A DNA stretch of 64,000 nucleotides, from positions 1-64,000 of the IMG/VR virus record IMGVR_UViG_3300019360_000002; one strand, 5' to 3'. The notes below the pieces were generated by a model. The model saw nothing but the letters and a program-made list of their open reading frames with translations, did not search any database and was not told where the DNA came from. Shown one piece after another: positions 1-64,000 of the stretch. How positions within the stretch are numbered: the stretch's first letter is position 1; the number at the start of each line of letters is the position of its first letter. A program made the position numbers and the translations under genes. This DNA comes from a virus.

Positions 1-247
1 ACCCTCCGGTGCGGTAAGGGTTCTCGGAGGGGGTTTCGTCCTTGACGGAGATGAAGATGATGCCTGCTTCCATGTGCGCAGCGCACTCGTCGCACGGCTT
101 CTTGTCGAACACAGCCGCGCGAGGCGCCTCCGCGTCACCGGGCAACGCACCCAATAAGGCAACGCCCTTGCCTTTGGGATTGTTGCAGTAGAAGCAGATC
201 ATGACGGAAGGGTTGACACCGTGTTTGTTCGACAGTCGGATTCCCAT
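1..247 (-). CDS. Hypothetical phage protein with CxxC pairs (truncated by the window edge)
   Basis: Minus-strand ATG at 247 reads MGIRLSNKHGVNPSVMICFYC...KPCDEC and is open to position 1. Confidence 0.6.
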   Translation of the reverse strand, partial: MGIRLSNKHGVNPSVMICFYCNNPKGKGVALLGALPGDAEAPRAAVFDKKPCDECAAHMEAGIIFISVKDETPSENPYRTGG

Positions 248-252
248 GGTTC

Positions 253-543
253 CTACTCCTTCGACTCGATGTGCGTCTCGGGATCGGTCTGATCCAGATA
301 GTTGTCCATGAAGTCCTTGACGCGCTTCGCGAAGTCGCGCCGCGCCTCGATCTCGGCGTTTGAGTTCTCCCCCATCGGGAAGTAGTGTCCGTAGTGGTAC
401 CCGTGATCTTGCTCGTTGTGCAGCCAGGTGACCCACTCCGTGCGAGAAGGGTCGTCCGGGTTGCTGCGCAGGGCGAGCACCACGGACAGGTGCGCGTCGC
501 CGTTGTGCGGCAGGTTGGCTTTCAGGATAATGGTGCGCGGCAT
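253..543 (-). CDS. Hypothetical protein
   Basis: 96-aa ORF with GGAG RBS, co-oriented with the upstream gene. Confidence 0.6.
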   Translation of the reverse strand: MPRTIILKANLPHNGDAHLSVVLALRSNPDDPSRTEWVTWLHNEQDHGYHYGHYFPMGENSNAEIEARRDFAKRVKDFMDNYLDQTDPETHIESKE

Positions 544-1034
544 TTGGTCTCCTACAGGCAGATGCGTGACACGTGCGGTACCCCTCGCGACGGAGTTGCT
601 TGCGACCCGGCGGCCCGCCTAGAGGTTGACCAATTCTCAGCACACAGCCATCCCGGCCGGATAGAGCAGCGTGCGCCCCGCATGGTGCGGGTCACGACGG
701 CGCTGAATCAGCCCGGCACGGACAGCGCGATTAACGATCGCGTATCCGTAGTAGAGCCGCAGGGCCCGACGATGCGAGCGACTGCCATGGGATGGATGCC
801 GTCTGGATGCCTCGCGACAATTTCTGCAGCCTCGTACATACGAGGCGCGTTTCTTGGAGTGGGTCGTCTCTTTTCCCTCATCGTCGTGTCCCCCTTGTCG
901 AGAAGTTCATTGTTCGGGATCAGTCTGATCCAGATAGTTGTCCCTTGCGAGCCGAAAACGCAAAACGGCGCGCAGGGCATTATGCCCCGCACGCCGCTTG
1001 TTGCGTGTGTGTCCCTGCTAGCTGCTTGTCGCGC

Positions 1035-1505
1035 CTAGCGCGGCGTGCGTCCCCTACGCGCGCGACGTTGCGCGGCACGCTTGGCACGCTTAACCGCCTT
1101 GGCGCGGCGTGCGTCCCCGGACGCTAGCGCAGCCTCCACGCACCAGGCCCGGCCAGACACCCGGGGACAGTCGATCGCATCGGCGGGTGCCCCCCGGGGT
1201 AGCGACGGCAGTCCGCGCCACTGTCCCCGGGCAAGCGTACCCGCACGGGTCGCGGAATCCCGGCCACGTGCGTACGGGGTTACCGGAGTCGGGGTGTGTA
1301 GCATGGCCACAAACCCCGGCCAGCCTTCGCACCAGGCCCGAAACTCGCGCCACTCAGGCCCGGTACGCACGGGGGAGTGGCCACGACTCGCAAGCACGGT
1401 GTACAGCGTGGCCCGAATCTCGCTATGCTCGTCGGTGACACCGACGGACACACGACGCCACAGGCGCGTGGTCACGAGTAGGGACGGGTAGCGGGGTGTG
1501 GTCAT
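1035..1505 (-). CDS. Hypothetical protein
   Basis: 156-aa ORF with a basic C-terminus; weak support. Confidence 0.35.
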   Translation of the reverse strand: MTTPRYPSLLVTTRLWRRVSVGVTDEHSEIRATLYTVLASRGHSPVRTGPEWREFRAWCEGWPGFVAMLHTPTPVTPYARGRDSATRAGTLARGQWRGLPSLPRGAPADAIDCPRVSGRAWCVEAALASGDARRAKAVKRAKRAAQRRARRGRTPR

Positions 1506-1561
1506 GGCAACGGCACGTGCCGCAAGCTGGCGCTTGCGGCACGTACCAGGTCGCGACCGTG

Positions 1562-1972
1562 CTACTTGCGCGGCGTGGTGGCCGTGGTCCGCGCCTGGTG
1601 CAGCGTGAACCCGCAGTCCGTGAGAGCGTTCACCAGGGCGGCGCGGTAGACGCTGGCCGCCTGGCGCACCTGCTTGTCCGTGCTGGCGGTGAGGTCGGCC
1701 ACCAGGCCGATGGCCTGGACCTCGCGCAGCCGGTCCAGGGCGTGCTGGGGCACCTGCACGGACACGGGACCGAGCGCGTCACGGGTCACGGGCACCATGG
1801 CGGTGCGGGCGCGGTGCGCCGACGCCTCCGCCCGGGTCTCGTCGGGGGTGGGGTCCTGTGCGGGGGCGGGCTTGCGCGGCTTGCGCTGCGCGGGGGCGGG
1901 CTTGCTGGCCAGGTGCTCGGCCAGGGTGCCGGTGAGGAGAGGGGTACCGTTCGTGCCGTTGTCCTTGTCCAT
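1562..1972 (-). CDS. Hypothetical protein
   Basis: GGAGG RBS before MDKDNGT; typical GC3-rich codons. Confidence 0.55.
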   Translation of the reverse strand: MDKDNGTNGTPLLTGTLAEHLASKPAPAQRKPRKPAPAQDPTPDETRAEASAHRARTAMVPVTRDALGPVSVQVPQHALDRLREVQAIGLVADLTASTDKQVRQAASVYRAALVNALTDCGFTLHQARTTATTPRK

Positions 1973-2564
1973 GATTGCCTCCAGTGGTGCGCCCTGGCAT
2001 GAGCACGAGACGGCGACGGGCGCAGTGGTGGCACTGTCTCGTGGGCGGGCTGTATGTGCTGGCCCCGTCCCGCCTAGCGGGGCCAGCAGGCGGGCGGTAG
2101 CCCTGCCTATGTCGTGGCCCCCGGCACCATGCCAGGGGTCTTGCGAATCGCAACCGGCCAGCGACGGCCGATCGCCTGCCAGACGCGATAGGCTCGCGCC
2201 TGGCAGGCGATCGGCGCGATCGGCGCCGAATCCCGGCACGCCGCGATCGGCTCGCCAGACGCGAGCCTATCGCAGCCCTGCCCGGCAACGCGAGACGCGC
2301 CACGCGCGCCAGCCGGGGGGCCGAGGCGATTGACGCGGTGCGTTGCCGGAAGGGGAGCCATCCAACCCCGGGTTACGCAAGACTCGTGCCGGGGAAAAAT
2401 CCCAATGATTTCGCGGGGGTGTCCGGGGAAAAGCGCTACTTTTTGCGGGGTTTGGCTGTGGATAAGCTGTGAAGGCCGGGGACAAAACCAAGGGGTTCCG
2501 GGCGCTTACGGCGACTCTGCAAGAATTGCGAGCCACAATTCCGGTACGCAATTTTTGCAGAGCG

Positions 2565-2668
2565 GCCTGGTGCGCCTGGTGCCGGCTCCAGGCTATACTG
2601 AACGCCTGTGCATGTAGGCGATTCGGCCGGGTGCCTGGTGCGCCTGGTGCCGGATCGGCCTGGTGCCG
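2565..2668. repeat. GCCTGGTGC direct-repeat cluster in a divergent intergenic region
   Basis: GCCTGGTGCGCCTGGTGCCGG at 2565-2585 and 2633-2653, plus GGCCTGGTGCCG at 2657-2668. Confidence 0.6.
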
Positions 2669-2936
2669 TGCGCCCGGTGCTGTGGGATCGCGCGTGCTGG
2701 CCAGCCGCGCGCCTCGCGCACCAGGGATCGCACGTGATCGCTGTGCGCGCAGTCCGGGGCATGACCAGGAGCCCGGCAGGTTTCACCCCTTTCTGAAACC
2801 TCAGAAGCTTCAAAACTTTCTGTACGTTTTGAGCTTGCTGATTGTTCGGAGCGGACTTACCCTGCCAGCCACACCGTCGAATCACTGTCGAACACAAGGC
2901 GAACACGAAGCGAATTCACCAGGGGAGGTGATCACC

Positions 2937-3563
2937 GTGCCGAAGCTCATCGAAGACGACGACAAGGAAGAGAACCTGAGCAACTTCGACGACTTCGAGC
3001 CCGGCAAGCTGCCGCCCGAGGTGACGGCGCCGCCGTCGATGGACGGCAAGGTGCCACGGCTTCCGCTCGCGCCCGCGATCCCGCTTCCGCCAGCGGTGCC
3101 CGAGCACTTCGTCTGCCTCCGTGGCCCGTGCAAGCACTATCTGGAGATTCGGAGCCCGGCCGAGCTAGAGAACCGAGGCGTCGGCTACCTGCCCGAGCAG
3201 ATAAGCCGCTACTGCCGGGCGATCTCAGGCGCCGTTCTCGCGCTCGATGACGATGCCGTGTTCGGGTGCTCCGAGTGGGATCCGAGGACCGAGGACTACA
3301 CGCTCAAGCAGCGCCGCGAACAGTACATGAAGGCGAATCCGGCATGCAGCACCGCCGATGCCGAGCGCATCCGCACCCGCGAAGAGGTCATTGCGAAGCG
3401 CAACGCCGAGGCCGACGCCCGCGAGGCCGAGCAGCGCGCCGCCATCGCGGCAGCCGAAGCCAAGGCCAAGACCGACGCGGCGGACCCCGTGGTTCAGGCC
3501 GCCGCAGTCGACGAGTGGGCCGCACCGGACACCAACACTACAAAGGAGAACGGCAATGCCTGA
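2937..3563 (+). CDS. Hypothetical protein (Cys-containing central domain, helical C-terminus)
   Basis: GGAGGTG RBS and GTG start (VPKLIEDDD); CLRGPCKHY...YC...GCSEW. Confidence 0.7.
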   Translation: MPKLIEDDDKEENLSNFDDFEPGKLPPEVTAPPSMDGKVPRLPLAPAIPLPPAVPEHFVCLRGPCKHYLEIRSPAELENRGVGYLPEQISRYCRAISGAVLALDDDAVFGCSEWDPRTEDYTLKQRREQYMKANPACSTADAERIRTREEVIAKRNAEADAREAEQRAAIAAAEAKAKTDAADPVVQAAAVDEWAAPDTNTTKENGNA

Positions 3564-4143
3564 CCTGGAAATGACGTACGACGATCTGGTCAAGGAGATC
3601 GAGAAGGCCGCCAAGCGAACGGGCAAGGCCACCTTCATCGAAGCCAAGACCGAGTTCTCTCAGGAGACCTACCCCATCCTGTCGGCGGTGGTCGAGTTCT
3701 TCGGCGATCGTCTGGAGCGGAACGAGCGCGCCATCGCCGAGATCATCGACCAGACCGAGAGCTTCATCCAGCCCGAGCTGGCCGATCAGATCCACGGTCT
3801 CATCGACGTGGGCCGACAGCTAGCCGCCATGGTGGTCAAGCTCCGGGTGGGCAACCTCGATGGCCGGACACTCAAGGTCCTCCAGCAGGCCGCCGCTGCG
3901 TTCATGACTGCCGCCAACATGACCGAGGAGTCGGTCGCGAACGTCACGGTCGAAGTGCAGCCCGAGGAGCCCGAAGGCGAGGAGGGGGACGAAGGCGAGG
4001 AGCCCGAAGGCGACGAGGAGGGTGAGGAGGAGCCCGTCGAGGCCAAGGGCGACGGCATGATCGAGGTTCCGCTGCCGGACGCTCCGCCCAAGCCCGAGGA
4101 GCCCGCCGCACCCGCTGCGCCGCCGGCCGAGGGCGGCCAGTGA
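3556..4143 (+). CDS. Hypothetical helical protein with acidic tail
   Basis: AAGGAG RBS before MPDLEM; E/D/P-rich C-terminus. Confidence 0.75.
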   Translation: MPDLEMTYDDLVKEIEKAAKRTGKATFIEAKTEFSQETYPILSAVVEFFGDRLERNERAIAEIIDQTESFIQPELADQIHGLIDVGRQLAAMVVKLRVGNLDGRTLKVLQQAAAAFMTAANMTEESVANVTVEVQPEEPEGEEGDEGEEPEGDEEGEEEPVEAKGDGMIEVPLPDAPPKPEEPAAPAAPPAEGGQ

Positions 4144-5783
4144 GCCCGCCCGTGGAAGGGGCGAGCGAGCTGGACGAGGGGATGGACGACACGCCTCCTC
4201 CGCCGCAGCAGAAGCGCAAGCAACCGCAGCAGCAAGCGCCGCGCGAAGAGGTGTCGAGCACCGCCGAGGCGATGTCCCAGCAGGACGAGCGGTCGGTGTA
4301 CGAGTTTCTCACCGACCTGGGCACCGGGGCCAACCTCAAGATCAAGCTCATCCGCGTGTCGCCGAGCACGTGGCTTGGGCACAACATCAAGGGGCACCTC
4401 GACGAGTTCGACGCGCCGTTCACCGAGAAGGAGGTGTTCAACCGCTTCGGTGGCGGCAAGTACATGATCCGTACCTGGAAGCCGGGCGCACGCGGCAACC
4501 TCGTCTACTCCGGCACCAAGACCTTCGAGGTTGCCGGCGACCCGAAGGTGACTGGCGAGCTGACCCACGACGACGGCAAGGACACGCCGGTCACACCCCT
4601 CGAAGGTCCGGCAACGGTCCGTGCCATGGGCATGATGGAGCGCCAGGCCGAAGAGGAGCGCAAGCGCGCCGAGCGGTTCGAGAACGAAGCAAGGCAGAAC
4701 CGAAACGCCGGCCCGGACATGAACATGATCAACGCCGCGCTCACCCCGCTGCGTGACCAGATCAAGGCGATGAATGACCAGCTCATCGCCAACCAGAAGA
4801 TCATCTCGGACAAGGACGCGAAGATCCTGGAGCTTGTGACTCGCAAGCCGGAGTCCACGTTTCAGGACAAGCTCCTCGACAAGATGGTCGACGGCGAGAG
4901 CGCCCGCATCGAGTCCTTGCGCGAGAACCACGCCAGCGAGCTGCGCCAGCTCCGCGAGACGAACGCAAGCGACCTGAAGTCTGCTCGCGAGCACGCCCAG
5001 GACGAGCTGCGCCAGCGCGAGACCGTCCACACGCGCGAGATCGAGAACCTGAACCGGTCAATCGCCTCGACCACGGACGCGCTCAAGCTGTCGTACGAGG
5101 GGCGCATCGACGCGTTCAAGAGTCGTATCTCCGACCTGGAGCAAAGACTCACCCAGCAGGGCGCCGAGCTGGGTTCACTGCGCGACAAGAAGGACAAGGG
5201 CCTCATCGAGCAGATGGAGGAGATGGCGACGGTCAAGAACGCCATGGAAGCCCTCGGCATGGCCGGCGGACAAGAGCAAGGATCGGTCCTCGAACGCATC
5301 GCCATGGGCGTGCTCGACAGCCCGATCCTGAAGGCGGTCGCTACCCGTGTCGAACAGGCTCCGACCGCGCCTCCGCCCCCGCAGCGGCGCCGTCGAGCCC
5401 CGCCCCGCGAGCAGCAGCAGACCGTGAACGTGCCGCAGCAGCCGCCGGCTGAAGGAGCGCCACCGGCCGAAGGCCAACCGGGTCAGCCGGTCGGGCAGAT
5501 GGTTCCGGCCAAGAAGACCATCAAGATCAACCCAGCGGACGTGAAGATCGCCGTGAACCTGCTCGAAGGCGCCTTCAAGAACGGCACCGATCCCACGGTG
5601 TTCGCCGAGTCGGCGCGCAGCATGGTGCCCGGCGACATCCTGGGCGTGGTCAAGCAGATCGGGGTGGACGCGTTCCTAAAGGACGTGGCCCAGCTCGATA
5701 GCTCAAGTCCCCTCGCCACCATGGGCGGCAGGAATTTCCTGCGCAAGGTGGTCAAGTACCTCACCGAAGGCGTGACCGAGTAG
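4140..5783 (+). CDS. Large coiled-coil protein (possible assembly factor)
   Basis: 547 aa, GTGA-coupled start, long E/R/K/L/Q heptad region; no Walker A motif seen. Confidence 0.7.
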   Translation: MSPPVEGASELDEGMDDTPPPPQQKRKQPQQQAPREEVSSTAEAMSQQDERSVYEFLTDLGTGANLKIKLIRVSPSTWLGHNIKGHLDEFDAPFTEKEVFNRFGGGKYMIRTWKPGARGNLVYSGTKTFEVAGDPKVTGELTHDDGKDTPVTPLEGPATVRAMGMMERQAEEERKRAERFENEARQNRNAGPDMNMINAALTPLRDQIKAMNDQLIANQKIISDKDAKILELVTRKPESTFQDKLLDKMVDGESARIESLRENHASELRQLRETNASDLKSAREHAQDELRQRETVHTREIENLNRSIASTTDALKLSYEGRIDAFKSRISDLEQRLTQQGAELGSLRDKKDKGLIEQMEEMATVKNAMEALGMAGGQEQGSVLERIAMGVLDSPILKAVATRVEQAPTAPPPPQRRRRAPPREQQQTVNVPQQPPAEGAPPAEGQPGQPVGQMVPAKKTIKINPADVKIAVNLLEGAFKNGTDPTVFAESARSMVPGDILGVVKQIGVDAFLKDVAQLDSSSPLATMGGRNFLRKVVKYLTEGVTE

Positions 5784-5808
5784 CCAGCTCTCAACCAAGG
5801 AGAACACC

Positions 5809-6195
5809 ATGATCGACGGCTTCCGTATCGAGATGACGACCAGCGACCTCCAGAAGCACTGCATCGCCAAGTCCGAGGAGCACACCAAGCTCGCGGGCGA
5901 GTGCGAGACCCAGATCGCCAAGCGTGTCGAGGCCCGCAAGCAGGGCACCGAAGAAGGTGACCACGTCTACCACCGTATGTTCGAGTGGGACGACATCACC
6001 AAGCTGGGCATGCCGGAGCTGAAGACGCTCCAGACCATGCACAAGGAGCGCGCCAAGTACCTGGCGTTCGTCGCCGCCCATCTGCCGGCGAACGAGGTGC
6101 ACCGCCTGGGTCGCGAGGACCAGTTCGAGCTGGAGATGATCGGCACCTTCGTGCAGCGACTCACCGCGTGCGGCGGACGGCCGGAGGTGTTCTGA
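5809..6195 (+). CDS. Hypothetical protein
   Basis: AAGGAG RBS, 128 aa. Confidence 0.65.
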   Translation: MIDGFRIEMTTSDLQKHCIAKSEEHTKLAGECETQIAKRVEARKQGTEEGDHVYHRMFEWDDITKLGMPELKTLQTMHKERAKYLAFVAAHLPANEVHRLGREDQFELEMIGTFVQRLTACGGRPEVF

Positions 6196-6485
6196 TGGGC
6201 GACACAAGGAAGGATGCACAGCTCGGACCGTTCACCGACAAGTCGGTGACCAAGTTCGAGTTCTCACCGATCACGGTCACCGTCACCAAGGCGCGTGACG
6301 CAAGCCACGTTCCACCGGACGACGACTGCGGGTGCGGCAAGGAGGCAACGCTCGACAGCAGCATGATGGAGGCCGTCAAGCGGATGGGCGCGATCATCAT
6401 CGAGCACCTCCAGAAGATCCGCGCGCACCAGGAGAGCACGGCCTACGTGGACCCGCCGCCCCCGGCCGATCCGTCGCACTCGTAG
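6195..6485 (+). CDS. Hypothetical protein
   Basis: TGATG-coupled start MGDTRKD. Confidence 0.55.
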   Translation: MGDTRKDAQLGPFTDKSVTKFEFSPITVTVTKARDASHVPPDDDCGCGKEATLDSSMMEAVKRMGAIIIEHLQKIRAHQESTAYVDPPPPADPSHS

Positions 6486-6582
6486 CCACTTGCGCATCGC
6501 AAGACCCATCTGATACACTCCTTTAGTCTACCTCTCCGGTAGAAGCCGCCTGGTTCTGCGTAGCGTTGACGACAGCCGAATT

Positions 6583-8076
6583 TTGAAGCTGCCCTATCGT
6601 GGAGCGCCCCAAACGGTGGACGTGATCCGCGATGCTGCGCTCAAATCGCAGGACATCTACACGACACGCCTCATGGCCGAGGAGATCTGCGGCGACCTTC
6701 GGTCCAAGGACTATCTATCGGAGATTCTTGCCATCGACAACTTCGTCTGGTGTAACACCCGCTACATGCGCGACCCGCGCACGGTGGAGCTGGTGCAGGC
6801 GCCATACCTCATCACCGAGCAGCTCAAGGCCGGTAAGACGCCTCAGATCGACTGCTTACCGCAAGGAACGCTCCTGTTACAAGATGATATGTCGCTCGTC
6901 CCCATCGAGCGTGTGCGCCCTGGCATGCGGATATTCGGCAAGGATAGGTGGTCCGAAGTTGGCGCCGTAGCTTATAAAGGCGTGCTTCCGGTTTCTCATG
7001 TAAAGATGAACAACGGCTCATACTTCCGGGCCACCCAAGACCACATGGTTTACATCGGGTTATGCCCGAAGCACGAACACTTAAATGAAAAGTGTTACGC
7101 GGGAGCAGACACTAAACCGTGCGCGTGTTCTGATCTGTCGTGGGAGAGAGTTCGTGTGGGTGCCCTCAAGCCGCGCATGAGGTTGCTTTCACCAGACCGT
7201 ATACCTTTCGGTCAGGAGGAGATGGACCCTCGCCGTGCTTTGATTGACGGATACTACCTATCTGATGGTTGGTGTCAGGGGGCGTCTCTTAACATTTCCG
7301 GCCAAGACGGGTGCCCAAAGGAGGAGCAGAAGCGCGAGGTTGAGCGCATCTGCGACGAACTCGGCATAGCCACGACTTGGTACAGAAAAAGCATTTCGAT
7401 ACGTGATCTGGAGTGGGCCGGGCGCGCAGCCGCGATGGGTCACAAGGCACCAAACAAGCACGCCCTTTCCATCAATCTTTCCGAAGGCGCTGCGCGTGAA
7501 TTGTTGCGCGGCATCATGGCGGATAGTGGCGCCAACACCCATGGTTACGGTCGTACATTTACTTCCACCTCTAGGCAACTGCACCTCCAAACCCGGGTGC
7601 TGCACAAGATGTTCGGGGTGGTGTGCAGCGAGCAATACATCGTCGACCACGGCGGGCTCGGAGAAAACCCGATCTGGCGACTGGGTGTGCGTCAAACCGA
7701 TAGGAGCGATGGAAAAGCGGCAAAAGCCCTTCGTGTCAAAGAAACTCATCACGAAATAACCGAAGCTCCGGTCTACGACATCACCACCGATGACCACTAC
7801 GTGTATCTACCGTCGGCCGATGTCACCGTTAGCAACTGCGACGACATGGCCGGCTACATCTCGTCGCTTCTGCTCTCGGTGGGTTGCGAGACGCGAGTGG
7901 TCACCGTAGCTTTTCGGCACATGTTCTACGCCGGCAGGCGCCAGTTCTCGCATGTGTTTGCTCAGGGCAAGGAGCCCAAGTCTGGAACCTGGATCACCTG
8001 CGACCCGGTTGCGGGCGTGGACACCGACAAGATGCTTCGTCGCGTTGTGGCTGCCAAGGTTTGGCCCATCGCATAA
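6583..8076 (+). CDS. Transglutaminase-like (papain-fold) cysteine protease, intein-containing; putative maturation protease
   Basis: Removing the intein gives ~169 aa with RYMRDP...ID-CDD...FSHVF...WITCDP, a Cys-His-Asp triad. Confidence 0.8.
   Translation: MKLPYRGAPQTVDVIRDAALKSQDIYTTRLMAEEICGDLRSKDYLSEILAIDNFVWCNTRYMRDPRTVELVQAPYLITEQLKAGKTPQIDCLPQGTLLLQDDMSLVPIERVRPGMRIFGKDRWSEVGAVAYKGVLPVSHVKMNNGSYFRATQDHMVYIGLCPKHEHLNEKCYAGADTKPCACSDLSWERVRVGALKPRMRLLSPDRIPFGQEEMDPRRALIDGYYLSDGWCQGASLNISGQDGCPKEEQKREVERICDELGIATTWYRKSISIRDLEWAGRAAAMGHKAPNKHALSINLSEGAARELLRGIMADSGANTHGYGRTFTSTSRQLHLQTRVLHKMFGVVCSEQYIVDHGGLGENPIWRLGVRQTDRSDGKAAKALRVKETHHEITEAPVYDITTDDHYVYLPSADVTVSNCDDMAGYISSLLLSVGCETRVVTVAFRHMFYAGRRQFSHVFAQGKEPKSGTWITCDPVAGVDTDKMLRRVVAAKVWPIA
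6853..7836 (+). mobile_element. Intein (328 aa) with LAGLIDADG-type endonuclease domain
   Basis: Block A CLPQGT, block B ATQDH, endonuclease motifs LIDGYYLSDG and LLRGIMADSG, block F VYDITT, C-terminal SN|C; lower GC than its flanks. Confidence 0.92.
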
Positions 8077-8086
8077 GGAGAACCCC

Positions 8087-9046
8087 ATGGCTCGTCTTCG
8101 GCCCTCACATCCGTGGAACCCCGGCTACTCGATCCCCAAGAACGTGCTCGACGAGCCGTATGGCCAGGGTGTGATCGTCACCAAGCAGGCCAAGCGTGGC
8201 ACCATCTCGGCGCTCCAGCCCGAGTGGCTCGTCGACGGTGCCGGCGCCCCACCGCCCGCCGCACCGCTCGGCTCGCTCGGGTGTGCCCACGGCAACGGGT
8301 CACTCGGCGGGGCGACGATCAAGGGCAACTCGCTCCGCTCCGGCTCACTCGGCAGCTTGTCGGGCACATCGCTCGGCGCCAAGGGCGCAAACGGCGTAGA
8401 GGTCGGCGGCATGTCCGATCCCATCGCCAATTTCGGTCGCCAGGGTGCCGCGCTCATCATGAGCGAGGTGAAGTACCTGAAGGAGTCGGATCGCGTGGCG
8501 GCGATGCGCCACATCCTCGACTCCATCGACCCGCAACTCTTCGACATGGTGGCCAAGCGCGCCGAGGCGCTCGGCAAAAGCGGCGTCGTTCCGCGCGTCG
8601 CGATGGAGCGGGCACTCGCCGCCTCGCTCGCGGGCCGCTACCTGGAGCAGCTCGTGAAGATGGGCAAGACCGGTGCACCGCCCACCTTCGGCGTTCTCGG
8701 TCTCGGCCTCGGCACCGTCGACCCGGAGGGCCTGGGCGGCTTTTTCGCCGACGTGTGGGGCGGCATCAAAAAGGGCGCTGGCGCGGTCGGCTCAGCTGCC
8801 AAGACCGTCGGCAAGGGCATCGGCAAGCTCGCCTGCAAGGCGGCCGGCAACCCCGGCACATCTATCGCGGCAGGTGCGGCCGGCGGACCAGCGGGCGCGA
8901 CCGGTGCCCAGCTCGCCTCCGAGCTGTGTGGTGGCGGCACCCAGTCCGGTGGCGGCTACGTTCCGCCTCCGGCGGCACCGTTTCCCATCATGCCGGTTCT
9001 CCTCATCGGCGGCGGGCTGCTCGCCGTACTTGCGCTTCGCAAGTAA
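8087..9046 (+). CDS. Gly-rich virion membrane protein with C-terminal TM and basic tail
   Basis: AAGGAG RBS; repeated GSLG; ends PVLLIGGGLLAVLALRK. Confidence 0.7.
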   Translation: MARLRPSHPWNPGYSIPKNVLDEPYGQGVIVTKQAKRGTISALQPEWLVDGAGAPPPAAPLGSLGCAHGNGSLGGATIKGNSLRSGSLGSLSGTSLGAKGANGVEVGGMSDPIANFGRQGAALIMSEVKYLKESDRVAAMRHILDSIDPQLFDMVAKRAEALGKSGVVPRVAMERALAASLAGRYLEQLVKMGKTGAPPTFGVLGLGLGTVDPEGLGGFFADVWGGIKKGAGAVGSAAKTVGKGIGKLACKAAGNPGTSIAAGAAGGPAGATGAQLASELCGGGTQSGGGYVPPPAAPFPIMPVLLIGGGLLAVLALRK

Positions 9047-9056
9047 AGGAATGACC

Positions 9057-9650
9057 ATGGGTTTCATCCGCGAATCGAAGACCGCGCTCGGCTACCACCG
9101 CCAGGGCTCCCCGTACAAACGCGGCGGCCGGTACGGATCGCTGGGTGACGTGTTCTGCTTAGAAGGGGATTGTCAAGTAGGTGAAATGCTCGTCAATCAG
9201 ATGATCACGTTCTTCGCGCTAGTGGGGCCGCGTACGACGTTTTCGGCTGACCCGGTTCAGTTCAAGAAGAATCTTCTTGAGGCCGCGGCTTTGGGAACAG
9301 CCAAGCAGAAGGCATTCCACGCCAAGTTTGGTCCAGCGTACAGCGAAATCGTTGACGAGTATTTCCGTCTAGAAACCGAAACCACGCTTTTGGGGATCAA
9401 GAAAAAAGACAACCCTTTTAGCGTCAACTGTTGCTCGATCAAGGAGCTGGGTCGTAAGGCACAGACCCTCACTGCACAGGCCCACAGCTTCATGGGGTCG
9501 CAGGCTCCGACACCGACCTTGATCCAAGATCCGTTCGATCCTAGCTCCGGGCTATTTGGCAACGCCTTGAGCGGTGGGATGAGCCTCATCAAGCTTGGCC
9601 TGGTTGCCTTCATCGGCATCACCGCCTACAACGCAGTAAAGAAGGGCTAG
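9057..9650 (+). CDS. Tail-anchored membrane protein
   Basis: RYGSLG motif; ends LIKLGLVAFIGITAYNAVKKG. Confidence 0.65.
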   Translation: MGFIRESKTALGYHRQGSPYKRGGRYGSLGDVFCLEGDCQVGEMLVNQMITFFALVGPRTTFSADPVQFKKNLLEAAALGTAKQKAFHAKFGPAYSEIVDEYFRLETETTLLGIKKKDNPFSVNCCSIKELGRKAQTLTAQAHSFMGSQAPTPTLIQDPFDPSSGLFGNALSGGMSLIKLGLVAFIGITAYNAVKKG

Positions 9651-9653
9651 CCC

Positions 9654-10172
9654 ATGAGTCACGCCAACAGCAGATACGGATCACTCGCCCCGGGGTCACT
9701 CGCCCCGGGGTCGCTTGGCGAGACGGTCTCCTACGCCGGCTCGACCGTAGGCATGCTGCGTGCCGCCGGCATCAACGACACCCAGGCGACGATGGCCGCG
9801 TCCGGCATGTTCTGGACGGTCGGGGAGTCGAACGTCAACGCCCCCGTGACGCAGGTGATCGTGCGAGCGGTACAGCGCATGCTGAATCACCTGTCCGGCC
9901 CAGGCGAGCAACTCTTCGTGGACGGCATCCTGAACAGCGACATGCAGAGGGGCCTACTCAAGCACCTCGGCCCCGGGTTCCCGCAGATGACCTGGGCCGG
10001 CGTGTTCGCGTCGCTTCGGAACAAGCTCGCCCAGAAGAAGAGCGACTTCATCCTGAACGAGGAGCCCGACCTCATGCCGATGGGCGACTTCGGTGGCGTG
10101 GGTCTCGGCACCCTGCTCATCGGCGGCGGCATTCTCTACCTTCTCTTCGGAAGAAAGGGCAGCAGACGATGA
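9654..10172 (+). CDS. Tail-anchored membrane protein (possible peptidoglycan-binding-like helical domain)
   Basis: RYGSLAPGSLAPGSLG; VRAVQRMLN...LFVDGI; ends LLIGGGILYLLFGRKGSRR. Confidence 0.65.
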   Translation: MSHANSRYGSLAPGSLAPGSLGETVSYAGSTVGMLRAAGINDTQATMAASGMFWTVGESNVNAPVTQVIVRAVQRMLNHLSGPGEQLFVDGILNSDMQRGLLKHLGPGFPQMTWAGVFASLRNKLAQKKSDFILNEEPDLMPMGDFGGVGLGTLLIGGGILYLLFGRKGSRR

Positions 10173-10801
10173 GCTACATCGCAGGTAAGAACGGTCGCGC
10201 AATGGGCATGGGCTCGGGGGACTGGCAACGCGACATCCGCAAGGCCCACGACACGGTGCACGGGGTGACGCGAAACACCATCTCCGGCTACATGAGCCAG
10301 GCGGGGGTGTTCGACAACGTGAAGAGCTTTTTCACGCCAGCGTCGTCTGACGCGTTGCCCAAGCAGCTTCAGAAGGAGACCAATCGCTATGCCGGTGTCG
10401 CCTTCGCAACACCCATTGGCGAGGACGGTAAGATCGGCTCCGACACTGTTATAGCGGTGCGGGCCGTGGCGTCCTTCCTCATCAAGCAGGGGGCGGTGCA
10501 GTCCGATTCGTTTGTCCAGTCGGGCGCGTCGGCCAATGCGGCCTACATCCTCGCCCACGTGAGCGAGTACATCTCGATCTTCGACAGAGAGGCCAACAAG
10601 CGGGGCCTCACCGGCAAGAGCGCTCCCAAGCAGCGGCCGGAGAAAGTCTCCCTGCCCCTTCCCGGCGAGCCTCCACCCGGCGGCGGCATGCTCGACTCGC
10701 TCATGGCCGGCGGTGTGGGAGGGGTCTCACCCGTAATGCTTCTGGGCGGAGCCGCACTCGTCTACTACCTGGCGACTCGCAAGAAGAGGAAGGGACGTTG
10801 A
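10169..10801 (+). CDS. Tail-anchored membrane protein (MSY start; possible peptidoglycan-binding-like motif)
   Basis: LQKETN...IGEDGKIGSDT; ends MLLGGAALVYYLATRKKRKGR. Confidence 0.65.
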   Translation: MSYIAGKNGRAMGMGSGDWQRDIRKAHDTVHGVTRNTISGYMSQAGVFDNVKSFFTPASSDALPKQLQKETNRYAGVAFATPIGEDGKIGSDTVIAVRAVASFLIKQGAVQSDSFVQSGASANAAYILAHVSEYISIFDREANKRGLTGKSAPKQRPEKVSLPLPGEPPPGGGMLDSLMAGGVGGVSPVMLLGGAALVYYLATRKKRKGR

Positions 10802-10888
10802 TGAGCAAGTATTTCAGCCACGGCGCCTACATCACGACCGCCCTTCGGGCGGTCTGGAGACGCCGATGAGCAAGTATTTCAGCCACGG
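10800..10888. repeat. 24-bp direct repeat of a gene start flanking a hairpin
   Basis: GATGAGCAAGTATTTCAGCCACGG at 10800-10823 and 10865-10888; hairpin GACCGCCC-TTC-GGGCGGTC at 10836-10854. Confidence 0.8.
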
Positions 10889-11084
10889 GATGGCCCCCTA
10901 CGTCTACGACTGGCGTGGGCGAGCCTACTCGGCCAACGAGAACGGCTCACGTGTCAAGTCGGAGCTATCCGGCGTGATGGACGTGGTGAAGAGCCCGCTT
11001 GGCATTGGCGCGCTCGTCGTGGGCGCCATCCTCCTCTACCCGAAGGTGTTCGGCTCGGGACGAGTGCGGGTAACACGGCGGTAA
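10866..11084 (+). CDS. Small tail-anchored membrane protein
   Basis: 72 aa; GIGALVVGAILLY followed by a basic tail. Confidence 0.65.
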   Translation: MSKYFSHGMAPYVYDWRGRAYSANENGSRVKSELSGVMDVVKSPLGIGALVVGAILLYPKVFGSGRVRVTRR

Positions 11085-11087
11085 GAC

Positions 11088-11201
11088 ATGAAGGTCGAGA
11101 ATGATATTTGGTGGACAGAGCCCGGGGGTTTCATCCCAGAGGCGTTTGTCGTTCCTCTGCTCGGCCTGATTGTCGTACTGTGGTGGGGGGGACGCAGGTG
11201 A
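11088..11201 (+). CDS. 37-aa membrane peptide (not in the ORF track)
   Basis: MKVENDIWWTEPGGFIPEAFVVPLLGLIVVLWWGGRR; GTGA-coupled to the next gene. Confidence 0.55.
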   Translation: MKVENDIWWTEPGGFIPEAFVVPLLGLIVVLWWGGRR

Positions 11202-11515
11202 TCTACTCCGTCTACAGGCCCGAGACCGGCGTCTACGACTACTACGAGACGCCGGAGCAGACCGCCAAGAACCCTGACCCTCAGTTCCTCACGGGTCGCG
11301 GCGCCACGGCAGCGCTTGGCCTCTCATCTACCGATGCCGGCTGGCAGCTCCCCGGTAACGCCCGCAAGGTCGGCGAGGGCAAGCAAGCGCGCGGCATGAT
11401 TGCGACCCGCAACGGCGGTAGCCTGGGCGGCTTCGAGGTCCCCGGCGGTGGGTTCGGCGTGGCCGCGATCCTGGGCGGTCTGTGGTGGCTTTTCGGCGGA
11501 AGGAAGCGGCGATGA
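11198..11515 (+). CDS. Tail-anchored membrane protein
   Basis: GTG start VIYSVY; GSLGG; ends AAILGGLWWLFGGRKRR. Confidence 0.65.
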   Translation: MIYSVYRPETGVYDYYETPEQTAKNPDPQFLTGRGATAALGLSSTDAGWQLPGNARKVGEGKQARGMIATRNGGSLGGFEVPGGGFGVAAILGGLWWLFGGRKRR

Positions 11516-12042
11516 CGCACCGTCGTGTGAACCCCGGCGAGCCCCCGCCCGAGCTGGCGGAGGCGATCGACGGCTACGAGGACTTCCACGCTTGGGAGCC
11601 GCGCGAGATCGGCGAGATGAACCTCGTCATTCCGACCACGGTGTGTGTGGTGGGAGAGATGGTCCAGACCCTCTACCGATCGGACAAGTGGGAGAACAAG
11701 TCGAGCGATTACTTCCACGACCACGACCCAGGTGTGATGATCGGTCGAACCGACGCGGCGGCTCGGGTCGCAAACCCTGGCTGCCAGACCGGCGTTCGCC
11801 TGCCTCACTGGATCACGGACGCCAAGGCGGTGTACATGCTTGGTCGATGTCTGGGCTATTCGTACACGCAACCGGACGGCGAGCCCATCGAGGCCAAGGT
11901 CGGGCGTCCGTTGCCAGAGCTTTATGCTGTGCCCAATCGCAAGGCACTGCTCGTCATCGACACGGCGGGGGACACGGCCGAATGCTTGGCCGTGATCTGG
12001 GGCGGCAACCTCATCGTGAAAGACGTGGGTATCGTAGGATGA
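11512..12042 (+). CDS. Putative virion protein with N-terminal RRVNP motif
   Basis: ATGA-coupled start; 176 aa, beta-rich. Confidence 0.65.
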   Translation: MTHRRVNPGEPPPELAEAIDGYEDFHAWEPREIGEMNLVIPTTVCVVGEMVQTLYRSDKWENKSSDYFHDHDPGVMIGRTDAAARVANPGCQTGVRLPHWITDAKAVYMLGRCLGYSYTQPDGEPIEAKVGRPLPELYAVPNRKALLVIDTAGDTAECLAVIWGGNLIVKDVGIVG

Positions 12043-12329
12043 ACGAGGAAAACCGAGACGGGCTTTTACTCGCCATTCACTCGGAGGTGCGCGAGGTGCG
12101 CAAAGAGGTGGGCAACGTCCGCGAGGCTCAGGCCGCCATCTCCACCCGGCAGGAAGATCACACTGGGCGCATTCACCTCATCGAGACCAAGCAAGCCGAG
12201 CTGGGCAAGACGATCGGTGAGCACGGAGCGGCCAGGCACAAGCTATCCGGCGTATGGGTAGGCGCGGCGGCCGTCCTCGCGCTCGTCGCCTCCATGGCCG
12301 GTCTTCTCAAGATACTTCTGGGCAAGTAA
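12039..12329 (+). CDS. Coiled-coil protein with C-terminal TM (holin/XhlA-like architecture)
   Basis: Heptad-rich N-terminus; GVWVGAAAVLALVASMAGLLKILL. Confidence 0.55.
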   Translation: MNEENRDGLLLAIHSEVREVRKEVGNVREAQAAISTRQEDHTGRIHLIETKQAELGKTIGEHGAARHKLSGVWVGAAAVLALVASMAGLLKILLGK

Positions 12330-12348
12330 TCCTCGTTCGCAATTCTGC

Positions 12349-12378
12349 TTGACACAAAGTACTGTCTGAGTTCAAATT
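12349..12378 (+). promoter_or_regulatory. Sigma70-like promoter upstream of the core protein gene
   Basis: TTGACA at 12349, 17-18 bp spacer, TCAAAT/CAAATT. Confidence 0.45.
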
Positions 12379-12476
12379 TAGACTCGCAAGCGCCACTGCA
12401 CTCTCCGGTCAGTGGTGACGAGCTGGTCGCCCGTACTGCGTCGTTTACTGGCGGTCCGTCACCCTACGGAGAGAGC

Positions 12477-14045
12477 ATGCCCATCTGGTACGTGAACCCG
12501 AGTCGACCGCGAAAGCGCAGAAACGCTGCGCATCGCGTCACCCGCTCCTGGGCCGCCTCGCAGACCGGCCGGGCCACGAGCCCGAGCGGCATGCGGGCCA
12601 GACGTACCCAGGTTCGGCCCGTGGCGCGCACCATGCCGGGTTCGGCGTGGACACCTTCTCGGGCCAAGGCCAATGCTCGCAGGCGGAGAAACCCGGGCGG
12701 CCCTCTCCGTCTCTTCGGTGCCGCCGCCAAGGCACACGCCAAGAAGCAGCAGAAGCTTCGTCGGGCCAAGGCCCGCCGTTCGTTCCGAGATCACAAGGTG
12801 TCCGTACGTCGCCGTGGAAAAGTGACGACGGTGACCGTCAGAAACCCCAAAAAGAGAGGTTCAAGCATGAAGCGTCGTCGTCGCGCCCATCGCAATCCGT
12901 CTCCGAGCCGCCGTCGCCGTCGGGCGCGGCGCGCTCACGCGAACCCCATCCGTCGCCACCGTCAGCGTCGGAACCCGATGTACAAGGGGCACGCCAAGCA
13001 CAGGAAGGCGCAGCTCGCTCACCACCGCAAGTCGCCCAAGCGAGTTGCGGCTGGCAAGAAGGCGGCTCGCACGCGCAAGCGTCACGCCGCCGCCAAGAGC
13101 GGCACGCGTCGTCGCAAGTACCGTCGTGCCCCCACCCGGGGACGCGGCGTGAAGGCGCTGCGTCGTGCACGCAAGGCCATCCGCTACCAGCGCAAGCGCC
13201 GGGGCGGCAAGCGCGCCCGCGCCTACATGCGCCGTTACCGAATGAAGTCGAACCCGTCGCATCGCCGTCGTCGCAACCCGCGTCGCCGTCGTCACTACGG
13301 CGTGCGCTCGCTGCGTCGGGCGCGTCGCACCATCCGCCACCAGAAGCGGCGCGGTCGCGGCGCGGCCAAGTCGTTCATGCGGCACTACCGCATGCGCTCG
13401 AACCCGGGCGGGATCGTCGGCACGGTGGTGAGCGTCGTCAAGGCGGCGGTGCCCATCGCGCTGTCGTTCTACGGCGCGCGGTTCATCTCGGGCAAGATCT
13501 CCGAGAGGGTCCCGATGGTGAGCCGTCTTGGTCGCCACCGTGGTCCGGTGCTGGGCACCCTCCTCATCGTCGCCCAGGGCTTCGCGGCCAAGAAGGTCGC
13601 GTTCCTCGGTCGCCACAACTCCAGCATCATGGTCGGCCTCGGCGTGAACCTCGTCGACCAGCTCATCAAGGCGTACGCGCCGGCTAAGGTGCAGGCGTAC
13701 CTCGGTGACTCGTCCGACGTGTACTCGAACGCCATGATGGGCGAGTACATCGAGACCGGCGAGTACATCGAGACCGGTCTGGAGCAGGAGATGGGCGACT
13801 ACATCGAGACCGGCGCCCTGGAGCAGGAACTCGGCGACATGAGCCAGTCCGCCGAGGAAGAGCTGGGTCTGGAGCAGGAGATGGGCGGGTCGGCCGTGAT
13901 GAACGCGCCGGTTCCCACCCAGCGCATGCTCGCGCCCGTGCCGCAGCGCTCGTTCGTCGAGCAGGTGCCCCGCTGGACGCCCGCGTCGGACCGCAAGGAT
14001 CGCCTGTACCAGGGCATCTTCGCGGGCGGCTGGGGGGTTCGGTAA
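12477..14045 (+). CDS. Protamine-like DNA-condensing core protein with membrane domain and acidic repeats
   Basis: ~310 aa R/K/H-rich region punctuated by xNP motifs, then hydrophobic helices, then GEYIET/LEQEMG acidic repeats. Confidence 0.7.
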   Translation: MPIWYVNPSRPRKRRNAAHRVTRSWAASQTGRATSPSGMRARRTQVRPVARTMPGSAWTPSRAKANARRRRNPGGPLRLFGAAAKAHAKKQQKLRRAKARRSFRDHKVSVRRRGKVTTVTVRNPKKRGSSMKRRRRAHRNPSPSRRRRRARRAHANPIRRHRQRRNPMYKGHAKHRKAQLAHHRKSPKRVAAGKKAARTRKRHAAAKSGTRRRKYRRAPTRGRGVKALRRARKAIRYQRKRRGGKRARAYMRRYRMKSNPSHRRRRNPRRRRHYGVRSLRRARRTIRHQKRRGRGAAKSFMRHYRMRSNPGGIVGTVVSVVKAAVPIALSFYGARFISGKISERVPMVSRLGRHRGPVLGTLLIVAQGFAAKKVAFLGRHNSSIMVGLGVNLVDQLIKAYAPAKVQAYLGDSSDVYSNAMMGEYIETGEYIETGLEQEMGDYIETGALEQELGDMSQSAEEELGLEQEMGGSAVMNAPVPTQRMLAPVPQRSFVEQVPRWTPASDRKDRLYQGIFAGGWGVR

Positions 14046-14058
14046 CCTACTACTACAC

Positions 14059-14104
14059 CGGGGCCGGCGCGATGGCCCGTTGGGCGGAATAAGCGCCGGC
14101 CCCG
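14059..14104. terminator. 12-bp perfect inverted repeat (terminator or RNA processing/stability hairpin)
   Basis: CGGGGCCGGCGC at 14059-14070 and GCGCCGGCCCCG at 14093-14104; no immediate U-tract. Confidence 0.4.
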
Positions 14105-14243
14105 TGCAGACATACTGATTGACCTTCTTGTCTGACCTTCCTGTTTGAATCTTGCGAAGCACAACTTCAAACGGTCGGGAAGACACCCGCCCTGAGTCAC
14201 CCCAAATAGGGGGACCGAAGTTAAAACAGAAAGGAAGGTCACT

Positions 14244-15672
14244 ATGCCACGTCTTCATGGAGTCAAGGAGCGTCTGCACCAGCCGTTCTGGGACACGCTC
14301 GTCCGCACCACGGGTCCCCTGGCCACGCCGATCCAGCAGACCTCACGTCTGTTCGGCAACGCCAACGTAAACGGCCTGTAAGCCGTCCTGCGTCGCCGGG
14401 CAGTAATGCCTGGTTGGTACTGGGTGAATAAAACTGAAGTGATAGAGTGAGGGTAATGCTCAAGGACACTGACATCGCGTGGTTGGCCGGACTCATCGAC
14501 GGAGAGGGGTGTTTGTACCTCGCCGTTCGGTCCGACAACACGGCGACCCGGGTTTCGCGCAGGACTGGCGAGACCGTTCAGTACGGGCCGTACTTCCAGG
14601 TGCGCTGCGACTTCAAGCTAGCCATGGCCGATCGAGAAACGATCGTTACTGCGGCCGGCATGATCGCGGAGATCCTGGGAACCACCGATGGCGTGTTGTT
14701 CCGAGAGGAGCGCCGTAAGGTTGTTCGCGCTCGTCCGCTCTGGCGCGTCGAACTCAGCTCGAAGGGGGCAATCAACACGCTCCTGAGAACCATTCGACCG
14801 TTCGTTCGGACGAAGGCGATCGAGGCAGACCTTTGCCTTGACTATCTATCGCATCTTCTGATCACACCGTGGCACAAGGCCACCCTGCGTGATCTGGAGC
14901 TGGCGAGATTGGCAACCGAACTCCGTCACGGCAGCGGTGAAGCCCGTGCTCAGGCAATCGTCATCCTGAGCCAGGTAACGCCGAGCCAAGCCGCAGAGGG
15001 CACCGACAGCACGTCGGGCTCTGCGGAAGGTCTAGAGACTAGCCGGGTGAGCGCCAGCAATAACCCCGGCCACGAGCGCCCAGCACCCCACCTTGCCGCT
15101 GTCGGCGGCGAGAGGGTGAAGACATAGTCCGAACCCGGGCAAAAGCCCGAGCGCCGTCTAAACAGCGGCGATTCCGACGGTTGACTGTCGGAAACATTTG
15201 GGGAAATCTATCGTTGACGAACCTTCAGGTCGCCGGCCAGTTGGCCAGCGATCAGACGTACGTCATCCTGGCGCTGCGCGCCTGGCTGTACTTCGACGGC
15301 ACCAACCGCCGCTCGAACTACCTCCAGGTCGCGTCGCAGCTCTACTTCACCCTGACCATCGGCAACAAGCCGCTGTTCCAGGCGCCCTGCTGGTACTACC
15401 CGTCGGGCGGCGGCGTCTGGGGCTTCGATGCCCAGGCGTTCGCGGCCAACACGTCGGGCTCGATCTTCAACCTGGGTGACCCCACCCAGGAGTCGATCCT
15501 GAAGCTGGCCCGTCCGATCATGGTGCCGGTGCGCCAGAACTTCGCCGTCGAGGCGCAGTTCTTCACCGTCGGCGCCACCAACGTGCTCACCAACCTGAAC
15601 GCTGGCGCCGCCGACGATCAGAAGGTGATCATGTTCGTCATCGATGGATTGCAGACCAGAGACGTTCAGTAA
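14244..15672 (+). CDS. Putative major capsid protein 1 (single jelly-roll-like, 198 aa); exons 14244-14368 and 15201-15672
   Basis: AAGGAAGG RBS; spliced product RLFGNANV|GNLSLTNLQVAGQL matches the uninterrupted paralog RLFGNTNIGNLVICNLQVAGQL at ~34323; strong codon bias; beta-rich. The capsid role is inferred. Confidence 0.65.
14369..15200 (+). mobile_element. Group I self-splicing intron
   Basis: 5' exon ends in U and intron ends in G; Q-like GGTAACGCCGAGCCAAG (~14973), R GGAAGGTCTAGAGACTA (15025-15041), S GAAGACATAGTCC (15118-15130); P7 GACTA/TAGTC; candidate P3 GTACTGGGTG/CGCCCAGCAC; splicing restores the frame. Confidence 0.9.
14456..15127 (+). CDS. Intron-encoded single-motif LAGLIDADG homing endonuclease
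   Basis: DIAWLAGLIDGEGCL motif; LRTIRPFVRTK. Confidence 0.88.
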   Translation: MLKDTDIAWLAGLIDGEGCLYLAVRSDNTATRVSRRTGETVQYGPYFQVRCDFKLAMADRETIVTAAGMIAEILGTTDGVLFREERRKVVRARPLWRVELSSKGAINTLLRTIRPFVRTKAIEADLCLDYLSHLLITPWHKATLRDLELARLATELRHGSGEARAQAIVILSQVTPSQAAEGTDSTSGSAEGLETSRVSASNNPGHERPAPHLAAVGGERVKT

Positions 15673-15687
15673 CACAGAGTCGGGATT

Positions 15688-15727
15688 CCATGGTAGCCTT
15701 CTCTGTAGAAAGAGAGGGCTACCATGG
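15688..15727 (+). promoter_or_regulatory. Hairpin sequestering the RBS and ATG of the HNH gene
   Basis: CCATGGTAGCCTTCTCT pairs with AGAGAGGGCTACCATGG (17 bp, one G-U). Confidence 0.75.
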
Positions 15728-16350
15728 GGCCTGGCGATACGTTAGGACGGCTGACGATACGAAGGTTGTTTCACAAAAGGTCGGGCACCGGCAAATCGGT
15801 GCGAATGATCGAGGCGAAATGTGACTGCGGGCGAATCAAAAAGGCGCGTGAGAGTGACGTACGGAGCGGCAATGTCCGTTCTTGCGGCTGCTTTCGTCGT
15901 GATGTTATCGCTGCCCGCAGTACGACCCACGGTCAGTCGCGGGTCGGTAAACGAACAGAGCTGTACAAGCTCTGGAACGCGATGCACGACCGATGCCGGC
16001 GCAGCCCGTTCTACGTCGGTCGACAAGTACGTGTGTGTGATGAGTGGCTCGACTTCAACGCGTTTGAAGCGTACGTGGTCGAGAATCTCGGACCCAAACC
16101 AAAAGGCTACTCGCTCGATCGGATCGACAACGACAGGGACTACGAGCCGGGAAATATCAGGTACGGGTCTCCTACCGATCAAGCTAGGAATAGACGCAGC
16201 AACACGCTGCTCACGGTACGCGGTGAAACACTCTGTGTCGCAGAGTGGGCCGAGCGCATGGGTTATCACTCAGCTACCATCCTTCAGCGCAAACGACTCG
16301 GCTGGAGTGACGAAGACGCGGTGTTAAAACCGCTGCGTAAGAAGAAGTAG
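15724..16350 (+). CDS. Free-standing HNH homing endonuclease
   Basis: GRLTI...CDCG...SCGC...THG; W..M..RC; SLDRIDNDRDYEPGNIRY...QARNRR. Confidence 0.85.
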   Translation: MGPGDTLGRLTIRRLFHKRSGTGKSVRMIEAKCDCGRIKKARESDVRSGNVRSCGCFRRDVIAARSTTHGQSRVGKRTELYKLWNAMHDRCRRSPFYVGRQVRVCDEWLDFNAFEAYVVENLGPKPKGYSLDRIDNDRDYEPGNIRYGSPTDQARNRRSNTLLTVRGETLCVAEWAERMGYHSATILQRKRLGWSDEDAVLKPLRKKK

Positions 16351-16465
16351 CGCCAAGAATCAGTTGCGACTCGCAATACTGTTTGTCTTCCTGGGCTTGA
16401 AATCCTGTCAACCGGCGCAAGCCGTGTGGCTTCGGCCAACCCACCCCGGGAAGGGAGACATCGCG

Positions 16466-17095
16466 ATGCAGATCGACAACGCCACTGCGGCGCTCATTCG
16501 TCAGCTCCTCACGCCGTTCAAGAACGAGATCATCCGAACCAAGCAAGAGCTGGAGAAGGTCCGGCTCATGGCGGCGTCGCGTCCGCGTACGGTCACCGAG
16601 GAGATCGACGCGATCCCCGGCCGGCGCATCTACTTCACCTTGTCGCAGGTGCAGCAGTTCACCATCGCGCAGAACCACCAGCGCGGCCTGGCGATGAGCT
16701 TCTTAGTCTCCCAGGACGGCCCGTTCATCCAGACCCACTATCCGCTGGCGATGTGGCGTCCGAGCGCGCCCGCCGCCACCACGAACCTGGGTCGCTGGCG
16801 GCCGGTCTCGTCGTGGCCGCTGCCCGATCAGGTGGTCGACACCGACATCATCGATCTCAGCTACGAGGTCTCCGACGGCGGTTCTGTGCGCAACTTCCAG
16901 AACCTCCCCGTGTCGGCTGGCCTCCTGTCGCGCCCGGACAACATGATCCCCTTGCCGGTGCCGACGCTCTACACGCCGAACACGCCAATCCAGTTCATCC
17001 CGACCTACGAGAACATCCTGTTCGATTCGGCGATCCCGCCGACCGCAGGCATCTTGGTCGTGGGTCTGCCCGGCTACCGGATCGTCAACCTGTAA
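16466..17095 (+). CDS. Putative major capsid protein 2 (single jelly-roll-like with N-terminal helix)
   Basis: GGGAG RBS; 209 aa, beta-rich after a helical N-terminus; ends LVVGLPGYRIV; adjacent to MCP1. Confidence 0.55.
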   Translation: MQIDNATAALIRQLLTPFKNEIIRTKQELEKVRLMAASRPRTVTEEIDAIPGRRIYFTLSQVQQFTIAQNHQRGLAMSFLVSQDGPFIQTHYPLAMWRPSAPAATTNLGRWRPVSSWPLPDQVVDTDIIDLSYEVSDGGSVRNFQNLPVSAGLLSRPDNMIPLPVPTLYTPNTPIQFIPTYENILFDSAIPPTAGILVVGLPGYRIVNL

Positions 17096-17105
17096 GGAGG
17101 CGATC

Positions 17106-17642
17106 ATGAGTTACATCTCAACAGGCGCAGTGGGCTCACCGTCGGCGAACCGCCAGGCGATCATCGCCGCGCGCTCGGCCATCGGCGACTTCTTGAGCCT
17201 GCTCAAAGCGCAGCCGAAGACACTCAAGAACTCTCCGACGGTGATGAAGATCTTGCCGTCGAGCGACGAGACGTTCACCGGCCCGGGTGCCGACCCGGCC
17301 GGTCGCCTCGCACTCAGTCGCGCCATTGTACCGATGGTGTGGCCCGGCGCAAATGTCATCGCGTGGCCAGCGGAGCAGCTCGCTCAGTTCGAGGCGGCGT
17401 GGGGCGTGCTCACGGCGTACCTGGCAGCGGGCGGCAGCAAGAACACCAGCAAGCTCCAGTTCGCTAGAAACCTCACGGGCATTCAGGTCGCCATCAACCA
17501 GACCTCCGAGCTTCTGATGATCGTCGACGAGTTCATGGCGCGAGACGGAATTCCGCGCGGATCTAGCATCAAGCTCTACCTCGGCCTGGCCGCACTCCTG
17601 GGTCTGGCCGTATTTGCTGGAAAGAAAGGGGTTTTCAAATGA
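17106..17642 (+). CDS. Tail-anchored virion membrane protein (MSY family)
   Basis: MSYISTGAVG...LYLGLAALLGLAVFAGKKG. Confidence 0.7.
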   Translation: MSYISTGAVGSPSANRQAIIAARSAIGDFLSLLKAQPKTLKNSPTVMKILPSSDETFTGPGADPAGRLALSRAIVPMVWPGANVIAWPAEQLAQFEAAWGVLTAYLAAGGSKNTSKLQFARNLTGIQVAINQTSELLMIVDEFMARDGIPRGSSIKLYLGLAALLGLAVFAGKKGVFK

Positions 17643-18073
17643 GCTACGTCCTTCGCGGTGTCGGTGGAGCCGGCTCAGGTACCACTCCCAAGCCGAACAA
17701 GTATGGGGGCCGCGCACCCGGCAGACCTGTGCCTGGACCGGCCACGCTGCCCACGTGCGGTCGTCCTGGTCAGGCGCCGTGTCCGGGTGGCAGCTCGTCG
17801 GGCGGAGGTGGTGGGCAGCCGGTCGGCGACGGCTCGTACATGCTCGACCCTGGTGCGCGGCTCTACGCCACAGGCGACGCGACCGCAGGCGGCGTCATCG
17901 GCACGCTCATCGACGTGATCACGAGCCGGCCCGGCGCGCTCCTCATCTCGGGCACGCTCGCGTACCTGCTCTACAAGAGCCCGGCGGCGCGCAAGGAGCT
18001 GTGGGGCACGGCCAAGGGCCAGTACCACATGACCAAGGCACGTCTCGGCCCCAAGCACGGCCCGGCGTTCTAA
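17639..18073 (+). CDS. Virion membrane protein (MSY family)
   Basis: MSYVLRGVGG...GALLISGTLAYLLYK. Confidence 0.65.
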   Translation: MSYVLRGVGGAGSGTTPKPNKYGGRAPGRPVPGPATLPTCGRPGQAPCPGGSSSGGGGGQPVGDGSYMLDPGARLYATGDATAGGVIGTLIDVITSRPGALLISGTLAYLLYKSPAARKELWGTAKGQYHMTKARLGPKHGPAF

Positions 18074-18077
18074 CAAC

Positions 18078-18166
18078 TTCGACCCCTCTGGTCGTCCGTG
18101 GCGAGGACGACCAGAGACAACCGGAGAGCTGGCCGAAATTAGGCACGGACGACCAGAGGGGTTGAA
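18078..18166. repeat. Intergenic inverted repeat with a competing internal arm
   Basis: 18078-18100 pairs with 18144-18166 (23 bp, one G-U); GGACGACCAGAG at 18105-18116 is an alternative partner. Confidence 0.8.
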
Positions 18167-18190
18167 AACAAGAAGGGATTGCGAAGCGCA

Positions 18191-18520
18191 ATGAGCTACC
18201 TGGCGGACTACAGACGCGGCTACCGAGCACAGGGCGGCGTCCTGGACACCGCCGGACAGGCTCTCCAAGCCGCCGGCAAGGTGATCGAGGACCCGGCGTT
18301 GCCCGAGGTCACGAGGTTGGTCCTGCGTCTGAACGCCACCACCAAGGGCGGCGCCAAGGTGCCGGCCAAGGGTATCGGTCTCTCGTCCGCCGTCACACCG
18401 CTCAAGGGCTTCCTCTTCTACAGGGAGAACCCCTGGGTCGTACCCGTGGGTATTCTTGCCGTCCTCGGTGCCCCGTTCTACATGGGCTACCTGTTCGGCA
18501 AAAAAAGGAAACGCGCATGA
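18191..18520 (+). CDS. Tail-anchored virion membrane protein (MSY family)
   Basis: MSYLADY...VGILAVLGAPFYMGYLFGKKRKRA. Confidence 0.7.
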   Translation: MSYLADYRRGYRAQGGVLDTAGQALQAAGKVIEDPALPEVTRLVLRLNATTKGGAKVPAKGIGLSSAVTPLKGFLFYRENPWVVPVGILAVLGAPFYMGYLFGKKRKRA

Positions 18521-19161
18521 GCTACTTGGGTCTCGGACACTATAGAACGCGCGGTATGGCGGCGCTCGGCGCAACGGAGCCGCAGTTCTACGTGTACGTA
18601 CAGAAGTGGCGGGGCTACGGCAAGTCGAGCAGCTCTTCTGGTCCATCAGCAAGCAGCGCCAAGAAAGACGGACCGCCCATCAAGAAGGGACCGTACGGCA
18701 AGGTTGAGGCCGAGCAGAAAAAGAACGAGGCCAACATCGGAATCGGTGGATGGAAGCAGTACAAGGGGCCGAGGGACGGGGCTTATCACTGGACCACGGC
18801 AATGGTGGTCCCGATTGTAACAGCGACCGTGGGCGCTCCGCAGCCCACAGGCCCTTCTTCGGTTATCGGCATGCTGGTGCGCCAGCCGCAACCGATGGTG
18901 AACGGCGGGTCCGGTCCGCAAACCTCCCAACAGAGTGGTGGTGGCGGCGGCGGCGGCGGTGACGGCCCCCAGGGACCTCCGGCGGCCTCTCAGGAGGTCG
19001 AGACCGAGAACGTGGCCGTGACCGAGCAGGGACCTGTTCTGGCCACGGTCACCGGCAAGCCGCTCGCTCCGGGACAGGAAGGCATGCCGACCACGACCCT
19101 ACTCGTGATCGGCGGTGGGCTGCTCGCTGCCTACCTCCTCTTTGGAAGGAAGCGCGCATGA
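18517..19161 (+). CDS. Tail-anchored virion membrane protein (MSY family)
   Basis: MSYLGLG...poly-G...TLLVIGGGLLAAYLLFGRKRA. Confidence 0.7.
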   Translation: MSYLGLGHYRTRGMAALGATEPQFYVYVQKWRGYGKSSSSSGPSASSAKKDGPPIKKGPYGKVEAEQKKNEANIGIGGWKQYKGPRDGAYHWTTAMVVPIVTATVGAPQPTGPSSVIGMLVRQPQPMVNGGSGPQTSQQSGGGGGGGGDGPQGPPAASQEVETENVAVTEQGPVLATVTGKPLAPGQEGMPTTTLLVIGGGLLAAYLLFGRKRA

Positions 19162-19703
19162 GCTACTACAGGACCAGAGCAGTGGCCAGCCTGGATGCGG
19201 CGATCATCACGCCGCCCAAGCCCAAGCCGCTCACCGTGACACCCAGGCCGCTGTCGCCTCGCCCGCTGACGCCGGGGCCAATTGTCCGCCCGTCGCCGCT
19301 GCGTACGTTCACGAGCCCGGTGCGGACCACGATGGTTCCGCCACCGCTCGTCGTGGTGGGCATTGCGCCCAGGGCGCCCGTGCGCTTCTCGCCGGGCCAG
19401 TTTCAAATCATCGCGCCGCCGCCTTGGTCGAAGGCCCTTGTGCCGCCTCCGACGCAGCTCAATCCTGTGCCTCCGGTCGCTATGCCTTCATACGGAGGCG
19501 GCGGAGGCGGCGGCGGAGGCGGCGGGGGTGGTGGGGGCGGCGAGGAGCTGGAGACCGAGAGTGTGACCGTGACCAAAGCTGGTCCGCTTCCAACCGCCGC
19601 TCTCGTCCAGAAGCCGGGCATGTCGAACAAGACCCTGCTCATGATCGGCGGCGGTCTGGTGGCCGCCTACCTCCTGTTCGGCAAGAAGAAGAGGAGCAAG
19701 TAG
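19158..19703 (+). CDS. Pro-rich tail-anchored membrane protein (MSY family); C-terminus paralogous to the preceding gene
   Basis: Poly-G, ETESVTVT, TLLMIGGGLVAAYLLFGKKKRSK. Confidence 0.7.
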   Translation: MSYYRTRAVASLDAAIITPPKPKPLTVTPRPLSPRPLTPGPIVRPSPLRTFTSPVRTTMVPPPLVVVGIAPRAPVRFSPGQFQIIAPPPWSKALVPPPTQLNPVPPVAMPSYGGGGGGGGGGGGGGGGEELETESVTVTKAGPLPTAALVQKPGMSNKTLLMIGGGLVAAYLLFGKKKRSK

Positions 19704-19952
19704 ATGAGCTACGTTCTAAGAGGCGTAGGCGCCGGCTTCGAGAAGGAAGGCGGAGGCGGCGCTCAGTCTGCGGTGCGCGGCGAGGGCCAATCGATCTCCG
19801 CTGGCCTTCAAGCGCTTGCCACCAAGATGTTCGGCAACCAGCCCGGCCCGAGTGGTGGCGGTGGCGGTATGCTCAAGAGCCCGATCGTGCTCGGGGGCGG
19901 TGCCTTGGCCCTCTTCCTCTACCTGCGGTCGCGCAAGAAGCGAGGCAGGTAA
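19704..19952 (+). CDS. Small tail-anchored membrane protein (MSY family)
   Basis: MSYVLRGVG (identical to the 17639 start)...IVLGGGALALFLYLRSRKKRGR. Confidence 0.7.
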   Translation: MSYVLRGVGAGFEKEGGGGAQSAVRGEGQSISAGLQALATKMFGNQPGPSGGGGGMLKSPIVLGGGALALFLYLRSRKKRGR

Positions 19953-20312
19953 ATGGGCTACATCAAGGATGGACGCCTGAGCGGTCTCGGCGCTGTCACC
20001 TTAGTGCGCGACCACAGGGCCGGCGCCAAGGCCACCGAGTACGTGCAGCGAGAAGGCGAGACGCGTGCCCAGGCGACGGCCAGGGCCTACGCCGATCCCG
20101 CTGCGGCGGCGGCCGAGGCTGCGCAATACAAGCCCGGCTATAAGCCCCCAGCGGCGCCCAAGGGCGGCGAGAGCGGTAGCAGCGAAGGCGGCGGTGCACC
20201 GCTTGCGCCCCAGACCTCGTTCTTCGGCATCCCGGGCACCTACCTCCTTCTCGGAGGCGCGGGTCTGCTCGCACTTCTACTTTTGCGTCGCAAGAAGTCG
20301 GCGGCGCAGTAA
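19953..20312 (+). CDS. Tail-anchored membrane protein (MGY start)
   Basis: MGYIKDGRLSGLGA...YLLLGGAGLLALLLLRRKK. Confidence 0.7.
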   Translation: MGYIKDGRLSGLGAVTLVRDHRAGAKATEYVQREGETRAQATARAYADPAAAAAEAAQYKPGYKPPAAPKGGESGSSEGGGAPLAPQTSFFGIPGTYLLLGGAGLLALLLLRRKKSAAQ

Positions 20313-20337
20313 CATAGCGGCAATCCTGGAGGAAATC

Positions 20338-20799
20338 ATGCCCAAGTCGCGAGCGTTCGATCCCGAGAAGGAAGAGCTGAATCTCATCGCCGGAGATGGC
20401 CTGGTACGGACACAAGGGTCGATGGAGAAAGGCATCGCGTCCACGACCCGTCTCACCCAGAACGCTTTCGCTCACCCGATGATCCGCTACTCGGGCCGGT
20501 ACGGCGAGTTCGTGCTGGAGGGCGACCTCTACCAGATGCCGGTTTCGGCTGGCAAGTCCGAGCTGATGCTGCACATCATCTGCCCGGTGTGCTCGACGCC
20601 GGAGAAGCCGCACGCGCTACGCATCGTGTCGTCGAGGAAGAAGATGGAGTACGACAACACGCGCGGCATCTCGGTCGAGACCTTCGGTTGTACCTGGGAG
20701 CTGCCCGAGGCTGGAAACACGCCCGGTGCCTTGAAGTTCGGCATGGGCCTGTGCAAATGGCGAGTCGCAATCGAGAACAATCGCGCTCACGACGCATAA
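20338..20799 (+). CDS. Hypothetical protein with possible Zn-binding Cys
   Basis: GGAGG RBS; CPVC...C...C. Confidence 0.65.
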   Translation: MPKSRAFDPEKEELNLIAGDGLVRTQGSMEKGIASTTRLTQNAFAHPMIRYSGRYGEFVLEGDLYQMPVSAGKSELMLHIICPVCSTPEKPHALRIVSSRKKMEYDNTRGISVETFGCTWELPEAGNTPGALKFGMGLCKWRVAIENNRAHDA

Positions 20800-20833
20800 C
20801 ACGCCGTCCTAGGATGGCGAGGAGACCCGGCCT

Positions 20834-23281
20834 ATGGCCAACTTGTTCCTAGCCATCCCTGTACCCTCCGCCGACGGGCCTGGCGCGGCCGTCAACATCT
20901 CGGCGTTCGGCTGGGTCAAGTCGTTTTCGGTCGTCGGAAACCTCATCGGCAACATCACGCTTGAGATCTCGAACGACAACATCACCTGGAACCCGATCGC
21001 CACGCTGGTGGTCCCAGGCGACATCTGCACCTCGTTCGCGTCCATGTTCGTGCGCGCCAACGTCGCCGGCTACGTTTCTGGCGCAGCCATCATGGCAGTC
21101 GGCTCCGACGACGCAGGCACGCTCACCGCCGCCGTTTCAGTACCGCCCGGCAACGGCACGGGCGCACCTGTCAACATCTCGGCGTTCGGCCAGAAGAAGA
21201 CCGTTCTCTACAGCGGCGGTACGATGTACACCGACCTTACCGTCATCGTGGAAATCAGCGAAGACGGTGTGACGTTCTCGGAGCTGGCCTCCTTCTCCGG
21301 GCCGGTTCCGGCTGCACGCTCGTTCGAGTGCTCGCTCCAGTCTATCCGCACCACCGTTATCGGCTTTGTAAGCGGCGTGGTCACGGTGAGCGTATCGGCG
21401 GTGAACGATCCCGCATCGGGCTCGGACACGCTCCAGCAGGCATACGACGCCTCGACCGGGGTGCCTGTCGACATCCAGCTCTCCGTGGTCAACGGTGGTA
21501 TTCGCATCCTGGGCGCTCCCGGCGTGCCGGACCCGCTATTCGCTGTCGTCGACAATGCCGGCAACATCGCACTCGCGGTGCAGAGCGCACCGGCCAGCGC
21601 CGTTGTGATTCGCAATCTCACGCTAAACGACGGCGGCACCGCCGCATTCCTCGAAGGCGACTCAGGTTCAACCGCGCCCGTGTCGGCCGCGTCAACCGGG
21701 CGTATCCGCTACAACGAGGTCGCCCAGAAGTGGCAGATCAGCGAGAACGGGGGCGCGTACTTCTCGCTCGACGGCATCACCACGCTGCAAGAGGCGTACG
21801 ATGCCTCGGTTGGCACACCAGTCAACATCCAGCTCGCGGCAGTCAGAGGCGGCATCCGTATTCTCGATGTGGCCGCTCAGACCACGCCGTCATTCGAGGT
21901 GTCGTCCAGCGCATCCCCACAAGACTCAATCATGGTCACCCGCACATTTGCGGGCGGCGGCATCGGTATTGACGTATCGATGGCTGTCGGCACGACCGGC
22001 ACCGGCATCAACATCAGCCACAGCGGCAGCGGTGCTCCGTTCGCCATCACGCACAGCGCGGGCGCGGCCACAAGTTGGGCATTGACACGCACCCCCGGCG
22101 TGGTGACTGCCGGCACCGGGATCAACATCGTGTACGGCGCCAATACGACGGGGATAGTCGCTAATATCTCGCAGTCAGGCAGTGGCAACGTCATCCAAGT
22201 CACCAACACAGGCGCGGGCGCGATATTAAACTTGCTCGCGACGGGCGCGGGTCAGGTCGCTTCCTGGTCACACTCGGGTACCAACGCGACGCCGTTCTCG
22301 TGGAACAACAGCTCGAACACGGCCGGCGTCTCCACCTCGTGGACACGACTTCCGACGGTGGCGACGGGCGGCACGATCTTCCGTCTCAGCTCTAACATCA
22401 ACTTCACCGGCATCAGCCTTGAAATCATCTCCGGGGGCGCAGGCGGAACTGACACCGGCATCTTGATGATCATGCGCGGCAGTGGTGCCGGCGCGAGCTT
22501 TAGCGACCAGGCTCCCAACGCCCACACCGGCACGATGCTGGCGCTTCAACACAACATCACCGGGTCAACCGGACTTCTGCTTTCCATGGCAAAGAACCCG
22601 GCGGCAGCTACCGCAGGCGACCTGTGCTCAATCACAATGGGTGTTAACACGTCGGGCAACGTGTGGACAATTTCACAATCTGGTACGGGTCATGTGTTCA
22701 ACGTCACCGAGACTGCGACAGGCACCGGCCGTCTCGTCAACACGAGTTGGCTGGGCACTGGTGAAATCTGGCGCTTTACCGGCACGGCCGGCGCCATCCT
22801 CAATGTCCGCACCGTAGACGGCCGCGAGGGCATCGGCGTCGTGCCGGCCACCAACGGTACCGGCGTATCACCGCTGCTTGCCTACAAGCGCCAGGGCGCC
22901 GGCTTCGCCAACTCCGAGGGCCAGATGGCTCACGGCACAGGAACGACGGTGGGGGCGGTGAGTTCGCAGATCATCACCCTCGCCTTGCTCGACAACACCA
23001 CGTACATCCTGTGGGCCAAGGTCGCTGGGCGCGACGCAGGCGGCGTGAACCGTGGCGCGTACATCCTCGCTGCCGGAGTGTTCCGGCAGGCTGCCGGCGT
23101 AGCAACCTTCATCGACGCGGCATCACCCTCGGTGGAGTTCGTTAGCCGAACCGTCGCCGGACTCACGGCGACGTTCGACGTGTCCGGCAACAACGTGCGC
23201 GTGACCGTTACCGGCATCGCCGCCCAGACCATCCACTGGGCCGCCGACCTCTGGTACGAGCAGGTGACTACAAGTGCGTAA
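20834..23281 (+). CDS. Spike/receptor-binding-like protein 1
   Basis: N-terminal tandem repeat (VP..G.GA.VNISA.G..K...EIS.DG); TLQ.AYDAS repeats; G/T/S/N-rich beta-repeat stalk. Confidence 0.65.
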   Translation: MANLFLAIPVPSADGPGAAVNISAFGWVKSFSVVGNLIGNITLEISNDNITWNPIATLVVPGDICTSFASMFVRANVAGYVSGAAIMAVGSDDAGTLTAAVSVPPGNGTGAPVNISAFGQKKTVLYSGGTMYTDLTVIVEISEDGVTFSELASFSGPVPAARSFECSLQSIRTTVIGFVSGVVTVSVSAVNDPASGSDTLQQAYDASTGVPVDIQLSVVNGGIRILGAPGVPDPLFAVVDNAGNIALAVQSAPASAVVIRNLTLNDGGTAAFLEGDSGSTAPVSAASTGRIRYNEVAQKWQISENGGAYFSLDGITTLQEAYDASVGTPVNIQLAAVRGGIRILDVAAQTTPSFEVSSSASPQDSIMVTRTFAGGGIGIDVSMAVGTTGTGINISHSGSGAPFAITHSAGAATSWALTRTPGVVTAGTGINIVYGANTTGIVANISQSGSGNVIQVTNTGAGAILNLLATGAGQVASWSHSGTNATPFSWNNSSNTAGVSTSWTRLPTVATGGTIFRLSSNINFTGISLEIISGGAGGTDTGILMIMRGSGAGASFSDQAPNAHTGTMLALQHNITGSTGLLLSMAKNPAAATAGDLCSITMGVNTSGNVWTISQSGTGHVFNVTETATGTGRLVNTSWLGTGEIWRFTGTAGAILNVRTVDGREGIGVVPATNGTGVSPLLAYKRQGAGFANSEGQMAHGTGTTVGAVSSQIITLALLDNTTYILWAKVAGRDAGGVNRGAYILAAGVFRQAAGVATFIDAASPSVEFVSRTVAGLTATFDVSGNNVRVTVTGIAAQTIHWAADLWYEQVTTSA

Positions 23282-23299
23282 GCCGCAGCGAGGTATATC

Positions 23300-23686
23300 A
23301 TGAGTCTCGGTCAGATCATCGCGGAATGGCGGGTCAACGCCGTCCTCACCGTCACGTCTATTGACAGTGCGTTCTTCCTGCCGACCGCCCCCAACAACTA
23401 CCAGATCATCGAAGTCGGACTGTGGCGTCGCCTCGCCGGCCTCGCTGGGTCGACGGTCTTCGATCTCTTACAGGGTGCGGGTGGCGCCGCTGCCGCTACG
23501 CTCTACACGTCCCCCGCCAACCGGCCCACGGTCACCGCCGCCTCGGGTAACAACCGCCTGGTGACTGCCATGTTGCCGGACATCGTAGTGGTACCTGCCG
23601 GCACCCGACTTGAGGTCAGCATCGCCGCTGTCGAGACCGGCACCCCAACCGACGCGACCTTACGCGTGCTGATGAAGCGGCTATAG
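23300..23686 (+). CDS. Small beta-rich structural protein
   Basis: 128 aa, GAGG RBS, within the spike cluster. Confidence 0.55.
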   Translation: MSLGQIIAEWRVNAVLTVTSIDSAFFLPTAPNNYQIIEVGLWRRLAGLAGSTVFDLLQGAGGAAAATLYTSPANRPTVTAASGNNRLVTAMLPDIVVVPAGTRLEVSIAAVETGTPTDATLRVLMKRL

Positions 23687-23689
23687 CTC

Positions 23690-23914
23690 ATGGCGAGCAA
23701 CCTACCACTCACGCCGTTAAGCGCCGCCTCTATGTCGCTGACATCGGATGGACTGACGTTCGCCGATGTCATCGCCATCGCCCCAGTCGCGGGCAGCCTT
23801 GGCATCGTCGTCCGCAACATCCCATCCGGCATCCGTGGTGCTCCTGATTCCTACGATCCCGCCGACGTGCTGGCGTTCTTGGAGGGCTCGAAGCAGGCCA
23901 TCCGGCTATTGTGA
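23690..23914 (+). CDS. Hypothetical protein
   Basis: 74-aa in-operon ORF. Confidence 0.45.
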   Translation: MASNLPLTPLSAASMSLTSDGLTFADVIAIAPVAGSLGIVVRNIPSGIRGAPDSYDPADVLAFLEGSKQAIRLL

Positions 23915-23937
23915 TAGGCTTGCGCTGAGGAGAAATC

Positions 23938-24231
23938 ATGGACTACAACAAAATTGAAAACTCTGCTCCCGCAATCCCGGCAACCGGCGCGCTTCCAGCG
24001 CAGGCGCCTCTCGTTCCGCCTGCGCCGCCCGAGGCTTTCTTGGTGGCCCGAGAAGACGTGCTCACCATCTTGCTCCAGCACGAACAGGAGCAGAGGCTCG
24101 CCGCTCAGACAGCGGCGCTCAAGACGGAGCAGACCCTACTGCGCCTCCAGCTGTCTCAGAAGTACGGGGTTGACTTCACCCAGTACACGATCGACACGCT
24201 AAACAACGTAGCGAAAAGGAACCCCAAATGA
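23938..24231 (+). CDS. Hypothetical coiled-coil protein
   Basis: GAGGAG RBS, 97 aa. Confidence 0.6.
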   Translation: MDYNKIENSAPAIPATGALPAQAPLVPPAPPEAFLVAREDVLTILLQHEQEQRLAAQTAALKTEQTLLRLQLSQKYGVDFTQYTIDTLNNVAKRNPK

Positions 24232-24518
24232 ATGTCGATGTCGATTACGACACCCCGGAAAAACAGCCGGATGTGACCAAGTGCGTGCTCGTCATCAGTG
24301 GCGTCGACCCCCAGGCGCTCACCGTATCCGGCGTATGCTTGCAGCAAGACGGGAGTGGCGTTACCCGGGGTTCGCCGATCCCGTTTATCAATCTGCCCGT
24401 AGGGATGGTTGGGCTCACAGCGCTCGCTGATGACACGGTGGCGGCCCTTCAGACCGAGATAAACCCGTCCACCGGCAAGCCGTACTTGCCGAAAGGCAAG
24501 ATCGTCGTCACGCCGTAG
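24228..24518 (+). CDS. Hypothetical protein
   Basis: ATGA-coupled start, 96 aa. Confidence 0.55.
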   Translation: MNVDVDYDTPEKQPDVTKCVLVISGVDPQALTVSGVCLQQDGSGVTRGSPIPFINLPVGMVGLTALADDTVAALQTEINPSTGKPYLPKGKIVVTP

Positions 24519-24542
24519 TCGCGACTCACAAGGAGCTAGCAA

Positions 24543-26456
24543 ATGGCTAACGTGTTTCTCGACATCATCGTTCCGACCTCCAACGGCCCTGGCCCAGCGG
24601 TCAACATCGCGGCTTTGGGCTACCTCAAGCGGTTCTCGATGACGGGCGTGTTCGAAGGCACCGTCAACATCGAGATCTCAAACGATGGTGTCTTGTGGTC
24701 TCCGCTCACCACCTTCGTGGCCCCCGGCGACATCAAGAAGTCGTTCGCGGCGGGCTTCGTTCGCGCCAACGTGGTCGGCTACGTGTCCGGCGCCGCCGAT
24801 CTGTCGGTCGGTTCGGACAACCCGGGCTCGGTGATCGCGCTTCTGCCGGTGCCGGCTGGCAACGGTGTCGGAGCGCCCGTGATCGTCTCGGCGATGGGTC
24901 AGAACAAGACCTTCATCTACGACGGCGGCATGGAAGCCTCCATCATCATCGAGGTGAGCCAAGACGGTGTGACCTTCTCGCAGGCGGCAGCGTTTTCCGG
25001 CATGACGCCGGCCAACGTCAACGTCTGCGGCGCCATCCAACAGGTGCGTATCCGTGTCGCCGGCTTCGTCATCGGCACGGCCGCTGTGTCGATGTGCGCC
25101 ATCGTCGACTCCAGCGGTGGCGGCGGTGGCAGCGCCGGAGCCTTCGTTCCGATGGCCGGGCCGTTCCTCATTGGAGCCGGCACGCCCACGCGCTCTGGCG
25201 TCGGCATCTACGTGAACCCGATCGATCCGACGGCTGCCGACGACGGTAACCCGAGCACGCCCAAGCTCACCATCCAGGGCGCGCTCGACTCGATGACGCC
25301 GCAGGCCGGCGACGCGATCGAGGCGCAGAAGAGCTACACCATCTTCGTCGCGCCCGGCTGCTATGACGCCGACATCAGCATCCCCAACAGCGTGTTCGCC
25401 TGGGCGATCAAGGTGACCCTCGTCGCACTCGGGCACGTCACCATCGGCGACGGTGTGAACCCTGACGGCTCGTCCACGGTGCCGCGTAACGTGTTCTGGT
25501 CCACCGTGGGTACCGGCGAGTTCGGCTCCGAATCGTACGTCTCGTTCACCGCCCTCGATCCAGACGTGGCCTTCGGCGGCCCTCCCCCCGTACCGACTTG
25601 CTGGCGCGTCTCGGGCGACATCGTAGTTTCAGCCGTGGCCTTCGGAGGTGATCCGCCTGCGCCTGGTGGCCCGGCTGGTCCCCACACGCTGTGGCTCCAT
25701 TCGATGCGCGTCGACGGCGGCATGAACACAACCACCGACTCGCCGACCATCCGCTTCGTCTTCAGCGATGTGATCATCGTGGGCGACGCGATCTGCTTCA
25801 CCGGTCCGCTTCTCCAAGCAGAACACGTATCCTTCTTCGGCGCCGCCCACTTCGCTGGTTGCGGCCTCGTCGAGAACAGCAACTTCCTTGGCGCGCTCAC
25901 CAACTTCGAGGGCGGCTCTGTTCTCGCGGGTAGCGGAATGTTCGGGTGTCAAATCACCCTGAACCTCACCATCGCAGGCGGCGGTGTCATCTTCGTCGAC
26001 GCCGTTACCAACAAGAATCTCGTCACCAACGGCGTGGTCGTAGTCGGCGGCGGCATGAAACTTCCAGCGCACGACGACCAAACGGTGATGTTCTGGGGCA
26101 ACACCGATGTCGGCGCGGCTGCGGACACTCGCTTCCTCACACCCGGTTACGATACGGGGACTGCCAGTCTCACCAACGACAAGGAACTCGGTAACGGCGG
26201 CACCAAGACCGCGTACTGTCTCGAAGGCCGGCACAACAACCCGGACGCTTCGGGCTTCAACGTCGTCTACACCCTGGTCGTGGACGGGGTTCCGTCCCTG
26301 CTCACGCTCACGCTGCCGGCCGGGGCGCCAGCGGGCAACAGCGCGCTTGTGAACGTCGATCTCGCCAGCGCCACCAAAATCTCCCTCCAAGCTGTGAAGA
26401 CCGGCGCGCTCGTCGACGGTCTCCTCGGCGCGACCATCACCCTGCGCGGCTACTAG
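24543..26456 (+). CDS. Spike/receptor-binding-like protein 2 (possible beta-helix domain)
   Basis: Same N-terminal module as 20834; IYVNP...DDGNPSTPKLTIQGALD...IFVAPGCY resembles a beta-helix cap. Confidence 0.65.
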   Translation: MANVFLDIIVPTSNGPGPAVNIAALGYLKRFSMTGVFEGTVNIEISNDGVLWSPLTTFVAPGDIKKSFAAGFVRANVVGYVSGAADLSVGSDNPGSVIALLPVPAGNGVGAPVIVSAMGQNKTFIYDGGMEASIIIEVSQDGVTFSQAAAFSGMTPANVNVCGAIQQVRIRVAGFVIGTAAVSMCAIVDSSGGGGGSAGAFVPMAGPFLIGAGTPTRSGVGIYVNPIDPTAADDGNPSTPKLTIQGALDSMTPQAGDAIEAQKSYTIFVAPGCYDADISIPNSVFAWAIKVTLVALGHVTIGDGVNPDGSSTVPRNVFWSTVGTGEFGSESYVSFTALDPDVAFGGPPPVPTCWRVSGDIVVSAVAFGGDPPAPGGPAGPHTLWLHSMRVDGGMNTTTDSPTIRFVFSDVIIVGDAICFTGPLLQAEHVSFFGAAHFAGCGLVENSNFLGALTNFEGGSVLAGSGMFGCQITLNLTIAGGGVIFVDAVTNKNLVTNGVVVVGGGMKLPAHDDQTVMFWGNTDVGAAADTRFLTPGYDTGTASLTNDKELGNGGTKTAYCLEGRHNNPDASGFNVVYTLVVDGVPSLLTLTLPAGAPAGNSALVNVDLASATKISLQAVKTGALVDGLLGATITLRGY

Positions 26457-26490
26457 TTGCGAGTCACAACGTACTGAAAGGAGATTCTCG

Positions 26491-27858
26491 ATGGCAAACG
26501 CGTTTCTGAACATTCCAGTCCCTGCCGGCAACGGCGCAGGCGCACCCGTCGACACCTCGGCGCTGGGCTACGACAAGCTGTTCTCGCTGGTGGGGGCGTT
26601 CGAAGCGACGATCAACATCGAGATCTCAAACGACGGCGTGAACTGGGTCCAGCTCACCACGCTCACTGTCGCGAACGACATCCGAAAGCCGTTCGCGGCG
26701 CTGTTCATCCGCGCCGTTGTCTCAGGCTACCAATCAGGCGCCCCTGTTCTCTCCGTCGGTTCGGCCGATAGCACGGCCTCCAACATGGCCGCGCTGCCGG
26801 TACCCGTGGTTGACGGCGTGGGCGCCCCTGTAGACGTGTCCATCTTCGGGCAACAGAAGACCATCCTCTACGCCGGGCTCGTGGCCTCGGTCACCATCGA
26901 GATCAGTCAAGACGGCGTGACCTTCTCGCAGGCGGCCTCGTTCTCCGGTCCGGTGCCGGCGAGCGTGAACTACTCGGGCGCGATCCGCTTCATGCGTGTG
27001 CGCGTAATGGGCCTGGTGAGTGGCACGGGCGTGGTGTCGGTGTGCGCGACCAAGGACGTGGGCGCGGCGGCAGCCTCCTCCATCCTGTGGGCTCCTGGCG
27101 GGGGAGGCGACGCCACGACCTGGGCCGAAGTCATGGGCTTCGTCGACGCTGCGAACGCGCCCATCACCATCTACGTGAACGCCAGCGCAACGATCCCGGT
27201 TGGCACCTACGAGCTTCACGGCTCCACGCTGGCCGCCGATCCGTCTTTCTCGGCCAGGGTAGTCACGTTCGCCGACGGCGCAGTGTTGAACAACCTGGGG
27301 CAGCTCTCTGGTCAACTCATCCTGGAAGGCACACAAACAGGCGGTCCGTGTCTTACCTTTGACGCGGCACCGCCAGGCACACCGAATTGTCTAATCCTTC
27401 ATTTCACTCCCACCCTACGCAACAGTGGTATGGGACCGATGATCGAAGTGCCGGCTGGCGGGTTCTTCATCTTCGCGTGTCTTTTCAACGGCACGTACGA
27501 ATCAGGACCCGGCCAACCGCTCGCCAATCTGGGAGCAGGCGGCGTGTTTCTCATCGGCGCGTTCGGGTCGAGCCCGTTCGCCAACGACTTCCTCACCGGT
27601 CCAGTAGGATCGACACTGCTCTACCAGAACTTCGGTGGTATGCAATCTCCGCTACCGACGAACGCAGGCTTTCTCGGCACCACGCTCCAGAACATCCTAT
27701 TCGGCGCGTCGTGCGTGAATGTAGCTGCGCGGCCGGTGAACCCATTTGGCGCGCTCAACGTCGGGACATCGGTCTTCGACCAGAGCCTCGGTGTCACCGG
27801 CCAGCCCATCTGGTGGGACGGCACGCAGTGGGTCGACGCGACCGGAGCCCCGGCGTAG
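26491..27858 (+). CDS. Spike/receptor-binding-like protein 3
   Basis: Same N-terminal module; C-terminal FDQSLG..QPIWWDGTQWVDATG as seen in phage fibre/spike proteins. Confidence 0.65.
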   Translation: MANAFLNIPVPAGNGAGAPVDTSALGYDKLFSLVGAFEATINIEISNDGVNWVQLTTLTVANDIRKPFAALFIRAVVSGYQSGAPVLSVGSADSTASNMAALPVPVVDGVGAPVDVSIFGQQKTILYAGLVASVTIEISQDGVTFSQAASFSGPVPASVNYSGAIRFMRVRVMGLVSGTGVVSVCATKDVGAAAASSILWAPGGGGDATTWAEVMGFVDAANAPITIYVNASATIPVGTYELHGSTLAADPSFSARVVTFADGAVLNNLGQLSGQLILEGTQTGGPCLTFDAAPPGTPNCLILHFTPTLRNSGMGPMIEVPAGGFFIFACLFNGTYESGPGQPLANLGAGGVFLIGAFGSSPFANDFLTGPVGSTLLYQNFGGMQSPLPTNAGFLGTTLQNILFGASCVNVAARPVNPFGALNVGTSVFDQSLGVTGQPIWWDGTQWVDATGAPA

Positions 27859-27872
27859 AATAGGAGATTGCG

Positions 27873-28163
27873 ATGCGCAATAACAGCTCGCCTGAAGAAC
27901 ACGCGCGCCGCGCCACCGAGGCAGAACGCAAGCTGGCAATCGAGGCCAGCTACTTCGACTCCTCGCGCATGGCGTACGCCGGCCTCACCCACTACGAGCT
28001 GTTTTGTCTGGAGCTGGGCGTGCTCGACGAGTGTTTGCGTTCAACAGGCAGCGTTACCGCCGTTGACGAAGCTCGCCTCGCCAGGTGGAACAAGGTCCGC
28101 GAAGTGATGCACATGAAGCTGAGACAAGCGCTCGGAAACAACGTCATGCCGGGACAGCGCTGA
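27873..28163 (+). CDS. Hypothetical protein
   Basis: AGGAG RBS, 96 aa. Confidence 0.55.
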   Translation: MRNNSSPEEHARRATEAERKLAIEASYFDSSRMAYAGLTHYELFCLELGVLDECLRSTGSVTAVDEARLARWNKVREVMHMKLRQALGNNVMPGQR

Positions 28164-28399
28164 TGCCCCGCCCGATCATCAGCTACGCGCCCCCGTCCCA
28201 CCACGGCGTCACCACCCTCATGGCGGTAGGCAAGGACGACGCACCCGAAGGAGACGCCATCTACTTCGACGCGGGCCGCGCCGTCAAGTACGCCGTCATC
28301 GGCGGCGCCGTGGGTGCGGTACGCGGCGGCCGGCGCACGACGAGCTACGCCCTCGTGGCCGCCGGTCTATCCCTCCTCGCCAACGCCTTCGGCAAATAA
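28163..28399 (+). CDS. Small membrane protein
   Basis: TGATG-coupled start; two hydrophobic segments. Confidence 0.55.
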   Translation: MPRPIISYAPPSHHGVTTLMAVGKDDAPEGDAIYFDAGRAVKYAVIGGAVGAVRGGRRTTSYALVAAGLSLLANAFGK

Positions 28400-28402
28400 T
28401 AG

Positions 28403-28431
28403 TTGACACGTCCCTGCCGCCCTGGCAGGCT
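28403..28431 (+). promoter_or_regulatory. Sigma70-like promoter
   Basis: TTGACA-17-CAGGCT. Confidence 0.4.
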
Positions 28432-28523
28432 CTCCTCTGCCGGGTCGTTGGCTCTGGGTTATCTCCGTAAAGAATGCACCTTCGGGTGCTCTCCCAGACC
28501 GCTTTTATCCGGCACCCTTTCTC

Positions 28524-29114
28524 ATGGGCTACGAAGCGACGCCACTACTCCGACCTCCTGCGATCGTTCGCGCCTTCGTGCCCGCTCTGCCTGGTAGCCT
28601 CTGGTCGCGCCTCGCCGTCGACTACGTGCGGGCTTTGCCGGACGTGATCCCGACGATGCTTCTCTCCCACCACTTGACGCCGCTGGCGATGCCGCCGTGG
28701 GACGAGTTCGCGCACCTGTTCTTCGGCACGGTGGGATCGTGGTACGTGAACGTGGTTTTCGACGATCGCGACAAGCAGACCTTCGTCGAGCCCAGGATGA
28801 TGCCGCCGCCCGAAGAGACCGAGTTCGCCATGGCGGAGGGCAGCGTGACCGCGCCGTGGCTGCCAGAGACCACACGCCCTCCGCTCTGCAAGTTCTGGAC
28901 GGCTGGCGTCCCCAATATCCTCATCACCCGACCGCAGGGCAGGCCGCTCTCCACCGACGAGAAGACCATGATCGGCAAGTACGCGGCCGTGGTCACCGAT
29001 ATCGAAGCCGCCGTCGCCTCGATGGAGAAGGCGCTCGACCGACGCGTCTACACCTCACTGAACGTAGTCATAGAAGCCGAATTGCGATCCGCAACCGCCG
29101 GGGGTGCTCCGTGA
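28524..29114 (+). CDS. Hypothetical protein
   Basis: 196-aa ORF. Confidence 0.55.
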   Translation: MGYEATPLLRPPAIVRAFVPALPGSLWSRLAVDYVRALPDVIPTMLLSHHLTPLAMPPWDEFAHLFFGTVGSWYVNVVFDDRDKQTFVEPRMMPPPEETEFAMAEGSVTAPWLPETTRPPLCKFWTAGVPNILITRPQGRPLSTDEKTMIGKYAAVVTDIEAAVASMEKALDRRVYTSLNVVIEAELRSATAGGAP

Positions 29115-29288
29115 GTCTGGAAAAACTTCAAGACCGCCACGTCACCGTCTTCTTCAAGGACTGCTCACGAGGGCGTCCTGCGCAAGCTCGCTCACCACGA
29201 TCGTGCCTGGTGCGTCGAGGTGGAGAAGGACGGCAAGCTGTATCAGGTGCAGTTCCTCGACTGGGTTCCCTTAAACATCGTCGGCTAG
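29111..29288 (+). pseudogene. Frameshifted small gene (or sequencing error)
   Basis: VSLEKLQDRHVTVFFKD continues in the +1 frame as HEGVLRKLAHHDRAWCVEVEKDGKLYQVQFLDWVPLNIVG*. Confidence 0.45.
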
Positions 29289-29297
29289 GAGACCGCC

Positions 29298-29600
29298 ATG
29301 AGCAACCAGCACCCCATGCACGTTCTCTTCGAGAAGCTTCTGGCCGGCGCCCCCGAGGTCACTGGCGTCGACGGCAAGAAGGTCAAGGCGTTCACCGCCC
29401 AGGTGGCCTTCATCGGCAACACCGTGGCCGGCGCCATCGCCGCCGGGCCGGCGGAGGGGACCTACATGATCCTCACCACCGGCAGGGACGAGCGCACCGG
29501 CATGGACATCGTGCTCGGTCGCATGTTCACCCCCGAGAACGTGCTCTACCTGGATGTGATGATCGGCGAAGGCCCCCGGGTCAAGCTCGCCGGCTCGTAG
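29298..29600 (+). CDS. Hypothetical protein
   Basis: AGGAG RBS, strong codon bias. Confidence 0.65.
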   Translation: MSNQHPMHVLFEKLLAGAPEVTGVDGKKVKAFTAQVAFIGNTVAGAIAAGPAEGTYMILTTGRDERTGMDIVLGRMFTPENVLYLDVMIGEGPRVKLAGS

Positions 29601-29634
29601 TCTGGTGTTCGCGTTTGCAGAAAGGAGGTAGACC

Positions 29635-29892
29635 ATGCGCCCAAGTACGTGCCGAAACGTCCTCTACCACAGCCACGACTTCAACGGAGAGTCGTTCGCG
29701 GCGATGATCACCGAAGTCAACCCGATCAAGGGATCGCAAGTCGACGAATCAGACGAACGAGGCTACCTCGTTGGTCTCCACGTAATGCCGCCGCCAAAAG
29801 GCGGCGTGGTCAGTGGCGCCTTCGACAAGGGATCTGTGCCGTTCTCGGCCGAAGTCAAGCCCGGCCACTGGTCCTGGCCGCCGCGCGTCTGA
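29635..29892 (+). CDS. Hypothetical phage protein
   Basis: AGGAGG RBS; MRPS...V.YH...AAMITEV...GHWSWPPRV. Confidence 0.65.
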   Translation: MRPSTCRNVLYHSHDFNGESFAAMITEVNPIKGSQVDESDERGYLVGLHVMPPPKGGVVSGAFDKGSVPFSAEVKPGHWSWPPRV

Positions 29893-30560
29893 TGCAGCGC
29901 ATCGCTTTCGGCGGCCCCTGGTACCACTCCCAGGTCGACACCCGCCTCCTCATCTCCGTCGTCCAGCTCACGGGCACAGGCCCGCAGGTCGGTCTTCTAC
30001 CCACGGTGCTATTGCCGGGCGACGGCATGCTCGACCTCAGTCGTAACGTGCTCTTGGCCCAGGCGCTCGGCACCGACTGCGACTGGTACGTGTCGTTCGA
30101 CGCCGACTGCTCCTTCATCGGCCAGATCGCTGCGCTTGCTACTACACTTGCGGAGCACAACCAGCCTAACGTGGCGTTGGTAGCGGCACCCGTACGGCTC
30201 GGGCAGAACTCGGTCTATAACGTTGTCCTCGACGATCAGTGGCCGAGCTACACAGCCGAGATGGAGCGGCCAACGCTCGTGCAGGACGTGGCGCGCATCG
30301 GCTTCGCCTTCGTCGCGTTCCGTTTACAGTGGTACCGCGAGAAGTGGCCCCGGATTGATGGCGGCACACCGCTCGACTACCAGACGTTCTTCCAGACCAC
30401 GGTCGTGCCCGACGGGCATGGCAGCTTCAAGAGCAACACCGAGGACTACTTCCACTGCGTCAAGGTCCACAACTTGGACGGGCGCATGGTGTGCGATCCG
30501 CGCCTCCGGGTCAAGCACCACATCGCAAGAGCCGGCTCGCCGGAGGCGGAGACAGAATAG
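29892..30560 (+). CDS. GT-A fold (GT2-like) glycosyltransferase
   Basis: SRN..LA; FDAD (DxD motif); TEDYFHC; DPRLRVKH. Confidence 0.65.
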   Translation: MQRIAFGGPWYHSQVDTRLLISVVQLTGTGPQVGLLPTVLLPGDGMLDLSRNVLLAQALGTDCDWYVSFDADCSFIGQIAALATTLAEHNQPNVALVAAPVRLGQNSVYNVVLDDQWPSYTAEMERPTLVQDVARIGFAFVAFRLQWYREKWPRIDGGTPLDYQTFFQTTVVPDGHGSFKSNTEDYFHCVKVHNLDGRMVCDPRLRVKHHIARAGSPEAETE

Positions 30561-30889
30561 ATTTTGGGGAGCCGCGCGTCCCCCCTTGAGCCACGAACGA
30601 CTCGAATAGACCGGCAACGCGCATTTTTCCTAGGAGGGCTCCCGTGGTCGACTGCGAGTACAACGCCGATACCCGCCAGTTCACCATATTCGCGGGTCAC
30701 AAGATACCGATGCCATGCGAGTGTCGCGTGTTTGGTGAACGCGTGACCGTCGTCCAGCACATCGCTTCGCCCGATCACGTCATGTCAGGCGCGGATGTCT
30801 TCGAGTGCTCTGCGTGCCGCGTCCGCGTCAGTTCCTCGATCATCGGGCCAATTTTATACCCGAACAACCGGGTGGTCTACTGATGAGGC

Positions 30890-30918
30890 TTGACACACAA
30901 CAAATTTTTGTTTAGCCT
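30890..30918 (+). promoter_or_regulatory. Sigma70-like promoter with operator palindrome in the spacer
   Basis: TTGACA-17-TAGCCT; CAACAAATTTTTGTTT at 30898-30913. Confidence 0.65.
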
Positions 30919-31216
30919 GCTCCCCATGCCGTGGAGCAGGATCGTCAAGACCGAGGCGCTGTCCATCGACCTCGCCATGCACCAACTACGCGGAAAGCTT
31001 AGGGAAATGCGCAACGAGGCCGAAGCGGGCGTCCGTGGGGACGACGGCCTTACTGATTACAACCACGACTTCCCCCGCCGCTTCATCGCGCGCCTCATGC
31101 GCGTCGAGTTCGGCATCGACCTGGGCGACCCGCACGACGAGAGTCGCTACCCGGTTTGGGTGTGGGAGATCACGGGCTGCCAGTAATTGCGAACCGCAAG
31201 GGGAGGACGACAGGAC

Positions 31217-31504
31217 ATGTTCATCTGCGACGAGTGCGAGAGACCGAGCCAGCCGTGCGAGACGATGGTGAAGAGAACCATCATCGTCAAGACCGTCTAC
31301 CATCCCGAGCACACCTACAAGGACAAGCACAAGCGCACGATTCACGATCCCGGCGGCCAAGGCACGCAAATCGTCAAGGAGGGCAAGCTCTGCCAGAGCT
31401 GCGCCTACGGCGGCTCCGTTGACAAGCTCAAGGCGAAGTTCAACGCGCCCATCGACGAGGTGCGCCCGGCCAAGATGCCGACCTCGCAGCCGGTGCTCGC
31501 GTGA
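31217..31504 (+). CDS. Zn-ribbon hypothetical protein
   Basis: CDEC...CQSC. Confidence 0.6.
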   Translation: MFICDECERPSQPCETMVKRTIIVKTVYHPEHTYKDKHKRTIHDPGGQGTQIVKEGKLCQSCAYGGSVDKLKAKFNAPIDEVRPAKMPTSQPVLA

Positions 31505-32052
31505 CCGCCCTGGTCGACAAGACTATTCTGGACTGCATCGACTCCGGCGACATCGTTATTCGTCCGTTCGACCGAGAGCGCCTCGGAACCAACAGCTACG
31601 ATGTGACCCTCGGCTCGGTGTTGCGTGTCTACACTCCGTCTGACCAGCCGCTCAGTGTGCGAGAAGCGAGGTCCACTCTCGATATCCAGATCCCGGACAC
31701 CGGTTTCGTGCTTGAACCCGGAGAGCTGTACCTGGCCTCCACTCTGGAATACACGGAGTCCAACAAGCACCTACCAGTGCTAAACGGTAAGTCGAGCTTG
31801 GGCAGGTTGGGTCTGAGTATACACATCACGGCTGGTACCGGAGATGTTTTATATAAAGGCCACTGGACATTGGAGATGACAGTGGTAAAGTCGCTCCGCG
31901 TGTATGCCGGAATGCCCGTCGGTCAGCTTTTGTGGTTCGAGGTCAGCGACACGCCGACCGTTGACTACGCGCGTAAGCCGTCAGCCAAGTACCGAGACGC
32001 AGCGGACCCCCTTCCGCAGGCGTCCAGAATGTGGCGAAACTTTGATAAGTAG
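31501..32052 (+). CDS. dcd: dCTP deaminase
   Basis: NSYDVTLG, LEPGELYLASTLE, GKSSLGRLGL, TAGTGD..YKGHWTLE, PVGQL. Confidence 0.9.
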   Translation: MTALVDKTILDCIDSGDIVIRPFDRERLGTNSYDVTLGSVLRVYTPSDQPLSVREARSTLDIQIPDTGFVLEPGELYLASTLEYTESNKHLPVLNGKSSLGRLGLSIHITAGTGDVLYKGHWTLEMTVVKSLRVYAGMPVGQLLWFEVSDTPTVDYARKPSAKYRDAADPLPQASRMWRNFDK

Positions 32053-32674
32053 AGGTAACCGCGCAGTCGATCTTCGAGGAAGACGCTTCGGGCGTCTGCT
32101 CGCGATCAAAGAAACAAACAAACGCATGAATGGGCGAATCGCGTGGTTGTGCTTGTGCGACTGCGGGAAGAAAAAACTGGTCAGATCTTCCCACCTGATC
32201 GGCGGCCAAGTGCTTTCGTGCAAATGCCTGAGCCGAGAAATCGCATCCGCAGTCAACACCACGCACGGGCGTTCTAAGAGTCGGCTGTACGCGGTCTGGA
32301 ACACGATGTGTGGACGCTGCCGCAACGCCGACAACAAAAGCTACGGCGGGCGAGGAATTGCGGTTTGCAAGCGTTGGAGAGGTAGAGGCGGTTTCGTTAG
32401 CTTCGTAGCCGACATGGGCGAACCGCCGGCCGGTATGACAATCGAACGCAAAGACAACGCCAAGGGTTACTCTCCTCCCAACTGCCGCTGGGCCACACCA
32501 AAAGAACAAGCCAGGAACAAGAGAACTACGCGCTACGTCACGTTTCGTGGACAAACCAAGCCATTAATCGAATGGGCAGAAGAGCTTGGCCTGAACTACC
32601 AGAACACTCATCGCAGACTTTACGCGCGGGGCTGGTCGGTAGAACGCGCTTTTTCGAAAAAGGAGATGCCATGA
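32042..32674 (+). CDS. HNH homing endonuclease (paralog of 15724; start uncertain)
   Basis: DLRGRRFGRL, CLCDCG, YGGRGI.VC.RW, TIERKDNAKGYSPPNCRWAT.KEQARN. Confidence 0.85.
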   Translation: MISRGNRAVDLRGRRFGRLLAIKETNKRMNGRIAWLCLCDCGKKKLVRSSHLIGGQVLSCKCLSREIASAVNTTHGRSKSRLYAVWNTMCGRCRNADNKSYGGRGIAVCKRWRGRGGFVSFVADMGEPPAGMTIERKDNAKGYSPPNCRWATPKEQARNKRTTRYVTFRGQTKPLIEWAEELGLNYQNTHRRLYARGWSVERAFSKKEMP

Positions 32675-32946
32675 CCGCTCTCGCCAAGGACCCGACCGTC
32701 TTCCTGAGCGCCCTTCGTCAGAAGGTCAGGTCACTGGGCAGGCTTCGTGAAGAGCGGCAGAAGTACGAGAACGACGTGGTGAACGGCGCCGTCACCGAGG
32801 CGGCCAAGACGGGCCTGCGAACCGTGCTTCCCAAGATCCGTGACTTGGCGGTCGAGATCGTCGACGCCTACGAGGAGCTGGACGAGTGGCTGGAGGGTGG
32901 CGGCGACGCGCCCAGCCAGTGGATCGAGGAGAAGAAGGAGTTCTAG
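32671..32946 (+). CDS. Hypothetical protein
   Basis: AGGAG RBS, ATGA coupling. Confidence 0.6.
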   Translation: MTALAKDPTVFLSALRQKVRSLGRLREERQKYENDVVNGAVTEAAKTGLRTVLPKIRDLAVEIVDAYEELDEWLEGGGDAPSQWIEEKKEF

Positions 32947-33452
32947 GTGCGAGTGCGCCTCACGCACACCGAAGCGTCCCTTCTCTTGTCTGCCTTCGCG
33001 GTAAGAGAGCCCTTTTGCTGCGCTCGCGAATCAGATGATACTGCTAGTCGCAACCTGCTCAACTTCAAAAGGCCGCTACGTCGCGTCATCGAGAGGATGG
33101 TGTACGATCACGCAGGTTGCGATCCCACGGCTGGCGAATGGATTATGGAGCGCTGGATCTCTAAACTTGCTTGGGTTCTGTAAAAAGGACTACAAGGAGA
33201 CGCTGTGCCCAGGTTATACGCTCAACACATGGTGAAGCTGGAAGTGCTTCGCTTCGACTCGGCCTGGTTTATCTCGTACGAGGGTTTGCCGCTCAACGCC
33301 CTTGACGAGGTGGTGGCCACGGCCGTCGCCGACCCGAACGTAAGAGGCGTGCGGGTGTACCACCGAAAAGTGCACGAAGACGAGACGCCGCCCGAGTGGA
33401 AACTTCTCCACCTCATCGACATGTCCTGGAAGAAGAACTGGGAGAAGCTCTC

Positions 33453-33950
33453 ATGATGAGCGAAGAGGCGATAGCAATCTACCAATCCATCGACAGGCTC
33501 ACGGCCACCATGAAGGAGCTGGTCGTGCTGGTGGCCAAGCACGCCGAGGCGGCAGCGGCAGCCCCCACCGACAGCCCCGAGATGAAGGAGCTGCTCAAGA
33601 TGGACGCACCGCCCACGGCGCCAGCCGTACCCGAGAAGCCGCCCACGGCGGCGCCGCCCAAGACGACCTTGACCTCGGTGCCGCCGCTCGACTCCCTGTG
33701 CCGCTGCATGCACCAGAGTCGCGAGCATGTCGACGGCGTGGGCGCGTGTTCGCGCACGAGCTGCACCTGTCAGAAGTTCGCCTACATGGTGGCGCCGCAG
33801 CCTACGCCTGGCGCGTGCGCGAACTGCGGCTGCGCGCCGTCGCAGGTGAAGATGATCGAGGGCGTGGTGCCGCCCATCTGCGAGAGCTGCCACAACATGG
33901 CGAACCTGCTCAAGCCGAAGGCGCCCACGCCGGAGCCCCCCAAGGTCTAG
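33453..33950 (+). CDS. Cys-rich hypothetical protein
   Basis: CRC.H...C...CTC; CANCGC...CESC. Confidence 0.55.
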   Translation: MMSEEAIAIYQSIDRLTATMKELVVLVAKHAEAAAAAPTDSPEMKELLKMDAPPTAPAVPEKPPTAAPPKTTLTSVPPLDSLCRCMHQSREHVDGVGACSRTSCTCQKFAYMVAPQPTPGACANCGCAPSQVKMIEGVVPPICESCHNMANLLKPKAPTPEPPKV

Positions 33951-33953
33951 CTC

Positions 33954-34700
33954 GTGATCGAACACCTGGCCATGCGGTGGTGGCACCTCGACCAGCTCTC
34001 GGTCTCCGACCCCGAGATGCTGTGGTCGAACGTCCACGAAGACGACAAGATTGCGGTTCGCAACCGCGTCTATTCGCTTCTGAATGGAGAGATCCTCCAC
34101 AAGGACATGTCGCCGGCCGACAAGCTGGTGGCCATCGGCAGAAAGCGTTGTGACGAAGACCTCGACGAGTTCGCGCGCAAGATCGACGACATGCTGCGCG
34201 GCGAGCCCGGCTGGGACGAGAGCATCAACCGAGTCACGCGCTGGAGCAACTGGTGGGACAGCCTGTATGGGCAAAGCTGTAAAACCGTGTATCCACCACA
34301 GCCTCAGATCCAACAGTGCACGCGCCTGTTCGGCAACACCAACATCGGCAACCTCGTTATCTGCAACCTTCAGGTCGCTGGACAACTTTGCTGTGATCAG
34401 GCGGCCTACCTTCGCTACTGGTACGTCGACACCACGGTCTCTGAAGCCAATGCTGATGAGCTGGAAGAGGCGCTGCACAACAGCGTAGCCACGCTCATTA
34501 TCGGCAACCGTCTTGCGGCACAACTCCCCTTGTCGGACCTCTTTTATAGCGTCCATCCGATCGACGAGATCTTGCCGACCAGGCAGAACTTTGCTGTCGA
34601 GATCTCGTGCTTCGGCCGAGCCAACGACATTCTGAATAGCGCACTTCACAGTCCCCTGCGCGTCCACCTCGAAGGCGCCCACAAGCTCACGGTCTACTGA
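33954..34700 (+). CDS. Protein with a C-terminal domain paralogous to MCP1
   Basis: RLFGNTNIGNLVICNLQVAGQL..DQ, LIIGN, PTRQNFAVE and LEG align with MCP1. Confidence 0.75.
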   Translation: MIEHLAMRWWHLDQLSVSDPEMLWSNVHEDDKIAVRNRVYSLLNGEILHKDMSPADKLVAIGRKRCDEDLDEFARKIDDMLRGEPGWDESINRVTRWSNWWDSLYGQSCKTVYPPQPQIQQCTRLFGNTNIGNLVICNLQVAGQLCCDQAAYLRYWYVDTTVSEANADELEEALHNSVATLIIGNRLAAQLPLSDLFYSVHPIDEILPTRQNFAVEISCFGRANDILNSALHSPLRVHLEGAHKLTVY

Positions 34701-34914
34701 TGAACACGTCCAAGGTCTTGCCAAAGTTGCCGATTCCCTACGCTGGCATCGAGAAGTTCCACCTGCATCTCGACAAGTGCCAGCAGTGCCGTGAGCATCC
34801 GTTCGCCCTGTGCCTAGAGGGCTCCAAGCTCCTGCACGACACGATGAAGCCGGCGTCCGCTCCCTGACAAATTTTTGTTGTCACCTGCCTCCGGCCTGTG
34901 GTAGGCTCTCTGCC

Positions 34915-35832
34915 ATGACCGTACGCAAGCCCAACGAGTCCGACATCGCCTACGCCCTGCGCGCCGCGCGTGAATTCGCGAGCGGCTTGTCGCAGTACGA
35001 CGGCGTGGTGCTTCCGCAGGCTGCCTTCCGTCAGGCGCGCGACGTGATCGGCATCATCGGAGAGGCGGAGGGCTGGCACACCAACCACAAGGCCGAGAAG
35101 GCGCGCGAGGTCGAGGAGGCCCGTAGGGCGGGCTTTCACTGCGCCACGCCTACGCTGTGTGGATCGTGTGGCCCGGACTGCGGGGGTCGAAAGAAGGTCG
35201 TCAACCTCACCCACGCCGGCCAGCTCGCGGGCGTCCTGCCGCCCGACCCTGACCACGCAAAGGACTGCCGCTGCGTCGTGTGCACGGGCAACGCGCGGCC
35301 GTTCCAAGGCGCTTGGGGCAAGCTGGCACCGCCGATCGCGGTGCCGAAGCGACCCGAGTCGACGCTCAACTACGGCAAGGAGCTTGCGAGTCGCGAGTTC
35401 AGAACGATCGAAGAGCTGCACGAGTGTTTGACTGCAAACGCGCAACGTTTGCAAGATCCGATGATCCACTTCTTCACCAGGGGGGAGCAGACTGCCAGCG
35501 GACTGTGGCAAAGGGTAGCCGACAACTACCCCAAGGCGAAGCTCCTCGGCGTCACGATCGTCGGGTTCGGTCTTCAGGTCAGACCCCACGATGTCGACGG
35601 CACGTTTCAGGTGCTTCACCGCATGGGAGAAACACTCGTCCCGATCCTGGACATGCCTTCGTCGTACGGTGCGGCGGCGTTGTCTGTGCCGATCCACATC
35701 GACGCGGAGAAGGGCGCGGACAAGTTCGTCTGTCGTTTCACGCGTCGTGCGCACCCAGAAAAGAGCCCGGACATCGTGCCCACGTTTATTCGAGCCACGG
35801 CCAAGCTGGAGTGCCACTACAGCCAGGAGTAG
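34915..35832 (+). CDS. Hypothetical protein with Cys clusters
   Basis: 305 aa; preceded by a promoter with the operator at 34865-34880. Confidence 0.55.
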   Translation: MTVRKPNESDIAYALRAAREFASGLSQYDGVVLPQAAFRQARDVIGIIGEAEGWHTNHKAEKAREVEEARRAGFHCATPTLCGSCGPDCGGRKKVVNLTHAGQLAGVLPPDPDHAKDCRCVVCTGNARPFQGAWGKLAPPIAVPKRPESTLNYGKELASREFRTIEELHECLTANAQRLQDPMIHFFTRGEQTASGLWQRVADNYPKAKLLGVTIVGFGLQVRPHDVDGTFQVLHRMGETLVPILDMPSSYGAAALSVPIHIDAEKGADKFVCRFTRRAHPEKSPDIVPTFIRATAKLECHYSQE

Positions 35833-36331
35833 CCCGTGACCAACGTCATCATCTTCGCGGTCTGGTCCTTGTTCGTCGGCTGGGTTGCCGCACTCTGGGG
35901 CTTCCGGCGCGGCTACAGGTACTCCCATCAGGAGCTTCAACTCAAGGCGGCCCTGGAGAAGTCGGCTGAGTTTCGCCCGCTGAATGAGCAGGAGAAGAAG
36001 TTCTTGGCCTCGTTCGCCGACAAGAGCGTGCGGCTATGACGACGCCATCGAGACGCAGGCGCGTGTCGCGTAAGGGACCGGAGAAGGAACGGCGTTCGAC
36101 CACGGTCAAGCTGGAGCGGCGCAAGAAGCCTCGTCCGCCCAGGCCGGAGCCGCTGCCGCAGTTGCCGCCAGGAGCCGACATCGACGGCGTGTTCACGGGC
36201 GAAGGCGACCTCGAACTCGCGCTGGCCGTGCGGCCTCGTCTGCGCATGGTCTTCCACGGCATGCCGACGTTCGAAGACATCGCCATCGTGCTCGCGACCG
36301 CAGCCTTGCTGGTCGCAAGAAGGAGTCTTGC

Positions 36332-36994
36332 GTGAGGTGGTGTTCGGTCTGCATGCAAGAGATCCCGGGCGAAGCGAAGCCTTTGCGCGTCGTGCGTCTG
36401 GTCGGCCGATATGCCTACACTCTGTGCGTGTGCTGCGGTCAGAAACCACGAGACCACAAGCGCGTTCATTATCGCAGCCGTTTCCGAAGATGGGTGAAGA
36501 CCCATCTGATCACCGTAGAGGAGCCGCCCAAGCAGAGGCGCAGGGACTCGGTGTGCTGCACAGGTGCCTGCGGAACCGGCACGCCGGTCGGAGAACAATG
36601 CAAAGCCTGTCACGCACTCCGACGTGTCGCCGTTGACAAGACGAGTAGGTTGTACCAACCGATTGTTCGTGCGCAAAAAGCGGGGCTGCCGGCCACTTTG
36701 ACCATCGAAGAATGGGACCTAACTCTTGATCGTTTCGATCGGTCTTGCGCGTACTGCGGTGCGCCCTGGGTGGTGCTCGAACACGCACAACCCATTGCGC
36801 TGGGCGGCGGTACCACGGCCGACAACTGCTTGCCGGCGTGCCGAGTCTGCAACACCCGCAAACGCGACACGGCCTTGACCGCTCTTGCGACTCTCAAGCA
36901 CTACCCTGGGACCAAGGTGCCGGTAGACAGGGTGCGCGTGAAGGCCGCCCTGGTGTGGCTGAAAGCCTGCCAACGCCTTGCTGTGGGCAGGTAG
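36332..36994 (+). CDS. HNH endonuclease (McrA-like) with N-terminal Zn motifs
   Basis: CAYCG...LEHAQPIALGGGTTADNCLPACRVCNTRK. Confidence 0.8.
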   Translation: MRWCSVCMQEIPGEAKPLRVVRLVGRYAYTLCVCCGQKPRDHKRVHYRSRFRRWVKTHLITVEEPPKQRRRDSVCCTGACGTGTPVGEQCKACHALRRVAVDKTSRLYQPIVRAQKAGLPATLTIEEWDLTLDRFDRSCAYCGAPWVVLEHAQPIALGGGTTADNCLPACRVCNTRKRDTALTALATLKHYPGTKVPVDRVRVKAALVWLKACQRLAVGR

Positions 36995-37176
36995 TACGGT
37001 CTGCTGCTGCTTTCGGCCGCCGATCGCTCCTAGGGCAGCTAATGCGCTAAGTAGCGGAACCACATAAAAAACACCTAACTTATTTATATCGTTCATTGTT
37101 TCTGAAAGGAGTTTATTGTTGATAATGGCTATTAAAAGCCAAAACGGACGTGGTAAGTAGTTGATCTGGAGGACGC

Positions 37177-37668
37177 ATGAAAAACGACCAAGGCCGCGAG
37201 GGATCAGCCGCGCCGGCCGACATACAAGGCGCTGCGACTAAAACCAGGACATTCTCGCACGGCTCGGCGCGCGTGGTGATCGACGAGTACGGCCTGCAAT
37301 TCGCGGTGGGCGCTAGCGAGCTACCCGACCTGCTCGAAGTCGAGGCGCACGATCTACGAAGGGTGCTCACCATGGCGCTCGACGCCATCGCCCGAGACCA
37401 CGGGCACACGCTCGCCGAGGCCGATAGCTTCTTACGTAGCCAGCGCCTCGTCTGCGGTGCCGGTACGTGCTGCCGGCCTCGCGGACACGCCGGCCAGCAT
37501 GATCAGTTCGATGGTCAACGTTCGCCTGACAGCTTGGACATCTTCGCGCTCGCTGCGGGGTGCGTGCTGTGCGGGGCTCAACCGCCCGAGTCGAAGCTCA
37601 TGCTAGTGGTGACCGATGTCGTCGAAGCTGTTTGCGACGACTGCAATCGACCACGAAGGGGAAGGTGA
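37177..37668 (+). CDS. Hypothetical protein
   Basis: GGAGG RBS after an AT-rich promoter region (37060-37150). Confidence 0.5.
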   Translation: MKNDQGREGSAAPADIQGAATKTRTFSHGSARVVIDEYGLQFAVGASELPDLLEVEAHDLRRVLTMALDAIARDHGHTLAEADSFLRSQRLVCGAGTCCRPRGHAGQHDQFDGQRSPDSLDIFALAAGCVLCGAQPPESKLMLVVTDVVEAVCDDCNRPRRGR

Positions 37669-37933
37669 TGCGATGAGCGCGCCCCAGATCGAGTGCTTCA
37701 TGTGCGGCTGCCCCGACAACCTGCGCGAGGTCAATAACCAAGGCAACGTGTACGCATGCAAGGACGCTCGCGGCTGTATGGAACGGCAAGCCGTGATCGA
37801 CAACGCCATGGCGACGCCAATCCAGCCGGCGCCTGCGCTCACGTCCGCGCCGCCCACCGCTGTGGTCACCTTCGTCTACGTGAACTGGCGCGCCAAGCGC
37901 CGCGTGATCGAGCGACTCGTGTAACGCTGGCCG

Positions 37934-38896
37934 ATGACCAAGAAGAAGCCCACAGCGCTGGTACCGGCCGCACCTGCCCCACTTGCGCCTCGCAATCTCT
38001 TCCGCGCGGACAAGCGCACGCCCGAGGAGAAGCTCGAAGACGCACTTGCGTCCCTGTGGCAGACCCTTGGTGAGAGCGCCGACACCGCCCGTGCGTACAA
38101 GTACGACTGGGGCGTGTGGACCAAGTGGCTCGCCGAGCACGGCGGTACACCGCTCGAAGCCCGTGCGGTCCACGTGCAGATGTTCTTAAACCACATGCGC
38201 GAGCGGGGCTTAGCCAAGTCGACGCGGGCGCGCATGCTCTCGGTGCTGAAGCAAGTGTACGCCGCCTTGGTGGTCGGCGAGGCCCTCGACATGAACCCAG
38301 CGCGCGAGGCGAAGAACCTGCGCGTGGACTCGACGCCGAAGGCGCCGTGGCTCGTCGACACCGAGCTGGCCAAGCTCCTCGCCTACCCGAACCGCTCAAC
38401 GTGGATTGACCGGCGCGACTGGCTCGTGCTCTGCGTCCTCATCGGCACGGGTTTGCGGCGCAAAAACGTCGCCACCTTGGCCGTCGAACAGCTCGTGCCC
38501 GCGCCCGGCGGCGGTATGGCCGCGAACGTCAAGGCCAAGGGCGGCAAGCAGGCGTCGATTCGCGTGCCGAGCTGGCTCGCCGAAGAGCTGCTTGCCTGGA
38601 TTGCGGACCGCAAGATCGAGTCTGGTTCGCTATTCGACATCTCGCCGGGCACAGTCTACAACATCGTCAAGCGCACAGCGGCGCGGGTGGGGGTCTCGGT
38701 CGAGCGTTCGACGCCACACGCGATGCGTAGGTCGTTCACCACCGAGACTGGTAACCGAGGCGTGTCACTTGAGTCGCGGCAGGCGGCGCTTCTTCACTCA
38801 AACCGCGCTACCACCGAGATCTACGACAAGGCCGACCGGGCATCGAGCCAGGCTCCTGGAGAGGTGCTCGCTAACCTCGTGGGGAAAAGAAAATGA
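37934..38896 (+). CDS. Tyrosine recombinase (XerC/D- or integrase-like)
   Basis: N-terminal core-binding domain; catalytic R (TGLRR), K (KAKGGK), HxxR (PHAMRR), H (LLHS), Y (TTEIYD). Confidence 0.9.
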   Translation: MTKKKPTALVPAAPAPLAPRNLFRADKRTPEEKLEDALASLWQTLGESADTARAYKYDWGVWTKWLAEHGGTPLEARAVHVQMFLNHMRERGLAKSTRARMLSVLKQVYAALVVGEALDMNPAREAKNLRVDSTPKAPWLVDTELAKLLAYPNRSTWIDRRDWLVLCVLIGTGLRRKNVATLAVEQLVPAPGGGMAANVKAKGGKQASIRVPSWLAEELLAWIADRKIESGSLFDISPGTVYNIVKRTAARVGVSVERSTPHAMRRSFTTETGNRGVSLESRQAALLHSNRATTEIYDKADRASSQAPGEVLANLVGKRK

Positions 38897-39149
38897 CTGT
38901 TGAAGAAGAGATGCGCTACTGCCTTGAAGTCGCTGCCGCCGTGTTCAACCGGTACAAGAGCAAGCTCAATCACGACAGCCGGCTGCAAAACGACCTGGAA
39001 GACGCCATCGCCAAGGCGCTTTTCAGGGAGCGCAGGCTGGCGCGCATCGAAGCCTACGGCAACGTCGTTCACGAGATACAAGGCACGCGCGCCGACTGGG
39101 ACTACGGACTAGTCGACGACCTCCAGAAGCTCATCACTGCGGAGAAACT

Positions 39150-39365
39150 GTGAGGGTCGGCGACGTGTTTGGCAGGCTCACCGTGTTGTCGCTCGGCGGC
39201 AACGACTCTCGTTTGTGCAAGTGCGCTTGCGGCCGTCTCGTCAACGCACACGCTCCGAACCTGGCAAACGGCACGCTCCGCTCCTGCGGCTGCGACAGCC
39301 GACCCAAGACCAGGCCAGTCGGCAGAAAGCAGTTCTCGTGGCAGGGCACGAAGGGGGCGAAGTGA
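39150..39365 (+). CDS. Stand-alone N-terminal domain of the HNH-family endonuclease
   Basis: GDVFGRLTV...CKCACG...L.NG..RSCGC with no nuclease domain. Confidence 0.55.
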   Translation: MRVGDVFGRLTVLSLGGNDSRLCKCACGRLVNAHAPNLANGTLRSCGCDSRPKTRPVGRKQFSWQGTKGAK

Positions 39366-39848
39366 GCAACAAGCTCACCCGCGTCGGACTCTTCGCTGGC
39401 GTCGGTGCCACGGGGGCCATCACGCCTATCTCGATGCGGTCCAAGGACCAGTGCATGCGCGAATTGGAGCACAAAGGCATCGACCTCGGCCCGTGGGAGA
39501 TGGGCGCGTGGGTAGGCTGCTTCGTTCCGCCTGACGCAGAACGGTGGCTTATCGACTCTGCTGACTACGCCTGGGTGCCCGAGGATTCATGAGCCACATC
39601 AGTCTCTTCTCTGGCGTCGGCGCCGGACTCGTGGGTGAAGCCCTTTGTGCCGCCGGACGCCGAGAGCCGTATCACATACCGTGGCCGGTCTCTATGTGCG
39701 CGCCACACAAGCCCCTCTGTCCTCTCGCAGAGGCTTTCTGGTGGACGGGCATCGCTATCGGTCTTGACCTTCGTTTGCCAGATAACGGGAAAGGCACGGC
39801 CAACGAAATTTTTGTGGCGTGTCTTGGCGCCGTACACGACATGCACTC

Positions 39849-40241
39849 ATGATCCAGCACCTCCTCCACGGTCCTCTCGGCAAGCGTACCTGTCGACGCT
39901 GCGGCTGGTCCGAGCGGCATACGCCCGAGCCCTGCCGACGCCCGCGTGTCGAGCCGGGCATGGTGTTCGGCAAGCTTGTCGTGAAGCGACTCGCGGGCGC
40001 CGAGGAATGGGGCAAGTACAAGACCGGCCGGCAGAAGGGCCAGCCCAAGATGGGCTCGAAGATCTGGGCCTGCGTCTGCTCGTGCGGCAACGCGACAACG
40101 GTCCCCACGCACCGGCTCACCACGGGCGTGACGCGCTCCTGCGGCTGCATGCGCAAGAAGTCGGCGATGGGCAAGCGAGGCACCCAGTACGACAGGAGGC
40201 AGAGGAAATGGCGACACGCGAAATCTGGAAATACCACATAA
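39849..40241 (+). CDS. Protein with the HNH-associated CxCxCG/SCGC domain and no nuclease domain
   Basis: GMVFGKLVV...WACVCSCG...LTTGVTRSCGC. Confidence 0.55.
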   Translation: MIQHLLHGPLGKRTCRRCGWSERHTPEPCRRPRVEPGMVFGKLVVKRLAGAEEWGKYKTGRQKGQPKMGSKIWACVCSCGNATTVPTHRLTTGVTRSCGCMRKKSAMGKRGTQYDRRQRKWRHAKSGNTT

Positions 40242-40507
40242 CGCTAGACGATCCGGCACGCCTTGAGCTGCCAGATGGCGCTGAGGTTCGCATTGAGATG
40301 CCGGTCGGCGCCGAGGTTTTGTGTGTTCAGACACAAAGGGGGCAACCGACTATTTGGGCCATGGTCAACCCGGAAGAAGGTCGCACAGGTTTTCACTTTC
40401 GTGTGATCGCCACCGGGCAGGCTTTTAACGCAGACCGTCTGGGTCGTTACATTGGGACCTACCAGCTTAGCAACGGGCTATTGGTGTATCACCTGTTCGA
40501 GGCGTAG
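40208..40507 (+). CDS. Conserved phage hypothetical protein
   Basis: IWKY...MPVGAEVLCVQTQ...IWAMV...TG...YIGT...LVYHLFE. Confidence 0.65.
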   Translation: MATREIWKYHITLDDPARLELPDGAEVRIEMPVGAEVLCVQTQRGQPTIWAMVNPEEGRTGFHFRVIATGQAFNADRLGRYIGTYQLSNGLLVYHLFEA

Positions 40508-41470
40508 GCTAAAGGCATGGCCAAGCCGAAACGCAGGGTGCTATCCATCCACGTCGGTGCGCAGGTAACGCTCGACTTGGTATGGCAAGACGACGTGTGC
40601 CTGGTGGTGTTTGCCGAGCGCGGTGCGCTTCAGAGACGAACCATCGCGCCACTTCATCCCGATCAAGCCATGGAGGCGGCGCGGTTTTTAGCGCAAGTCA
40701 GTCCCCTGCCAACTACCGCTCCACCCCAAGACGAAGAGGAAGAAACCAAACCATGAGTCCACGAGGCGGGCATCTTCATCAGTGGTCGGCGCCAGGCACC
40801 AAAGCCGCCAAGTTCCGTGGCGGCGGCTTCAAGCGGGTGGCCGGTAACTACCCACCTGTCAGAACGCTGGCCGACATGAGCGAAGATGAGATCCAGGCCA
40901 TCGAAAAGCGGTACAACATGCCGGTCATCCGGCCAACAAGAAGAGTCGCGTTATGAGCACCAAGAAGAAAGCGGCTCGCGACGGGTTCTCTGGAAGCGGT
41001 AGGTTTAGGTCCGAGGATCACTACTACTCGGGCACCAAACTCGATGAAGTCCTAGAGGACTTCATCGAGTTCACCGTCGATGAGCGCCAAGAGCTGGGCC
41101 GTTTCTCCGGCATTCGATCGACACGACGCGGCAACACGCGATAGACTTGCGGCTCGCAAGTGGAGGACAGCTATGGCAACCCTTGGAGAGATCAGGTGGT
41201 CGTGCGACGGCTGCAAGTACAAGATCGTCATCATCGACGCTCGCGGCCGTGAGGTGAAAAAAGTGCCCAGGACGTGCCCGTCCTGCGGTCGACCGACGAA
41301 GAAACCTGAGCCGAAATGACCGACCATCGCAAGCTACAGCTCTATGCCACAGCCACGCGCCTGTCCAACATCTATGTGGATGCCGATCATGCAGGCAACA
41401 AGGCGCTGGCGGATCGCGCGCACCGCATCAAGTGGAAGATCTGGAATCGTGTGTCTCAGTGGCCTTCTGG

Positions 41471-41512
41471 CAACAAAAAATAATTGACAAGCCTTACGAG
41501 TCTCGGTACGCT
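41471..41512 (+). promoter_or_regulatory. Sigma70-like promoter with operator half-site
   Basis: CAACAAAAAATAATTG overlapping TTGACA (41484)-17-TACGCT. Confidence 0.65.
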
Positions 41513-41534
41513 CCTTTCACACTTGGAGGACCCC

Positions 41535-41855
41535 ATGCAACTGAACGTGGACGATCAGAAGGTCATCGCCTTCCGCGAGCTGGAGAAGCGTGTCGCCGAC
41601 ATCGAGACGCGCAAGCAAGTGGCCGAGAAGAAGCAGCGCGAGGCGCACGAGACCTACCAGAACGCCAAGGCGGGCGCCGTGCGCGGCATGAACTCGTGGG
41701 ACGCGCTCGGGCCGCTGCACGTGGCCGCCATGCAGGCGACCTACGAGATGGAGAAGCTCCAGGCCGAGGCGTCGACGGCGGCCACCGAGCTGCAAGCCGC
41801 CAAGCCGGTCATGGTCGAGGAAGTCCTCCGCGCCGCGCGCATCACGGTCAAGTAG
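41535..41855 (+). CDS. Coiled-coil hypothetical protein
   Basis: GGAGG RBS, strong codon bias. Confidence 0.65.
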   Translation: MQLNVDDQKVIAFRELEKRVADIETRKQVAEKKQREAHETYQNAKAGAVRGMNSWDALGPLHVAAMQATYEMEKLQAEASTAATELQAAKPVMVEEVLRAARITVK

Positions 41856-42367
41856 CCGTGGCCGAGTTCCCTCTCCAGCCCAAGTCGCCGCTCGAACAAG
41901 AACTCCAGAAGCTTCTCACCTCACTCCGACGCGACTGCGACCTCGACATGGGCCACGAGGTCTCGCGCTATCTGGCAAGCGACACCTGGCGGTCCCCGTT
42001 CAAGGACACGCGCGAGTTCCTGGACCGCCTGTACGTAGCACACACCACCGCTGCTGCCACCATCGACGCCTACTTGGTGAAGCACGCGCTCAGGGAACCG
42101 GACGAACCGGCGAAGGAGCCGACCGATGGCTGATCCAATCTACCAAGCGTGCTGCGTGTGCGGCGAGCAAACCAAGCACAGCTACGACTACCGGCCGCTC
42201 TGTCGCGACGCACGCTGCCGCGAGATCGCACTCGGCAAGGAGCGAGCTGCCGCCGACACGCACAGGTACCTCACCGAGCCGGCGCCTGTCGAACCTGCGA
42301 CACCGCGCATCCCGTGGACGGGCGCGAACCGAGACCCGATCACTGGCGCACCAGGGAGGGGAAAGCA

Positions 42368-42943
42368 ATGAACGCGACCCAGCGGAAGCAAGCCCGCAAG
42401 CAGAAGCGCCTCATCAATCTCGGTCGCGATGCGGCCGTCCACATCGCGGCGGCCGAGGCCGGCGCACAGCACGCCCTCGATCTGCTCGCGAACCGGGACG
42501 CGGTGCTGTCCGCGACCCTGGGCAAGGCCAAGACCCTCGAAGAAGCGGTCATGCTCGCGCGCGTGGAGGCGACCAAGGTCCAGGCCGCTCGCGACGAGGA
42601 AACCCGGCAGCACCGAGTGGAGCTGGCGGCCCTGGAGGACGCGCACAAGCTCACCATGGCCACCACGGTGTTCGAGATGGAACAAAAGCACGAGCGCAAG
42701 AGGTTCGAGATAAACGGGCACTGGATCGCGGACCAATGCCAATACGAAACAACAATCCAAAACCTCCGGCTGAGAATGGACGAGCTGGAGGAAAAAGCCG
42801 AAGAGCCGGCCAAGCTGCGCAGGCGCCTGGCCGAGAAGCAGAAGCACATCGAAGAGCTTCAGACCGAGGTCTCGCAGCTCAAGTTGCGAGTCGCACCCGA
42901 GTCCGTACACGTGCCCTTCATCAACAGGAGGAAGGCCCAATGA
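42368..42943 (+). CDS. Coiled-coil hypothetical protein
   Basis: GGAGGG RBS; heptad-rich. Confidence 0.6.
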   Translation: MNATQRKQARKQKRLINLGRDAAVHIAAAEAGAQHALDLLANRDAVLSATLGKAKTLEEAVMLARVEATKVQAARDEETRQHRVELAALEDAHKLTMATTVFEMEQKHERKRFEINGHWIADQCQYETTIQNLRLRMDELEEKAEEPAKLRRRLAEKQKHIEELQTEVSQLKLRVAPESVHVPFINRRKAQ

Positions 42944-43215
42944 ATTTCGGACAAGCGATCGAAGAGGCCAAGGCGGGCAAGCGGATCCAACGCGCTGGCT
43001 GGAACGGCAAAAACATGTGGGTGGCGCTGGTGCCAGGAGCAGACCTCCGAAAACACCAGTGGGTGTACGAGCACTGCGACGGCTTCAACAGCCCGAGTCC
43101 CGACACCAAGGTGTTGCCGTTCTTCGTGATGTACACGGCCCAGGGCGCGATCCTGCCGGGCTGGTTGGCGTCGCAGACCGACATGACCGCGGAGGATTGG
43201 GAGGTGGTGCTGTGA
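42940..43215 (+). CDS. DUF2829 / Tad2-like anti-defence sponge protein
   Basis: MNFGQAIE..K.GKRI.R.GWNGKNM.....W.ASQTDM.AEDW. Confidence 0.8.
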   Translation: MNFGQAIEEAKAGKRIQRAGWNGKNMWVALVPGADLRKHQWVYEHCDGFNSPSPDTKVLPFFVMYTAQGAILPGWLASQTDMTAEDWEVVL

Positions 43216-43901
43216 ACAAGAACGACGAGAAGCGGGTGCGCGAGATCGTGCGCGACATCATCACGGAGGAGCTGCCGGAGGCGATCGAGAAGGCACTCAA
43301 GGCGTTCAAGAAGGAACAGGCTACCGCGCTCGCGCGAAGGCCGGCGCCACCATCCGAGAGCGGCTTCACCGACTCCCCGCCCAGGCCGAAGACCCTGCCC
43401 ATCGACGACATGGTGGACGCGCTCGAAGAGCAGGCGTTCGCCCCCGTCGCCCAGGAGTACCATAAGCGGCGCGAGGTGGGCATGTCCAAGGCGCTGGCGG
43501 AGGTCATGGCCAAGCTGGAGCAGGGCATGGACCTCACGCCGATGGGCTTCGGCATGCCGGCCCACAGCTACTTCGGTAGGGACGAGCGCGAGGTGTCACC
43601 GACCGGCATGGGCGCCACGAACATCGTCGTGGGCGGCGTGGCGGGCTTCCGCGAGCACTTCATCCAGCTCGTCAGGGACGGCGCCAACGACCTCCACGCG
43701 GCCTACGAGGCGACGTGCCAGAAGTTCGGCGTGCCGTCACTCAAGAAGGCGGGGCTGTATGTAGGTGTGTTCGCCGAGCTGCCCGACACGGCAGGAGGCG
43801 GGTTCGCGCTGGGTCGTGGTCAAGCGGAAGAGAGAGTGGGCGGAAACAGGCAGCTCGGTCCGTTCGATGACGAGCCGACCGAAGATGAGGACGATCTCTA
43901 G
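43212..43901 (+). CDS. Hypothetical protein
   Basis: GTGA-coupled start, 229 aa. Confidence 0.6.
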   Translation: MNKNDEKRVREIVRDIITEELPEAIEKALKAFKKEQATALARRPAPPSESGFTDSPPRPKTLPIDDMVDALEEQAFAPVAQEYHKRREVGMSKALAEVMAKLEQGMDLTPMGFGMPAHSYFGRDEREVSPTGMGATNIVVGGVAGFREHFIQLVRDGANDLHAAYEATCQKFGVPSLKKAGLYVGVFAELPDTAGGGFALGRGQAEERVGGNRQLGPFDDEPTEDEDDL

Positions 43902-44626
43902 TTCGTGAACACCCCGTCGTATAGCCCACGCAGACTCTCGTTCTCCTCCAAGATCTCACGCACCTCTTCCACGTCGTCCGAGAGCGGCTCGCTGGCGTCC
44001 TCGGGCGACACCTCGTCCGAGACCTGCGATGACTCCGACCGCACCTCGTTCGCCTCGTCGCGGTCCTCGCGCTCTTCATCCATGGCGCGCTCGGACTCCA
44101 GCTCGCCGGGGCTCACGTAGCGGATGCCATTCGACACGCCGCGCCTGCGGCCGTTCTTGCCGTTCCGATAGCCGCTCAGGCCCGTCTTTCCGCCGGCCAC
44201 GCTCGGCGCAGTCATCACAGGCTGGCCGTCGATGAGGCCGACGAGACCAGGCAGGTAGGTCTGGAGGAGCGATTGAAAAAGCGCAATGGCGGAGCCGATG
44301 AGGATGGGCTCCTGGTACTTGCGAGCCTTCTCCCACTTGTTGGCGGCGTACCAGAGGCCGATGAGGGTCGCCAGGCTGCCGAGGGGGCCGAAGTGCCGGG
44401 CGAACCGACCACCGGCAAGGCGCTGGCCGAGGAGCACCCGGCCGAACTTGCCGCCCAGGCGGGTGACGGCGTAGCCGCCGATGCCGGGGCCGACCATCAT
44501 CGCCATGCCCGTGGCCATGTCCATGGCCTGGGACGCCGGGTTCTTGCGATGCGCAACCGGCTGTCTGCGCGCGTTACGGAACGACGCCAGCTTGCTTCGC
44601 GAGGCCGCAGACTTTTTCTTGGACAT
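43898..44626 (-). CDS. Membrane protein paralogous to the core protein at 12477
   Basis: Basic N-terminus with RKNP, a similar hydrophobic block (RHFGPLG...I.IG....L...L.TYLP) and acidic tail ending LYDGVF. Confidence 0.65.
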   Translation of the reverse strand: MSKKKSAASRSKLASFRNARRQPVAHRKNPASQAMDMATGMAMMVGPGIGGYAVTRLGGKFGRVLLGQRLAGGRFARHFGPLGSLATLIGLWYAANKWEKARKYQEPILIGSAIALFQSLLQTYLPGLVGLIDGQPVMTAPSVAGGKTGLSGYRNGKNGRRRGVSNGIRYVSPGELESERAMDEEREDRDEANEVRSESSQVSDEVSPEDASEPLSDDVEEVREILEENESLRGLYDGVFTN

Positions 44627-44933
44627 AAGCGGTTCTCCCCATCGTGGCCCCAGCGCCCGGAGAGACGCACGGGGGATACGGGCTGAGTCTACGCGGGGTT
44701 GGGGTCGGAGGTCAACCGCCTTGGCGGTGTCCATTACTTGCGACTGGCAAGGCTCTTGGCAAACAGGTCTTGGCACACAACACAGGCGGCCAAGACATCC
44801 CCAAAATTAGCGTGGGAGCAGTGATCGCAGAGCCACTTGGAGATGATCTTGTAGCCGTCGCCGTAGATGTGATGCTCGGTGGCTTGGCGATCAAAACATC
44901 GCTGGCACCTGCGATAGCCCATCCGTGCGGGTG

Positions 44934-45687
44934 CTAGTTCTCCAGGTGGCGGAGGTAGCTCTCGTAGCCGGGGACCTGGAGAAGCACGTGCAGGGCCAGC
45001 ATCTCCTCAGCCGCCGGCACGGTGTAGTCGTGCACGCAGAGCGGGATGCCCTCGTCGAGGTCGAAGAGGCTCCGGTGGTACTCGGCGAGCGAGTCCTTGG
45101 CGTGGCGGCTGGTCACAGCGGTGGCCGGTCGACGCGCCCTGGGTCACGAAGCGGTTGTGCCGGCGGAAGTCCTCCATCTGCTCGGGGCTCAGGAACGCCT
45201 CCAGGACGCCGCGCGCCTTGATCTCCGCCTTCACGAAGTCGGGCGCGGGGCAACCGCGCGTGGGAGCGGCGACGGCCGTGGCGCCGGTTATCGCCTTGGC
45301 GGGGGCGTCCTTGATGCCATCCGGCTCCGGCGGCTCCTTGGCCTCGCGGACCTCCTCCATCGACCCGTCGGTGAAGCGGACGGCGGTCACGACGGTGCGG
45401 CCAGGCTTGAGCAGCTTCACCAGGCTCTTCTGGAGCTTGATGAGTGGCACGCTCAGGACGTGCTCGCCAGCCTCCATCACGAACGCCTTCTCGCCCTTGG
45501 TGCGCGCCGCGTCGAACCAGCCCTTCTTCAAGGCCATCTCCGACAGCTTGGCCAGGGCAATCTTCTCGCTCGCGGACAGCTTCTCGGCGATGAGCACGGT
45601 CTTGTCGTCGTCGTGCTTGTGCGGCTCCAGCCGGATGTCGCCGTAGAACGAGGGCACGTACAGAACAGGAATTCTCAGCATGGTCAT
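44934..45687 (-). pseudogene. Frameshifted hypothetical gene
   Basis: ...ASTGHR continues in another frame as VTSRHAKDSLAE...RHLEN; shift near 45117. Confidence 0.5.
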
Positions 45688-46355
45688 CCTCCGCTTCCGA
45701 TAGTAGCAGGTTCCGTTAAAAGCGGCGGCGAATCCGGCGCCTTCTCTTCCGATGGCGGGTCGAGGTAGTCGTCGACAGACACGCGCGGGACGAAGACGCT
45801 CGTCTGGCCCACGGGCGCGGTGATCGCCTGGGCGGCCAGCTCCTTGATGCGCGGCGTGAGCTTCTCGGACTCCTCGACGAGGCCCGCGTGCTTGAGCTGG
45901 CGGCGCATGTGTATCAGCTCGTCGAGCTGGGCGGCGACGCTCGGCGGCGGAGGCGTCTTCTCCGTGGTCTTCTGAAGCATCATCATCGACTCACGAAGGA
46001 TCTGCGCCATGTCGCCCATGCCGCCTTGGAGAACGCCACCGAGGTTGACGGGTTGGCCGATGTCATCCTCGTCGAGCGCCATCTCCTCGTTGTTGGGGTA
46101 GCCGTTCATGTAGGCGCCGCCGATGAGCGGCCTGAAACCATCGCCGTCGGGCTCGGGCTTGGCGAAGTCCCCCACCCGAGTCGCATACCGCTGCCGGATG
46201 GACTTGGTGATGCGCGCGAGCGACTCGATGCGCCCGTAGCGGGCCACGTCCGACGACGCCAGCTCCACGGCCATGAGCTTGTCGAGGGCGGTGACGACCT
46301 CTTGACCGGCGTCGGTGACTTCCTTGGTGATCATCTGTCCGGGTCTCGGCCTCAT
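45684..46355 (-). CDS. Hypothetical protein
   Basis: 223 aa, coupled to both neighbours. Confidence 0.6.
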   Translation of the reverse strand: MRPRPGQMITKEVTDAGQEVVTALDKLMAVELASSDVARYGRIESLARITKSIRQRYATRVGDFAKPEPDGDGFRPLIGGAYMNGYPNNEEMALDEDDIGQPVNLGGVLQGGMGDMAQILRESMMMLQKTTEKTPPPPSVAAQLDELIHMRRQLKHAGLVEESEKLTPRIKELAAQAITAPVGQTSVFVPRVSVDDYLDPPSEEKAPDSPPLLTEPATIGSGG

Positions 46356-46999
46356 GGCTTACCTTTCAGCTTGCGAACCGCAAGCGGTGTCGAATCGAGG
46401 ATGGTGAGCGTGCCGACGCTACGCGGCTCGTCCGTCCGCCACACCATCCAAGCATACGCGCAGTTGTCGGTCCTGCCGTTTACGAACTGCGGCCGGTTGG
46501 GCAGGACGAAGATGTCGGGGGTGTGCGCCTTGACCCACTCCACGCGCTCATCGCTCTCCAGAAACCCGACGCGCAGGAGCATGATGACGAACCTCGCCAT
46601 CTGAAAGCTCCGCTCGATCACCTCCATCGCGATGCTGTACGGCGGGTTCGAGATGATCACGTCCCACCTGTCACGAGACATGCCGGGGTCGAAGGCGCCG
46701 CTAGTCACCTCCAGGAAGTCACCAATCACGATCTCTGACGGGTCTACGACCTCGGTGAGCGCGGGCAGGGCAAGCACGCGTAGCTCGATGGCCGACCACT
46801 CGGGCGCGTCGCAGTCGTTGTCGAGGCACGTGTCGTTGATGGTCTGGATGATGGCGCCGTCGCCAGCGCACGGCTCTAGCCACTTGCCGCCGAGGGGGAT
46901 GTCGGCGGGAAGCTTTTCGAGAAAACGCACCACGGGCCAGGACGGCGTGGGGTAGTTGTCGTCCTTCTCGCGCTCTCCGCCTCGGTTAGTGGCGCTCAC
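46352..46999 (-). CDS. DNA amino-methyltransferase (N6A-type)
   Basis: DNYPTP, LEPCAGDG (SAM-binding), NPPY (catalytic). Confidence 0.85.
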   Translation of the reverse strand: MSATNRGGEREKDDNYPTPSWPVVRFLEKLPADIPLGGKWLEPCAGDGAIIQTINDTCLDNDCDAPEWSAIELRVLALPALTEVVDPSEIVIGDFLEVTSGAFDPGMSRDRWDVIISNPPYSIAMEVIERSFQMARFVIMLLRVGFLESDERVEWVKAHTPDIFVLPNRPQFVNGRTDNCAYAWMVWRTDEPRSVGTLTILDSTPLAVRKLKGKP

Positions 47000-47229
47000 G
47001 CGGATCTCCAATTGGAGATGTCCTTCATGGCGAACGTACACGTTGTCTTCTCGTCAACGTCGAAGGCTAGAAGCAACCACTGCTCTTCGGAATAATGCAC
47101 AGACGTGCCGAAGCCGAGTGTCCCTGGAACCACGTGCCGCTCGGACACCTCTCCCTTCCAGTTCTTGTACGTGAATCGGACGTGTGTTCCTTCCACCTTC
47201 GTCAGGTCCCCTCCAACCAAACGCGGCAT
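46996..47229 (-). CDS. Stand-alone WYL-like domain protein
   Basis: VRFTYKNWKGEVSERHVVP...QWLLLAFD......FAMKDI. Confidence 0.7.
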   Translation of the reverse strand: MPRLVGGDLTKVEGTHVRFTYKNWKGEVSERHVVPGTLGFGTSVHYSEEQWLLLAFDVDEKTTCTFAMKDISNWRSA

Positions 47230-47231
47230 GT

Positions 47232-48140
47232 TTACCCCTTGGCCAGGAGCTTCTTGATCTTGGCCACGAACTCCTCCCCCTCGCGCTTGGTCGGCCAGTC
47301 GACCATGAACGGGGTCACAGACGGATCGCCGATCAGCACGCGCAGCGCCTCCAGCTCGACGGCCGAGAACGTCATGGCGTTGAGCTTGAAGTCCTCGAAC
47401 GCTTCCCAGGCGAGGGGACAGCGCGCCTTGACGAATGAAGCCATCGCCTCGGCGAACACGCGAATCTCGTACTGCGCGTGCTTGTCGAGGCGCAGCCCGA
47501 GGAAGTGGAGCAGGTTGTGGAGGTCGATCTTCCAGTACCAGCGGGTATACGCCGAGAGCGGCAGGTTGATGCGCGCCAGCTCACGCGCGAGGCCGCCGCC
47601 CTGGGAGAGTTCGTAGGTGTCGTTCGGGTGCAGGGCACGCTCGGTCTCCTGCTCATCCGGCTGCGTCTTCGGGACCTGTTGGCCGAGGTATTCGTGGTAG
47701 TGAAGGAACGCCGTCTTGGCATCATCGAGCATGGCCTCGGCGATCTTAATCGCGATCGCTTGCGGGATTGGCTCGGCGCTCCCTTGCTTGTTGGTCTTCG
47801 ATTGGAAGCCCATCTCCTTCGGCAACGGCGTGTAGAAGATGTCCGGCAACATCGAGTACCGAGCACTCACCTCGTTCACGCTCGCGGTGCGGTGCCTGAT
47901 CCACTGCCGAGCCACGAAGATTGGCATCTGGCAGTGGAACTTGAACTCACACATTTCGAACGGGGTTGTGTGCCGGTTCCGGTAGAGGTACCGGATGAGC
48001 GCCCGATCCTTGGCCTCGTCCGGCTCTTGCTTGTCCCGCTGGTAGCTCACGCGCGCCGCCTGGAGGATGGCCTGGTCGTCGCCCATCACATCGACGAGTT
48101 CGACAAAGCCGTGGTCCAGACACTTGATCGGGTCGCTCAT
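47232..48140 (-). CDS. thyX: FAD-dependent thymidylate synthase
   Basis: AARVSY, HTTPFE, RQWIRHRTASVNEVSARY, ELARINLP, LRLDKHAQYEIR. Confidence 0.95.
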   Translation of the reverse strand: MSDPIKCLDHGFVELVDVMGDDQAILQAARVSYQRDKQEPDEAKDRALIRYLYRNRHTTPFEMCEFKFHCQMPIFVARQWIRHRTASVNEVSARYSMLPDIFYTPLPKEMGFQSKTNKQGSAEPIPQAIAIKIAEAMLDDAKTAFLHYHEYLGQQVPKTQPDEQETERALHPNDTYELSQGGGLARELARINLPLSAYTRWYWKIDLHNLLHFLGLRLDKHAQYEIRVFAEAMASFVKARCPLAWEAFEDFKLNAMTFSAVELEALRVLIGDPSVTPFMVDWPTKREGEEFVAKIKKLLAKG

Positions 48141-48180
48141 CGAAGCGCCTTACTGATTTCGTAGCCTGAGTCGTCACTCA

Positions 48181-48486
48181 TCAGTCGTCCTCCCTTACGA
48201 GTTTGCCTCTGGGCCGGCGTATACCACTCAGCTCTTCGAGGCCCTGCGCTACTTTCTCGACATCTTCCGGGGTCGGCGCGGCGCGCAAATTAACGAGTAA
48301 CTGACGAACCTCGTAGCCCTCGCGGGGCGTCATTCGTTTGCCATCAAGCAACAGCATCTCAATCCAGAGCTTTGCGTCTTCCTCGTAGGGAAAGATGGCG
48401 ACGGGGGCGTACGTCGGCGGGTCACCGCAGCCAACGACGAACACGGCGAAGTAGAGACTAGCCGGACTCTTGATCGGGTCGCTCAT
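48181..48486 (-). CDS. Hypothetical protein sharing its first 6 codons with thyX
   Basis: GGAGG RBS; MSDPIK. Confidence 0.55.
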   Translation of the reverse strand: MSDPIKSPASLYFAVFVVGCGDPPTYAPVAIFPYEEDAKLWIEMLLLDGKRMTPREGYEVRQLLVNLRAAPTPEDVEKVAQGLEELSGIRRPRGKLVREDD

Positions 48487-48526
48487 TTTCGTCCTCCCTT
48501 GCGAGTCGCAAGTTGTTATTTCGGTG

Positions 48527-49015
48527 TTACCCCGGGGCGCGCTCGATACGCTCGTCTTCTTCGAGACCCCTAACCACGCCCGACAGGATGAGCGGATCGA
48601 AGAGCGGCTCGGGCAACTTGTCGACATCGAACCAGCGCCACTCCTTGCACTTGTCCGGCTCCATCACCCTCGGTGTGCCGACCCACTCGTCGATGACGAA
48701 GAACAGCGTGAGCGACTGCACGCCGCTCTTGAAGATGGTGTTGGTGTACGGGATGCGGTACTGCCGAACGGAGTAGACGCCCCGGACCACACCAACCACG
48801 AGATCGGTCTCCTCAGCGATCTCGCGCACGACGGCCTCCTCGGGCGTCTCGCCGTGCTCCATCCAACCACCGGGCAGACTCCAGGTTCCAGGACCGTGCT
48901 TGCCGCAGCGCTGACCCATGAGGATCTGGGTCAGATCGCGGACACGTCGCGTGATGATGCCGGCGGTGCCGACATGCACGCGAACGCACGGCAGCGGCGA
49001 GTGCTCGATGCCCAC
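48527..49015 (-). CDS. NUDIX hydrolase (MutT/NUDT15-like)
   Basis: PGGWMEHGETPEEAVVREIAEETDL; EPDKC..W.WF. Confidence 0.9.
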   Translation of the reverse strand: MGIEHSPLPCVRVHVGTAGIITRRVRDLTQILMGQRCGKHGPGTWSLPGGWMEHGETPEEAVVREIAEETDLVVGVVRGVYSVRQYRIPYTNTIFKSGVQSLTLFFVIDEWVGTPRVMEPDKCKEWRWFDVDKLPEPLFDPLILSGVVRGLEEDERIERAPG

Positions 49016-49497
49016 TACCCGTCCGCCCGCACGCTGTGGAACTCGACCACCTCATCGAGCGTGGTGCAGACCTGGGTCACGGCGTTGTCGTCCTCGGGGC
49101 CGTCGCCGTCGTTCTCGGTCAGGTACATCAGCTCGGCCGTGATCGGCTCGCCGGGCGGCAGGTAGATGGACACCGGCTTGCCCTTGCCGATCGCCCAGCC
49201 GGCCTCGATGTGCGCGGATCGGCCAGAAGGCAGGATCAGGCAGAACTCGTCGGCCCACTTCATGGCACCGAAGTCGGAGTTGAAACCGGCCTGCGCGAGC
49301 GGATGCTGGAGGGCCTTCTTGTACTGCTCGGCCGTCCAGCTCTGCCAGTTCGGGTCGATCTCCGACCACGCGAACCCCTTGAGGCCGTGCGGCGGGTTTC
49401 GGAAATCGTATACCTCCAAGCCTGCCTTGCGCAGTGCCTCGACGACGCCGGGGTAGTAGGTGTTCTTCCACGACGACGCCACGTAGATCTTGCTCAT
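49015..49497 (-). CDS. Nucleoside 2-deoxyribosyltransferase/N-glycosidase-like protein
   Basis: KIYVASSW; D...M..AD; SGRSAHIEAGWAIGKGKP. Confidence 0.75.
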   Translation of the reverse strand: MSKIYVASSWKNTYYPGVVEALRKAGLEVYDFRNPPHGLKGFAWSEIDPNWQSWTAEQYKKALQHPLAQAGFNSDFGAMKWADEFCLILPSGRSAHIEAGWAIGKGKPVSIYLPPGEPITAELMYLTENDGDGPEDDNAVTQVCTTLDEVVEFHSVRADG

Positions 49498-50137
49498 GAG
49501 ATGGGGGGGGTCCTTTCTTCTTGTGAATCGCAAGCACCTTCTCGGCCATGTGCTTGACGTTTCTCTCGATGGACATTTCGCCATCGATGAGTTCGAGGAA
49601 GGGCGATCGCTTCGCCATGCCTCGGTAGCGGGCGCGCTTGTCGGCGAGGTTCTTCTCGTAGATCTCGTTCTTCGCCTCGCCGTTCTTGCCCGAACGCGCG
49701 GCGATGCGCGCCTCGGCGACGTGAATGCCTACGTCGACGATGAAGCCGATGTCGGGGCGGATGAACTGGTCGAGCTGGATGATCTCGGCCACCGCCTGCT
49801 CGTTACGGCTCTCGTCGACGTTGTAGGCGAACGCGGTGATGGGCGTGTACCGGTCGCAGATCACGATTTGCCCCTTGTCGAGGGCGACACGAAGATCGAT
49901 CTGCGAGTCGAGCGCGTCGGCGACAAAGAGGTAGAGCATCGACTCCAGCCGACACAGCTTCGGATCGGTGAACACTTGGCGGATGAGCTGGCCGGGCGCG
50001 GTGGTCTTGGTCGGGAAGCGAAAGAGAAAGGGCGAGTTGACGGCCGTGGCGAGCTTCTCCGCCAAGGTCGACTTGCCACCGCCGTCGATACCGTCGAGAA
50101 TCACGAGCGTACCGGGGTCGGAGATCACGTTGATCAT
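49494..50137 (-). CDS. tmk: Thymidylate kinase; C-terminus disturbed by a C8 homopolymer
   Basis: LDGIDGGGKST P-loop; LFVAD; CDRY; PDIGFIVDV. Confidence 0.8.
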
Positions 50138-50487
50138 CGCCTCTTCCTTCCGTTGTCGGGCTTGAGCGCTCTAATCTCGAACTTGGATAGCCGCCCGGTG
50201 GGTGGTCTCGGGCCAACGAACACCGAGCCTTTGCCGTCGCAGCCCGTGCACTTTGTCCCGCGACTGTACCCGCGTCCAGCACAACCGTGGCACTTGTGCC
50301 AGCCCCGCTTCTTCGCCTTGGGCGGGTCGACTGGCCTTGCCACCACCCGGCCAGGGTCTACCTTGGGCTTACGCCCACGCCGCTTCTCTGCGATCTCGTG
50401 GACGAGATGCACGCCCGCGATGTCGCAGCGATCGTCTCGACAGATGGCAGCTAGGTCGCTCAAGGAGTCGGGCTTCTTCGTGGTCAC
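50134..50487 (-). CDS. Protein with DnaJ-like CxxCxGxG zinc motifs
   Basis: CHGCAGRG...CTGCDGKG. Confidence 0.55.
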   Translation of the reverse strand: MTTKKPDSLSDLAAICRDDRCDIAGVHLVHEIAEKRRGRKPKVDPGRVVARPVDPPKAKKRGWHKCHGCAGRGYSRGTKCTGCDGKGSVFVGPRPPTGRLSKFEIRALKPDNGRKRR

Positions 50488-51068
50488 TGTTCGTCGTCAG
50501 TGAGTTCGAGCTTCATGACGAAACGGCGAAGGAGGTACCGACAGACGTAGTCGACCGGCGACTTGGCCATCCGAATGCCGGGCGTGTTGGTCCGCCCCGA
50601 CGGCTCGAAGCTCGTACCGATGAGGCGCCTGCACAGGTCTTCGAGCGGGTGGCCGAGCTGGAGCAGGATTGAAGAGGCGATGGCCCACTGGTCGGCGAAG
50701 CCCGAGGCGACCGAGCCTTGTTTTGCGAGGCGCAAGAAGAACTCGCCCACTTCGCCGTTTGGATAGAAGCTCACCGTCACGTAGCCGTCCTCGTCGCCTT
50801 CAGCCGAGTGGATGGTGAACTTGTGGGTGAGTGACTGGCGTTCGGCCGGTAGTTTGACGCGGCGCGGCAAAGAGGTTGCGGCCGACAGGTCGGCGAGCTT
50901 GACCCCCAGCTCGTCCCTGGCGGCCACAGCCGCCTTCAGATGGGCCTGGGAGCGCGCCAGGTCGCTCGTGAGCTGCCCGACCTGGGTGGTTGCTTGTTCC
51001 AGCTCGGCCCGGGTTTCGGCGAGCTGGGCTCGGCAGGTGTCTAGGTGAGTGGTCGTGAACTTGGGCAC
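50484..51068 (-). CDS. Coiled coil fused to a TSCPD (NrdJ C-terminal/NrdJb-like) domain
   Basis: KLP.ER.S.THKF...GY.TV..Y..G..GE.F...K.GS...S..LQ.G.PL...FEPSG...AKSPVDY. Confidence 0.75.
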   Translation of the reverse strand: MPKFTTTHLDTCRAQLAETRAELEQATTQVGQLTSDLARSQAHLKAAVAARDELGVKLADLSAATSLPRRVKLPAERQSLTHKFTIHSAEGDEDGYVTVSFYPNGEVGEFFLRLAKQGSVASGFADQWAIASSILLQLGHPLEDLCRRLIGTSFEPSGRTNTPGIRMAKSPVDYVCRYLLRRFVMKLELTDDEQ

Positions 51069-51099
51069 GGCGAAACAGTGCCAAATGCGGGTGGGGCGG

Positions 51100-51650
51100 T
51101 CAACAAATATTTGTTGTAAAAGGATTTATTTTTTAGAGAGGTCGCAACCCTACACACGACAGAGGCAACGCTACACCAATTGTAATGGCGCCTAGAGTTT
51201 TGACCGTTTTTTGATGAAAACATTTGAATTTCTCAAGTGGTCATACCACTAATTGATCAGGCGCCAAATGCGTCCGATCAATTAGTGGTCAGACCACTAA
51301 CTTAAATAGCGACAAAAGTCGGTTTCTCTAGCCGACATTACAATTGGTGCCGGGTTGTCTGGTTTTTGCGCGGGGTTGACGCCCGCCGTTTTGCCCAGGT
51401 GTTTCGCCTGTTTAAGTCCGTGCGTAGGGTTTTGGGGTGTTTTTAACTATATGCGAGAAATATGCGTTAATTGGAAAACGACGGAAATTGATCGGCTACC
51501 CGAAATTAGCGTTTTTTGGGGGTATTTCATTTCTCGCGCGCCTTGAATTAAAGTGAAATATTTGTATGAGTTTAGAAGGCCCCTTAACCCTGCACAGCGA
51601 TTACCTTACCTGGCAAAAAATCGAATTTCTTGACCTCTGACTACAGCATG
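51100..51650. other. AT-rich non-coding region with nested inverted repeats; putative replication origin and divergent promoters
   Basis: 14-bp IRs at 51174-51187/51336-51349 and 51245-51258/51276-51289; perfect palindrome at 51101-51116; directly upstream of the primase-helicase. Confidence 0.6.
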
Positions 51651-51724
51651 GCGTAGATCATCAGCCCTCGGGTAGTTTGACCATCAGACGACCTCTGGCG
51701 TGGGGGTCGCGAAAGGGAGCGGGG

Positions 51725-54508
51725 ATGCTCGATGAGGCGCGCAGCTTCTTCAAGCTGCTATGGCCAGACACGTCGCTCGTGGACCACCTTCGCGTCACGC
51801 TGTGGCGGCTACCCGATCGAGCCAGCCTCCACGTCCCGCCGTCGAGCGTCCTGGATGCCCTCCAGGGCTTCGCCACCCTGCCGGTGGCCACCGGGACGTT
51901 CGACAAGCCCTACGAGCCCGCCAGCGGGCCGCCAGGCACGCACGCGATGTATTACGGGGTCGGGCTGCGCCGGCCTGATCTACCGCCGACCAGCCGAGGT
52001 CTCGACGACGATGTGACGGCCTGGCCGGGAGTCTGGGTCGACCTCGACTACGGCACAGAGGGGCACGCAGGTGAAAACTACCCGCCTACCGATAGGGAAG
52101 CGCTGGAAATTGCAGATAAATTTCCTGCGCCTCCAACACTGACCGTGCAGTCAGGTCACGGTTTTCACTTGTACTGGTTGTTCGACAAGCCGCTGGTCGG
52201 GGACAGCAAGAAGTTTTCTAGTCTTATTAAAGGGTTACAGAAGAAGTTTCGGGAGCTTGCTGCGCCCTTTTCAGTCGACAAGACGGACGACGTAGGCCGT
52301 GTGCTCGGCATCCCTGGCCTTTGGAACTGCAAGAAGCTGGTCCCGCCCGTGCGAGTCGCAATTTTGCTTGACGACGGACCGCGCTACAAGATAACAGACC
52401 TGGAAGCTTTTCGCGGACGCCCCGGACGCCCGCTCAAATCCCCGCCGCCCGCCGCCACCGGTCAAGCCGTTCAAGGGCCGCCACCCTTAGACAGCGGAAT
52501 TAAGACCGGTGGCGGTGCCGGCTCTTCTGCAAAACGTGGCCGCCCCGCCAACGTCGACAAGTGGCCGGCGTGGGTGCTGGGCGTGCGTCGCCGCGTCAAG
52601 AACACGACCGACGCCGAGAAGAAGCGCCGAGCTGAGCTACTCATCGATGGCGAGCCGTTCGCCGAGTCGGGCGAGCGGAATAACACTTGCAACAGCATGG
52701 TGGGGCTGCTCACGAACTACGTGTTCAAGGAGAAGCCGCAAGCGACAGCCGAGGAGGTCTACGACACCTTCTTCTCCGCCGCCATCATCAAGATGGCGCT
52801 TCTAGAAGACGACCCGTCGAACCCGGCTCTGCAAAAGGACGAGGTGCTCGGCCAGATCTCACGCATGTGGGAACTCGTGCTCGAAGAGGACGCGCGTGCC
52901 AAGGAGCAGGCCAAGCGGTTCGCCGACGCGCTTCGGCGTGGCGCGCTTCGGCGCAAGGGCGGAGGCGGAGGAGGCAACGGAAGTAACGGTCACGCGAACG
53001 GCAACGGTCACGCGAACGGTCACGGTGAACCGGAACCGGGCGGTAGTTCCACCCAGGCGCTTGTGGTGCGCGAATCCGAGCCTGAGATAGGCGAGTACGA
53101 CACGCCTGATGGGTTGCCGCCCGTGCCTCCGCCGCAGAGCCACGACGCGTTCGGCGAAGATCCGCTGGAGCTGCTCATCATCCAGTACGAGGATGCCTAC
53201 TTTGTCTGGCGCGATGAGCAATACAAGGCTCCGGTGTCGAGTAAAGCCCTGGAGACGAGCCTACGTCGTGACCTCGCCTACGCAGACGGCGTGACGTGGT
53301 ACTACGAGAACGACAAGGGGGTCGAGAAGCGAAAGACCCTCCAGCAGTTCAAGAACGACTACTGCACAGTGGCGCGGCACCTCGTCTTCGATCTCACCAA
53401 TCCGAACACCGAGTACGACCCGGACTCGGAGACGCTGTTCGTGGCCGCAGCGCCACTGCGTGACCTGGAGCCGACGTTCAACGAGCACATCCACGAGTGG
53501 CTCACGCTCTTCGGGGGAGACGGCGCCGATCGCCTGATCGATTGGATTGCCACCATCACGGATCTCTCCTATCAAAGCTGCGCTCTTTACGCCTCCGGGC
53601 ACTCGCGTACGGGTAAGTCGCTCCTCGCCCAAGGGCTTGCCAAGCTGTGGAGCGCACACGGAGAGCCGACCGCGCTCAAAAATGTGTTGGAGAACTTCAA
53701 TGCGGACCTGCTTCGCTGCCCGCTCATCCACGCCGACGAAGCGCTTCCGTACGGAACCCACACCACCGACTTGCGCGAGATGATTGGCTCGTCGAGCCGT
53801 ACCGTCACGCAGAAGTATTTGCCGAATGCCACTTTGCGGGGCGCAATTCGCATGGTGCTCACTGCCAATAACCACGACATGCTGGCGACCGGCGACGAGC
53901 ATCGAGGCCCGCAGGACGTAGAAGCGGTCGCGGAGCGGTTTTTACACATCACGCCGCCCGCGTCGGCAGGGAAATTTTTGGCCGAGCTGGGCGGCAAGGC
54001 AGGTAAGACAAAAGACTGGGTGGATGGGGACCTAATCGCCCGTCACGCGCTCTGGTTGCGGGACCACAAGCGGATCGGGTTTGTCCCCGGCACACGTTTC
54101 ATCGTGGAGGGCACCAAGACCGAGGTGCACCGCGCACTCGTCATGTCTGGTCCCGTGTCGTCGCTGGTCCTTGAGTGGCTCGCCAAGTTTTTGAACAAGC
54201 CGCTCGCGGGAGTCATCAAGCAAGGGCTCGTGCTCTGGGGTAACGGTGAGCTGCTCGTCAACACCTCGGCCATCACCGACCACTGGGAGCACTTCATCAA
54301 TTCTCACCCGGTGTACTCGACCACGCGCATCGGCACCGCTCTCCGCTCCATCGCACGCGGGCTGAGGCGAGGGGACGGTCCGCACCGGAACAAAAACTTC
54401 TGGATCGTCGACCCGATGTACGTGATCGACTGGGCGCAGCAGAACAACATCGGCGACGTGGACGCGATGTGGACCAGCATCAACACCGCCAAGCCGGTTC
54501 TCAACTGA
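51725..54508 (+). CDS. AEP (RepB-like) primase fused to an SF3/D5-like helicase
   Basis: WVDLD, VQSGHGFHLYW, R.L.IPG..N.K; Walker A GHSRTGKS; IHADE; LTAN. Confidence 0.85.
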   Translation: MLDEARSFFKLLWPDTSLVDHLRVTLWRLPDRASLHVPPSSVLDALQGFATLPVATGTFDKPYEPASGPPGTHAMYYGVGLRRPDLPPTSRGLDDDVTAWPGVWVDLDYGTEGHAGENYPPTDREALEIADKFPAPPTLTVQSGHGFHLYWLFDKPLVGDSKKFSSLIKGLQKKFRELAAPFSVDKTDDVGRVLGIPGLWNCKKLVPPVRVAILLDDGPRYKITDLEAFRGRPGRPLKSPPPAATGQAVQGPPPLDSGIKTGGGAGSSAKRGRPANVDKWPAWVLGVRRRVKNTTDAEKKRRAELLIDGEPFAESGERNNTCNSMVGLLTNYVFKEKPQATAEEVYDTFFSAAIIKMALLEDDPSNPALQKDEVLGQISRMWELVLEEDARAKEQAKRFADALRRGALRRKGGGGGGNGSNGHANGNGHANGHGEPEPGGSSTQALVVRESEPEIGEYDTPDGLPPVPPPQSHDAFGEDPLELLIIQYEDAYFVWRDEQYKAPVSSKALETSLRRDLAYADGVTWYYENDKGVEKRKTLQQFKNDYCTVARHLVFDLTNPNTEYDPDSETLFVAAAPLRDLEPTFNEHIHEWLTLFGGDGADRLIDWIATITDLSYQSCALYASGHSRTGKSLLAQGLAKLWSAHGEPTALKNVLENFNADLLRCPLIHADEALPYGTHTTDLREMIGSSSRTVTQKYLPNATLRGAIRMVLTANNHDMLATGDEHRGPQDVEAVAERFLHITPPASAGKFLAELGGKAGKTKDWVDGDLIARHALWLRDHKRIGFVPGTRFIVEGTKTEVHRALVMSGPVSSLVLEWLAKFLNKPLAGVIKQGLVLWGNGELLVNTSAITDHWEHFINSHPVYSTTRIGTALRSIARGLRRGDGPHRNKNFWIVDPMYVIDWAQQNNIGDVDAMWTSINTAKPVLN

Positions 54509-54568
54509 AAAATTTTTGTTGACAATGCTGCTTGGCATACGGCTAAATAACCCACTGCGTGTGAGATA

Positions 54569-56101
54569 ATGGCGATTCTTAAAACGTCGGCTTCGCAGGT
54601 CGAAGCTTTCATCCGCTGCAACCGTTATTGGTACAACAAAAGCGTGTTGAAGTTGCCAGAGCCTTTTTCGCCGGCCGCCGCCAAGGGCTCGCGCGTGCAC
54701 AGCATAAGCGAATACTGGTTAAAGTCCGGCCTTCTCTCACAACCGCCAGGCGCTACTGACGAGGACACGGAGATCGCGCAGGCAGCTATTGCCACCATGC
54801 CCGCGCGTGGGCCGGAGCTGCTTATCGAACACGAGTTCGAGATTCCGACGTACGAAGGTGGCCCAATGTGGCTAGGCTACATCGACCTTGTTGATCCTCG
54901 TGGCGATCTGGTTCACGTGCTTGACCACAAGACGCGTAGTGATTTTCGCTACTGCCTTAAGCCCGAAGACCTTTTGAAATCGATTCAAATGATTTCATAC
55001 GCCAAGTGGGCAATGGATTATTTCGTTAAAGAGGCGGTGTTGATTGGCCACAAATACGTGTGCACCAAACGAACTGCCAAACCGCCTTACTACAAAACGA
55101 TGCTTGTGACAGCGGTTGCGAATCGCAAACAGGTGGACAAGGTGTGGGCGAATCTCATGCCGGTCATTCGTGAAATGATGGCTTGGCGTGAGAGAAACCC
55201 CAAGACCGCAGACGATCTTTCGCCCAATACGGCAGCGTGTGGCATGTACGGAGGGTGCGCGTACAGGCCGCAGTGTGGATTCTCACCGGCACTCGGCACG
55301 TTCTCCATTCGAAAGACGAAGACCATGAGCGACACGCCCACTGCGCCCGTGAATGGAACCACCCCGCGTCCGATGTCCCTCTCCGAGAAGCTCGCCGCCA
55401 AGAAGGCGGCAGCCGCCGCAGCCGCGCCGCCGGCTACCACGGCCCCGGCCGCAGGAGCGCCCGCTGTCGGCCTCGTGCCGCCGGACGCGCCGCCCAACCT
55501 GCCGGCAGGCCAGCCGCCCGAGGACGCCAAGCCCGAGGAGAAGAAGACCAAGGCGAAGAAGGGCTCGGCCGCGCGTGACGCGATTTTGGCGGCGGCCGGC
55601 GGCGAGCCCGAGAGCGGGACCCTGCCGGGCGTGTCGACGACGCCGCCTCCGGCGAAGCCGGATCTGGGGCGTGTGGCCGAGGAGAGCACGGCCTCGCAGT
55701 TCAAGGGAGTGAAGGAGGAGGCAGAGCGCAAGGCGCTCGTCGCCGAGAACGCCGCCGCGCCTGGCGCCGAGACGGCTCCGTCCGCCCCCGTCAAGGCCGT
55801 CGCGACCAAGAAGCGCCTCTCCATTTTTGTCGATTGCCTACCTGTGAAAGGAGGCGGCAGCTTCACCTTGTTCGAGGACTGGGCCGCGCCGCTCTTCGCC
55901 CACGTGGCCGAGGGCCTCGGCCTCTCCGACTACCGCCTGGCGCAGTTCGCCTCGTGGAAGCCTCACTTCGCCAACGCCGTGCGCGAGAGCCTAGACACGC
56001 TGCCGGAGGTGCTGGTGATGTCGAGCTACGGCCCCGGCGTGCAGGAGGCCCTCGACGCGCTCACGCCCCACGCCACCTTGATCGTCAAGAAGCTGGGGTA
56101 G
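54569..56101 (+). CDS. PD-(D/E)XK (RecB/Cas4-like) exonuclease with C-terminal extension
   Basis: SASQ...C.R.W; G..VH; GYIDL; LDHKT; Q...Y; C..YGGC.Y...C. Confidence 0.85.
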   Translation: MAILKTSASQVEAFIRCNRYWYNKSVLKLPEPFSPAAAKGSRVHSISEYWLKSGLLSQPPGATDEDTEIAQAAIATMPARGPELLIEHEFEIPTYEGGPMWLGYIDLVDPRGDLVHVLDHKTRSDFRYCLKPEDLLKSIQMISYAKWAMDYFVKEAVLIGHKYVCTKRTAKPPYYKTMLVTAVANRKQVDKVWANLMPVIREMMAWRERNPKTADDLSPNTAACGMYGGCAYRPQCGFSPALGTFSIRKTKTMSDTPTAPVNGTTPRPMSLSEKLAAKKAAAAAAAPPATTAPAAGAPAVGLVPPDAPPNLPAGQPPEDAKPEEKKTKAKKGSAARDAILAAAGGEPESGTLPGVSTTPPPAKPDLGRVAEESTASQFKGVKEEAERKALVAENAAAPGAETAPSAPVKAVATKKRLSIFVDCLPVKGGGSFTLFEDWAAPLFAHVAEGLGLSDYRLAQFASWKPHFANAVRESLDTLPEVLVMSSYGPGVQEALDALTPHATLIVKKLG

Positions 56102-56104
56102 GTC

Positions 56105-56821
56105 GTGTTGAAGATCGTAAAGCGCGGGCTAGCGGTCATCTGCGAGTTGCTTCAGATTGGGGTGTTCCTCATTCTGTTACCGATCGACTATGCTGGTATC
56201 AAGCTTCGTCGTGTAGCTGCCCGGCTTACGCGACACCCGTACTACTGGTTGGTTCAGTCCAAGCGCTTGCTCCGTGGGGAGCCGACTTGGCAGGAACACG
56301 ATTGGAAGATCGGCATTCCACCGCCAGGGTGGAAGCCGGTGCCGTGTGATATTCGCGAGTTCGCACAAAAGGCCAGGGGCGAGGTAGTCGAGGAGAAGGA
56401 GGAGAAAATGGACGCGTCGGATAATCCGATGAAGCCTCGCTTCTGCGCCAATTGCGGCGAGATCGTGTCGTGGAACTACCCGTCGGGCGACGAGACGTGT
56501 GCCGAGGTCGCGTGCCAGCACTGCGGCGCCGGCTACGACATCTGCTTCGACGGGTGCAGTGTGCGAGCAGGCCGACAGCGGGACGAGAAGGACGCCAAGC
56601 TAGGTCGCGAGCTGGTGGCGCTCCTCTCCGAGGTCGTCGGCGACAGCGGTGTGTCGGAGGGAGCTGTCGATTGCCTGAAGCGGCAAATTGCGGATCGCAA
56701 GGCGTTCGCTTTGGCACTCAGGGAAGTAGATCAATTCATGTTCGCCGCATGCATGCTCTGCCATCGCAAGCACGCTCAGGATTGTCCGTTTCACAGAGCA
56801 ATGGCGATCTACATCCGGTAA
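56105..56821 (+). CDS. Hypothetical protein with Zn ribbon
   Basis: CANCG...CQHCG. Confidence 0.45.
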   Translation: MLKIVKRGLAVICELLQIGVFLILLPIDYAGIKLRRVAARLTRHPYYWLVQSKRLLRGEPTWQEHDWKIGIPPPGWKPVPCDIREFAQKARGEVVEEKEEKMDASDNPMKPRFCANCGEIVSWNYPSGDETCAEVACQHCGAGYDICFDGCSVRAGRQRDEKDAKLGRELVALLSEVVGDSGVSEGAVDCLKRQIADRKAFALALREVDQFMFAACMLCHRKHAQDCPFHRAMAIYIR

Positions 56822-58659
56822 TGCCCACGCTGTCTGAAAAGCTGATGGCCAAGTTCGGCCTGCCGCACCCACGGTCGAGCGCCGGATTGGCACTTGCGCA
56901 GGGTGGTGTATGTCTTTCGCCTGAGCTGGCGCGCATCCTGGCGCTGCCCAGGCGACCGGCGGAAGGCTCTGCGCCTGATCTCACCGAGCTTTACTCAAGG
57001 GGTGTGGCGAACTGCGGCGTCGCACACTGCCGAGTGTGCGTGGCCGGCGAGCCAAGGCTTCGGCCCATCCAGTCCCAGATGCTCTGGGAGGGCGACCGTC
57101 GGCAAGGGCTCCTCGGCATGGCCAAGATCGGCTCGGGTAAGACGCTCGCCTCCCTGCTCATGCATGACGCGATGAACGCCACCCGCACCGTGCTGCTCGT
57201 CAAGTCGAGTCTGCGTGATCAGCTCATTAACATCGACATCCCAGCCTACGGCCGCCACTTCAAGCTGCCCCCGGTTTGGTCCGCCAAGAACACCAGAAAC
57301 TACGAGCGCTCGGGCGTGTACGTGCTCTTCTATCACGAACTGTCGGATTCGCACAAAGGCCATTGGCTTGAGCGCATTGCGCCCGACCTAGTGGTTGCTG
57401 ACGAGGCGCAGGTTTTCCGTAACGTGCATTCGGCTCGGTCCAAAAAGTTCTACCGCTACATGGACGAGCACCCGGAGTGTCGGTATTGTCCGCTATCCGG
57501 GTCGATTGCCAAGCGGTCAATCCGCGATGTAGGACCGCCGAGCGAACTTGCGCTTCGCAAGGACAGCCCGCTGCCCAAGGGACGGGCGCTCTTCGAGTGG
57601 TCGTGTGCGCTCGATCGCGACGTGGAAAAGCCACTTGGCCCCGGCAAGCTCATGCTGTTTTGCGGCCCCGGCGAGGACCATCACGACGGTTTCCGTCGGA
57701 GACTTCGCGAGACCGAAGGTGTGGTGGCGTCGGAGAAAGACACTATCGACACGGCGCTTGAGGTCTTGCCGCATAGTCCACCGCTCTCGCCGGTCATTAG
57801 CGCCGCCTTGGCTGAGCTGGCCAGGCTGTGGCGCTGGAACGAAGACGAGATTTCCGACGCGCTCCACTATGCGCGTCTCGCCAAGCAGATCGCCCAGGGC
57901 TTCTACCTCAAGTGGGATTGGCCCGGCGGTGTGCTCGATGAGGAATGGCTCACAGCGCGGTCAGCCTGGCACAAGGAGGTGCGCGAGTACCTTCGCTACC
58001 ACTCAGTTCCAGGAATGGACTCCACGCTCCAGCTCGCCAATGCCGCACGCCACGGGCACTGGCTGTCTGAGGCGTGGCCCGCCTGGAATGTGGTCAAGGA
58101 CCGACCCGAGCCGCCCACCGAGGCAGTGTGGCTAGACACCGCGTACATGCCGGGTGTGGTGGCCAACCTCGTCGAGGAACTGAACGCGTCCGACGAACCG
58201 CTCGGGAAAAAGAACGCTTCGGGCGCGACGCGAGGTCTCATTATATGGTATGAAAACATATCAATGGGCGACCTCTTGGAGAAGACGTACCCGAGATTCG
58301 GTCCAGGCGATCGAGCGGCTGCGCAATTGGCAAAGATGCACCCGAAGGACCACCCGGTCATTGTGTGCTCTCGGGCATCGCACGGTGAGGGGAAGAACCT
58401 TCAGGACTACACCGATGCGTTCTTCATCACGCCGCCGGCCAACTCCCTTGATTGGAATCAGACAGTCGGTCGTGAGCTGAGGCCCGGCCAACTGGCAGAT
58501 ACGGTACGGGTGAAATGGCTGGCGAACACCATCGACCTTCAGAAGGCGTTCGTGAACGCGGTCAAGAACGCCGAGACCTTGCAGAAAAACACGGGTGAGG
58601 AGCAAGTGCTCCTGATCGCCGACGGAGCGGCCCTAGCAGAGACGGCGAAGGCCGCGTGA
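56821..58659 (+). CDS. Superfamily 2 (SNF2-like) helicase
   Basis: LRPIQ, GSGKT, ADEAQ, LSGS, GEGKNLQ, QTVGRELRPGQ. Confidence 0.85.
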   Translation: MPTLSEKLMAKFGLPHPRSSAGLALAQGGVCLSPELARILALPRRPAEGSAPDLTELYSRGVANCGVAHCRVCVAGEPRLRPIQSQMLWEGDRRQGLLGMAKIGSGKTLASLLMHDAMNATRTVLLVKSSLRDQLINIDIPAYGRHFKLPPVWSAKNTRNYERSGVYVLFYHELSDSHKGHWLERIAPDLVVADEAQVFRNVHSARSKKFYRYMDEHPECRYCPLSGSIAKRSIRDVGPPSELALRKDSPLPKGRALFEWSCALDRDVEKPLGPGKLMLFCGPGEDHHDGFRRRLRETEGVVASEKDTIDTALEVLPHSPPLSPVISAALAELARLWRWNEDEISDALHYARLAKQIAQGFYLKWDWPGGVLDEEWLTARSAWHKEVREYLRYHSVPGMDSTLQLANAARHGHWLSEAWPAWNVVKDRPEPPTEAVWLDTAYMPGVVANLVEELNASDEPLGKKNASGATRGLIIWYENISMGDLLEKTYPRFGPGDRAAAQLAKMHPKDHPVIVCSRASHGEGKNLQDYTDAFFITPPANSLDWNQTVGRELRPGQLADTVRVKWLANTIDLQKAFVNAVKNAETLQKNTGEEQVLLIADGAALAETAKAA

Positions 58660-58732
58660 GGATGGCTGTACGTGGCGGCACAAGCCGCTGCGATTTGCGG
58701 CTCGCAAGAGCCGATAGATGGAGAGGTGACCG

Positions 58733-59221
58733 ATGGGGAGATTTTCTGGTATCAAGGATGCGAAGTGGAATCCGGGCGGTGTGTACTTTGAGCCGGGACA
58801 GTTCTTGGTTCGGGTGGACACGGTGAAGGTGATCGAGAGCCGCAAGAAGGAGGAGATGTTCATCGTCGAGAACACCCTGCTCGACAGCGATCATCCCAAG
58901 CTCAAGCGCGGGTCGTCGGTGTCCTGGGTGGTGCTCAGCTCTTGGGACACGTACCTTGGATCGATCAAGCACTTCGTCTCCGTCGCTCAGGAGATCGAGA
59001 TGGATGATGTCGACGAGTCCGGCATCGAGATGGTGGTGTCCGAGGACAACCCGTGTTCGGGTACCATCCTCAAGGTCGAGGCCAAAAACGTCCGAAAAAA
59101 GGACGGCGGCGACTTCACCAAGTGCGTGTGGTCGTGGCCCGAGCCCGAGGACTTCGCCAAGATCGGGCTCAAGCCCGACGGCACCAAGCTCGACAAGCCG
59201 GTCGAGCAGAAGACGGCGTAG
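58733..59221 (+). CDS. Putative single-stranded DNA-binding (OB-fold) protein
   Basis: Lies between helicase and polymerase; YFEPG.F.V.V..VK pattern. Confidence 0.5.
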   Translation: MGRFSGIKDAKWNPGGVYFEPGQFLVRVDTVKVIESRKKEEMFIVENTLLDSDHPKLKRGSSVSWVVLSSWDTYLGSIKHFVSVAQEIEMDDVDESGIEMVVSEDNPCSGTILKVEAKNVRKKDGGDFTKCVWSWPEPEDFAKIGLKPDGTKLDKPVEQKTA

Positions 59222-59327
59222 CAAGTTCTGGTCATCGGCGGGGGCGGTGTCCGGGGAATGAGCCCTTCGTGCACCGCCCCCGTCGGCGGCCTTCTACCGT
59301 TTTGACTCGCAATTCTGGAGGGCGCGG

Positions 59328-61388
59328 ATGTACGACCTTGTTCCGGTTCAACCCGAAGAGCCGTACCTCTGTGCGTTCGACACCGAGACCTTCCTCATCC
59401 GGCAGGGTCTCCTAATCCCCAAGCTCGTATGTCTCAGCTACGACGACGGGAAAGCCTCTCTACTCTACGCACGTGAGGATGGTCTTGACTGGCTAGAAGA
59501 GCGTCTGCGCGATCCGAACACCGTCTTGACCACGCACAACGGCCCGTTCGACCTCGCGGTGTGTGTGGCTCGAAGGCCGCGCCTTTTGCCACTCGTGTTC
59601 GACGCCTACCAGACCGGTCGCATTCGCGACACGCGCATCAGGCAGAAGCTCATCGACATCGCGAACGGCGAGCACAAGTTTCACTTCGACCAGCGCAAGG
59701 CCGATGCCGGCGAGCCTGGCCGGCAGAAGTCCAGATACGGCCTCGACAACCTCGTGTGGCGTCACCACGGCGTGGTCTTGGATAAGGCCAACACCTTCCG
59801 CCTGCGCTTCGCCGAGCTGGACGGCGTGCCGGTCTCGGAGTACCCCGAGGCCGCCAAAGTCTACGCGATGGACGACTCCCGGTGGACGCGCCTTGTGCAC
59901 GTCTCCCAGGACAAGGCGATGGAGTACGACGCGGCTGAGACCGTGCCGTTTTTCCCCAACGAGCTACCGCAGACGTGCGCCGCCTGGGCGCTCCATCTGA
60001 TGAGCGCCTGGGGGCTGAGGACCAACAAAGAAGCCGCTTACAAGCTCCGGGACAAGTATAAGGGCCTCGTCGACGCTGCTTGGAAGAAGCTCAAGGTGTG
60101 GGGGATGGTGCGTGGCGACGGCACCAAGAACATGGCTGCCATCCGCGAGGCCATCGCTCAGTGCTACACGTCGCGCGGTGTCCAAGTCCCACTCACGGCC
60201 GGTGGGGACGGCTCGACCGACGCCGACACCCTCGCCGAGATCGTCATGCACGAAGACGAATTCGAGGCGCTGGAGAAGAGTGACTTGCCGCTTCCAGAGT
60301 GGCCGCCCGAGGCGCGCGTCACCGTGCTCGACAACGTAGGTGAGGCCGAGCACGCCTTGACCGCGTTCGTGCCCATCGTCTTGGCCGGTGTCGACTCGCC
60401 CATCAACCCGGGCTTCAACGCGCTCGTCGAGACCGGTCGAACCTCGTGCGAGAAGCCCAATCTACATAACCCGCCTCGCAAGGGCGGAGTCAGGGAGACA
60501 TTCGAAGCCAGGCCGGGCTTCGCCTATGTGGGTGCGGACTACTCGACGCTAGAGCTTCGTACGCTGGCTCAGTGCTGCTTAGAAATCGTGGGCCAGAGCG
60601 AAATGGCCGAGGCCATCAAGCGCGGTGAGGATCTGCACGCGTCCTTCGGCGCCGAACTCATGGGTTTGTCCTACGAGGAGTTCGATAGGTTGATCAAGGA
60701 CGGAGACAAGGCTGCCGAGGACATGCGCCAGCTCTCCAAACCCGCCAACTTCGGCTTCCCCGGGGGCATGGGGGGAACCGCGTTTGCGGCGTATGCACGC
60801 GGTTACGGTGTGAACATCGACACCAAGCGCGGCAAGGAGCTTCAGAAGGACTGGCTCAAGAAGTGGCCGGAGATGCCGCCTTACTTCCGCCACATCACTG
60901 CTATTACGTCGCGTGGAGAAGGGACGGTTATTCAGCTTCTATCTGAGCGCGTGCGTGGCGGACTGAGCTACACGAAAGCGGCCAACACCTACTTTCAGGG
61001 CCGCGCCGCCGACCTCGCCAAGGACGCGCTCTGCCACGTGACGCGCGAGTGCCACCTCGGGGTCAAGCCCGACGGCACACCGAGCCCATTGGCTGGCTGT
61101 CGTCCGGTAATCTTCCTTCATGACGAGATCATCCTGGAGGCCCCGTACGACAAGGCGCGGCCCGAACTCGCCTCCGGCGCTGCCAAGCGCTTGAAGGAAG
61201 TCATGGAGGAACGCGGCAACTACTGGTGCCCAGATGTGCCCATCGAGGCTGGCGCCGTCATGATGAAAAATTGGTGGAAGGGAACCAAAGCGGTGTACGA
61301 CGACAAGGGCAACATGTTGCCGTCGCGTCCTGAGAAGGTAAAAGGATCAGACGGCAAGGAGAAAACCAAGTGGGTTGCCGTCAATTAG
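59328..61388 (+). CDS. polA: Family A DNA polymerase with 3'-5' exonuclease
   Basis: Exo motifs FDTET, HNGPFD, YAMDD; TGRTS...PNLHN; motif A ADYSTLELR; motif B RQLSKPANFG; motif C LHDEI. Confidence 0.92.
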   Translation: MYDLVPVQPEEPYLCAFDTETFLIRQGLLIPKLVCLSYDDGKASLLYAREDGLDWLEERLRDPNTVLTTHNGPFDLAVCVARRPRLLPLVFDAYQTGRIRDTRIRQKLIDIANGEHKFHFDQRKADAGEPGRQKSRYGLDNLVWRHHGVVLDKANTFRLRFAELDGVPVSEYPEAAKVYAMDDSRWTRLVHVSQDKAMEYDAAETVPFFPNELPQTCAAWALHLMSAWGLRTNKEAAYKLRDKYKGLVDAAWKKLKVWGMVRGDGTKNMAAIREAIAQCYTSRGVQVPLTAGGDGSTDADTLAEIVMHEDEFEALEKSDLPLPEWPPEARVTVLDNVGEAEHALTAFVPIVLAGVDSPINPGFNALVETGRTSCEKPNLHNPPRKGGVRETFEARPGFAYVGADYSTLELRTLAQCCLEIVGQSEMAEAIKRGEDLHASFGAELMGLSYEEFDRLIKDGDKAAEDMRQLSKPANFGFPGGMGGTAFAAYARGYGVNIDTKRGKELQKDWLKKWPEMPPYFRHITAITSRGEGTVIQLLSERVRGGLSYTKAANTYFQGRAADLAKDALCHVTRECHLGVKPDGTPSPLAGCRPVIFLHDEIILEAPYDKARPELASGAAKRLKEVMEERGNYWCPDVPIEAGAVMMKNWWKGTKAVYDDKGNMLPSRPEKVKGSDGKEKTKWVAVN

Positions 61389-61505
61389 GCACGTTATTGC
61401 GATTCGCACATCAAGTTGTTCCGGTGCTGAATTAGCGGCCCGTTACAGAGTCAGCCGCGCCGTAATCAGTAGCGTTTTACTTCGTAAAACCTGGAAGCAC
61501 GTGCC

Positions 61506-62054
61506 TTAGTTCACGTGCTTGTCGGACAGCCGATCCATCGACCGCTCCGGGCTTGCGCTTCGCAATTTATGACGGTGCAGGTACCATAGCCCGATGCCGA
61601 TGGCGTCGAAGATGTTCTCGTTCTGCTTGGCGCTCTGCACCAGCATCACGTTGTCCATCTCCCTCGGCTTCAGATCCGCCAGGCAGCGGTTCTTGGTCAC
61701 GATCTTCTTGACCTGGCCCTTCCACTCGGCGGGCAGGATGAACAGCTTTTCCTTCACCGGAGCCAAGGAGGCGTAGCGCTCCATGATGGCCCCGGCCACC
61801 GCCGCCACCGCGATGAGGTCGTTCGGGTCGCCTTTGGACTTGTCGACGCCGTACACCTGCGGTAGTTCTATGACCACGGCCGCGTACTCGTAGCCGCCTA
61901 TGAACGCCGCGCAAGAAACATCGACCACCGACTGGGCCAAGTTCTTCTCGGTGTTCTTGACGAGATGGGCGCGACGCAGGTAGTAGCGGTTCTGGTGGTG
62001 GTCCCACACCGCTACCCCCGTGAACCGCACGCCCGGGTCGATGGTGACGATCAC
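61506..62054 (-). CDS. RuvC-like Holliday junction resolvase
   Basis: IDPG...GVAV; VVIE; P.EWKG...K; DAIGIG. Confidence 0.75.
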   Translation of the reverse strand: MIVTIDPGVRFTGVAVWDHHQNRYYLRRAHLVKNTEKNLAQSVVDVSCAAFIGGYEYAAVVIELPQVYGVDKSKGDPNDLIAVAAVAGAIMERYASLAPVKEKLFILPAEWKGQVKKIVTKNRCLADLKPREMDNVMLVQSAKQNENIFDAIGIGLWYLHRHKLRSASPERSMDRLSDKHVN

Positions 62055-62281
62055 TTGACCGGCCTCCGCACGAGCACCGTGCGTTCAGTGGTGCGTGTGC
62101 GACCCTCTGTAAGTTCGATGACCTCTTGGGCGTAACCGGCGCGCTTGTAGCTGGCAGCCGATTCTTGAAGGTATTTTGCAATAACCTCCATTTTCTTCTC
62201 GTCTTTGATTACAAGATCCCCCTCTTGCGTATCTCCGGGGGCGATGAAGCGGTACTCGACTACGCCGTGAAGTTTCAGCAT
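62051..62281 (-). CDS. Hypothetical protein
   Basis: Coupled 76-aa ORF. Confidence 0.5.
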   Translation of the reverse strand: MLKLHGVVEYRFIAPGDTQEGDLVIKDEKKMEVIAKYLQESAASYKRAGYAQEVIELTEGRTRTTERTVLVRRPVK

Positions 62282-62282
62282 G

Positions 62283-62513
62283 TCACGCCGCCGTCTTCCA
62301 CGGCTTGATCTTCTTCTTCACCACCTTCCAGTCCGGCCACGACTGAAGGGAAACCTTGCCGTCGGTCCATACCTCGATCACCGCCGCCAGGTGCAGGCTC
62401 GGGGTGCAGCTCTTGGCCACGAGCATGTGAACGTACGCCTTGGTCTTGCCGAGAGCCTTGGCGGCGGTCTCGGCGTCGATCTCGTTTTCTTTGAGGAAAC
62501 CCTCGAAGTCCAT
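62283..62513 (-). CDS. Cro/XRE-like HTH transcriptional regulator
   Basis: AAKALGKTKAYVHML.....PSLHLA..IE..TDGKV. Confidence 0.75.
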   Translation of the reverse strand: MDFEGFLKENEIDAETAAKALGKTKAYVHMLVAKSCTPSLHLAAVIEVWTDGKVSLQSWPDWKVVKKKIKPWKTAA

Positions 62514-62518
62514 GCTTA

Positions 62519-62547
62519 TGAGGTAAACAATTTTTTGTTGCTTGTCA
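62519..62547 (-). promoter_or_regulatory. Promoter of the HTH gene with operator in the spacer
   Basis: Minus strand TTGACA-17-TACCTC; AAACAATTTTTTGTTG at 62525-62540. Confidence 0.6.
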
Positions 62548-62752
62548 AATAAGTCGAACCCCGAAAAAGGCGACCCCCGCGCCTTGGATCAGAAGGCCGG
62601 GGGTCTTGAGCGCGATGGCCGGGTTAGGCGTGTGGAGGACGACTTCCGGGAGGCGCTAGGAAAAGAGTAGCAAGTGCCCAGGGTTTGGTCAATGCGAAAG
62701 CGGACTTGCGAAGCACAAGTGGAAGCCTTTAGACTACGAGCCGGAGGGACCC

Positions 62753-62962
62753 ATGCCTGCCAAGCAAACCTACTTGATACGTCGCCTCGCAGACGGGACG
62801 CAGCGGACGGTGCAAGCCTTCTCTGGGCGCGGCGCGATGCAGGTGTTCGTCGCCGGGTACGGACCTCCGGTCGGCGAGGACTTCGCCGTCAAGGTTCGTG
62901 GCGAAGACGGGTGGGAGCACTTCCGCGTCACGTCTGGCGGCATCCGCAAGCTTGCCGGTTAA
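62753..62962 (+). CDS. Hypothetical protein
   Basis: GGAGG RBS, 69 aa. Confidence 0.55.
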   Translation: MPAKQTYLIRRLADGTQRTVQAFSGRGAMQVFVAGYGPPVGEDFAVKVRGEDGWEHFRVTSGGIRKLAG

Positions 62963-62974
62963 CCAGGAGCAATC

Positions 62975-63244
62975 ATGTCCGAAGATAACTTCGAGATCAT
63001 CAAGGAGTTCCGGTCGGTGGATGGCGTGGTTGCGACTATCACAGCGCGTCTGCGAAATGGGAGAAGGAATTATACTTACTCCCTGAAGAAAGAGTTCGAC
63101 AAGGAGGGCGGCGTCGCCCAGACACCGTGGCTCCAGAAGCAACACCTCAAGGCGGCAAGGGCGCTGCTCGATCAGGTCGAGGAGTTCATTCAGCAGGCCG
63201 AGGATGTTGACCGCGCCGCCTACCGAGACCGCTTGGCAAAGTAG
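62975..63244 (+). CDS. Hypothetical protein (possible nucleic-acid binder)
   Basis: AGGAG RBS, 89 aa. Confidence 0.6.
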   Translation: MSEDNFEIIKEFRSVDGVVATITARLRNGRRNYTYSLKKEFDKEGGVAQTPWLQKQHLKAARALLDQVEEFIQQAEDVDRAAYRDRLAK

Positions 63245-63676
63245 ACCGAGCGCCTTATGATAGGGCCTCATGTGGTGGCTGCTGCTCGTGCTGGTTACCG
63301 TCTTGGCCCCGTGGGTGCTGTTTGCGTGCACCCTCCGGCCGACGGTGGGCGAGTGGCAGCTCTGTGACAGGGCTGAGGCCCAATGCCGTAGCGTAGACCC
63401 TGAGCTGGAACGGGAACGGCTCTTCCGGCCGCCCGACACCTGGGACCATACCGGGCCGGGGCGAGCCCGGCGAAAGCGAGGCGGCGCCGGCAGACCGAGG
63501 TGGAAACAGGGCGAAAGCTCCCACCACGTCTGTCGGGCCGCCTCGTCTGCTTTTCGGGACCCAGTTGCCGTTGTCGTCGACGTTGGCAATGAGCCAGCAC
63601 GCCGCCGCAATCAGAGGCAGGGTAACCCCCGCAATTACCAGTACAGTCCACATGGGACGCGCAGTATAATCAGGCC

Positions 63677-64000
63677 ATGGCCACGGAGAAGCGAAAAGTG
63701 CTCGACGCTCAAGGCCGCTCCATTGGTGCCGAGTGGCAGCTCGACACCGCGCACGGCACCGTGATGGTGTTCCAGCCCGAGGGCTACTCCAGCTCGGATG
63801 GATCGGTCCTCTACGTTCATGGCTACTTCGACACCGTGCTCACGGCCTGGAAGAAGCACCGGCTGCCCGAGCAGTTCTACGTGAGTGGGGTCAAGGCCCT
63901 GTTCATCGCCCCCGAGGCACCCAAGTCGAGCGGGGACTCGGTGAAGTGGGCTAGTCTATCGTCACTCCTCGACACGGTGGCGATGATGACAGGTGTCCGC
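63677..64000 (+). CDS. Alpha/beta-hydrolase-like protein (truncated by the window edge)
   Basis: TATAAT at 63665; MATEKR...VLYVHGY...LPEQF....ALFIAPEAP. Confidence 0.5.
   Translation, partial: MATEKRKVLDAQGRSIGAEWQLDTAHGTVMVFQPEGYSSSDGSVLYVHGYFDTVLTAWKKHRLPEQFYVSGVKALFIAPEAPKSSGDSVKWASLSSLLDTVAMMTGVR

Follow-up and report, generated by a model that had tools for sequence, protein, structure and literature searches.

A palindrome dispersed along a viral genome and an orphan ParB-family protein as its candidate reader

The genome of the uncultured virus considered here (IMG/VR record IMGVR_UViG_3300019360_000002, 83,535 bp) carries a 13-bp palindrome, TTGCG-N3-CGCAA, that is scattered along its length, within genes as well as between them, and is maintained by selection on the DNA itself. 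With a rough probability of 0.6, a ParB-type protein uses these palindromes for loading or as operators, in a system comparable to KorB and its operator OB. The candidate reader is P0001, a protein of 328 amino acids encoded by the virus at genome positions 75006-75992 (minus strand), approximately 11 kb past the end of the window, that is, the whole stretch of 64,000 nucleotides that was analysed. The original prediction had proposed sites for a dimeric protein acting genome-wide, comparable to parS, matS or NBS. Comparative evidence supports this, the sites being sequence-specific, enriched with an N3 spacer only, free of compensatory variants and kept in relatives; the purposes suggested with it (packaging or condensation signal, self-marking, decoy for a host regulator) are conjectural. 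The readers then put forward (the products at 12477 and 4140, the HTH protein at 62283, the primase and the recombinase) give way to the ParB outside the window as the likeliest one.

Distribution of the Palindrome

The window contains 24 perfect TTGCGNNNCGCAA sites, every one of those originally listed being in its place. Dinucleotide shuffles give a mean of 0.12 (largest value 1), in line with the early estimate of about 0.1, and none of 100 shuffles reaches 24. In the whole record the palindrome occurs 31 times and the same pattern read backwards once; Markov simulations, suggested as a check, give means of 0.13 (order 2) and 0.2 (order 4), and the enrichment is approximately 150-fold. When one mismatch is allowed, 46 sites are found in the window (3.99 expected) and 59 in the whole record; among the former are all 16 one-mismatch copies reported before and six that had been missed, at 945, 2539, 7884, 13045, 36885, and 52349. 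The relaxed form TTGYGNNNCRCAA has 32 sites in the window (0.36 expected), comprising the 24 perfect ones and eight with a single C-to-T change; the double, compensatory variant is absent among these 32. The sites are as follows (window coordinates; signs give the strand of genes, and the sites themselves are assigned none):

2141-2153, perfect; left-end region of low coding content
2526-2538, C-to-T variant; abuts a second one-mismatch site, 2539-2551
3391-3403, perfect; in CDS 2937-3563 (+), frame 1
4834-4846, C-to-T variant; in CDS 4140-5783 (+)
6490-6502, perfect; 4 nt past the stop of 6195-6485
9030-9042, perfect; 3' end of CDS 8087-9046, next start (9057) 14 nt on
11400-11412, perfect; in CDS 11198-11515 (+), frame 1
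14152-14164, C-to-T variant; intergenic
16364-16376, perfect; 13 nt past the stop at 16350
18179-18191, perfect; ends on the A that opens the ATG at 18191
21603-21615, C-to-T variant; in CDS 20834-23281 (+)
26457-26469, C-to-T variant; abuts the stop at 26456, 21 nt ahead of start 26491
27868-27880, perfect; ATG of gene 27873-28163 within the spacer, promoter-like match (9/12) ending 7 nt upstream
29082-29094, perfect; in CDS 28524-29114 (+), frame 0
30148-30160, C-to-T variant; in CDS 29892-30560 (+)
31187-31199, perfect; abuts the stop at 31186, with GGGGAGG and then ATG (31217) after it
34051-34063, perfect; in CDS 33954-34700 (+), frame 1
37983-37995, perfect; in tyrosine recombinase gene 37934-38896 (+)
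38601-38613, perfect; second one in the same recombinase gene
41147-41159, perfect; 2 nt past a stop, 13 nt before start 41173, overlapping a promoter-like match (9/12) by its last base
44544-44556, perfect; in CDS 43898-44626 (-), frame 1
46371-46383, perfect; in CDS 46352-46999 (-), frame 1
48499-48511, perfect; flanked by two minus-strand genes, with GGGAGGA and ATG (48486) coming next on that strand
49521-49533, C-to-T variant; upstream of gene 49015-49497 (-)
50723-50735, perfect; in CDS 50484-51068 (-), frame 0
53834-53846, perfect; in primase-like gene 51725-54508 (+), frame 0
55116-55128, perfect; in exonuclease-like gene 54569-56101 (+), frame 1
56688-56700, perfect; in CDS 56105-56821 (+), frame 1
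57548-57560, perfect; in CDS 57079-58659 (+), frame 1
58695-58707, perfect; intergenic, start 58733 lying 25 nt on
61553-61565, perfect; in RuvC-like gene 61506-62054 (-), frame 0
62706-62718, C-to-T variant; in divergent intergenic region 62513-62753, start 62753 lying 34 nt on

The length of the spacer is fixed, as had been claimed: in a scan from N0 to N12 across the whole record, N3 accounts for the 31 sites and every other length for 0-2. Its sequence, by contrast, is not as free as had been supposed, since the first base is never T and the last never A (62 half-sites). One perfect site is found per 2.7 kb, or one site per 1.4 kb when one-mismatch copies are included. Spacing, whose regularity it had been proposed to test, is more even than random: the gaps between the 31 perfect sites have a coefficient of variation (CV) of 0.69 versus 0.96 (P 0.019), the smallest of them is 618 bp (P 0.0004), and the 59 sites with at most one mismatch give a CV of 0.63 (P 0.0002).

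Selection on the DNA Sequence

Coding sequences, as assigned with the analysis' own rough gene model, on which the synonymous shuffles also rest, contain 19 of the 31 perfect sites; 300 synonymous-codon shuffles average 0.78 and never exceed 4. The codon-preserving comparison thus upholds the earlier view that the DNA, rather than the protein, is under selection. Thirteen of these sites are in frame 1, six in frame 0, and none in frame 2. They do use disfavoured codons, as had been noticed, TTG, CTT, ATT, GTT, and GCA each making up 9-12% of the codons of their own amino acid. The pentapeptide [ILVF]AxR[KN] occurs 16 times in the predicted proteome versus 3.0 in residue-shuffled proteins (maximum 8 in 300), and 13 of the 16 are motif-coded versus 0.31 expected from codon usage. 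Because the excess is restricted to spacer 3, exceeds that of synonymous shuffles and extends to the coding of these pentapeptides, selection acts on the DNA sequence itself.

A Candidate Reader of the ParB Family

P0001 carries the conserved N-terminal motifs and a helix-turn-helix (HTH), and matches the PHROG ParB-like partition protein (E 3.2e-18, residues 23-318). A family profile built from 14 homologs matches Noc (7ol9, E 1.9e-16), Spo0J (1vz0, 1.1e-14), and KorB (8qa8, 3.9e-5), the GxRRxxA and NiQRe stretches and the HTH being paired with those of Noc and Spo0J. Residues R25, G65, R67, R68, A71, and N109 are invariant across the 14 homologs. The Pfam scores of P0001 are under the curated cut-offs (ParB_N, 16.2 bits vs 26.3; KorB domain, 21.3 vs 22.3). 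Judged by its sequence, P0001 is a ParB/KorB/Noc-family protein. It also classifies as an orphan, partner-less ParB, because no ParA was detected in the genome with the two Pfam families searched and the ParA-binding motif, as defined in PMC12704722, occurs in none of 160 family members over the first 60 residues. It is important to note that most proteins of this genome have no family assignment, so another reader than P0001 may exist.

On this basis, a dimer of P0001 would recognize the palindromes as sites in double-stranded DNA, with the TTGCGAnTCGCAA duplex as its proposed target. If P0001 works like Noc and like KorB on RK2, every site would be a specific loading point, at which CTP-bound P0001 would close as a clamp and from which it would slide to the adjacent DNA. 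Because of the density of the sites and their spacing, which is more even than chance, such a lattice would put the whole chromosome within reach of P0001, and this coverage might serve gene silencing or timing, compaction, or protection. A minority of sites overlap promoter-like sequences, among them the site that precedes the ParB operon, and there P0001 would act as a direct repressor and autoregulator. The latter site (perfect, genome position 76010) comes after the stop of the preceding gene and ahead of the GGAGG and ATG with which the ParB gene begins; the promoter scan around this operon found none, and promoter candidates read by hand match at only 8/12 positions.

The look at related viral contigs called for by the original prediction finds the motif kept. 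Metagenome relatives have a ParB with 48-72% identity to P0001, and its HTH stretch is invariant across those that keep the motif. The ParB-bearing relatives contain seven perfect sites in 23,257 non-redundant bases, versus 0.01 expected, partly at the same positions as here (78094, 76373, 76010, and 74210 of the genome). In relative L012, a perfect site likewise lies between the upstream stop and the GGAGG/ATG of the ParB gene; L009 has a variant site in the same context, 13 bp away, and the stretch immediately ahead of the L011 ParB gene has no site, even with one mismatch allowed.

The same pairing is found in G001, an IMG/VR phage fragment of 58 kb with a GC content of 0.52 versus 0.63 here. 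The two genomes have little in common: apart from one marginal hit, the ParB (E 2.7e-20) is the sole match to G001 among 126 predicted proteins, and the KSETWVSR stretch of its ParB is identical to that of P0001. G001 carries a dispersed palindrome, TTTGC-N5-GCAAA, in 10 copies versus 0.10 expected, and the core TTGCR-N3-YGCAA is common to both genomes. ParB and core palindrome therefore co-occur in two otherwise unrelated phages; G001 being a fragment, estimated to be 27% complete, further genes in common could lie beyond its ends. The cultured Microcystis phage yong2 encodes a distant ParB-like protein (28% identity over 55% of P0001) and shows no enriched palindrome with half-lengths of 5-7 and spacers of 0-9, so a phage ParB is not always paired with such a lattice.

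Alternative Explanations

A different virus-encoded dimeric regulator, either the 76-residue product of 62283-62513 (-), called an HTH protein in the earlier work, or an unassigned small protein, could act as a genome-wide repressor, as modelled on the published dispersed repressor sites of other phages. This is unlikely, though less so than the other alternatives. Dimeric regulators typically bind short palindromes, the variant site at 62706 is in the divergent intergenic region adjoining gene 62283-62513, and several sites are at or beside promoter-like matches. For Cluster O mycobacteriophages, moreover, the authors named three candidate DNA-binding proteins and, in the text available, gave the ParB-like one no preference (PMC4351075). 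The tie between sites and promoters is nonetheless weak: three of six promoter-like intergenic matches, by the criteria of the tool, are within 25 nt of a site, but most palindromes are not near any such match, the 19 perfect sites in genes being mostly far from promoter-like sequence, and even spacing is unexpected for a promoter regulon. The 62283-62513 product has no Pfam family, a six-frame HTH_3 search of the genome gave no match, and tblastn found no counterpart of that product in G001, although G001 has the same core palindrome.

It is quite improbable that a host protein, a regulator or a nucleoid-associated one, reads the sites and that the virus uses them as decoys or recruiters. The virus encodes a fitting candidate of its own, with an HTH stretch that does not vary in motif-keeping relatives; an unrelated phage of distinct GC content has both that ParB and the core palindrome; and no P0001 relatives were found in 185,579 species genomes.

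A single-strand hairpin, either an RNA stem-loop (processing, stability, translation) or a DNA hairpin (priming, nicking), is less probable still. Nine of the 31 perfect sites are across a start codon or up to about 25 nt upstream of one, often right after the preceding stop, which speaks for such a reading. However, the predicted RNA hairpin is worth only -3.0 kcal/mol, a T-rich tail follows 2 of the 31, single C-to-T variants occur on either strand whatever the direction of transcription, and most perfect sites are inside genes. Because no other 5-N3-5 palindrome exceeds three copies (the number reached by the runner-up), no double compensatory variant occurs and the hairpin is weak, the signal is sequence, not structure. 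A restriction-modification or methylation target, which fixed-spacer bipartite palindromes may resemble, is the least credible reading, given that phage genomes are normally depleted of restriction targets rather than enriched in them as here, that even spacing and protein sequence bent to make sites would go unexplained, and that no methyltransferase appears among roughly 70 proteins scanned for families.

Comparison with Known Systems

The exact word TTGCG-N3-CGCAA was not found in the papers searched, so the earlier impression of a pattern without a named element holds for the word; it does not hold for the kind, which is represented, as far as the available texts go, by the repeats of Cluster O mycobacteriophages (PMC4351075) and the KorB operators of RK2 (PMC13768133). 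According to the latter account, KorB has a 13-bp palindromic operator, TTTAGC-G/C-GCTAAA, at 12 places on the approximately 60-kb RK2, conserved in sequence and position in the distant relative R751. The likeness to IncP RK2 comprises an HTH-containing ParB-family protein with a replicon-wide 13-bp palindrome (PMC13768133; PMC11790492, in the parts available), sites at promoters, away from them and within operons, and the weak match of P0001 to the Pfam KorB domain besides that to 8qa8. In contrast, the word differs, the density here is 2-4 times higher by those accounts, with sites mostly in genes, the sites are carried not by a plasmid but by a virus that has 123-bp terminal repeats, neither ParA/IncC (two Pfam families) nor a KorA- or TrbA-like partner was found, and P0001 is closer by sequence to Noc and Spo0J than to KorB.

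Noc of Bacillus subtilis is likewise an orphan ParB (PMC12704722). It is a paralog without the ParA-binding motif, its palindrome is scattered chromosome-wide, and it is the top solved-structure match of the P0001 family; unlike P0001, it is a cellular protein that controls the division site. Noc has a membrane-targeting N-terminus; that of P0001 is acidic, with no membrane-targeting helix by inspection. VirB, BisD, and HerB/YfjB share the ParB fold and a location on mobile elements, with roles in gene control or host reprogramming instead of segregation. They have one or few sites, HerB lacking any consensus, and the accounts available report none that tiles its own replicon.

The Cluster O phages are alike in having, in 70-kb genomes, more than 30 inverted repeats with a 3-bp spacer (PMC4351075; Ryadel, PMC6439249; available parts of both), approximately 40% directly ahead of genes in short intergenic gaps, the remainder in genes, with positions mostly kept between relatives and single-base losses. 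Corndog has 34 such dyads and a ParB-like gp90 without ParA; in the available text, the 17-bp repeats remain unexplained, the authors predicting a dimeric binder, considering promoter regulation unlikely and not assigning the repeats to gp90 (PMC4351075). The word is different (7-3-7, TGTTCGG-N3-CCGAACA, with an A/T-rich spacer), and no nucleotide similarity between this genome and Cluster O was found. A further difference is that Corndog belongs to the ordinary tailed phages and has a terminase. For the virus considered here, a search with three Pfam families bears out the original remark that it has no visible packaging ATPase. Ten perfect repeats are found in the 14 kb around gp90 of Corndog, and gp90 aligns with the profile of P0001 across ParB_N and into the beginning of the HTH, as a remote match with an hhalign probability of 85%.

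A dispersed palindromic site

The 13-bp palindrome TTGCG-N3-CGCAA forms a real and strongly non-random pattern in this viral genome. All 24 perfect sites listed in the original prediction are found in the window at the positions claimed, versus 0.12 expected from dinucleotide shuffles of the window. At one mismatch or fewer the window holds 46 sites, compared with 4 expected. The relaxed form TTGYG-N3-CRCAA accounts for 32 of them, that is, the 24 perfect sites and eight single C-to-T variants, with no double variants. The whole record contains 31 perfect sites (0.13 and 0.2 in order-2 and order-4 Markov simulations, respectively) and 59 sites at one mismatch or fewer; chance would account for approximately 4-5 of those with one mismatch.

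The length of the spacer is indeed fixed at three nucleotides: N3 gives 31 sites, while each other spacer from 0 to 12 gives 0-2, and the runner-up palindrome of the 5-N3-5 type is present in three copies. The sequence of the spacer had been described as free, which does not hold entirely: T is absent from its first position and A from its last (62 half-sites), A being otherwise preferred. The base preceding the site is preferentially C or A. Two one-mismatch sites abut at 2526-2551, in the 2.9-kb low-coding left end; nowhere else in the genome do two sites stand in tandem like this.

Selection on the DNA and spacing of the sites

Genes were predicted with a codon-usage scorer and dynamic programming, a rough model rather than a standard caller, which gives 126 genes and 84% coding sequence. 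According to this model, 19 of the 31 perfect sites are located in coding sequences (13 in frame 1 and six in frame 0), nine are intergenic, and three lie across a start codon. In 300 within-gene synonymous shuffles the mean number of coding sites was 0.78 and the maximum 4, versus the 19 observed. The codons that had been claimed as disfavoured (TTG, CTT, ATT, GTT, and GCA) each represent only 9-12% of their amino acid. Furthermore, the predicted proteome contains 16 [ILVF]-A-x-R-[KN] pentapeptides, and 13 of them are coded by the motif, when codon usage predicts 0.31; residue-shuffled proteins contain the pentapeptide 3.0 ± 1.7 times (maximum 8). Since the pentapeptide is over-represented, the protein sequences themselves seem to have been bent to accommodate the site. 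The synonymous shuffles, the rare codons, and the motif-coded and over-represented pentapeptides show a strong selection on the DNA, as originally proposed.

Non-coding DNA makes up about 16% of the genome, yet 12 of the 31 perfect sites are located in it, nine of them across a start codon or no more than about 25 nt 5′ of one, often right behind the preceding stop. Such start-proximal sites probably reflect placement where the coding constraint is lowest. The perfect sites are separated by a mean gap of 2,691 bp and are more evenly spaced than random positions (coefficient of variation, CV, 0.69 versus 0.96; P 0.019), the smallest gap being 618 bp (P 0.0004 for a minimum so large). For the 59 sites at one mismatch or fewer the CV is 0.63 (P 0.0002).

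Nature of the signal

A sigma-70-type scan of the whole record returned few promoter-like matches, 15 in all, six of them intergenic, and three of the six intergenic 9-of-12 matches are located within 25 nt of a site:

27833-27861, promoter-like, just before site 27868
41118-41147, promoter-like, overlapping site 41147
44686-44715, promoter-like, near site 44738

Around the operon of the ParB-family gene described below, the promoter scan gave no promoter-like site. By eye, site 78094 fills the 17-nt gap between -35-like and -10-like hexamers (8/12 consensus match), and site 76373 is a possible -35 box (8/12 match only). Both hexamer arrangements are conserved in L009 and L011, two metagenome loci that encode relatives of the ParB protein. 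A minority of the sites may be classical operators; most are not near a recognisable promoter. As for the half-site serving generally as a -35 box, TAnnnT at 16-18 nt is found by eye only at 6490 and 62706, and by rough arithmetic two cases among 59 sites are close to chance; this idea was dropped.

The reading as a terminator or RNA hairpin is rejected. Complementary flanks are present at 11 of the 31 sites and a T-rich tail at two; the 13-mer RNA fold reaches only -3.0 kcal/mol, no compensatory variants of the kind expected for a structured hairpin exist, and the single C-to-T variants fall in either half whatever the local direction of transcription. The weak fold, the lack of compensatory variants, and the orientation-free variants indicate that the signal is a sequence on duplex DNA recognised by a symmetric binder. 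A restriction target is rejected as well. Such targets are normally depleted in phage genomes, and the site is enriched here; that reading also leaves the even spacing and the bent proteins unexplained. Recombinase sites (spacer of merely 3 bp, 31 copies) and a pac/cos signal (too many copies, none in the 123-bp terminal repeat) were rejected on reasoning.

An orphan ParB protein as candidate reader

The candidate for the symmetric binder is P0001, a 328-aa protein encoded beyond the window (genome 75006-75992, minus strand). A six-frame Pfam ParB_N search gave one weak match (genome 75789-75929), which for the single sequence scores 16.2 bits, below the cut-off. PHROG families of ParB-like partition proteins match P0001 over residues 23-318 (best E 3.2e-18), and a profile of 14 homologs matches the solved structures of Noc (7ol9, E 1.9e-16), Spo0J (1vz0, 1.1e-14), KorB (8qa8, 3.9e-5), and other ParBs. 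Residues 23-214 of the profile align with Noc 7ol9 and Spo0J 1vz0, pairing GaRRkaA with GERRwrA and aDNiQReeLs with iENLQREeLs; in this N-terminal domain R25, G65, R67, R68, A71, and N109 are invariant in the 14 homologs. Residues ~132-184 match the Pfam KorB domain (E 2.6e-4; 21.3 bits, cut-off 22.3) and align with the helix-turn-helix (HTH) of Noc and Spo0J, with S144, W147, V148, S149, and R150 invariant. By these comparisons, P0001 is predicted to carry an N-terminal ParB domain followed by an HTH, as in the ParB/Noc/KorB family. Its conserved motifs suggest that it would bind CTP, close as a clamp, and slide from the site.

A profile search of 1.84 billion representatives retrieved 153 relatives at E ≤ 1e-30, and a KSETWVSR-like stretch is present in 43 of 160 family proteins. 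No ParA is encoded in the whole record (six-frame searches with Pfam AAA_31 and CbiA), and the ParA-binding motif published in PMC12704722 is found in the first 60 residues of none of the 160 family members. P0001 is therefore an orphan ParB.

The perfect site 76010 follows the stop of the gene upstream of ParB and precedes the GGAGG and ATG of ParB itself. The variant site 76373 is found 5′ of the 102-aa gene that precedes ParB. As to a clamp-locking partner (KorA or TrbA in the IncP plasmids), this small gene has no informative Pfam or PHROG match. The site at its own gene, the co-inheritance of protein and sites in relatives, and a core motif in common with another phage (the last two described in the next section) argue indirectly for the orphan ParB as the specific reader, with a probability of approximately 0.6. 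The original prediction that a dimeric protein acts along the whole genome is supported as to the kind of binder; the reader itself is most likely encoded outside the window on which that prediction was made.

Relatives of the virus and of its ParB

Five metagenome loci encode ParB relatives with 48-72% identity and are dense in the same motif: seven perfect sites in 23,257 non-redundant bases versus 0.01 expected. These counts refer to five JGI/ENA loci (23.3 kb non-redundant). Of the near-identical L008, L009, and L010, only L009 and the stretch of L008 that extends past it were counted, and L013 (1,993 b; match of 56 residues; without a site) was excluded. In pairwise alignments, the positions 78094, 76373, 76010, and 74210 are common with L009, L011, or L012. 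Site 78094, 5′ of a 357-aa gene, is present in L009 and L011, and both loci also keep the TTGCA variant of position 76373. The ParB-upstream site has an aligned counterpart in L012 and one 13 bp off in L009, and L011 has no site directly 5′ of its ParB gene. The in-gene site 74210 is identical in L009 at 13/13 bp between differing flanks. Other sites are lineage-specific, such as 10316 in L009, which corresponds to a two-mismatch sequence in this genome, and 5676 in L011, which has no counterpart.

Scans of IMG/VR with a 547-aa protein and with P0001 gave no relative, the sub-family alignment A3 gave none either, and a single distant locus (L007) came up with the ParB alignment of 14 sequences. 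No ParB relative, even as a prophage, was found in 185,579 GTDB species genomes, and tblastn of P0001 against phage records returned three distant hits only.

The distant IMG/VR locus belongs to G001, a fragment of another phage (58,096 bp, GC 0.52), whose ParB is the sole distant relative in that database and has 29% identity. When the 126 predicted proteins of the virus are compared with G001, only ParB (E 2.7e-20) and one marginal match are found, and the G001 ParB carries the same KSETWVSR stretch. G001 also contains ten copies of TTTGC-N5-GCAAA versus 0.10 expected, nine of them longer-armed, and this palindrome includes the core TTGCR-N3-YGCAA in the same register as the site of the present genome. 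Together with the site at the ParB gene and the sites in the relatives, the ParB and core palindrome common to both phages are the best evidence, comparative rather than direct, that ParB reads the site.

G001 has a 25-bp palindrome of the AAAAGTTTGC-N5-GCAAACTTTT type, with 9 to 10 copies. In an ORF scan, six of the ten copies are outside ORFs of at least 80 aa, and several are paired, 0.5-2.8 kb apart. Its T-rich ends could give it a role as a two-way terminator as well.

An orphan phage ParB is not always accompanied by a lattice of sites. Microcystis phage yong2, which has a distant and longer ParB-like gene, shows no enriched palindrome with half-lengths of 5-7 and spacers of 0-9, so the association of phage ParB and lattice is not universal.

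Comparison with known systems

The closest parallel among plasmids is KorB. In PMC13768133, KorB is described as having a 13-bp palindromic operator (OB) at twelve places on the ~60 kb plasmid RK2, with OB sites conserved in sequence and position in R751, and as loading at the operator and sliding as a CTP-dependent clamp. The 31 perfect sites of this virus are likewise dispersed 13-bp palindromes, conserved in sequence and position among relatives; their word differs from OB.

Among phages, the Cluster O mycobacteriophage study (PMC4351075) describes a 7-3-7 dyad repeat present in more than 30 copies. Of the 34 repeats in the Cluster O phage Corndog, 14 fall in short gaps between genes, and the five genomes have most of the positions in common. 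A dimeric protein was predicted by the authors to bind the repeats, and they considered a control of promoters unlikely; they also pointed out a ParB-like protein that lacks a ParA. No reader or function has been assigned to the repeats since 2015. Corndog 48000-62000 carries ten perfect Cluster O repeats in 14 kb around the gene of its ParB-like protein gp90, which passes Pfam ParB_N and can be aligned with the P0001 profile across the ParB domain and the first part of the HTH. One repeat is found 26 nt 5′ of the gene 91-90 pair, which ends in gp90, and another 26 nt 5′ of gene 89. The two cases differ in that the TGTTCGG-N3-CCGAACA word is not that of this virus and the ParB relation is only remote; nor is this genome a member of the group, and megablast matched it to none of the phage records. 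Cluster A stoperators are asymmetric and oriented with transcription, as stated in the same text (PMC4351075), whereas the site studied here is palindromic and its variants are orientation-free.

According to a 2025 survey (PMC12704722), phages and plasmids commonly carry orphan ParB-fold proteins, most of which have no known function. Literature searches found neither a paper with the exact word TTGCG-N3-CGCAA nor any phage genome described as carrying a lattice that a ParB reads.

Possible functions of the lattice

The favoured reading is a KorB-like control combined with loading over the whole genome. A role in compaction, protection, or packaging is possible. Packaging is of interest because the virion genes are nearly all orphans and no packaging ATPase is visible, an earlier claim that holds for the three Pfam families searched in six frames over the whole record (Terminase_6N, TerL_ATPase, and FtsK_SpoIIIE). 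In the most far-reaching version, the orphan ParB would load at ~60 evenly spaced sites, coat and condense the entire viral chromosome into one nucleoprotein body, and in this form the genome would be marked as self and delivered into the particle. That the lattice is such a distributed condensation and packaging signal, and not a gene-regulation device, is considered improbable.

The genome is an unusually clean case linking orphan phage ParBs with dispersed dyad repeats. The case rests on one candidate reader, a selection that bends proteins, conserved positions, and an unrelated phage with only the ParB and the core word in common. If the link is true, KorB-type control of a whole replicon would extend from plasmids to viruses, and an orphan ParB together with an evenly spaced palindrome would be a simple genomic signature by which to find others. 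Whether the lattice serves silencing or timing, compaction, packaging, or protection against host defences would then become experimentally testable.

Genome layout and further observations

The window covers bases 1-64000 of the IMG/VR virus record, which is 83,535 bp long, has 63% G+C, and carries an exact direct repeat of 123 bp at its termini. A 20-kb stretch compared by megablast with 50,697 phage records gave no match. A search of sequencing runs with the polymerase gene listed no run, RNA or DNA. The main blocks are:

2937-43901, plus strand, plus-strand genes (gene model)
43898-51068, minus strand, minus-strand block (gene model)
51725-61388, plus strand, replication genes (primase-like, exonuclease, family A polymerase)
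about 62.5 kb, small divergent control-like region
83.5 kb down to 65.1 kb, minus strand, long minus-strand block

The virion module is very unusual, since the large plus-strand ORFs (window 4140-27858) are almost without PHROG or Pfam matches. Three genes of nucleotide metabolism may be a sign of modified bases or of altered nucleotide pools:

31501-32052, plus strand, dCTP deaminase-like
47232-48140, minus strand, ThyX thymidylate synthase
48527-49015, minus strand, NUDIX hydrolase

A tyrosine recombinase with an N-terminal SAM-like domain (37934-38896, plus strand) has two perfect sites in its coding sequence. The 657-bp non-coding divergent region between the minus-strand block and the primase gene (51068-51725) has no site at one mismatch or fewer and could hold an origin or early promoters. 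Beyond the window (L006 in the loci), a direct repeat of ~21 bp is found in the flank of site 66521, just 5′ of a PcfJ-like gene (genome about 66,535-66,580; L006 ~2535-2580). A 531-aa ORF (genome 71657-73252, minus strand; L006 7657-9252) has no palindrome site inside. Near the ParB operon, a pentapeptide-repeat protein (Pfam E 1.4e-64) is encoded at genome 78184-79173 (minus strand; L006 14187-15173). Likewise, the ParB-like gene of Microcystis phage yong2 has a neighbour with the annotation DNA gyrase inhibitor. The 357-aa gene preceded by the conserved site 78094 (genome 76979-78052, minus strand; L006 12982-14052) matches PHROG 1362 only, a family of unknown function, and is the most codon-biased of all genes in the genome (GC3 0.94).

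Follow-up and report, generated by a model that had tools for sequence, protein, structure and literature searches.

What does the long open reading frame at 12477-14045 encode, and what could a product so rich in arginine do in a virus? The window analyzed here is a stretch of 64,000 nucleotides (positions 1 to 64,000 of IMG/VR record IMGVR_UViG_3300019360_000002) from an uncultured virus, which has a complete genome of 83.5 kb and probably a bacterial host. The original prediction had described the product as a tripartite core protein, cleaved at Asn-Pro (NP) sites into DNA-condensing peptides and tethering the genome to a membrane. The third-position GC content (GC3) in the 12477-14045 frame is 0.833, compared with 0.664 for an antisense 472-aa ORF and 0.588 for a +2 ORF. 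This value and the conservation of the protein rule out a high-GC artefact or a wrong frame, and the ORF on the plus strand is a real gene. Its features, with flanking signals and a paralog, are as follows.

12468..12475, +, Shine-Dalgarno-like GGAGAGAG, read from the sequence, preceding the ATG at 12477
12477..14045, +, whole gene from the ORF list, 522 codons plus stop, product 59.7 kDa
12477..13403, +, polycationic arm, aa 1-309, with 90 Arg, 29 Lys, 1 acidic residue and 9 Asn-Pro
12477..12500, +, N-terminal octapeptide MPIWYVNP, family pattern M-P-[ILV]-x-[YF]-[VI]-N-P
12853..12869, +, internal Shine-Dalgarno-like AGAGAGG and in-frame ATG (codon 131), possible nested 392-aa form
13146..13256, +, pre-core basic unit, copy 1 (GVKALRRARKAIRYQ...YMRRYRMKSNP), aa 224-260, from local alignment of the copies
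13299..13406, +, basic unit, copy 2 (GVRSLRRARRTIRHQ...FMRHYRMRSNP), aa 275-310, from alignments A1 and A4
13401..13406, +, Asn309-Pro310, where the arm joins the hydrophobic core, no variation in A1 and A4
13413..13676, +, predicted hydrophobic three-helix core (AF2): H1 aa 313-344, H2 348-373, H3 381-400
13740..13886, +, acidic Tyr/Glu repeats from motif counts: GEYIET twice, GDYIET, LEQE[ML]G three times, AEEELG
13929..14042, +, C-terminal peptide (PxRSF..QVP......D....LYxGIFxGG[FW]G), from A1 and A4
14059..14104, +, strong GC hairpin without a U tract, 14 nt past the stop codon
43901..44626, -, short paralog of 242 aa (hhalign of A1: probability 97.3%, E 2.7e-11, 195 columns)

The arm carries a net charge of about +118, with 38% Lys/Arg, and residues 1-300 contain 116 K/R versus a single D/E. 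Among 49 full-length family members, the net charge of the arm has a median of +102 (range +60 to +160), and the K/R share across the family is 33-54%, which is the composition of a DNA-condensing polycation, as had been proposed. The arm is 133-435 aa long in the family and its sequence is free to vary, while the core is conserved, which is what a non-specific electrostatic binder predicts. The octapeptide pattern opens 55 of 175 family proteins; among those lacking it, fragments and later starts are frequent. The duplicated basic unit noticed earlier is present, its copies (a 37-aa unit) aligning with a BLOSUM62 local score of 120. Copy 2 is the family-wide version and is predicted as two short helices (276-292 and 295-303; AF2, pLDDT 70-79), and P0006 likewise has two copies. 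The arm matched no known family in Pfam, PHROGs, NCBIfam or PDB sequences. A tape-measure role was also considered and is unlikely because of the range of arm lengths.

The NP pairs of the protein are at residues 7, 72, 123, 140, 156, 166, 259, 267 and 309, and all nine were found in exactly the contexts listed in the original prediction (VNP, RRNP, VRNP, HRNP, HANP, RRNP, KSNP, RRNP and RSNP, in residue order). Pro follows nine of the 11 Asn in the arm and none of the four beyond it, giving nine NP in the ORF versus 0.83 expected. In 46 family proteins, 227 NP were counted versus 18.1 by shuffling, and 42 of the 46 exceeded the maximum of 200 shuffles. Conservation of the motif in homologs, which the original prediction had asked to be checked, was confirmed by 408 NP versus 31 expected in 127 homologous arms (13x). 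For other X-Pro pairs in these arms, the ratios were 0.95x for SP (75 versus 79.1 expected), 0.88x for TP (55 versus 62.2), 1.4x for DP and 0.87x for GP, with SP, TP and DP counted as chance level. The enrichment is specific to Asn: 63.5% of arm Asn across the family stand before Pro, and Asn is otherwise avoided in the arm. The internal motif lies within Arg runs, RR-x-[RK]-[RK]-N-P-x-[RK]-[RK]-R (344 sites), where the residue after Pro is R/K in just about 30%, giving N-P-x-(R/K)-(R/K). The spacing is not periodic as had been claimed, with intervals of 65, 51, 17, 16, 10, 93, 8 and 42 residues in this protein and of 7 to 283, without a period, in the family.

Several other sources of the NP pairs were considered. 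All eight AACCC in the arm are in frame 0, and the NP codons differ among 10 loci (AAC 54, AAT 13; CCG 44, CCC 15, CCA 7, CCT 1); NP is therefore selected at the protein level, and a DNA-level AACCC motif is ruled out. Half-sites of a genome-wide palindrome are ruled out as well, since only two (12890 and 13271, codons 140 and 267) of the three TCGCAA in the gene fall at NP. Ribosome skipping of the 2A type (NPG|P) is ruled out by the count of NPGP, four of 610 NP in 175 family proteins. Asn and Pro are residues that mark the starts of helices. The view of NP as a generic turn or helix cap, replaceable by SP, TP or DP, loses weight, as none of these but NP is enriched. Across the 96 remaining predicted genes of the virus NP is at chance level (44 versus 37.4 expected), with five of them carrying it within the first 30 aa, which rules out a site common to other virion proteins. 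With respect to the N-terminal NP reported elsewhere in the genome, RKNP at 44626 was upheld as the junction copy of the paralog, but the other two are at chance level: RRVNP of the 11482 protein is shared by close relatives (L002-L004) alone and missing in L006, L011, L014 and L015, and orthologs of the protein with WNP at 8087 read WDG, WQP or WDP.

Of the 148 sequences aligned at the junction (176 in total, 28 gapped there), 146 have N and 141 have P, and S, T or D never takes the place of N. The junction sequence RxR[SR]NPG is located in a loop of the AF2 model, which was computed from 45 sequences and does not include arm residues 1-271. The strict Asn and the invariant junction Asn suit a chemical role, such as cleavage, better than a turn or cap, because Ser, Thr or Asp should then substitute for Asn.

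The core behind the junction was modeled with pLDDT 82-94 over aa 312-411. A Foldseek search of the core model against PDB and BFVD gave no fold match at E<=0.001, and ESM Atlas returned unnamed viral clusters only. The core may be a membrane anchor or an oligomerisation domain. At least one 19-residue window with a Kyte-Doolittle mean >=1.6 was taken to indicate a transmembrane segment. The protein has one such window, at 1.85 (aa 311-329), but the family maximum has a median of 1.56 and only 67 of 174 members reach 1.6; moreover, helix 1 carries a conserved Asp and Lys (D319/K322) in most members. The transmembrane character appears borderline, the 'membrane domain' of the original prediction was not confirmed, and the proposed tethering to a membrane draws its membrane part from this borderline hydrophobicity signal.

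The acidic repeats were present as described (G[ED]YIET three times, LEQE[ML]G three times, AEEELG once), and TRF detected periods of 18 and 39 nt at 13740-13838. Residues 413-472 are predicted to be disordered (AF2, pLDDT below 50), and the tail (aa 413-522) has a pI of 4.09. Its net charge is about -13 regardless of an arm charge between +60 and +160 (Spearman 0.12, p 0.40). Because the tail charge does not scale with the arm charge, the idea of a stoichiometric intramolecular chaperone is not supported. In the C-terminal peptide, G513 and F515 are invariant and G518 is nearly so (A1, A4). The order of arm, hydrophobic helices, acidic repeats and aromatic C-terminal peptide is family-wide, so that the tripartite plan originally proposed extends to the homologs.

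We were interested in the relatives and neighbors of this gene. The protein had no match among Pfam-A families (hmmscan, E<=1), PHROGs or NCBIfam, nor in a PDB sequence-profile search; 10 kb compared by megablast with phage records gave no match, and a scan of IMG/VR gave no confirmed relative. Forty-five homologs were collected, and the C-terminal half matched 177 cluster representatives at E<=0.001 (141 at E<=1e-10); the gene belongs to a large, uncharacterised family of at least 177 clusters at 50% identity. Homologs are encoded beside jelly-roll-like coat genes, on contigs about 70-93 kb long (roughly 80 kb for L014 and L015). The source samples came from sediment and groundwater (the Ga03152xx and Hainich sets). 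In 12 of 15 related loci the next gene downstream is the coat-gene ortholog, the other three ending too soon to show it. The protease-like gene, which lies at 6583-8076 and carries an intein, is syntenic as well, as are the 11108 and 11482 genes, a second coat gene and spike genes. This synteny supports the gene being a conserved member of a structural module. The model of the coat candidate is beta-rich and of low confidence (pLDDT 55). It had no Foldseek match at E<=0.001, and its weak matches are nearly all viral jelly-roll capsid proteins, including those of PBCV-1, SPV1 (6oj0) and SH1 (6qt9). The protease-like gene gave Transglut_core scores of 17.6-22.0 bits in three orthologs, under the 23-bit cut-off, and 20 neighboring proteins gave nothing beyond weak matches to PHROGs and Pfam. 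The complete genome gave no signal of terminase, FtsK/HerA or A32 (three Pfam models and a Walker-A pattern) or of an HK97 capsid, as would suit DNA that is organised by protein. The short paralog, outside the virion module and on the opposite strand, has a 27-aa basic lead ending in RKNP, the same helical core, an acidic region and a C-terminal LYDGVF, and keeps N and P at the junction columns. New here are the Asn-specific NP enrichment, the near-invariance of the junction NP and its retention in this paralog.

We judge the chances somewhat better than even that the 12477-14045 product is a virion-internal polycation that neutralises DNA and ties the genome to an inner layer. It would be a structural polycation inside a tailless virus with a jelly-roll-type capsid. 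The arm would bind the genome without sequence specificity and neutralise part of its charge, and the three-helix core would oligomerise in or on this inner layer, which could be a sub-capsomer layer or the internal membrane. Both conserved terminal peptides, the hydrophobic octapeptide and the aromatic peptide at the C-terminus, may dock to other shell components, and in this proposal their docking would tie the genome to the shell. The NP pairs would be elements for recognition or conformation, and maturation would involve no more than a single cut, placed at the invariant junction. Against this reading, an arm of such charge should remain on the cytoplasmic face. In PRD1, the inner membrane pinches off the cell membrane; if the inner membrane forms here in the same way, the cytoplasmic face would point to the shell and not to the DNA.

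Known systems offer partial parallels to a virion-internal polycation. The ascovirus protein P64, a large cationic virion protein whose basic domain is reported to condense DNA by experiment (PMC6163548), is likewise an extremely basic multi-domain protein of about 60 kDa from a large dsDNA virus. However, P64 belongs to an insect virus, the protein here has a hydrophobic core and acidic repeats, and the two are compared by published description only. The basic virion proteins of PBCV-1, as presented in PMC3281028, are a functional precedent. Sulfolobus polyhedral virus 1 (SPV1, Portogloboviridae) is described with a single-jelly-roll shell, a lipid layer and a VP1-DNA nucleoprotein core (PMC8459092), and the likeness, which for VP1 is by description only, concerns the shell, the membrane and protein-condensed DNA, all predicted here. 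The match of the coat candidate to SPV1 6oj0 (probability 0.90, E 0.014) is below significance and comes from the pLDDT 55 model, and SPV1 is a 20-kb archaeal virus while the virus here has 83.5 kb. Sperm histones H1 and H2B carry minor-groove motifs, SPKK/SPXX (PMC9903204), that are also short Pro motifs repeated in a Lys/Arg-rich arm that compacts DNA (a predicted function here). Unlike in these motifs as described there, only Asn takes the first position here. The SP and TP counts in the 127 arms show no enrichment and do not support a repeated (S/T)-P-(K/R)-(K/R).

The strongest competitor, which we still consider rather unlikely, is a polyprotein whose arm is processed at the majority or all of its Asn|Pro bonds, by self-cleavage of the Asn-lyase type or by the transglutaminase-like Cys protease of the module. 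Protamine-like peptides of 8-93 residues would then be freed from the anchor, as in matured adenovirus pVII and pre-mu. The 13-fold enrichment of NP and not of SP, TP, DP or GP, the avoidance of Asn elsewhere in the arm and the junction Asn argue for it, as do the syntenic Cys-protease-like gene (Transglut_core below cut-off) and the predicted fragments, each with a net positive charge (+4 to +40). Self-cleavage at Asn|Pro is well documented in YscU/FlhB (Asn|Pro-Thr-His; N6) and the reovirus coat protein mu1 (N7) (PMC3207474), in RsgI (PMC10328401) and in aquareovirus VP5 (N7; PMC9148132). As far as these reports describe them, Asn lyases also have a strictly conserved Asn-Pro beside a membrane-proximal segment, and RsgI and FlhB cut close to transmembrane helices, comparable to the junction NP. 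A conserved Asn-Pro at the putative scissile bond is present at the junction. However, the lyase sites documented in these reports are all in folded domains with defined turns, FlhB requiring NPTH, while the internal sites here are inside Arg runs and the junction RxR[SR]NPG is in a predicted loop. No NPTH follows any NP of the 12477-14045 protein, and no homologous autoprocessing domain (N6, N7) was found among Pfam and PDB sequences. The irregular spacing also counts against the polyprotein, as do the three of 127 arms without internal NP and the 13 in which SP plus TP exceed NP. X-Pro bonds, moreover, are poor substrates for most endopeptidases. Adenain sites recur in several virion precursors, unlike NP, which shows no excess in the remaining proteins of the virus.

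The analogy to adenovirus pVII and pre-mu (pX) extends to an arginine-rich composition, a jelly-roll-lineage capsid, a Cys-protease(-like) gene in the same module and cleavage peptides, predicted here, of similar size. The adenovirus core proteins condense a linear dsDNA genome in the virion, and the same role is predicted here. The relation to pVII/mu suggested originally is not one of homology, since Pfam at E<=1, PHROGs and NCBIfam gave no sequence relationship. The composition (38% K/R) matches that of a small adenovirus precursor, but the size (59.7 kDa), the hydrophobic core and the acidic tail do not. In addition, the candidate sites are Asn-Pro and not the adenain consensus, and the host is probably bacterial.

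Improbable in our estimate is a spacer between shell and membrane, in which the arm, on the cytoplasmic face between capsid and inner membrane, would bind acidic lipid head groups and the inner capsid surface instead of DNA and act as a cement or assembly factor. The positive-inside rule, an established principle, would by our reasoning keep an arm of +118 in the cytoplasm. The conserved terminal peptides resemble docking motifs, the gene adjoins coat genes, and Thermus phage P23-77 offers a parallel in VP11, a minor capsid protein of basic character described as lying between its shell and membrane. However, arms of +60 to +160 and 133-435 aa at similar genome size (contigs of 72-93 kb) do not suit a ruler or a cement of fixed geometry, and the transmembrane character is itself uncertain.

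We give a similarly low probability to a bolder scheme, in which a bacterial virus assembles without a packaging motor. A membrane-anchored 'protamine' would first condense the replicated genome, after which the hydrophobic core and docking peptides of this protein would gather lipid and the jelly-roll shell about the nucleoprotein. As a final maturation switch, the protein would cut itself in the manner of Asn lyases at the invariant hinge, and perhaps at internal NP too, releasing the DNA-bound arm from its anchor. If true, this would be a new architecture of DNA-condensing protein and the first Asn|Pro self-cleaving polycation.

The weakest reading, which we hold to be very unlikely, is an entry or host-directed factor whose arm is a membrane-active DNA pilot or compacts the host nucleoid: peptides rich in arginine act on membranes and bind nucleic acids of any kind, and the paralog is encoded apart from the virion module, on the opposite strand, but the conserved position immediately before the coat gene argues against it and nothing specific speaks for it.

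Protamine-like core proteins are known in eukaryotic viruses, for example adenoviruses, baculoviruses, asfarviruses and ascoviruses. Cultured phages, as treated in PMC3281028, are held to neutralise packaged DNA by small cations and polyamines, not by proteins. A published description of an arginine-rich core protein in a tailless bacterial virus was not found in a literature search that left about 1.7 million PMC articles outside its scope. Most likely, the protein binds and compacts viral DNA, a role not described for cultured bacterial viruses. If it condenses the genome, protein-mediated and possibly motor-free encapsidation would reach large prokaryotic viruses, and the assembly pathway becomes testable. 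The strictly Asn-specific motif also poses a sharp question, that of Asn|Pro self-cutting in an arginine-rich context.

The gene may also contain a nested start at codon 131, a candidate only. The 18 nt 5' of this ATG are near-identical in L002 and L004, the proteins of which are just 57-64% identical. A similar Shine-Dalgarno-like sequence and ATG directly precede the LYGAAA module in L006, L009, L010, L011 and L015 but not in L014, in the arm of which no internal ATG was found. Of the 48 proteins with the LYGAAA module, 14 begin at the module itself, another 21 carry an internal Met <=12 aa upstream of it, and the remaining 13, the 12477-14045 protein among them, show neither. Shine-Dalgarno-like strings are common where purine-rich Lys/Arg codons abound. 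Downstream of the gene, the GC hairpin folds as RNA with -38.8 kcal/mol (z -3.9), and none of 200 shuffles folded equally well.

The virus record is complete (83,535 bp, direct terminal repeats; the window is bases 1-64000). The arginine-rich ORF under study, the target, and its product have the following layout:
12477-14045, + strand: target ORF, 522 aa, 59.7 kDa
aa 1-309: basic arm; 90 Arg and 29 Lys against a single acidic residue; net charge about +118
aa 311-400: hydrophobic region
C-terminal part: acidic tail, pI 4.09; repeats GEYIET (x2), GDYIET (x1), LEQE[ML]G (x3) and AEEELG (x1); ends in LYQGIFAGGWGVR

The ORF is preceded by the SD-like GGAGAGAG. Its GC3 is 0.833, compared with 0.664 for a long antisense ORF and 0.588 for the +2 ORF, indicating that the target frame bears the coding signature of the 63%-GC genome. 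The three parts named in the original prediction (basic arm, membrane domain, acidic repeats) could be read from the sequence, the second as a hydrophobic region; its nine xNP motifs were all present (residues 7, 72, 123, 140, 156, 166, 259, 267 and 309), and the duplicated basic unit of the arm is real. Nine of 11 Asn residues in the arm stand before Pro, and none of the four after it. The motifs had been called periodic, a description not kept, as spacings of 65, 51, 17, 16, 10, 93, 8 and 42 residues show no period.

The target had no match in Pfam, PHROGs, NCBIfam or PDB sequences. A word-indexed search returned 45 metagenomic homologs, and the C-terminal 220 aa matched 177 cluster representatives at E<=0.001. 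Of these, 141 also passed E<=1e-10 and 40 passed E<=1e-30; the 177 span 76-610 aa and include no longer fused form. Family alignments showed conservation of an KLYGAAAKAHAKK module, an VAAGKKAARTRKRN module, a basic unit of roughly 37 aa ending RRYRMRSNP, the hydrophobic helices, GDYIEVG and EEELG repeats, and the C-terminal PxRSFTxQVP...LYxGIFxGGFG. The N-terminal octapeptide M-P-[ILV]-x-[YF]-[VI]-N-P was recovered in 55 of 175 proteins; fragments account for many of those without it. Between the conserved elements the arm is free to vary in sequence and length; among 49 full-length members it spans 133-435 aa. A paralog was related to the family by hhalign (probability 97.3%, E 2.7e-11):
43901-44626, - strand: paralog, 242 aa; shares core, acidic region, junction NP and a LYxGxF end with the target; basic lead of only 27 aa

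The target is a real, conserved, uncharacterised gene, predicted to be structural. Several homologs sit on 72-93 kb contigs. Family contigs of 46-81 kb (those of homologs P0014 and P0023 and of loci L014 and L015) were binned in MAGs of Kofleriaceae, Gemmatimonadota and Thermomicrobiales, and two of about 80 kb each fall in MAGs of different phyla. Because the bin labels disagree, the host is not readable from them; mis-binning of free viral genomes by their composition is the probable cause.

Testing strengthened the NP motif more than any other part of the observation. When each arm was shuffled, 18.1 NP were expected in 46 family proteins and 227 were found, with 42 of the 46 exceeding the maximum of 200 shuffles. 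Conservation of xNP in homologs, which the original prediction had named among its checks, was borne out: in the 127 arms that reach 40 aa (out of 175 proteins, junction site excluded), NP occurred 408 times versus 31.3 expected (13.0x), and 63.5% of arm Asn stand before Pro. Other dipeptides in these arms were at chance (SP 75 versus 79.1, TP 55 versus 62.2, GP 63 versus 72.1 and DP 8 versus 5.7 expected). The consensus of 344 internal sites, R-R-x-[RK]-[RK]-N-P-[RAS]-[RK]-[RK]-R, embeds NP in arginine runs. Of 148 aligned sequences, 146 have N and 141 have P at the junction of arm and core (Asn309-Pro310). No sequence has S, T or D in place of this N, and the NP is retained in the short paralog. 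The eight AACCC of the target arm all lie in frame, and the codons used for Asn and Pro at NP differ between loci, indicating a signal at the protein rather than the DNA level. The virus's other 96 predicted genes hold 44 NP versus 37.4 expected, so the excess is private to the target family. NPGP accounts for only 4 of 610 NP in the family, which ruled out a 2A-type signal.

The original prediction had a polyprotein cut at these sites into DNA-condensing peptides. A chemical role for Asn would predict the Asn-specificity and invariant junction, and Asn|Pro self-cleavage is documented in FlhB/YscU and a reovirus coat protein (PMC3207474), RsgI (PMC10328401) and aquareovirus VP5 (PMC9148132). 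However, all these precedents work inside folded domains, and cleavage at most NP sites of the arm is unlikely.

An AlphaFold2 model of aa 272-522 was built from an alignment of 45 sequences:
aa 276-292 and 295-303: predicted short basic helices, pLDDT 70-79
aa 313-344, 348-373 and 381-400: predicted long helices, pLDDT 82-94

In the model the junction NP lies in a loop, the acidic repeats are predicted disordered (pLDDT <50), and the C-terminal peptide has moderate confidence. The core fold matched nothing in PDB or BFVD at E<=0.001. Hydrophobicity is borderline for the proposed membrane domain: the target has one window at Kyte-Doolittle 1.85, but the family median of the maximum is 1.56 (67 of 174 reach 1.6), and most members have a conserved Asp and Lys in helix 1. 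Membrane insertion of the core is plausible, not established. Tail net charge (median -13) does not track arm charge (+60 to +160; Spearman 0.12, p 0.40), and a tail acting as stoichiometric neutraliser of the arm is therefore not supported.

It is somewhat probable that the target protein is a virion-internal polycation. The arm would bind the genome without sequence specificity, the helical core would form oligomers in or on an inner layer, and the conserved terminal peptides would attach to shell components; one cut at the junction NP would be allowed. By arithmetic, 83,535 bp gives about 167,000 phosphates, and thus ~440 copies for 30% charge neutralisation. The main weakness of this assignment is topology, since the +118 arm should lie on the cytoplasmic face. 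In PRD1 a membrane vesicle pinches off the cell membrane, and by a similar route the cytoplasmic face would not look at the DNA. It would meet DNA only if the membrane forms round pre-condensed nucleoprotein, as in SPV1, for which PMC8459092 describes a shell, lipid layer and nucleoprotein core. The Pfam models Pox_A32, FtsK_SpoIIIE, Terminase_6N and HK97 Phage_capsid had no hit at E<=1 in the 83,535-bp genome, and Walker-A motifs occurred only in helicase-, primase- and kinase-like ORFs (57121, 53597, 50092) and a low-complexity basic stretch (75314). With these models and this pattern no packaging motor was recognisable in the whole genome, which is compatible with, and no proof of, a membrane round pre-condensed nucleoprotein. 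A shell-membrane spacer is improbable, and an entry or host-directed factor more improbable still.

As a virion-internal polycation, the target would be functionally like adenovirus pVII/mu, of which it is no member by the tests run. Ascovirus P64 (PMC6163548) is a functional likeness nearer in size, and no test run placed the target in the P64 family. For phages, PMC3281028 states that evidence is lacking for basic proteins contributing much to DNA neutralisation. In the articles searched, no such protein was found described in a tailless bacterial virus.

Of 15 related loci, 12 place the target gene directly 5′ of the ortholog of the window's split coat candidate; the other three end too early to show it. 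Longer loci showed synteny of a protease-like gene, 11108, 11482, a second coat gene and spike genes:
14245-15672: split coat candidate, N-terminal part from 14245, C-terminal part 15181-15672
14447-15127: LAGLIDADG-type ORF between the two parts
L014 10860-11438: intact coat ortholog, 193 aa, beginning MPRLHGV...
6583-8076: protease-like gene, 497 aa (L014 5067-5597 and L015 3602-4204, 176-200 aa)
11482-12042: gene just 5′ of the target (L002 2352-3224, L003 2076-2945), conserved C-terminal domain ending ...WGG.L.V.D.GIVG
7952-9046: gene 8087, start probably 8087 (L014 5606-6595), N-terminal P-W-x-(P/G)-G-Y-x-I-P-x-Y-V-x-x-E-P-x-G-R-G

The coat candidate is unbroken in L014, L015, L001, L008 and L009, and relatives of the LAGLIDADG-type ORF occupy the same position in L007, L011 and L013. 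A model of the intact L014 ortholog was beta-rich (pLDDT 55) and had no Foldseek match at E<=0.001; the list for this low-confidence model held almost entirely viral jelly-roll capsid proteins (e.g. PBCV-1, SPV1 6oj0, SH1 6qt9), a weak but consistent indication that the candidate may be one. Transglut_core scored sub-threshold on all three protease-like genes (17.6, 19.8 and 22.0 bits; cut-off 23), and the greater length in the window than in the two distant relatives fits a putative insertion (intein). The 11482 gene of close relatives carries an N-terminal module, NPG(N/D)PPPELAEAIDGYED(F)HA, in duplicate, together with long N-terminal extensions that are unrelated; the 8087 motif occurs as two repeats in its L014 ortholog. 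The NP sites of these two proteins, to which the original prediction had also pointed, are absent from more distant orthologs.

Two further elements were found within and behind the target:
12853-12869: candidate nested start, in-frame ATG at codon 131 after AAAAAGAGAGGT...AGC
14059-14104: GC hairpin, 12-bp GC stem with inner small hairpin, 14 nt past the target stop and ~140 nt 5′ of the coat-gene ATG at 14245

The stretch before the codon-131 ATG is near-identical in nucleotides in L002 and L004 despite protein divergence; more distant loci, L006 among them, have an SD-like sequence and ATG right before the LYGAAA module instead, and the L014 arm is without an internal ATG. Translation could also start at this nested ATG and yield a protein with a shortened arm. 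None of 200 shuffles folds as stably as the hairpin RNA (-38.8 kcal/mol, z -3.9); as no U tract follows, the hairpin may stabilise or attenuate the transcript between target and coat gene. Three of the target gene's five rare AGA Arg codons directly precede Asn, as AGA AAC at 12519-12524, 12687-12692 and 12840-12845, and two of these Asn start an NP pair; this placement may be chance or a remnant of local duplication.
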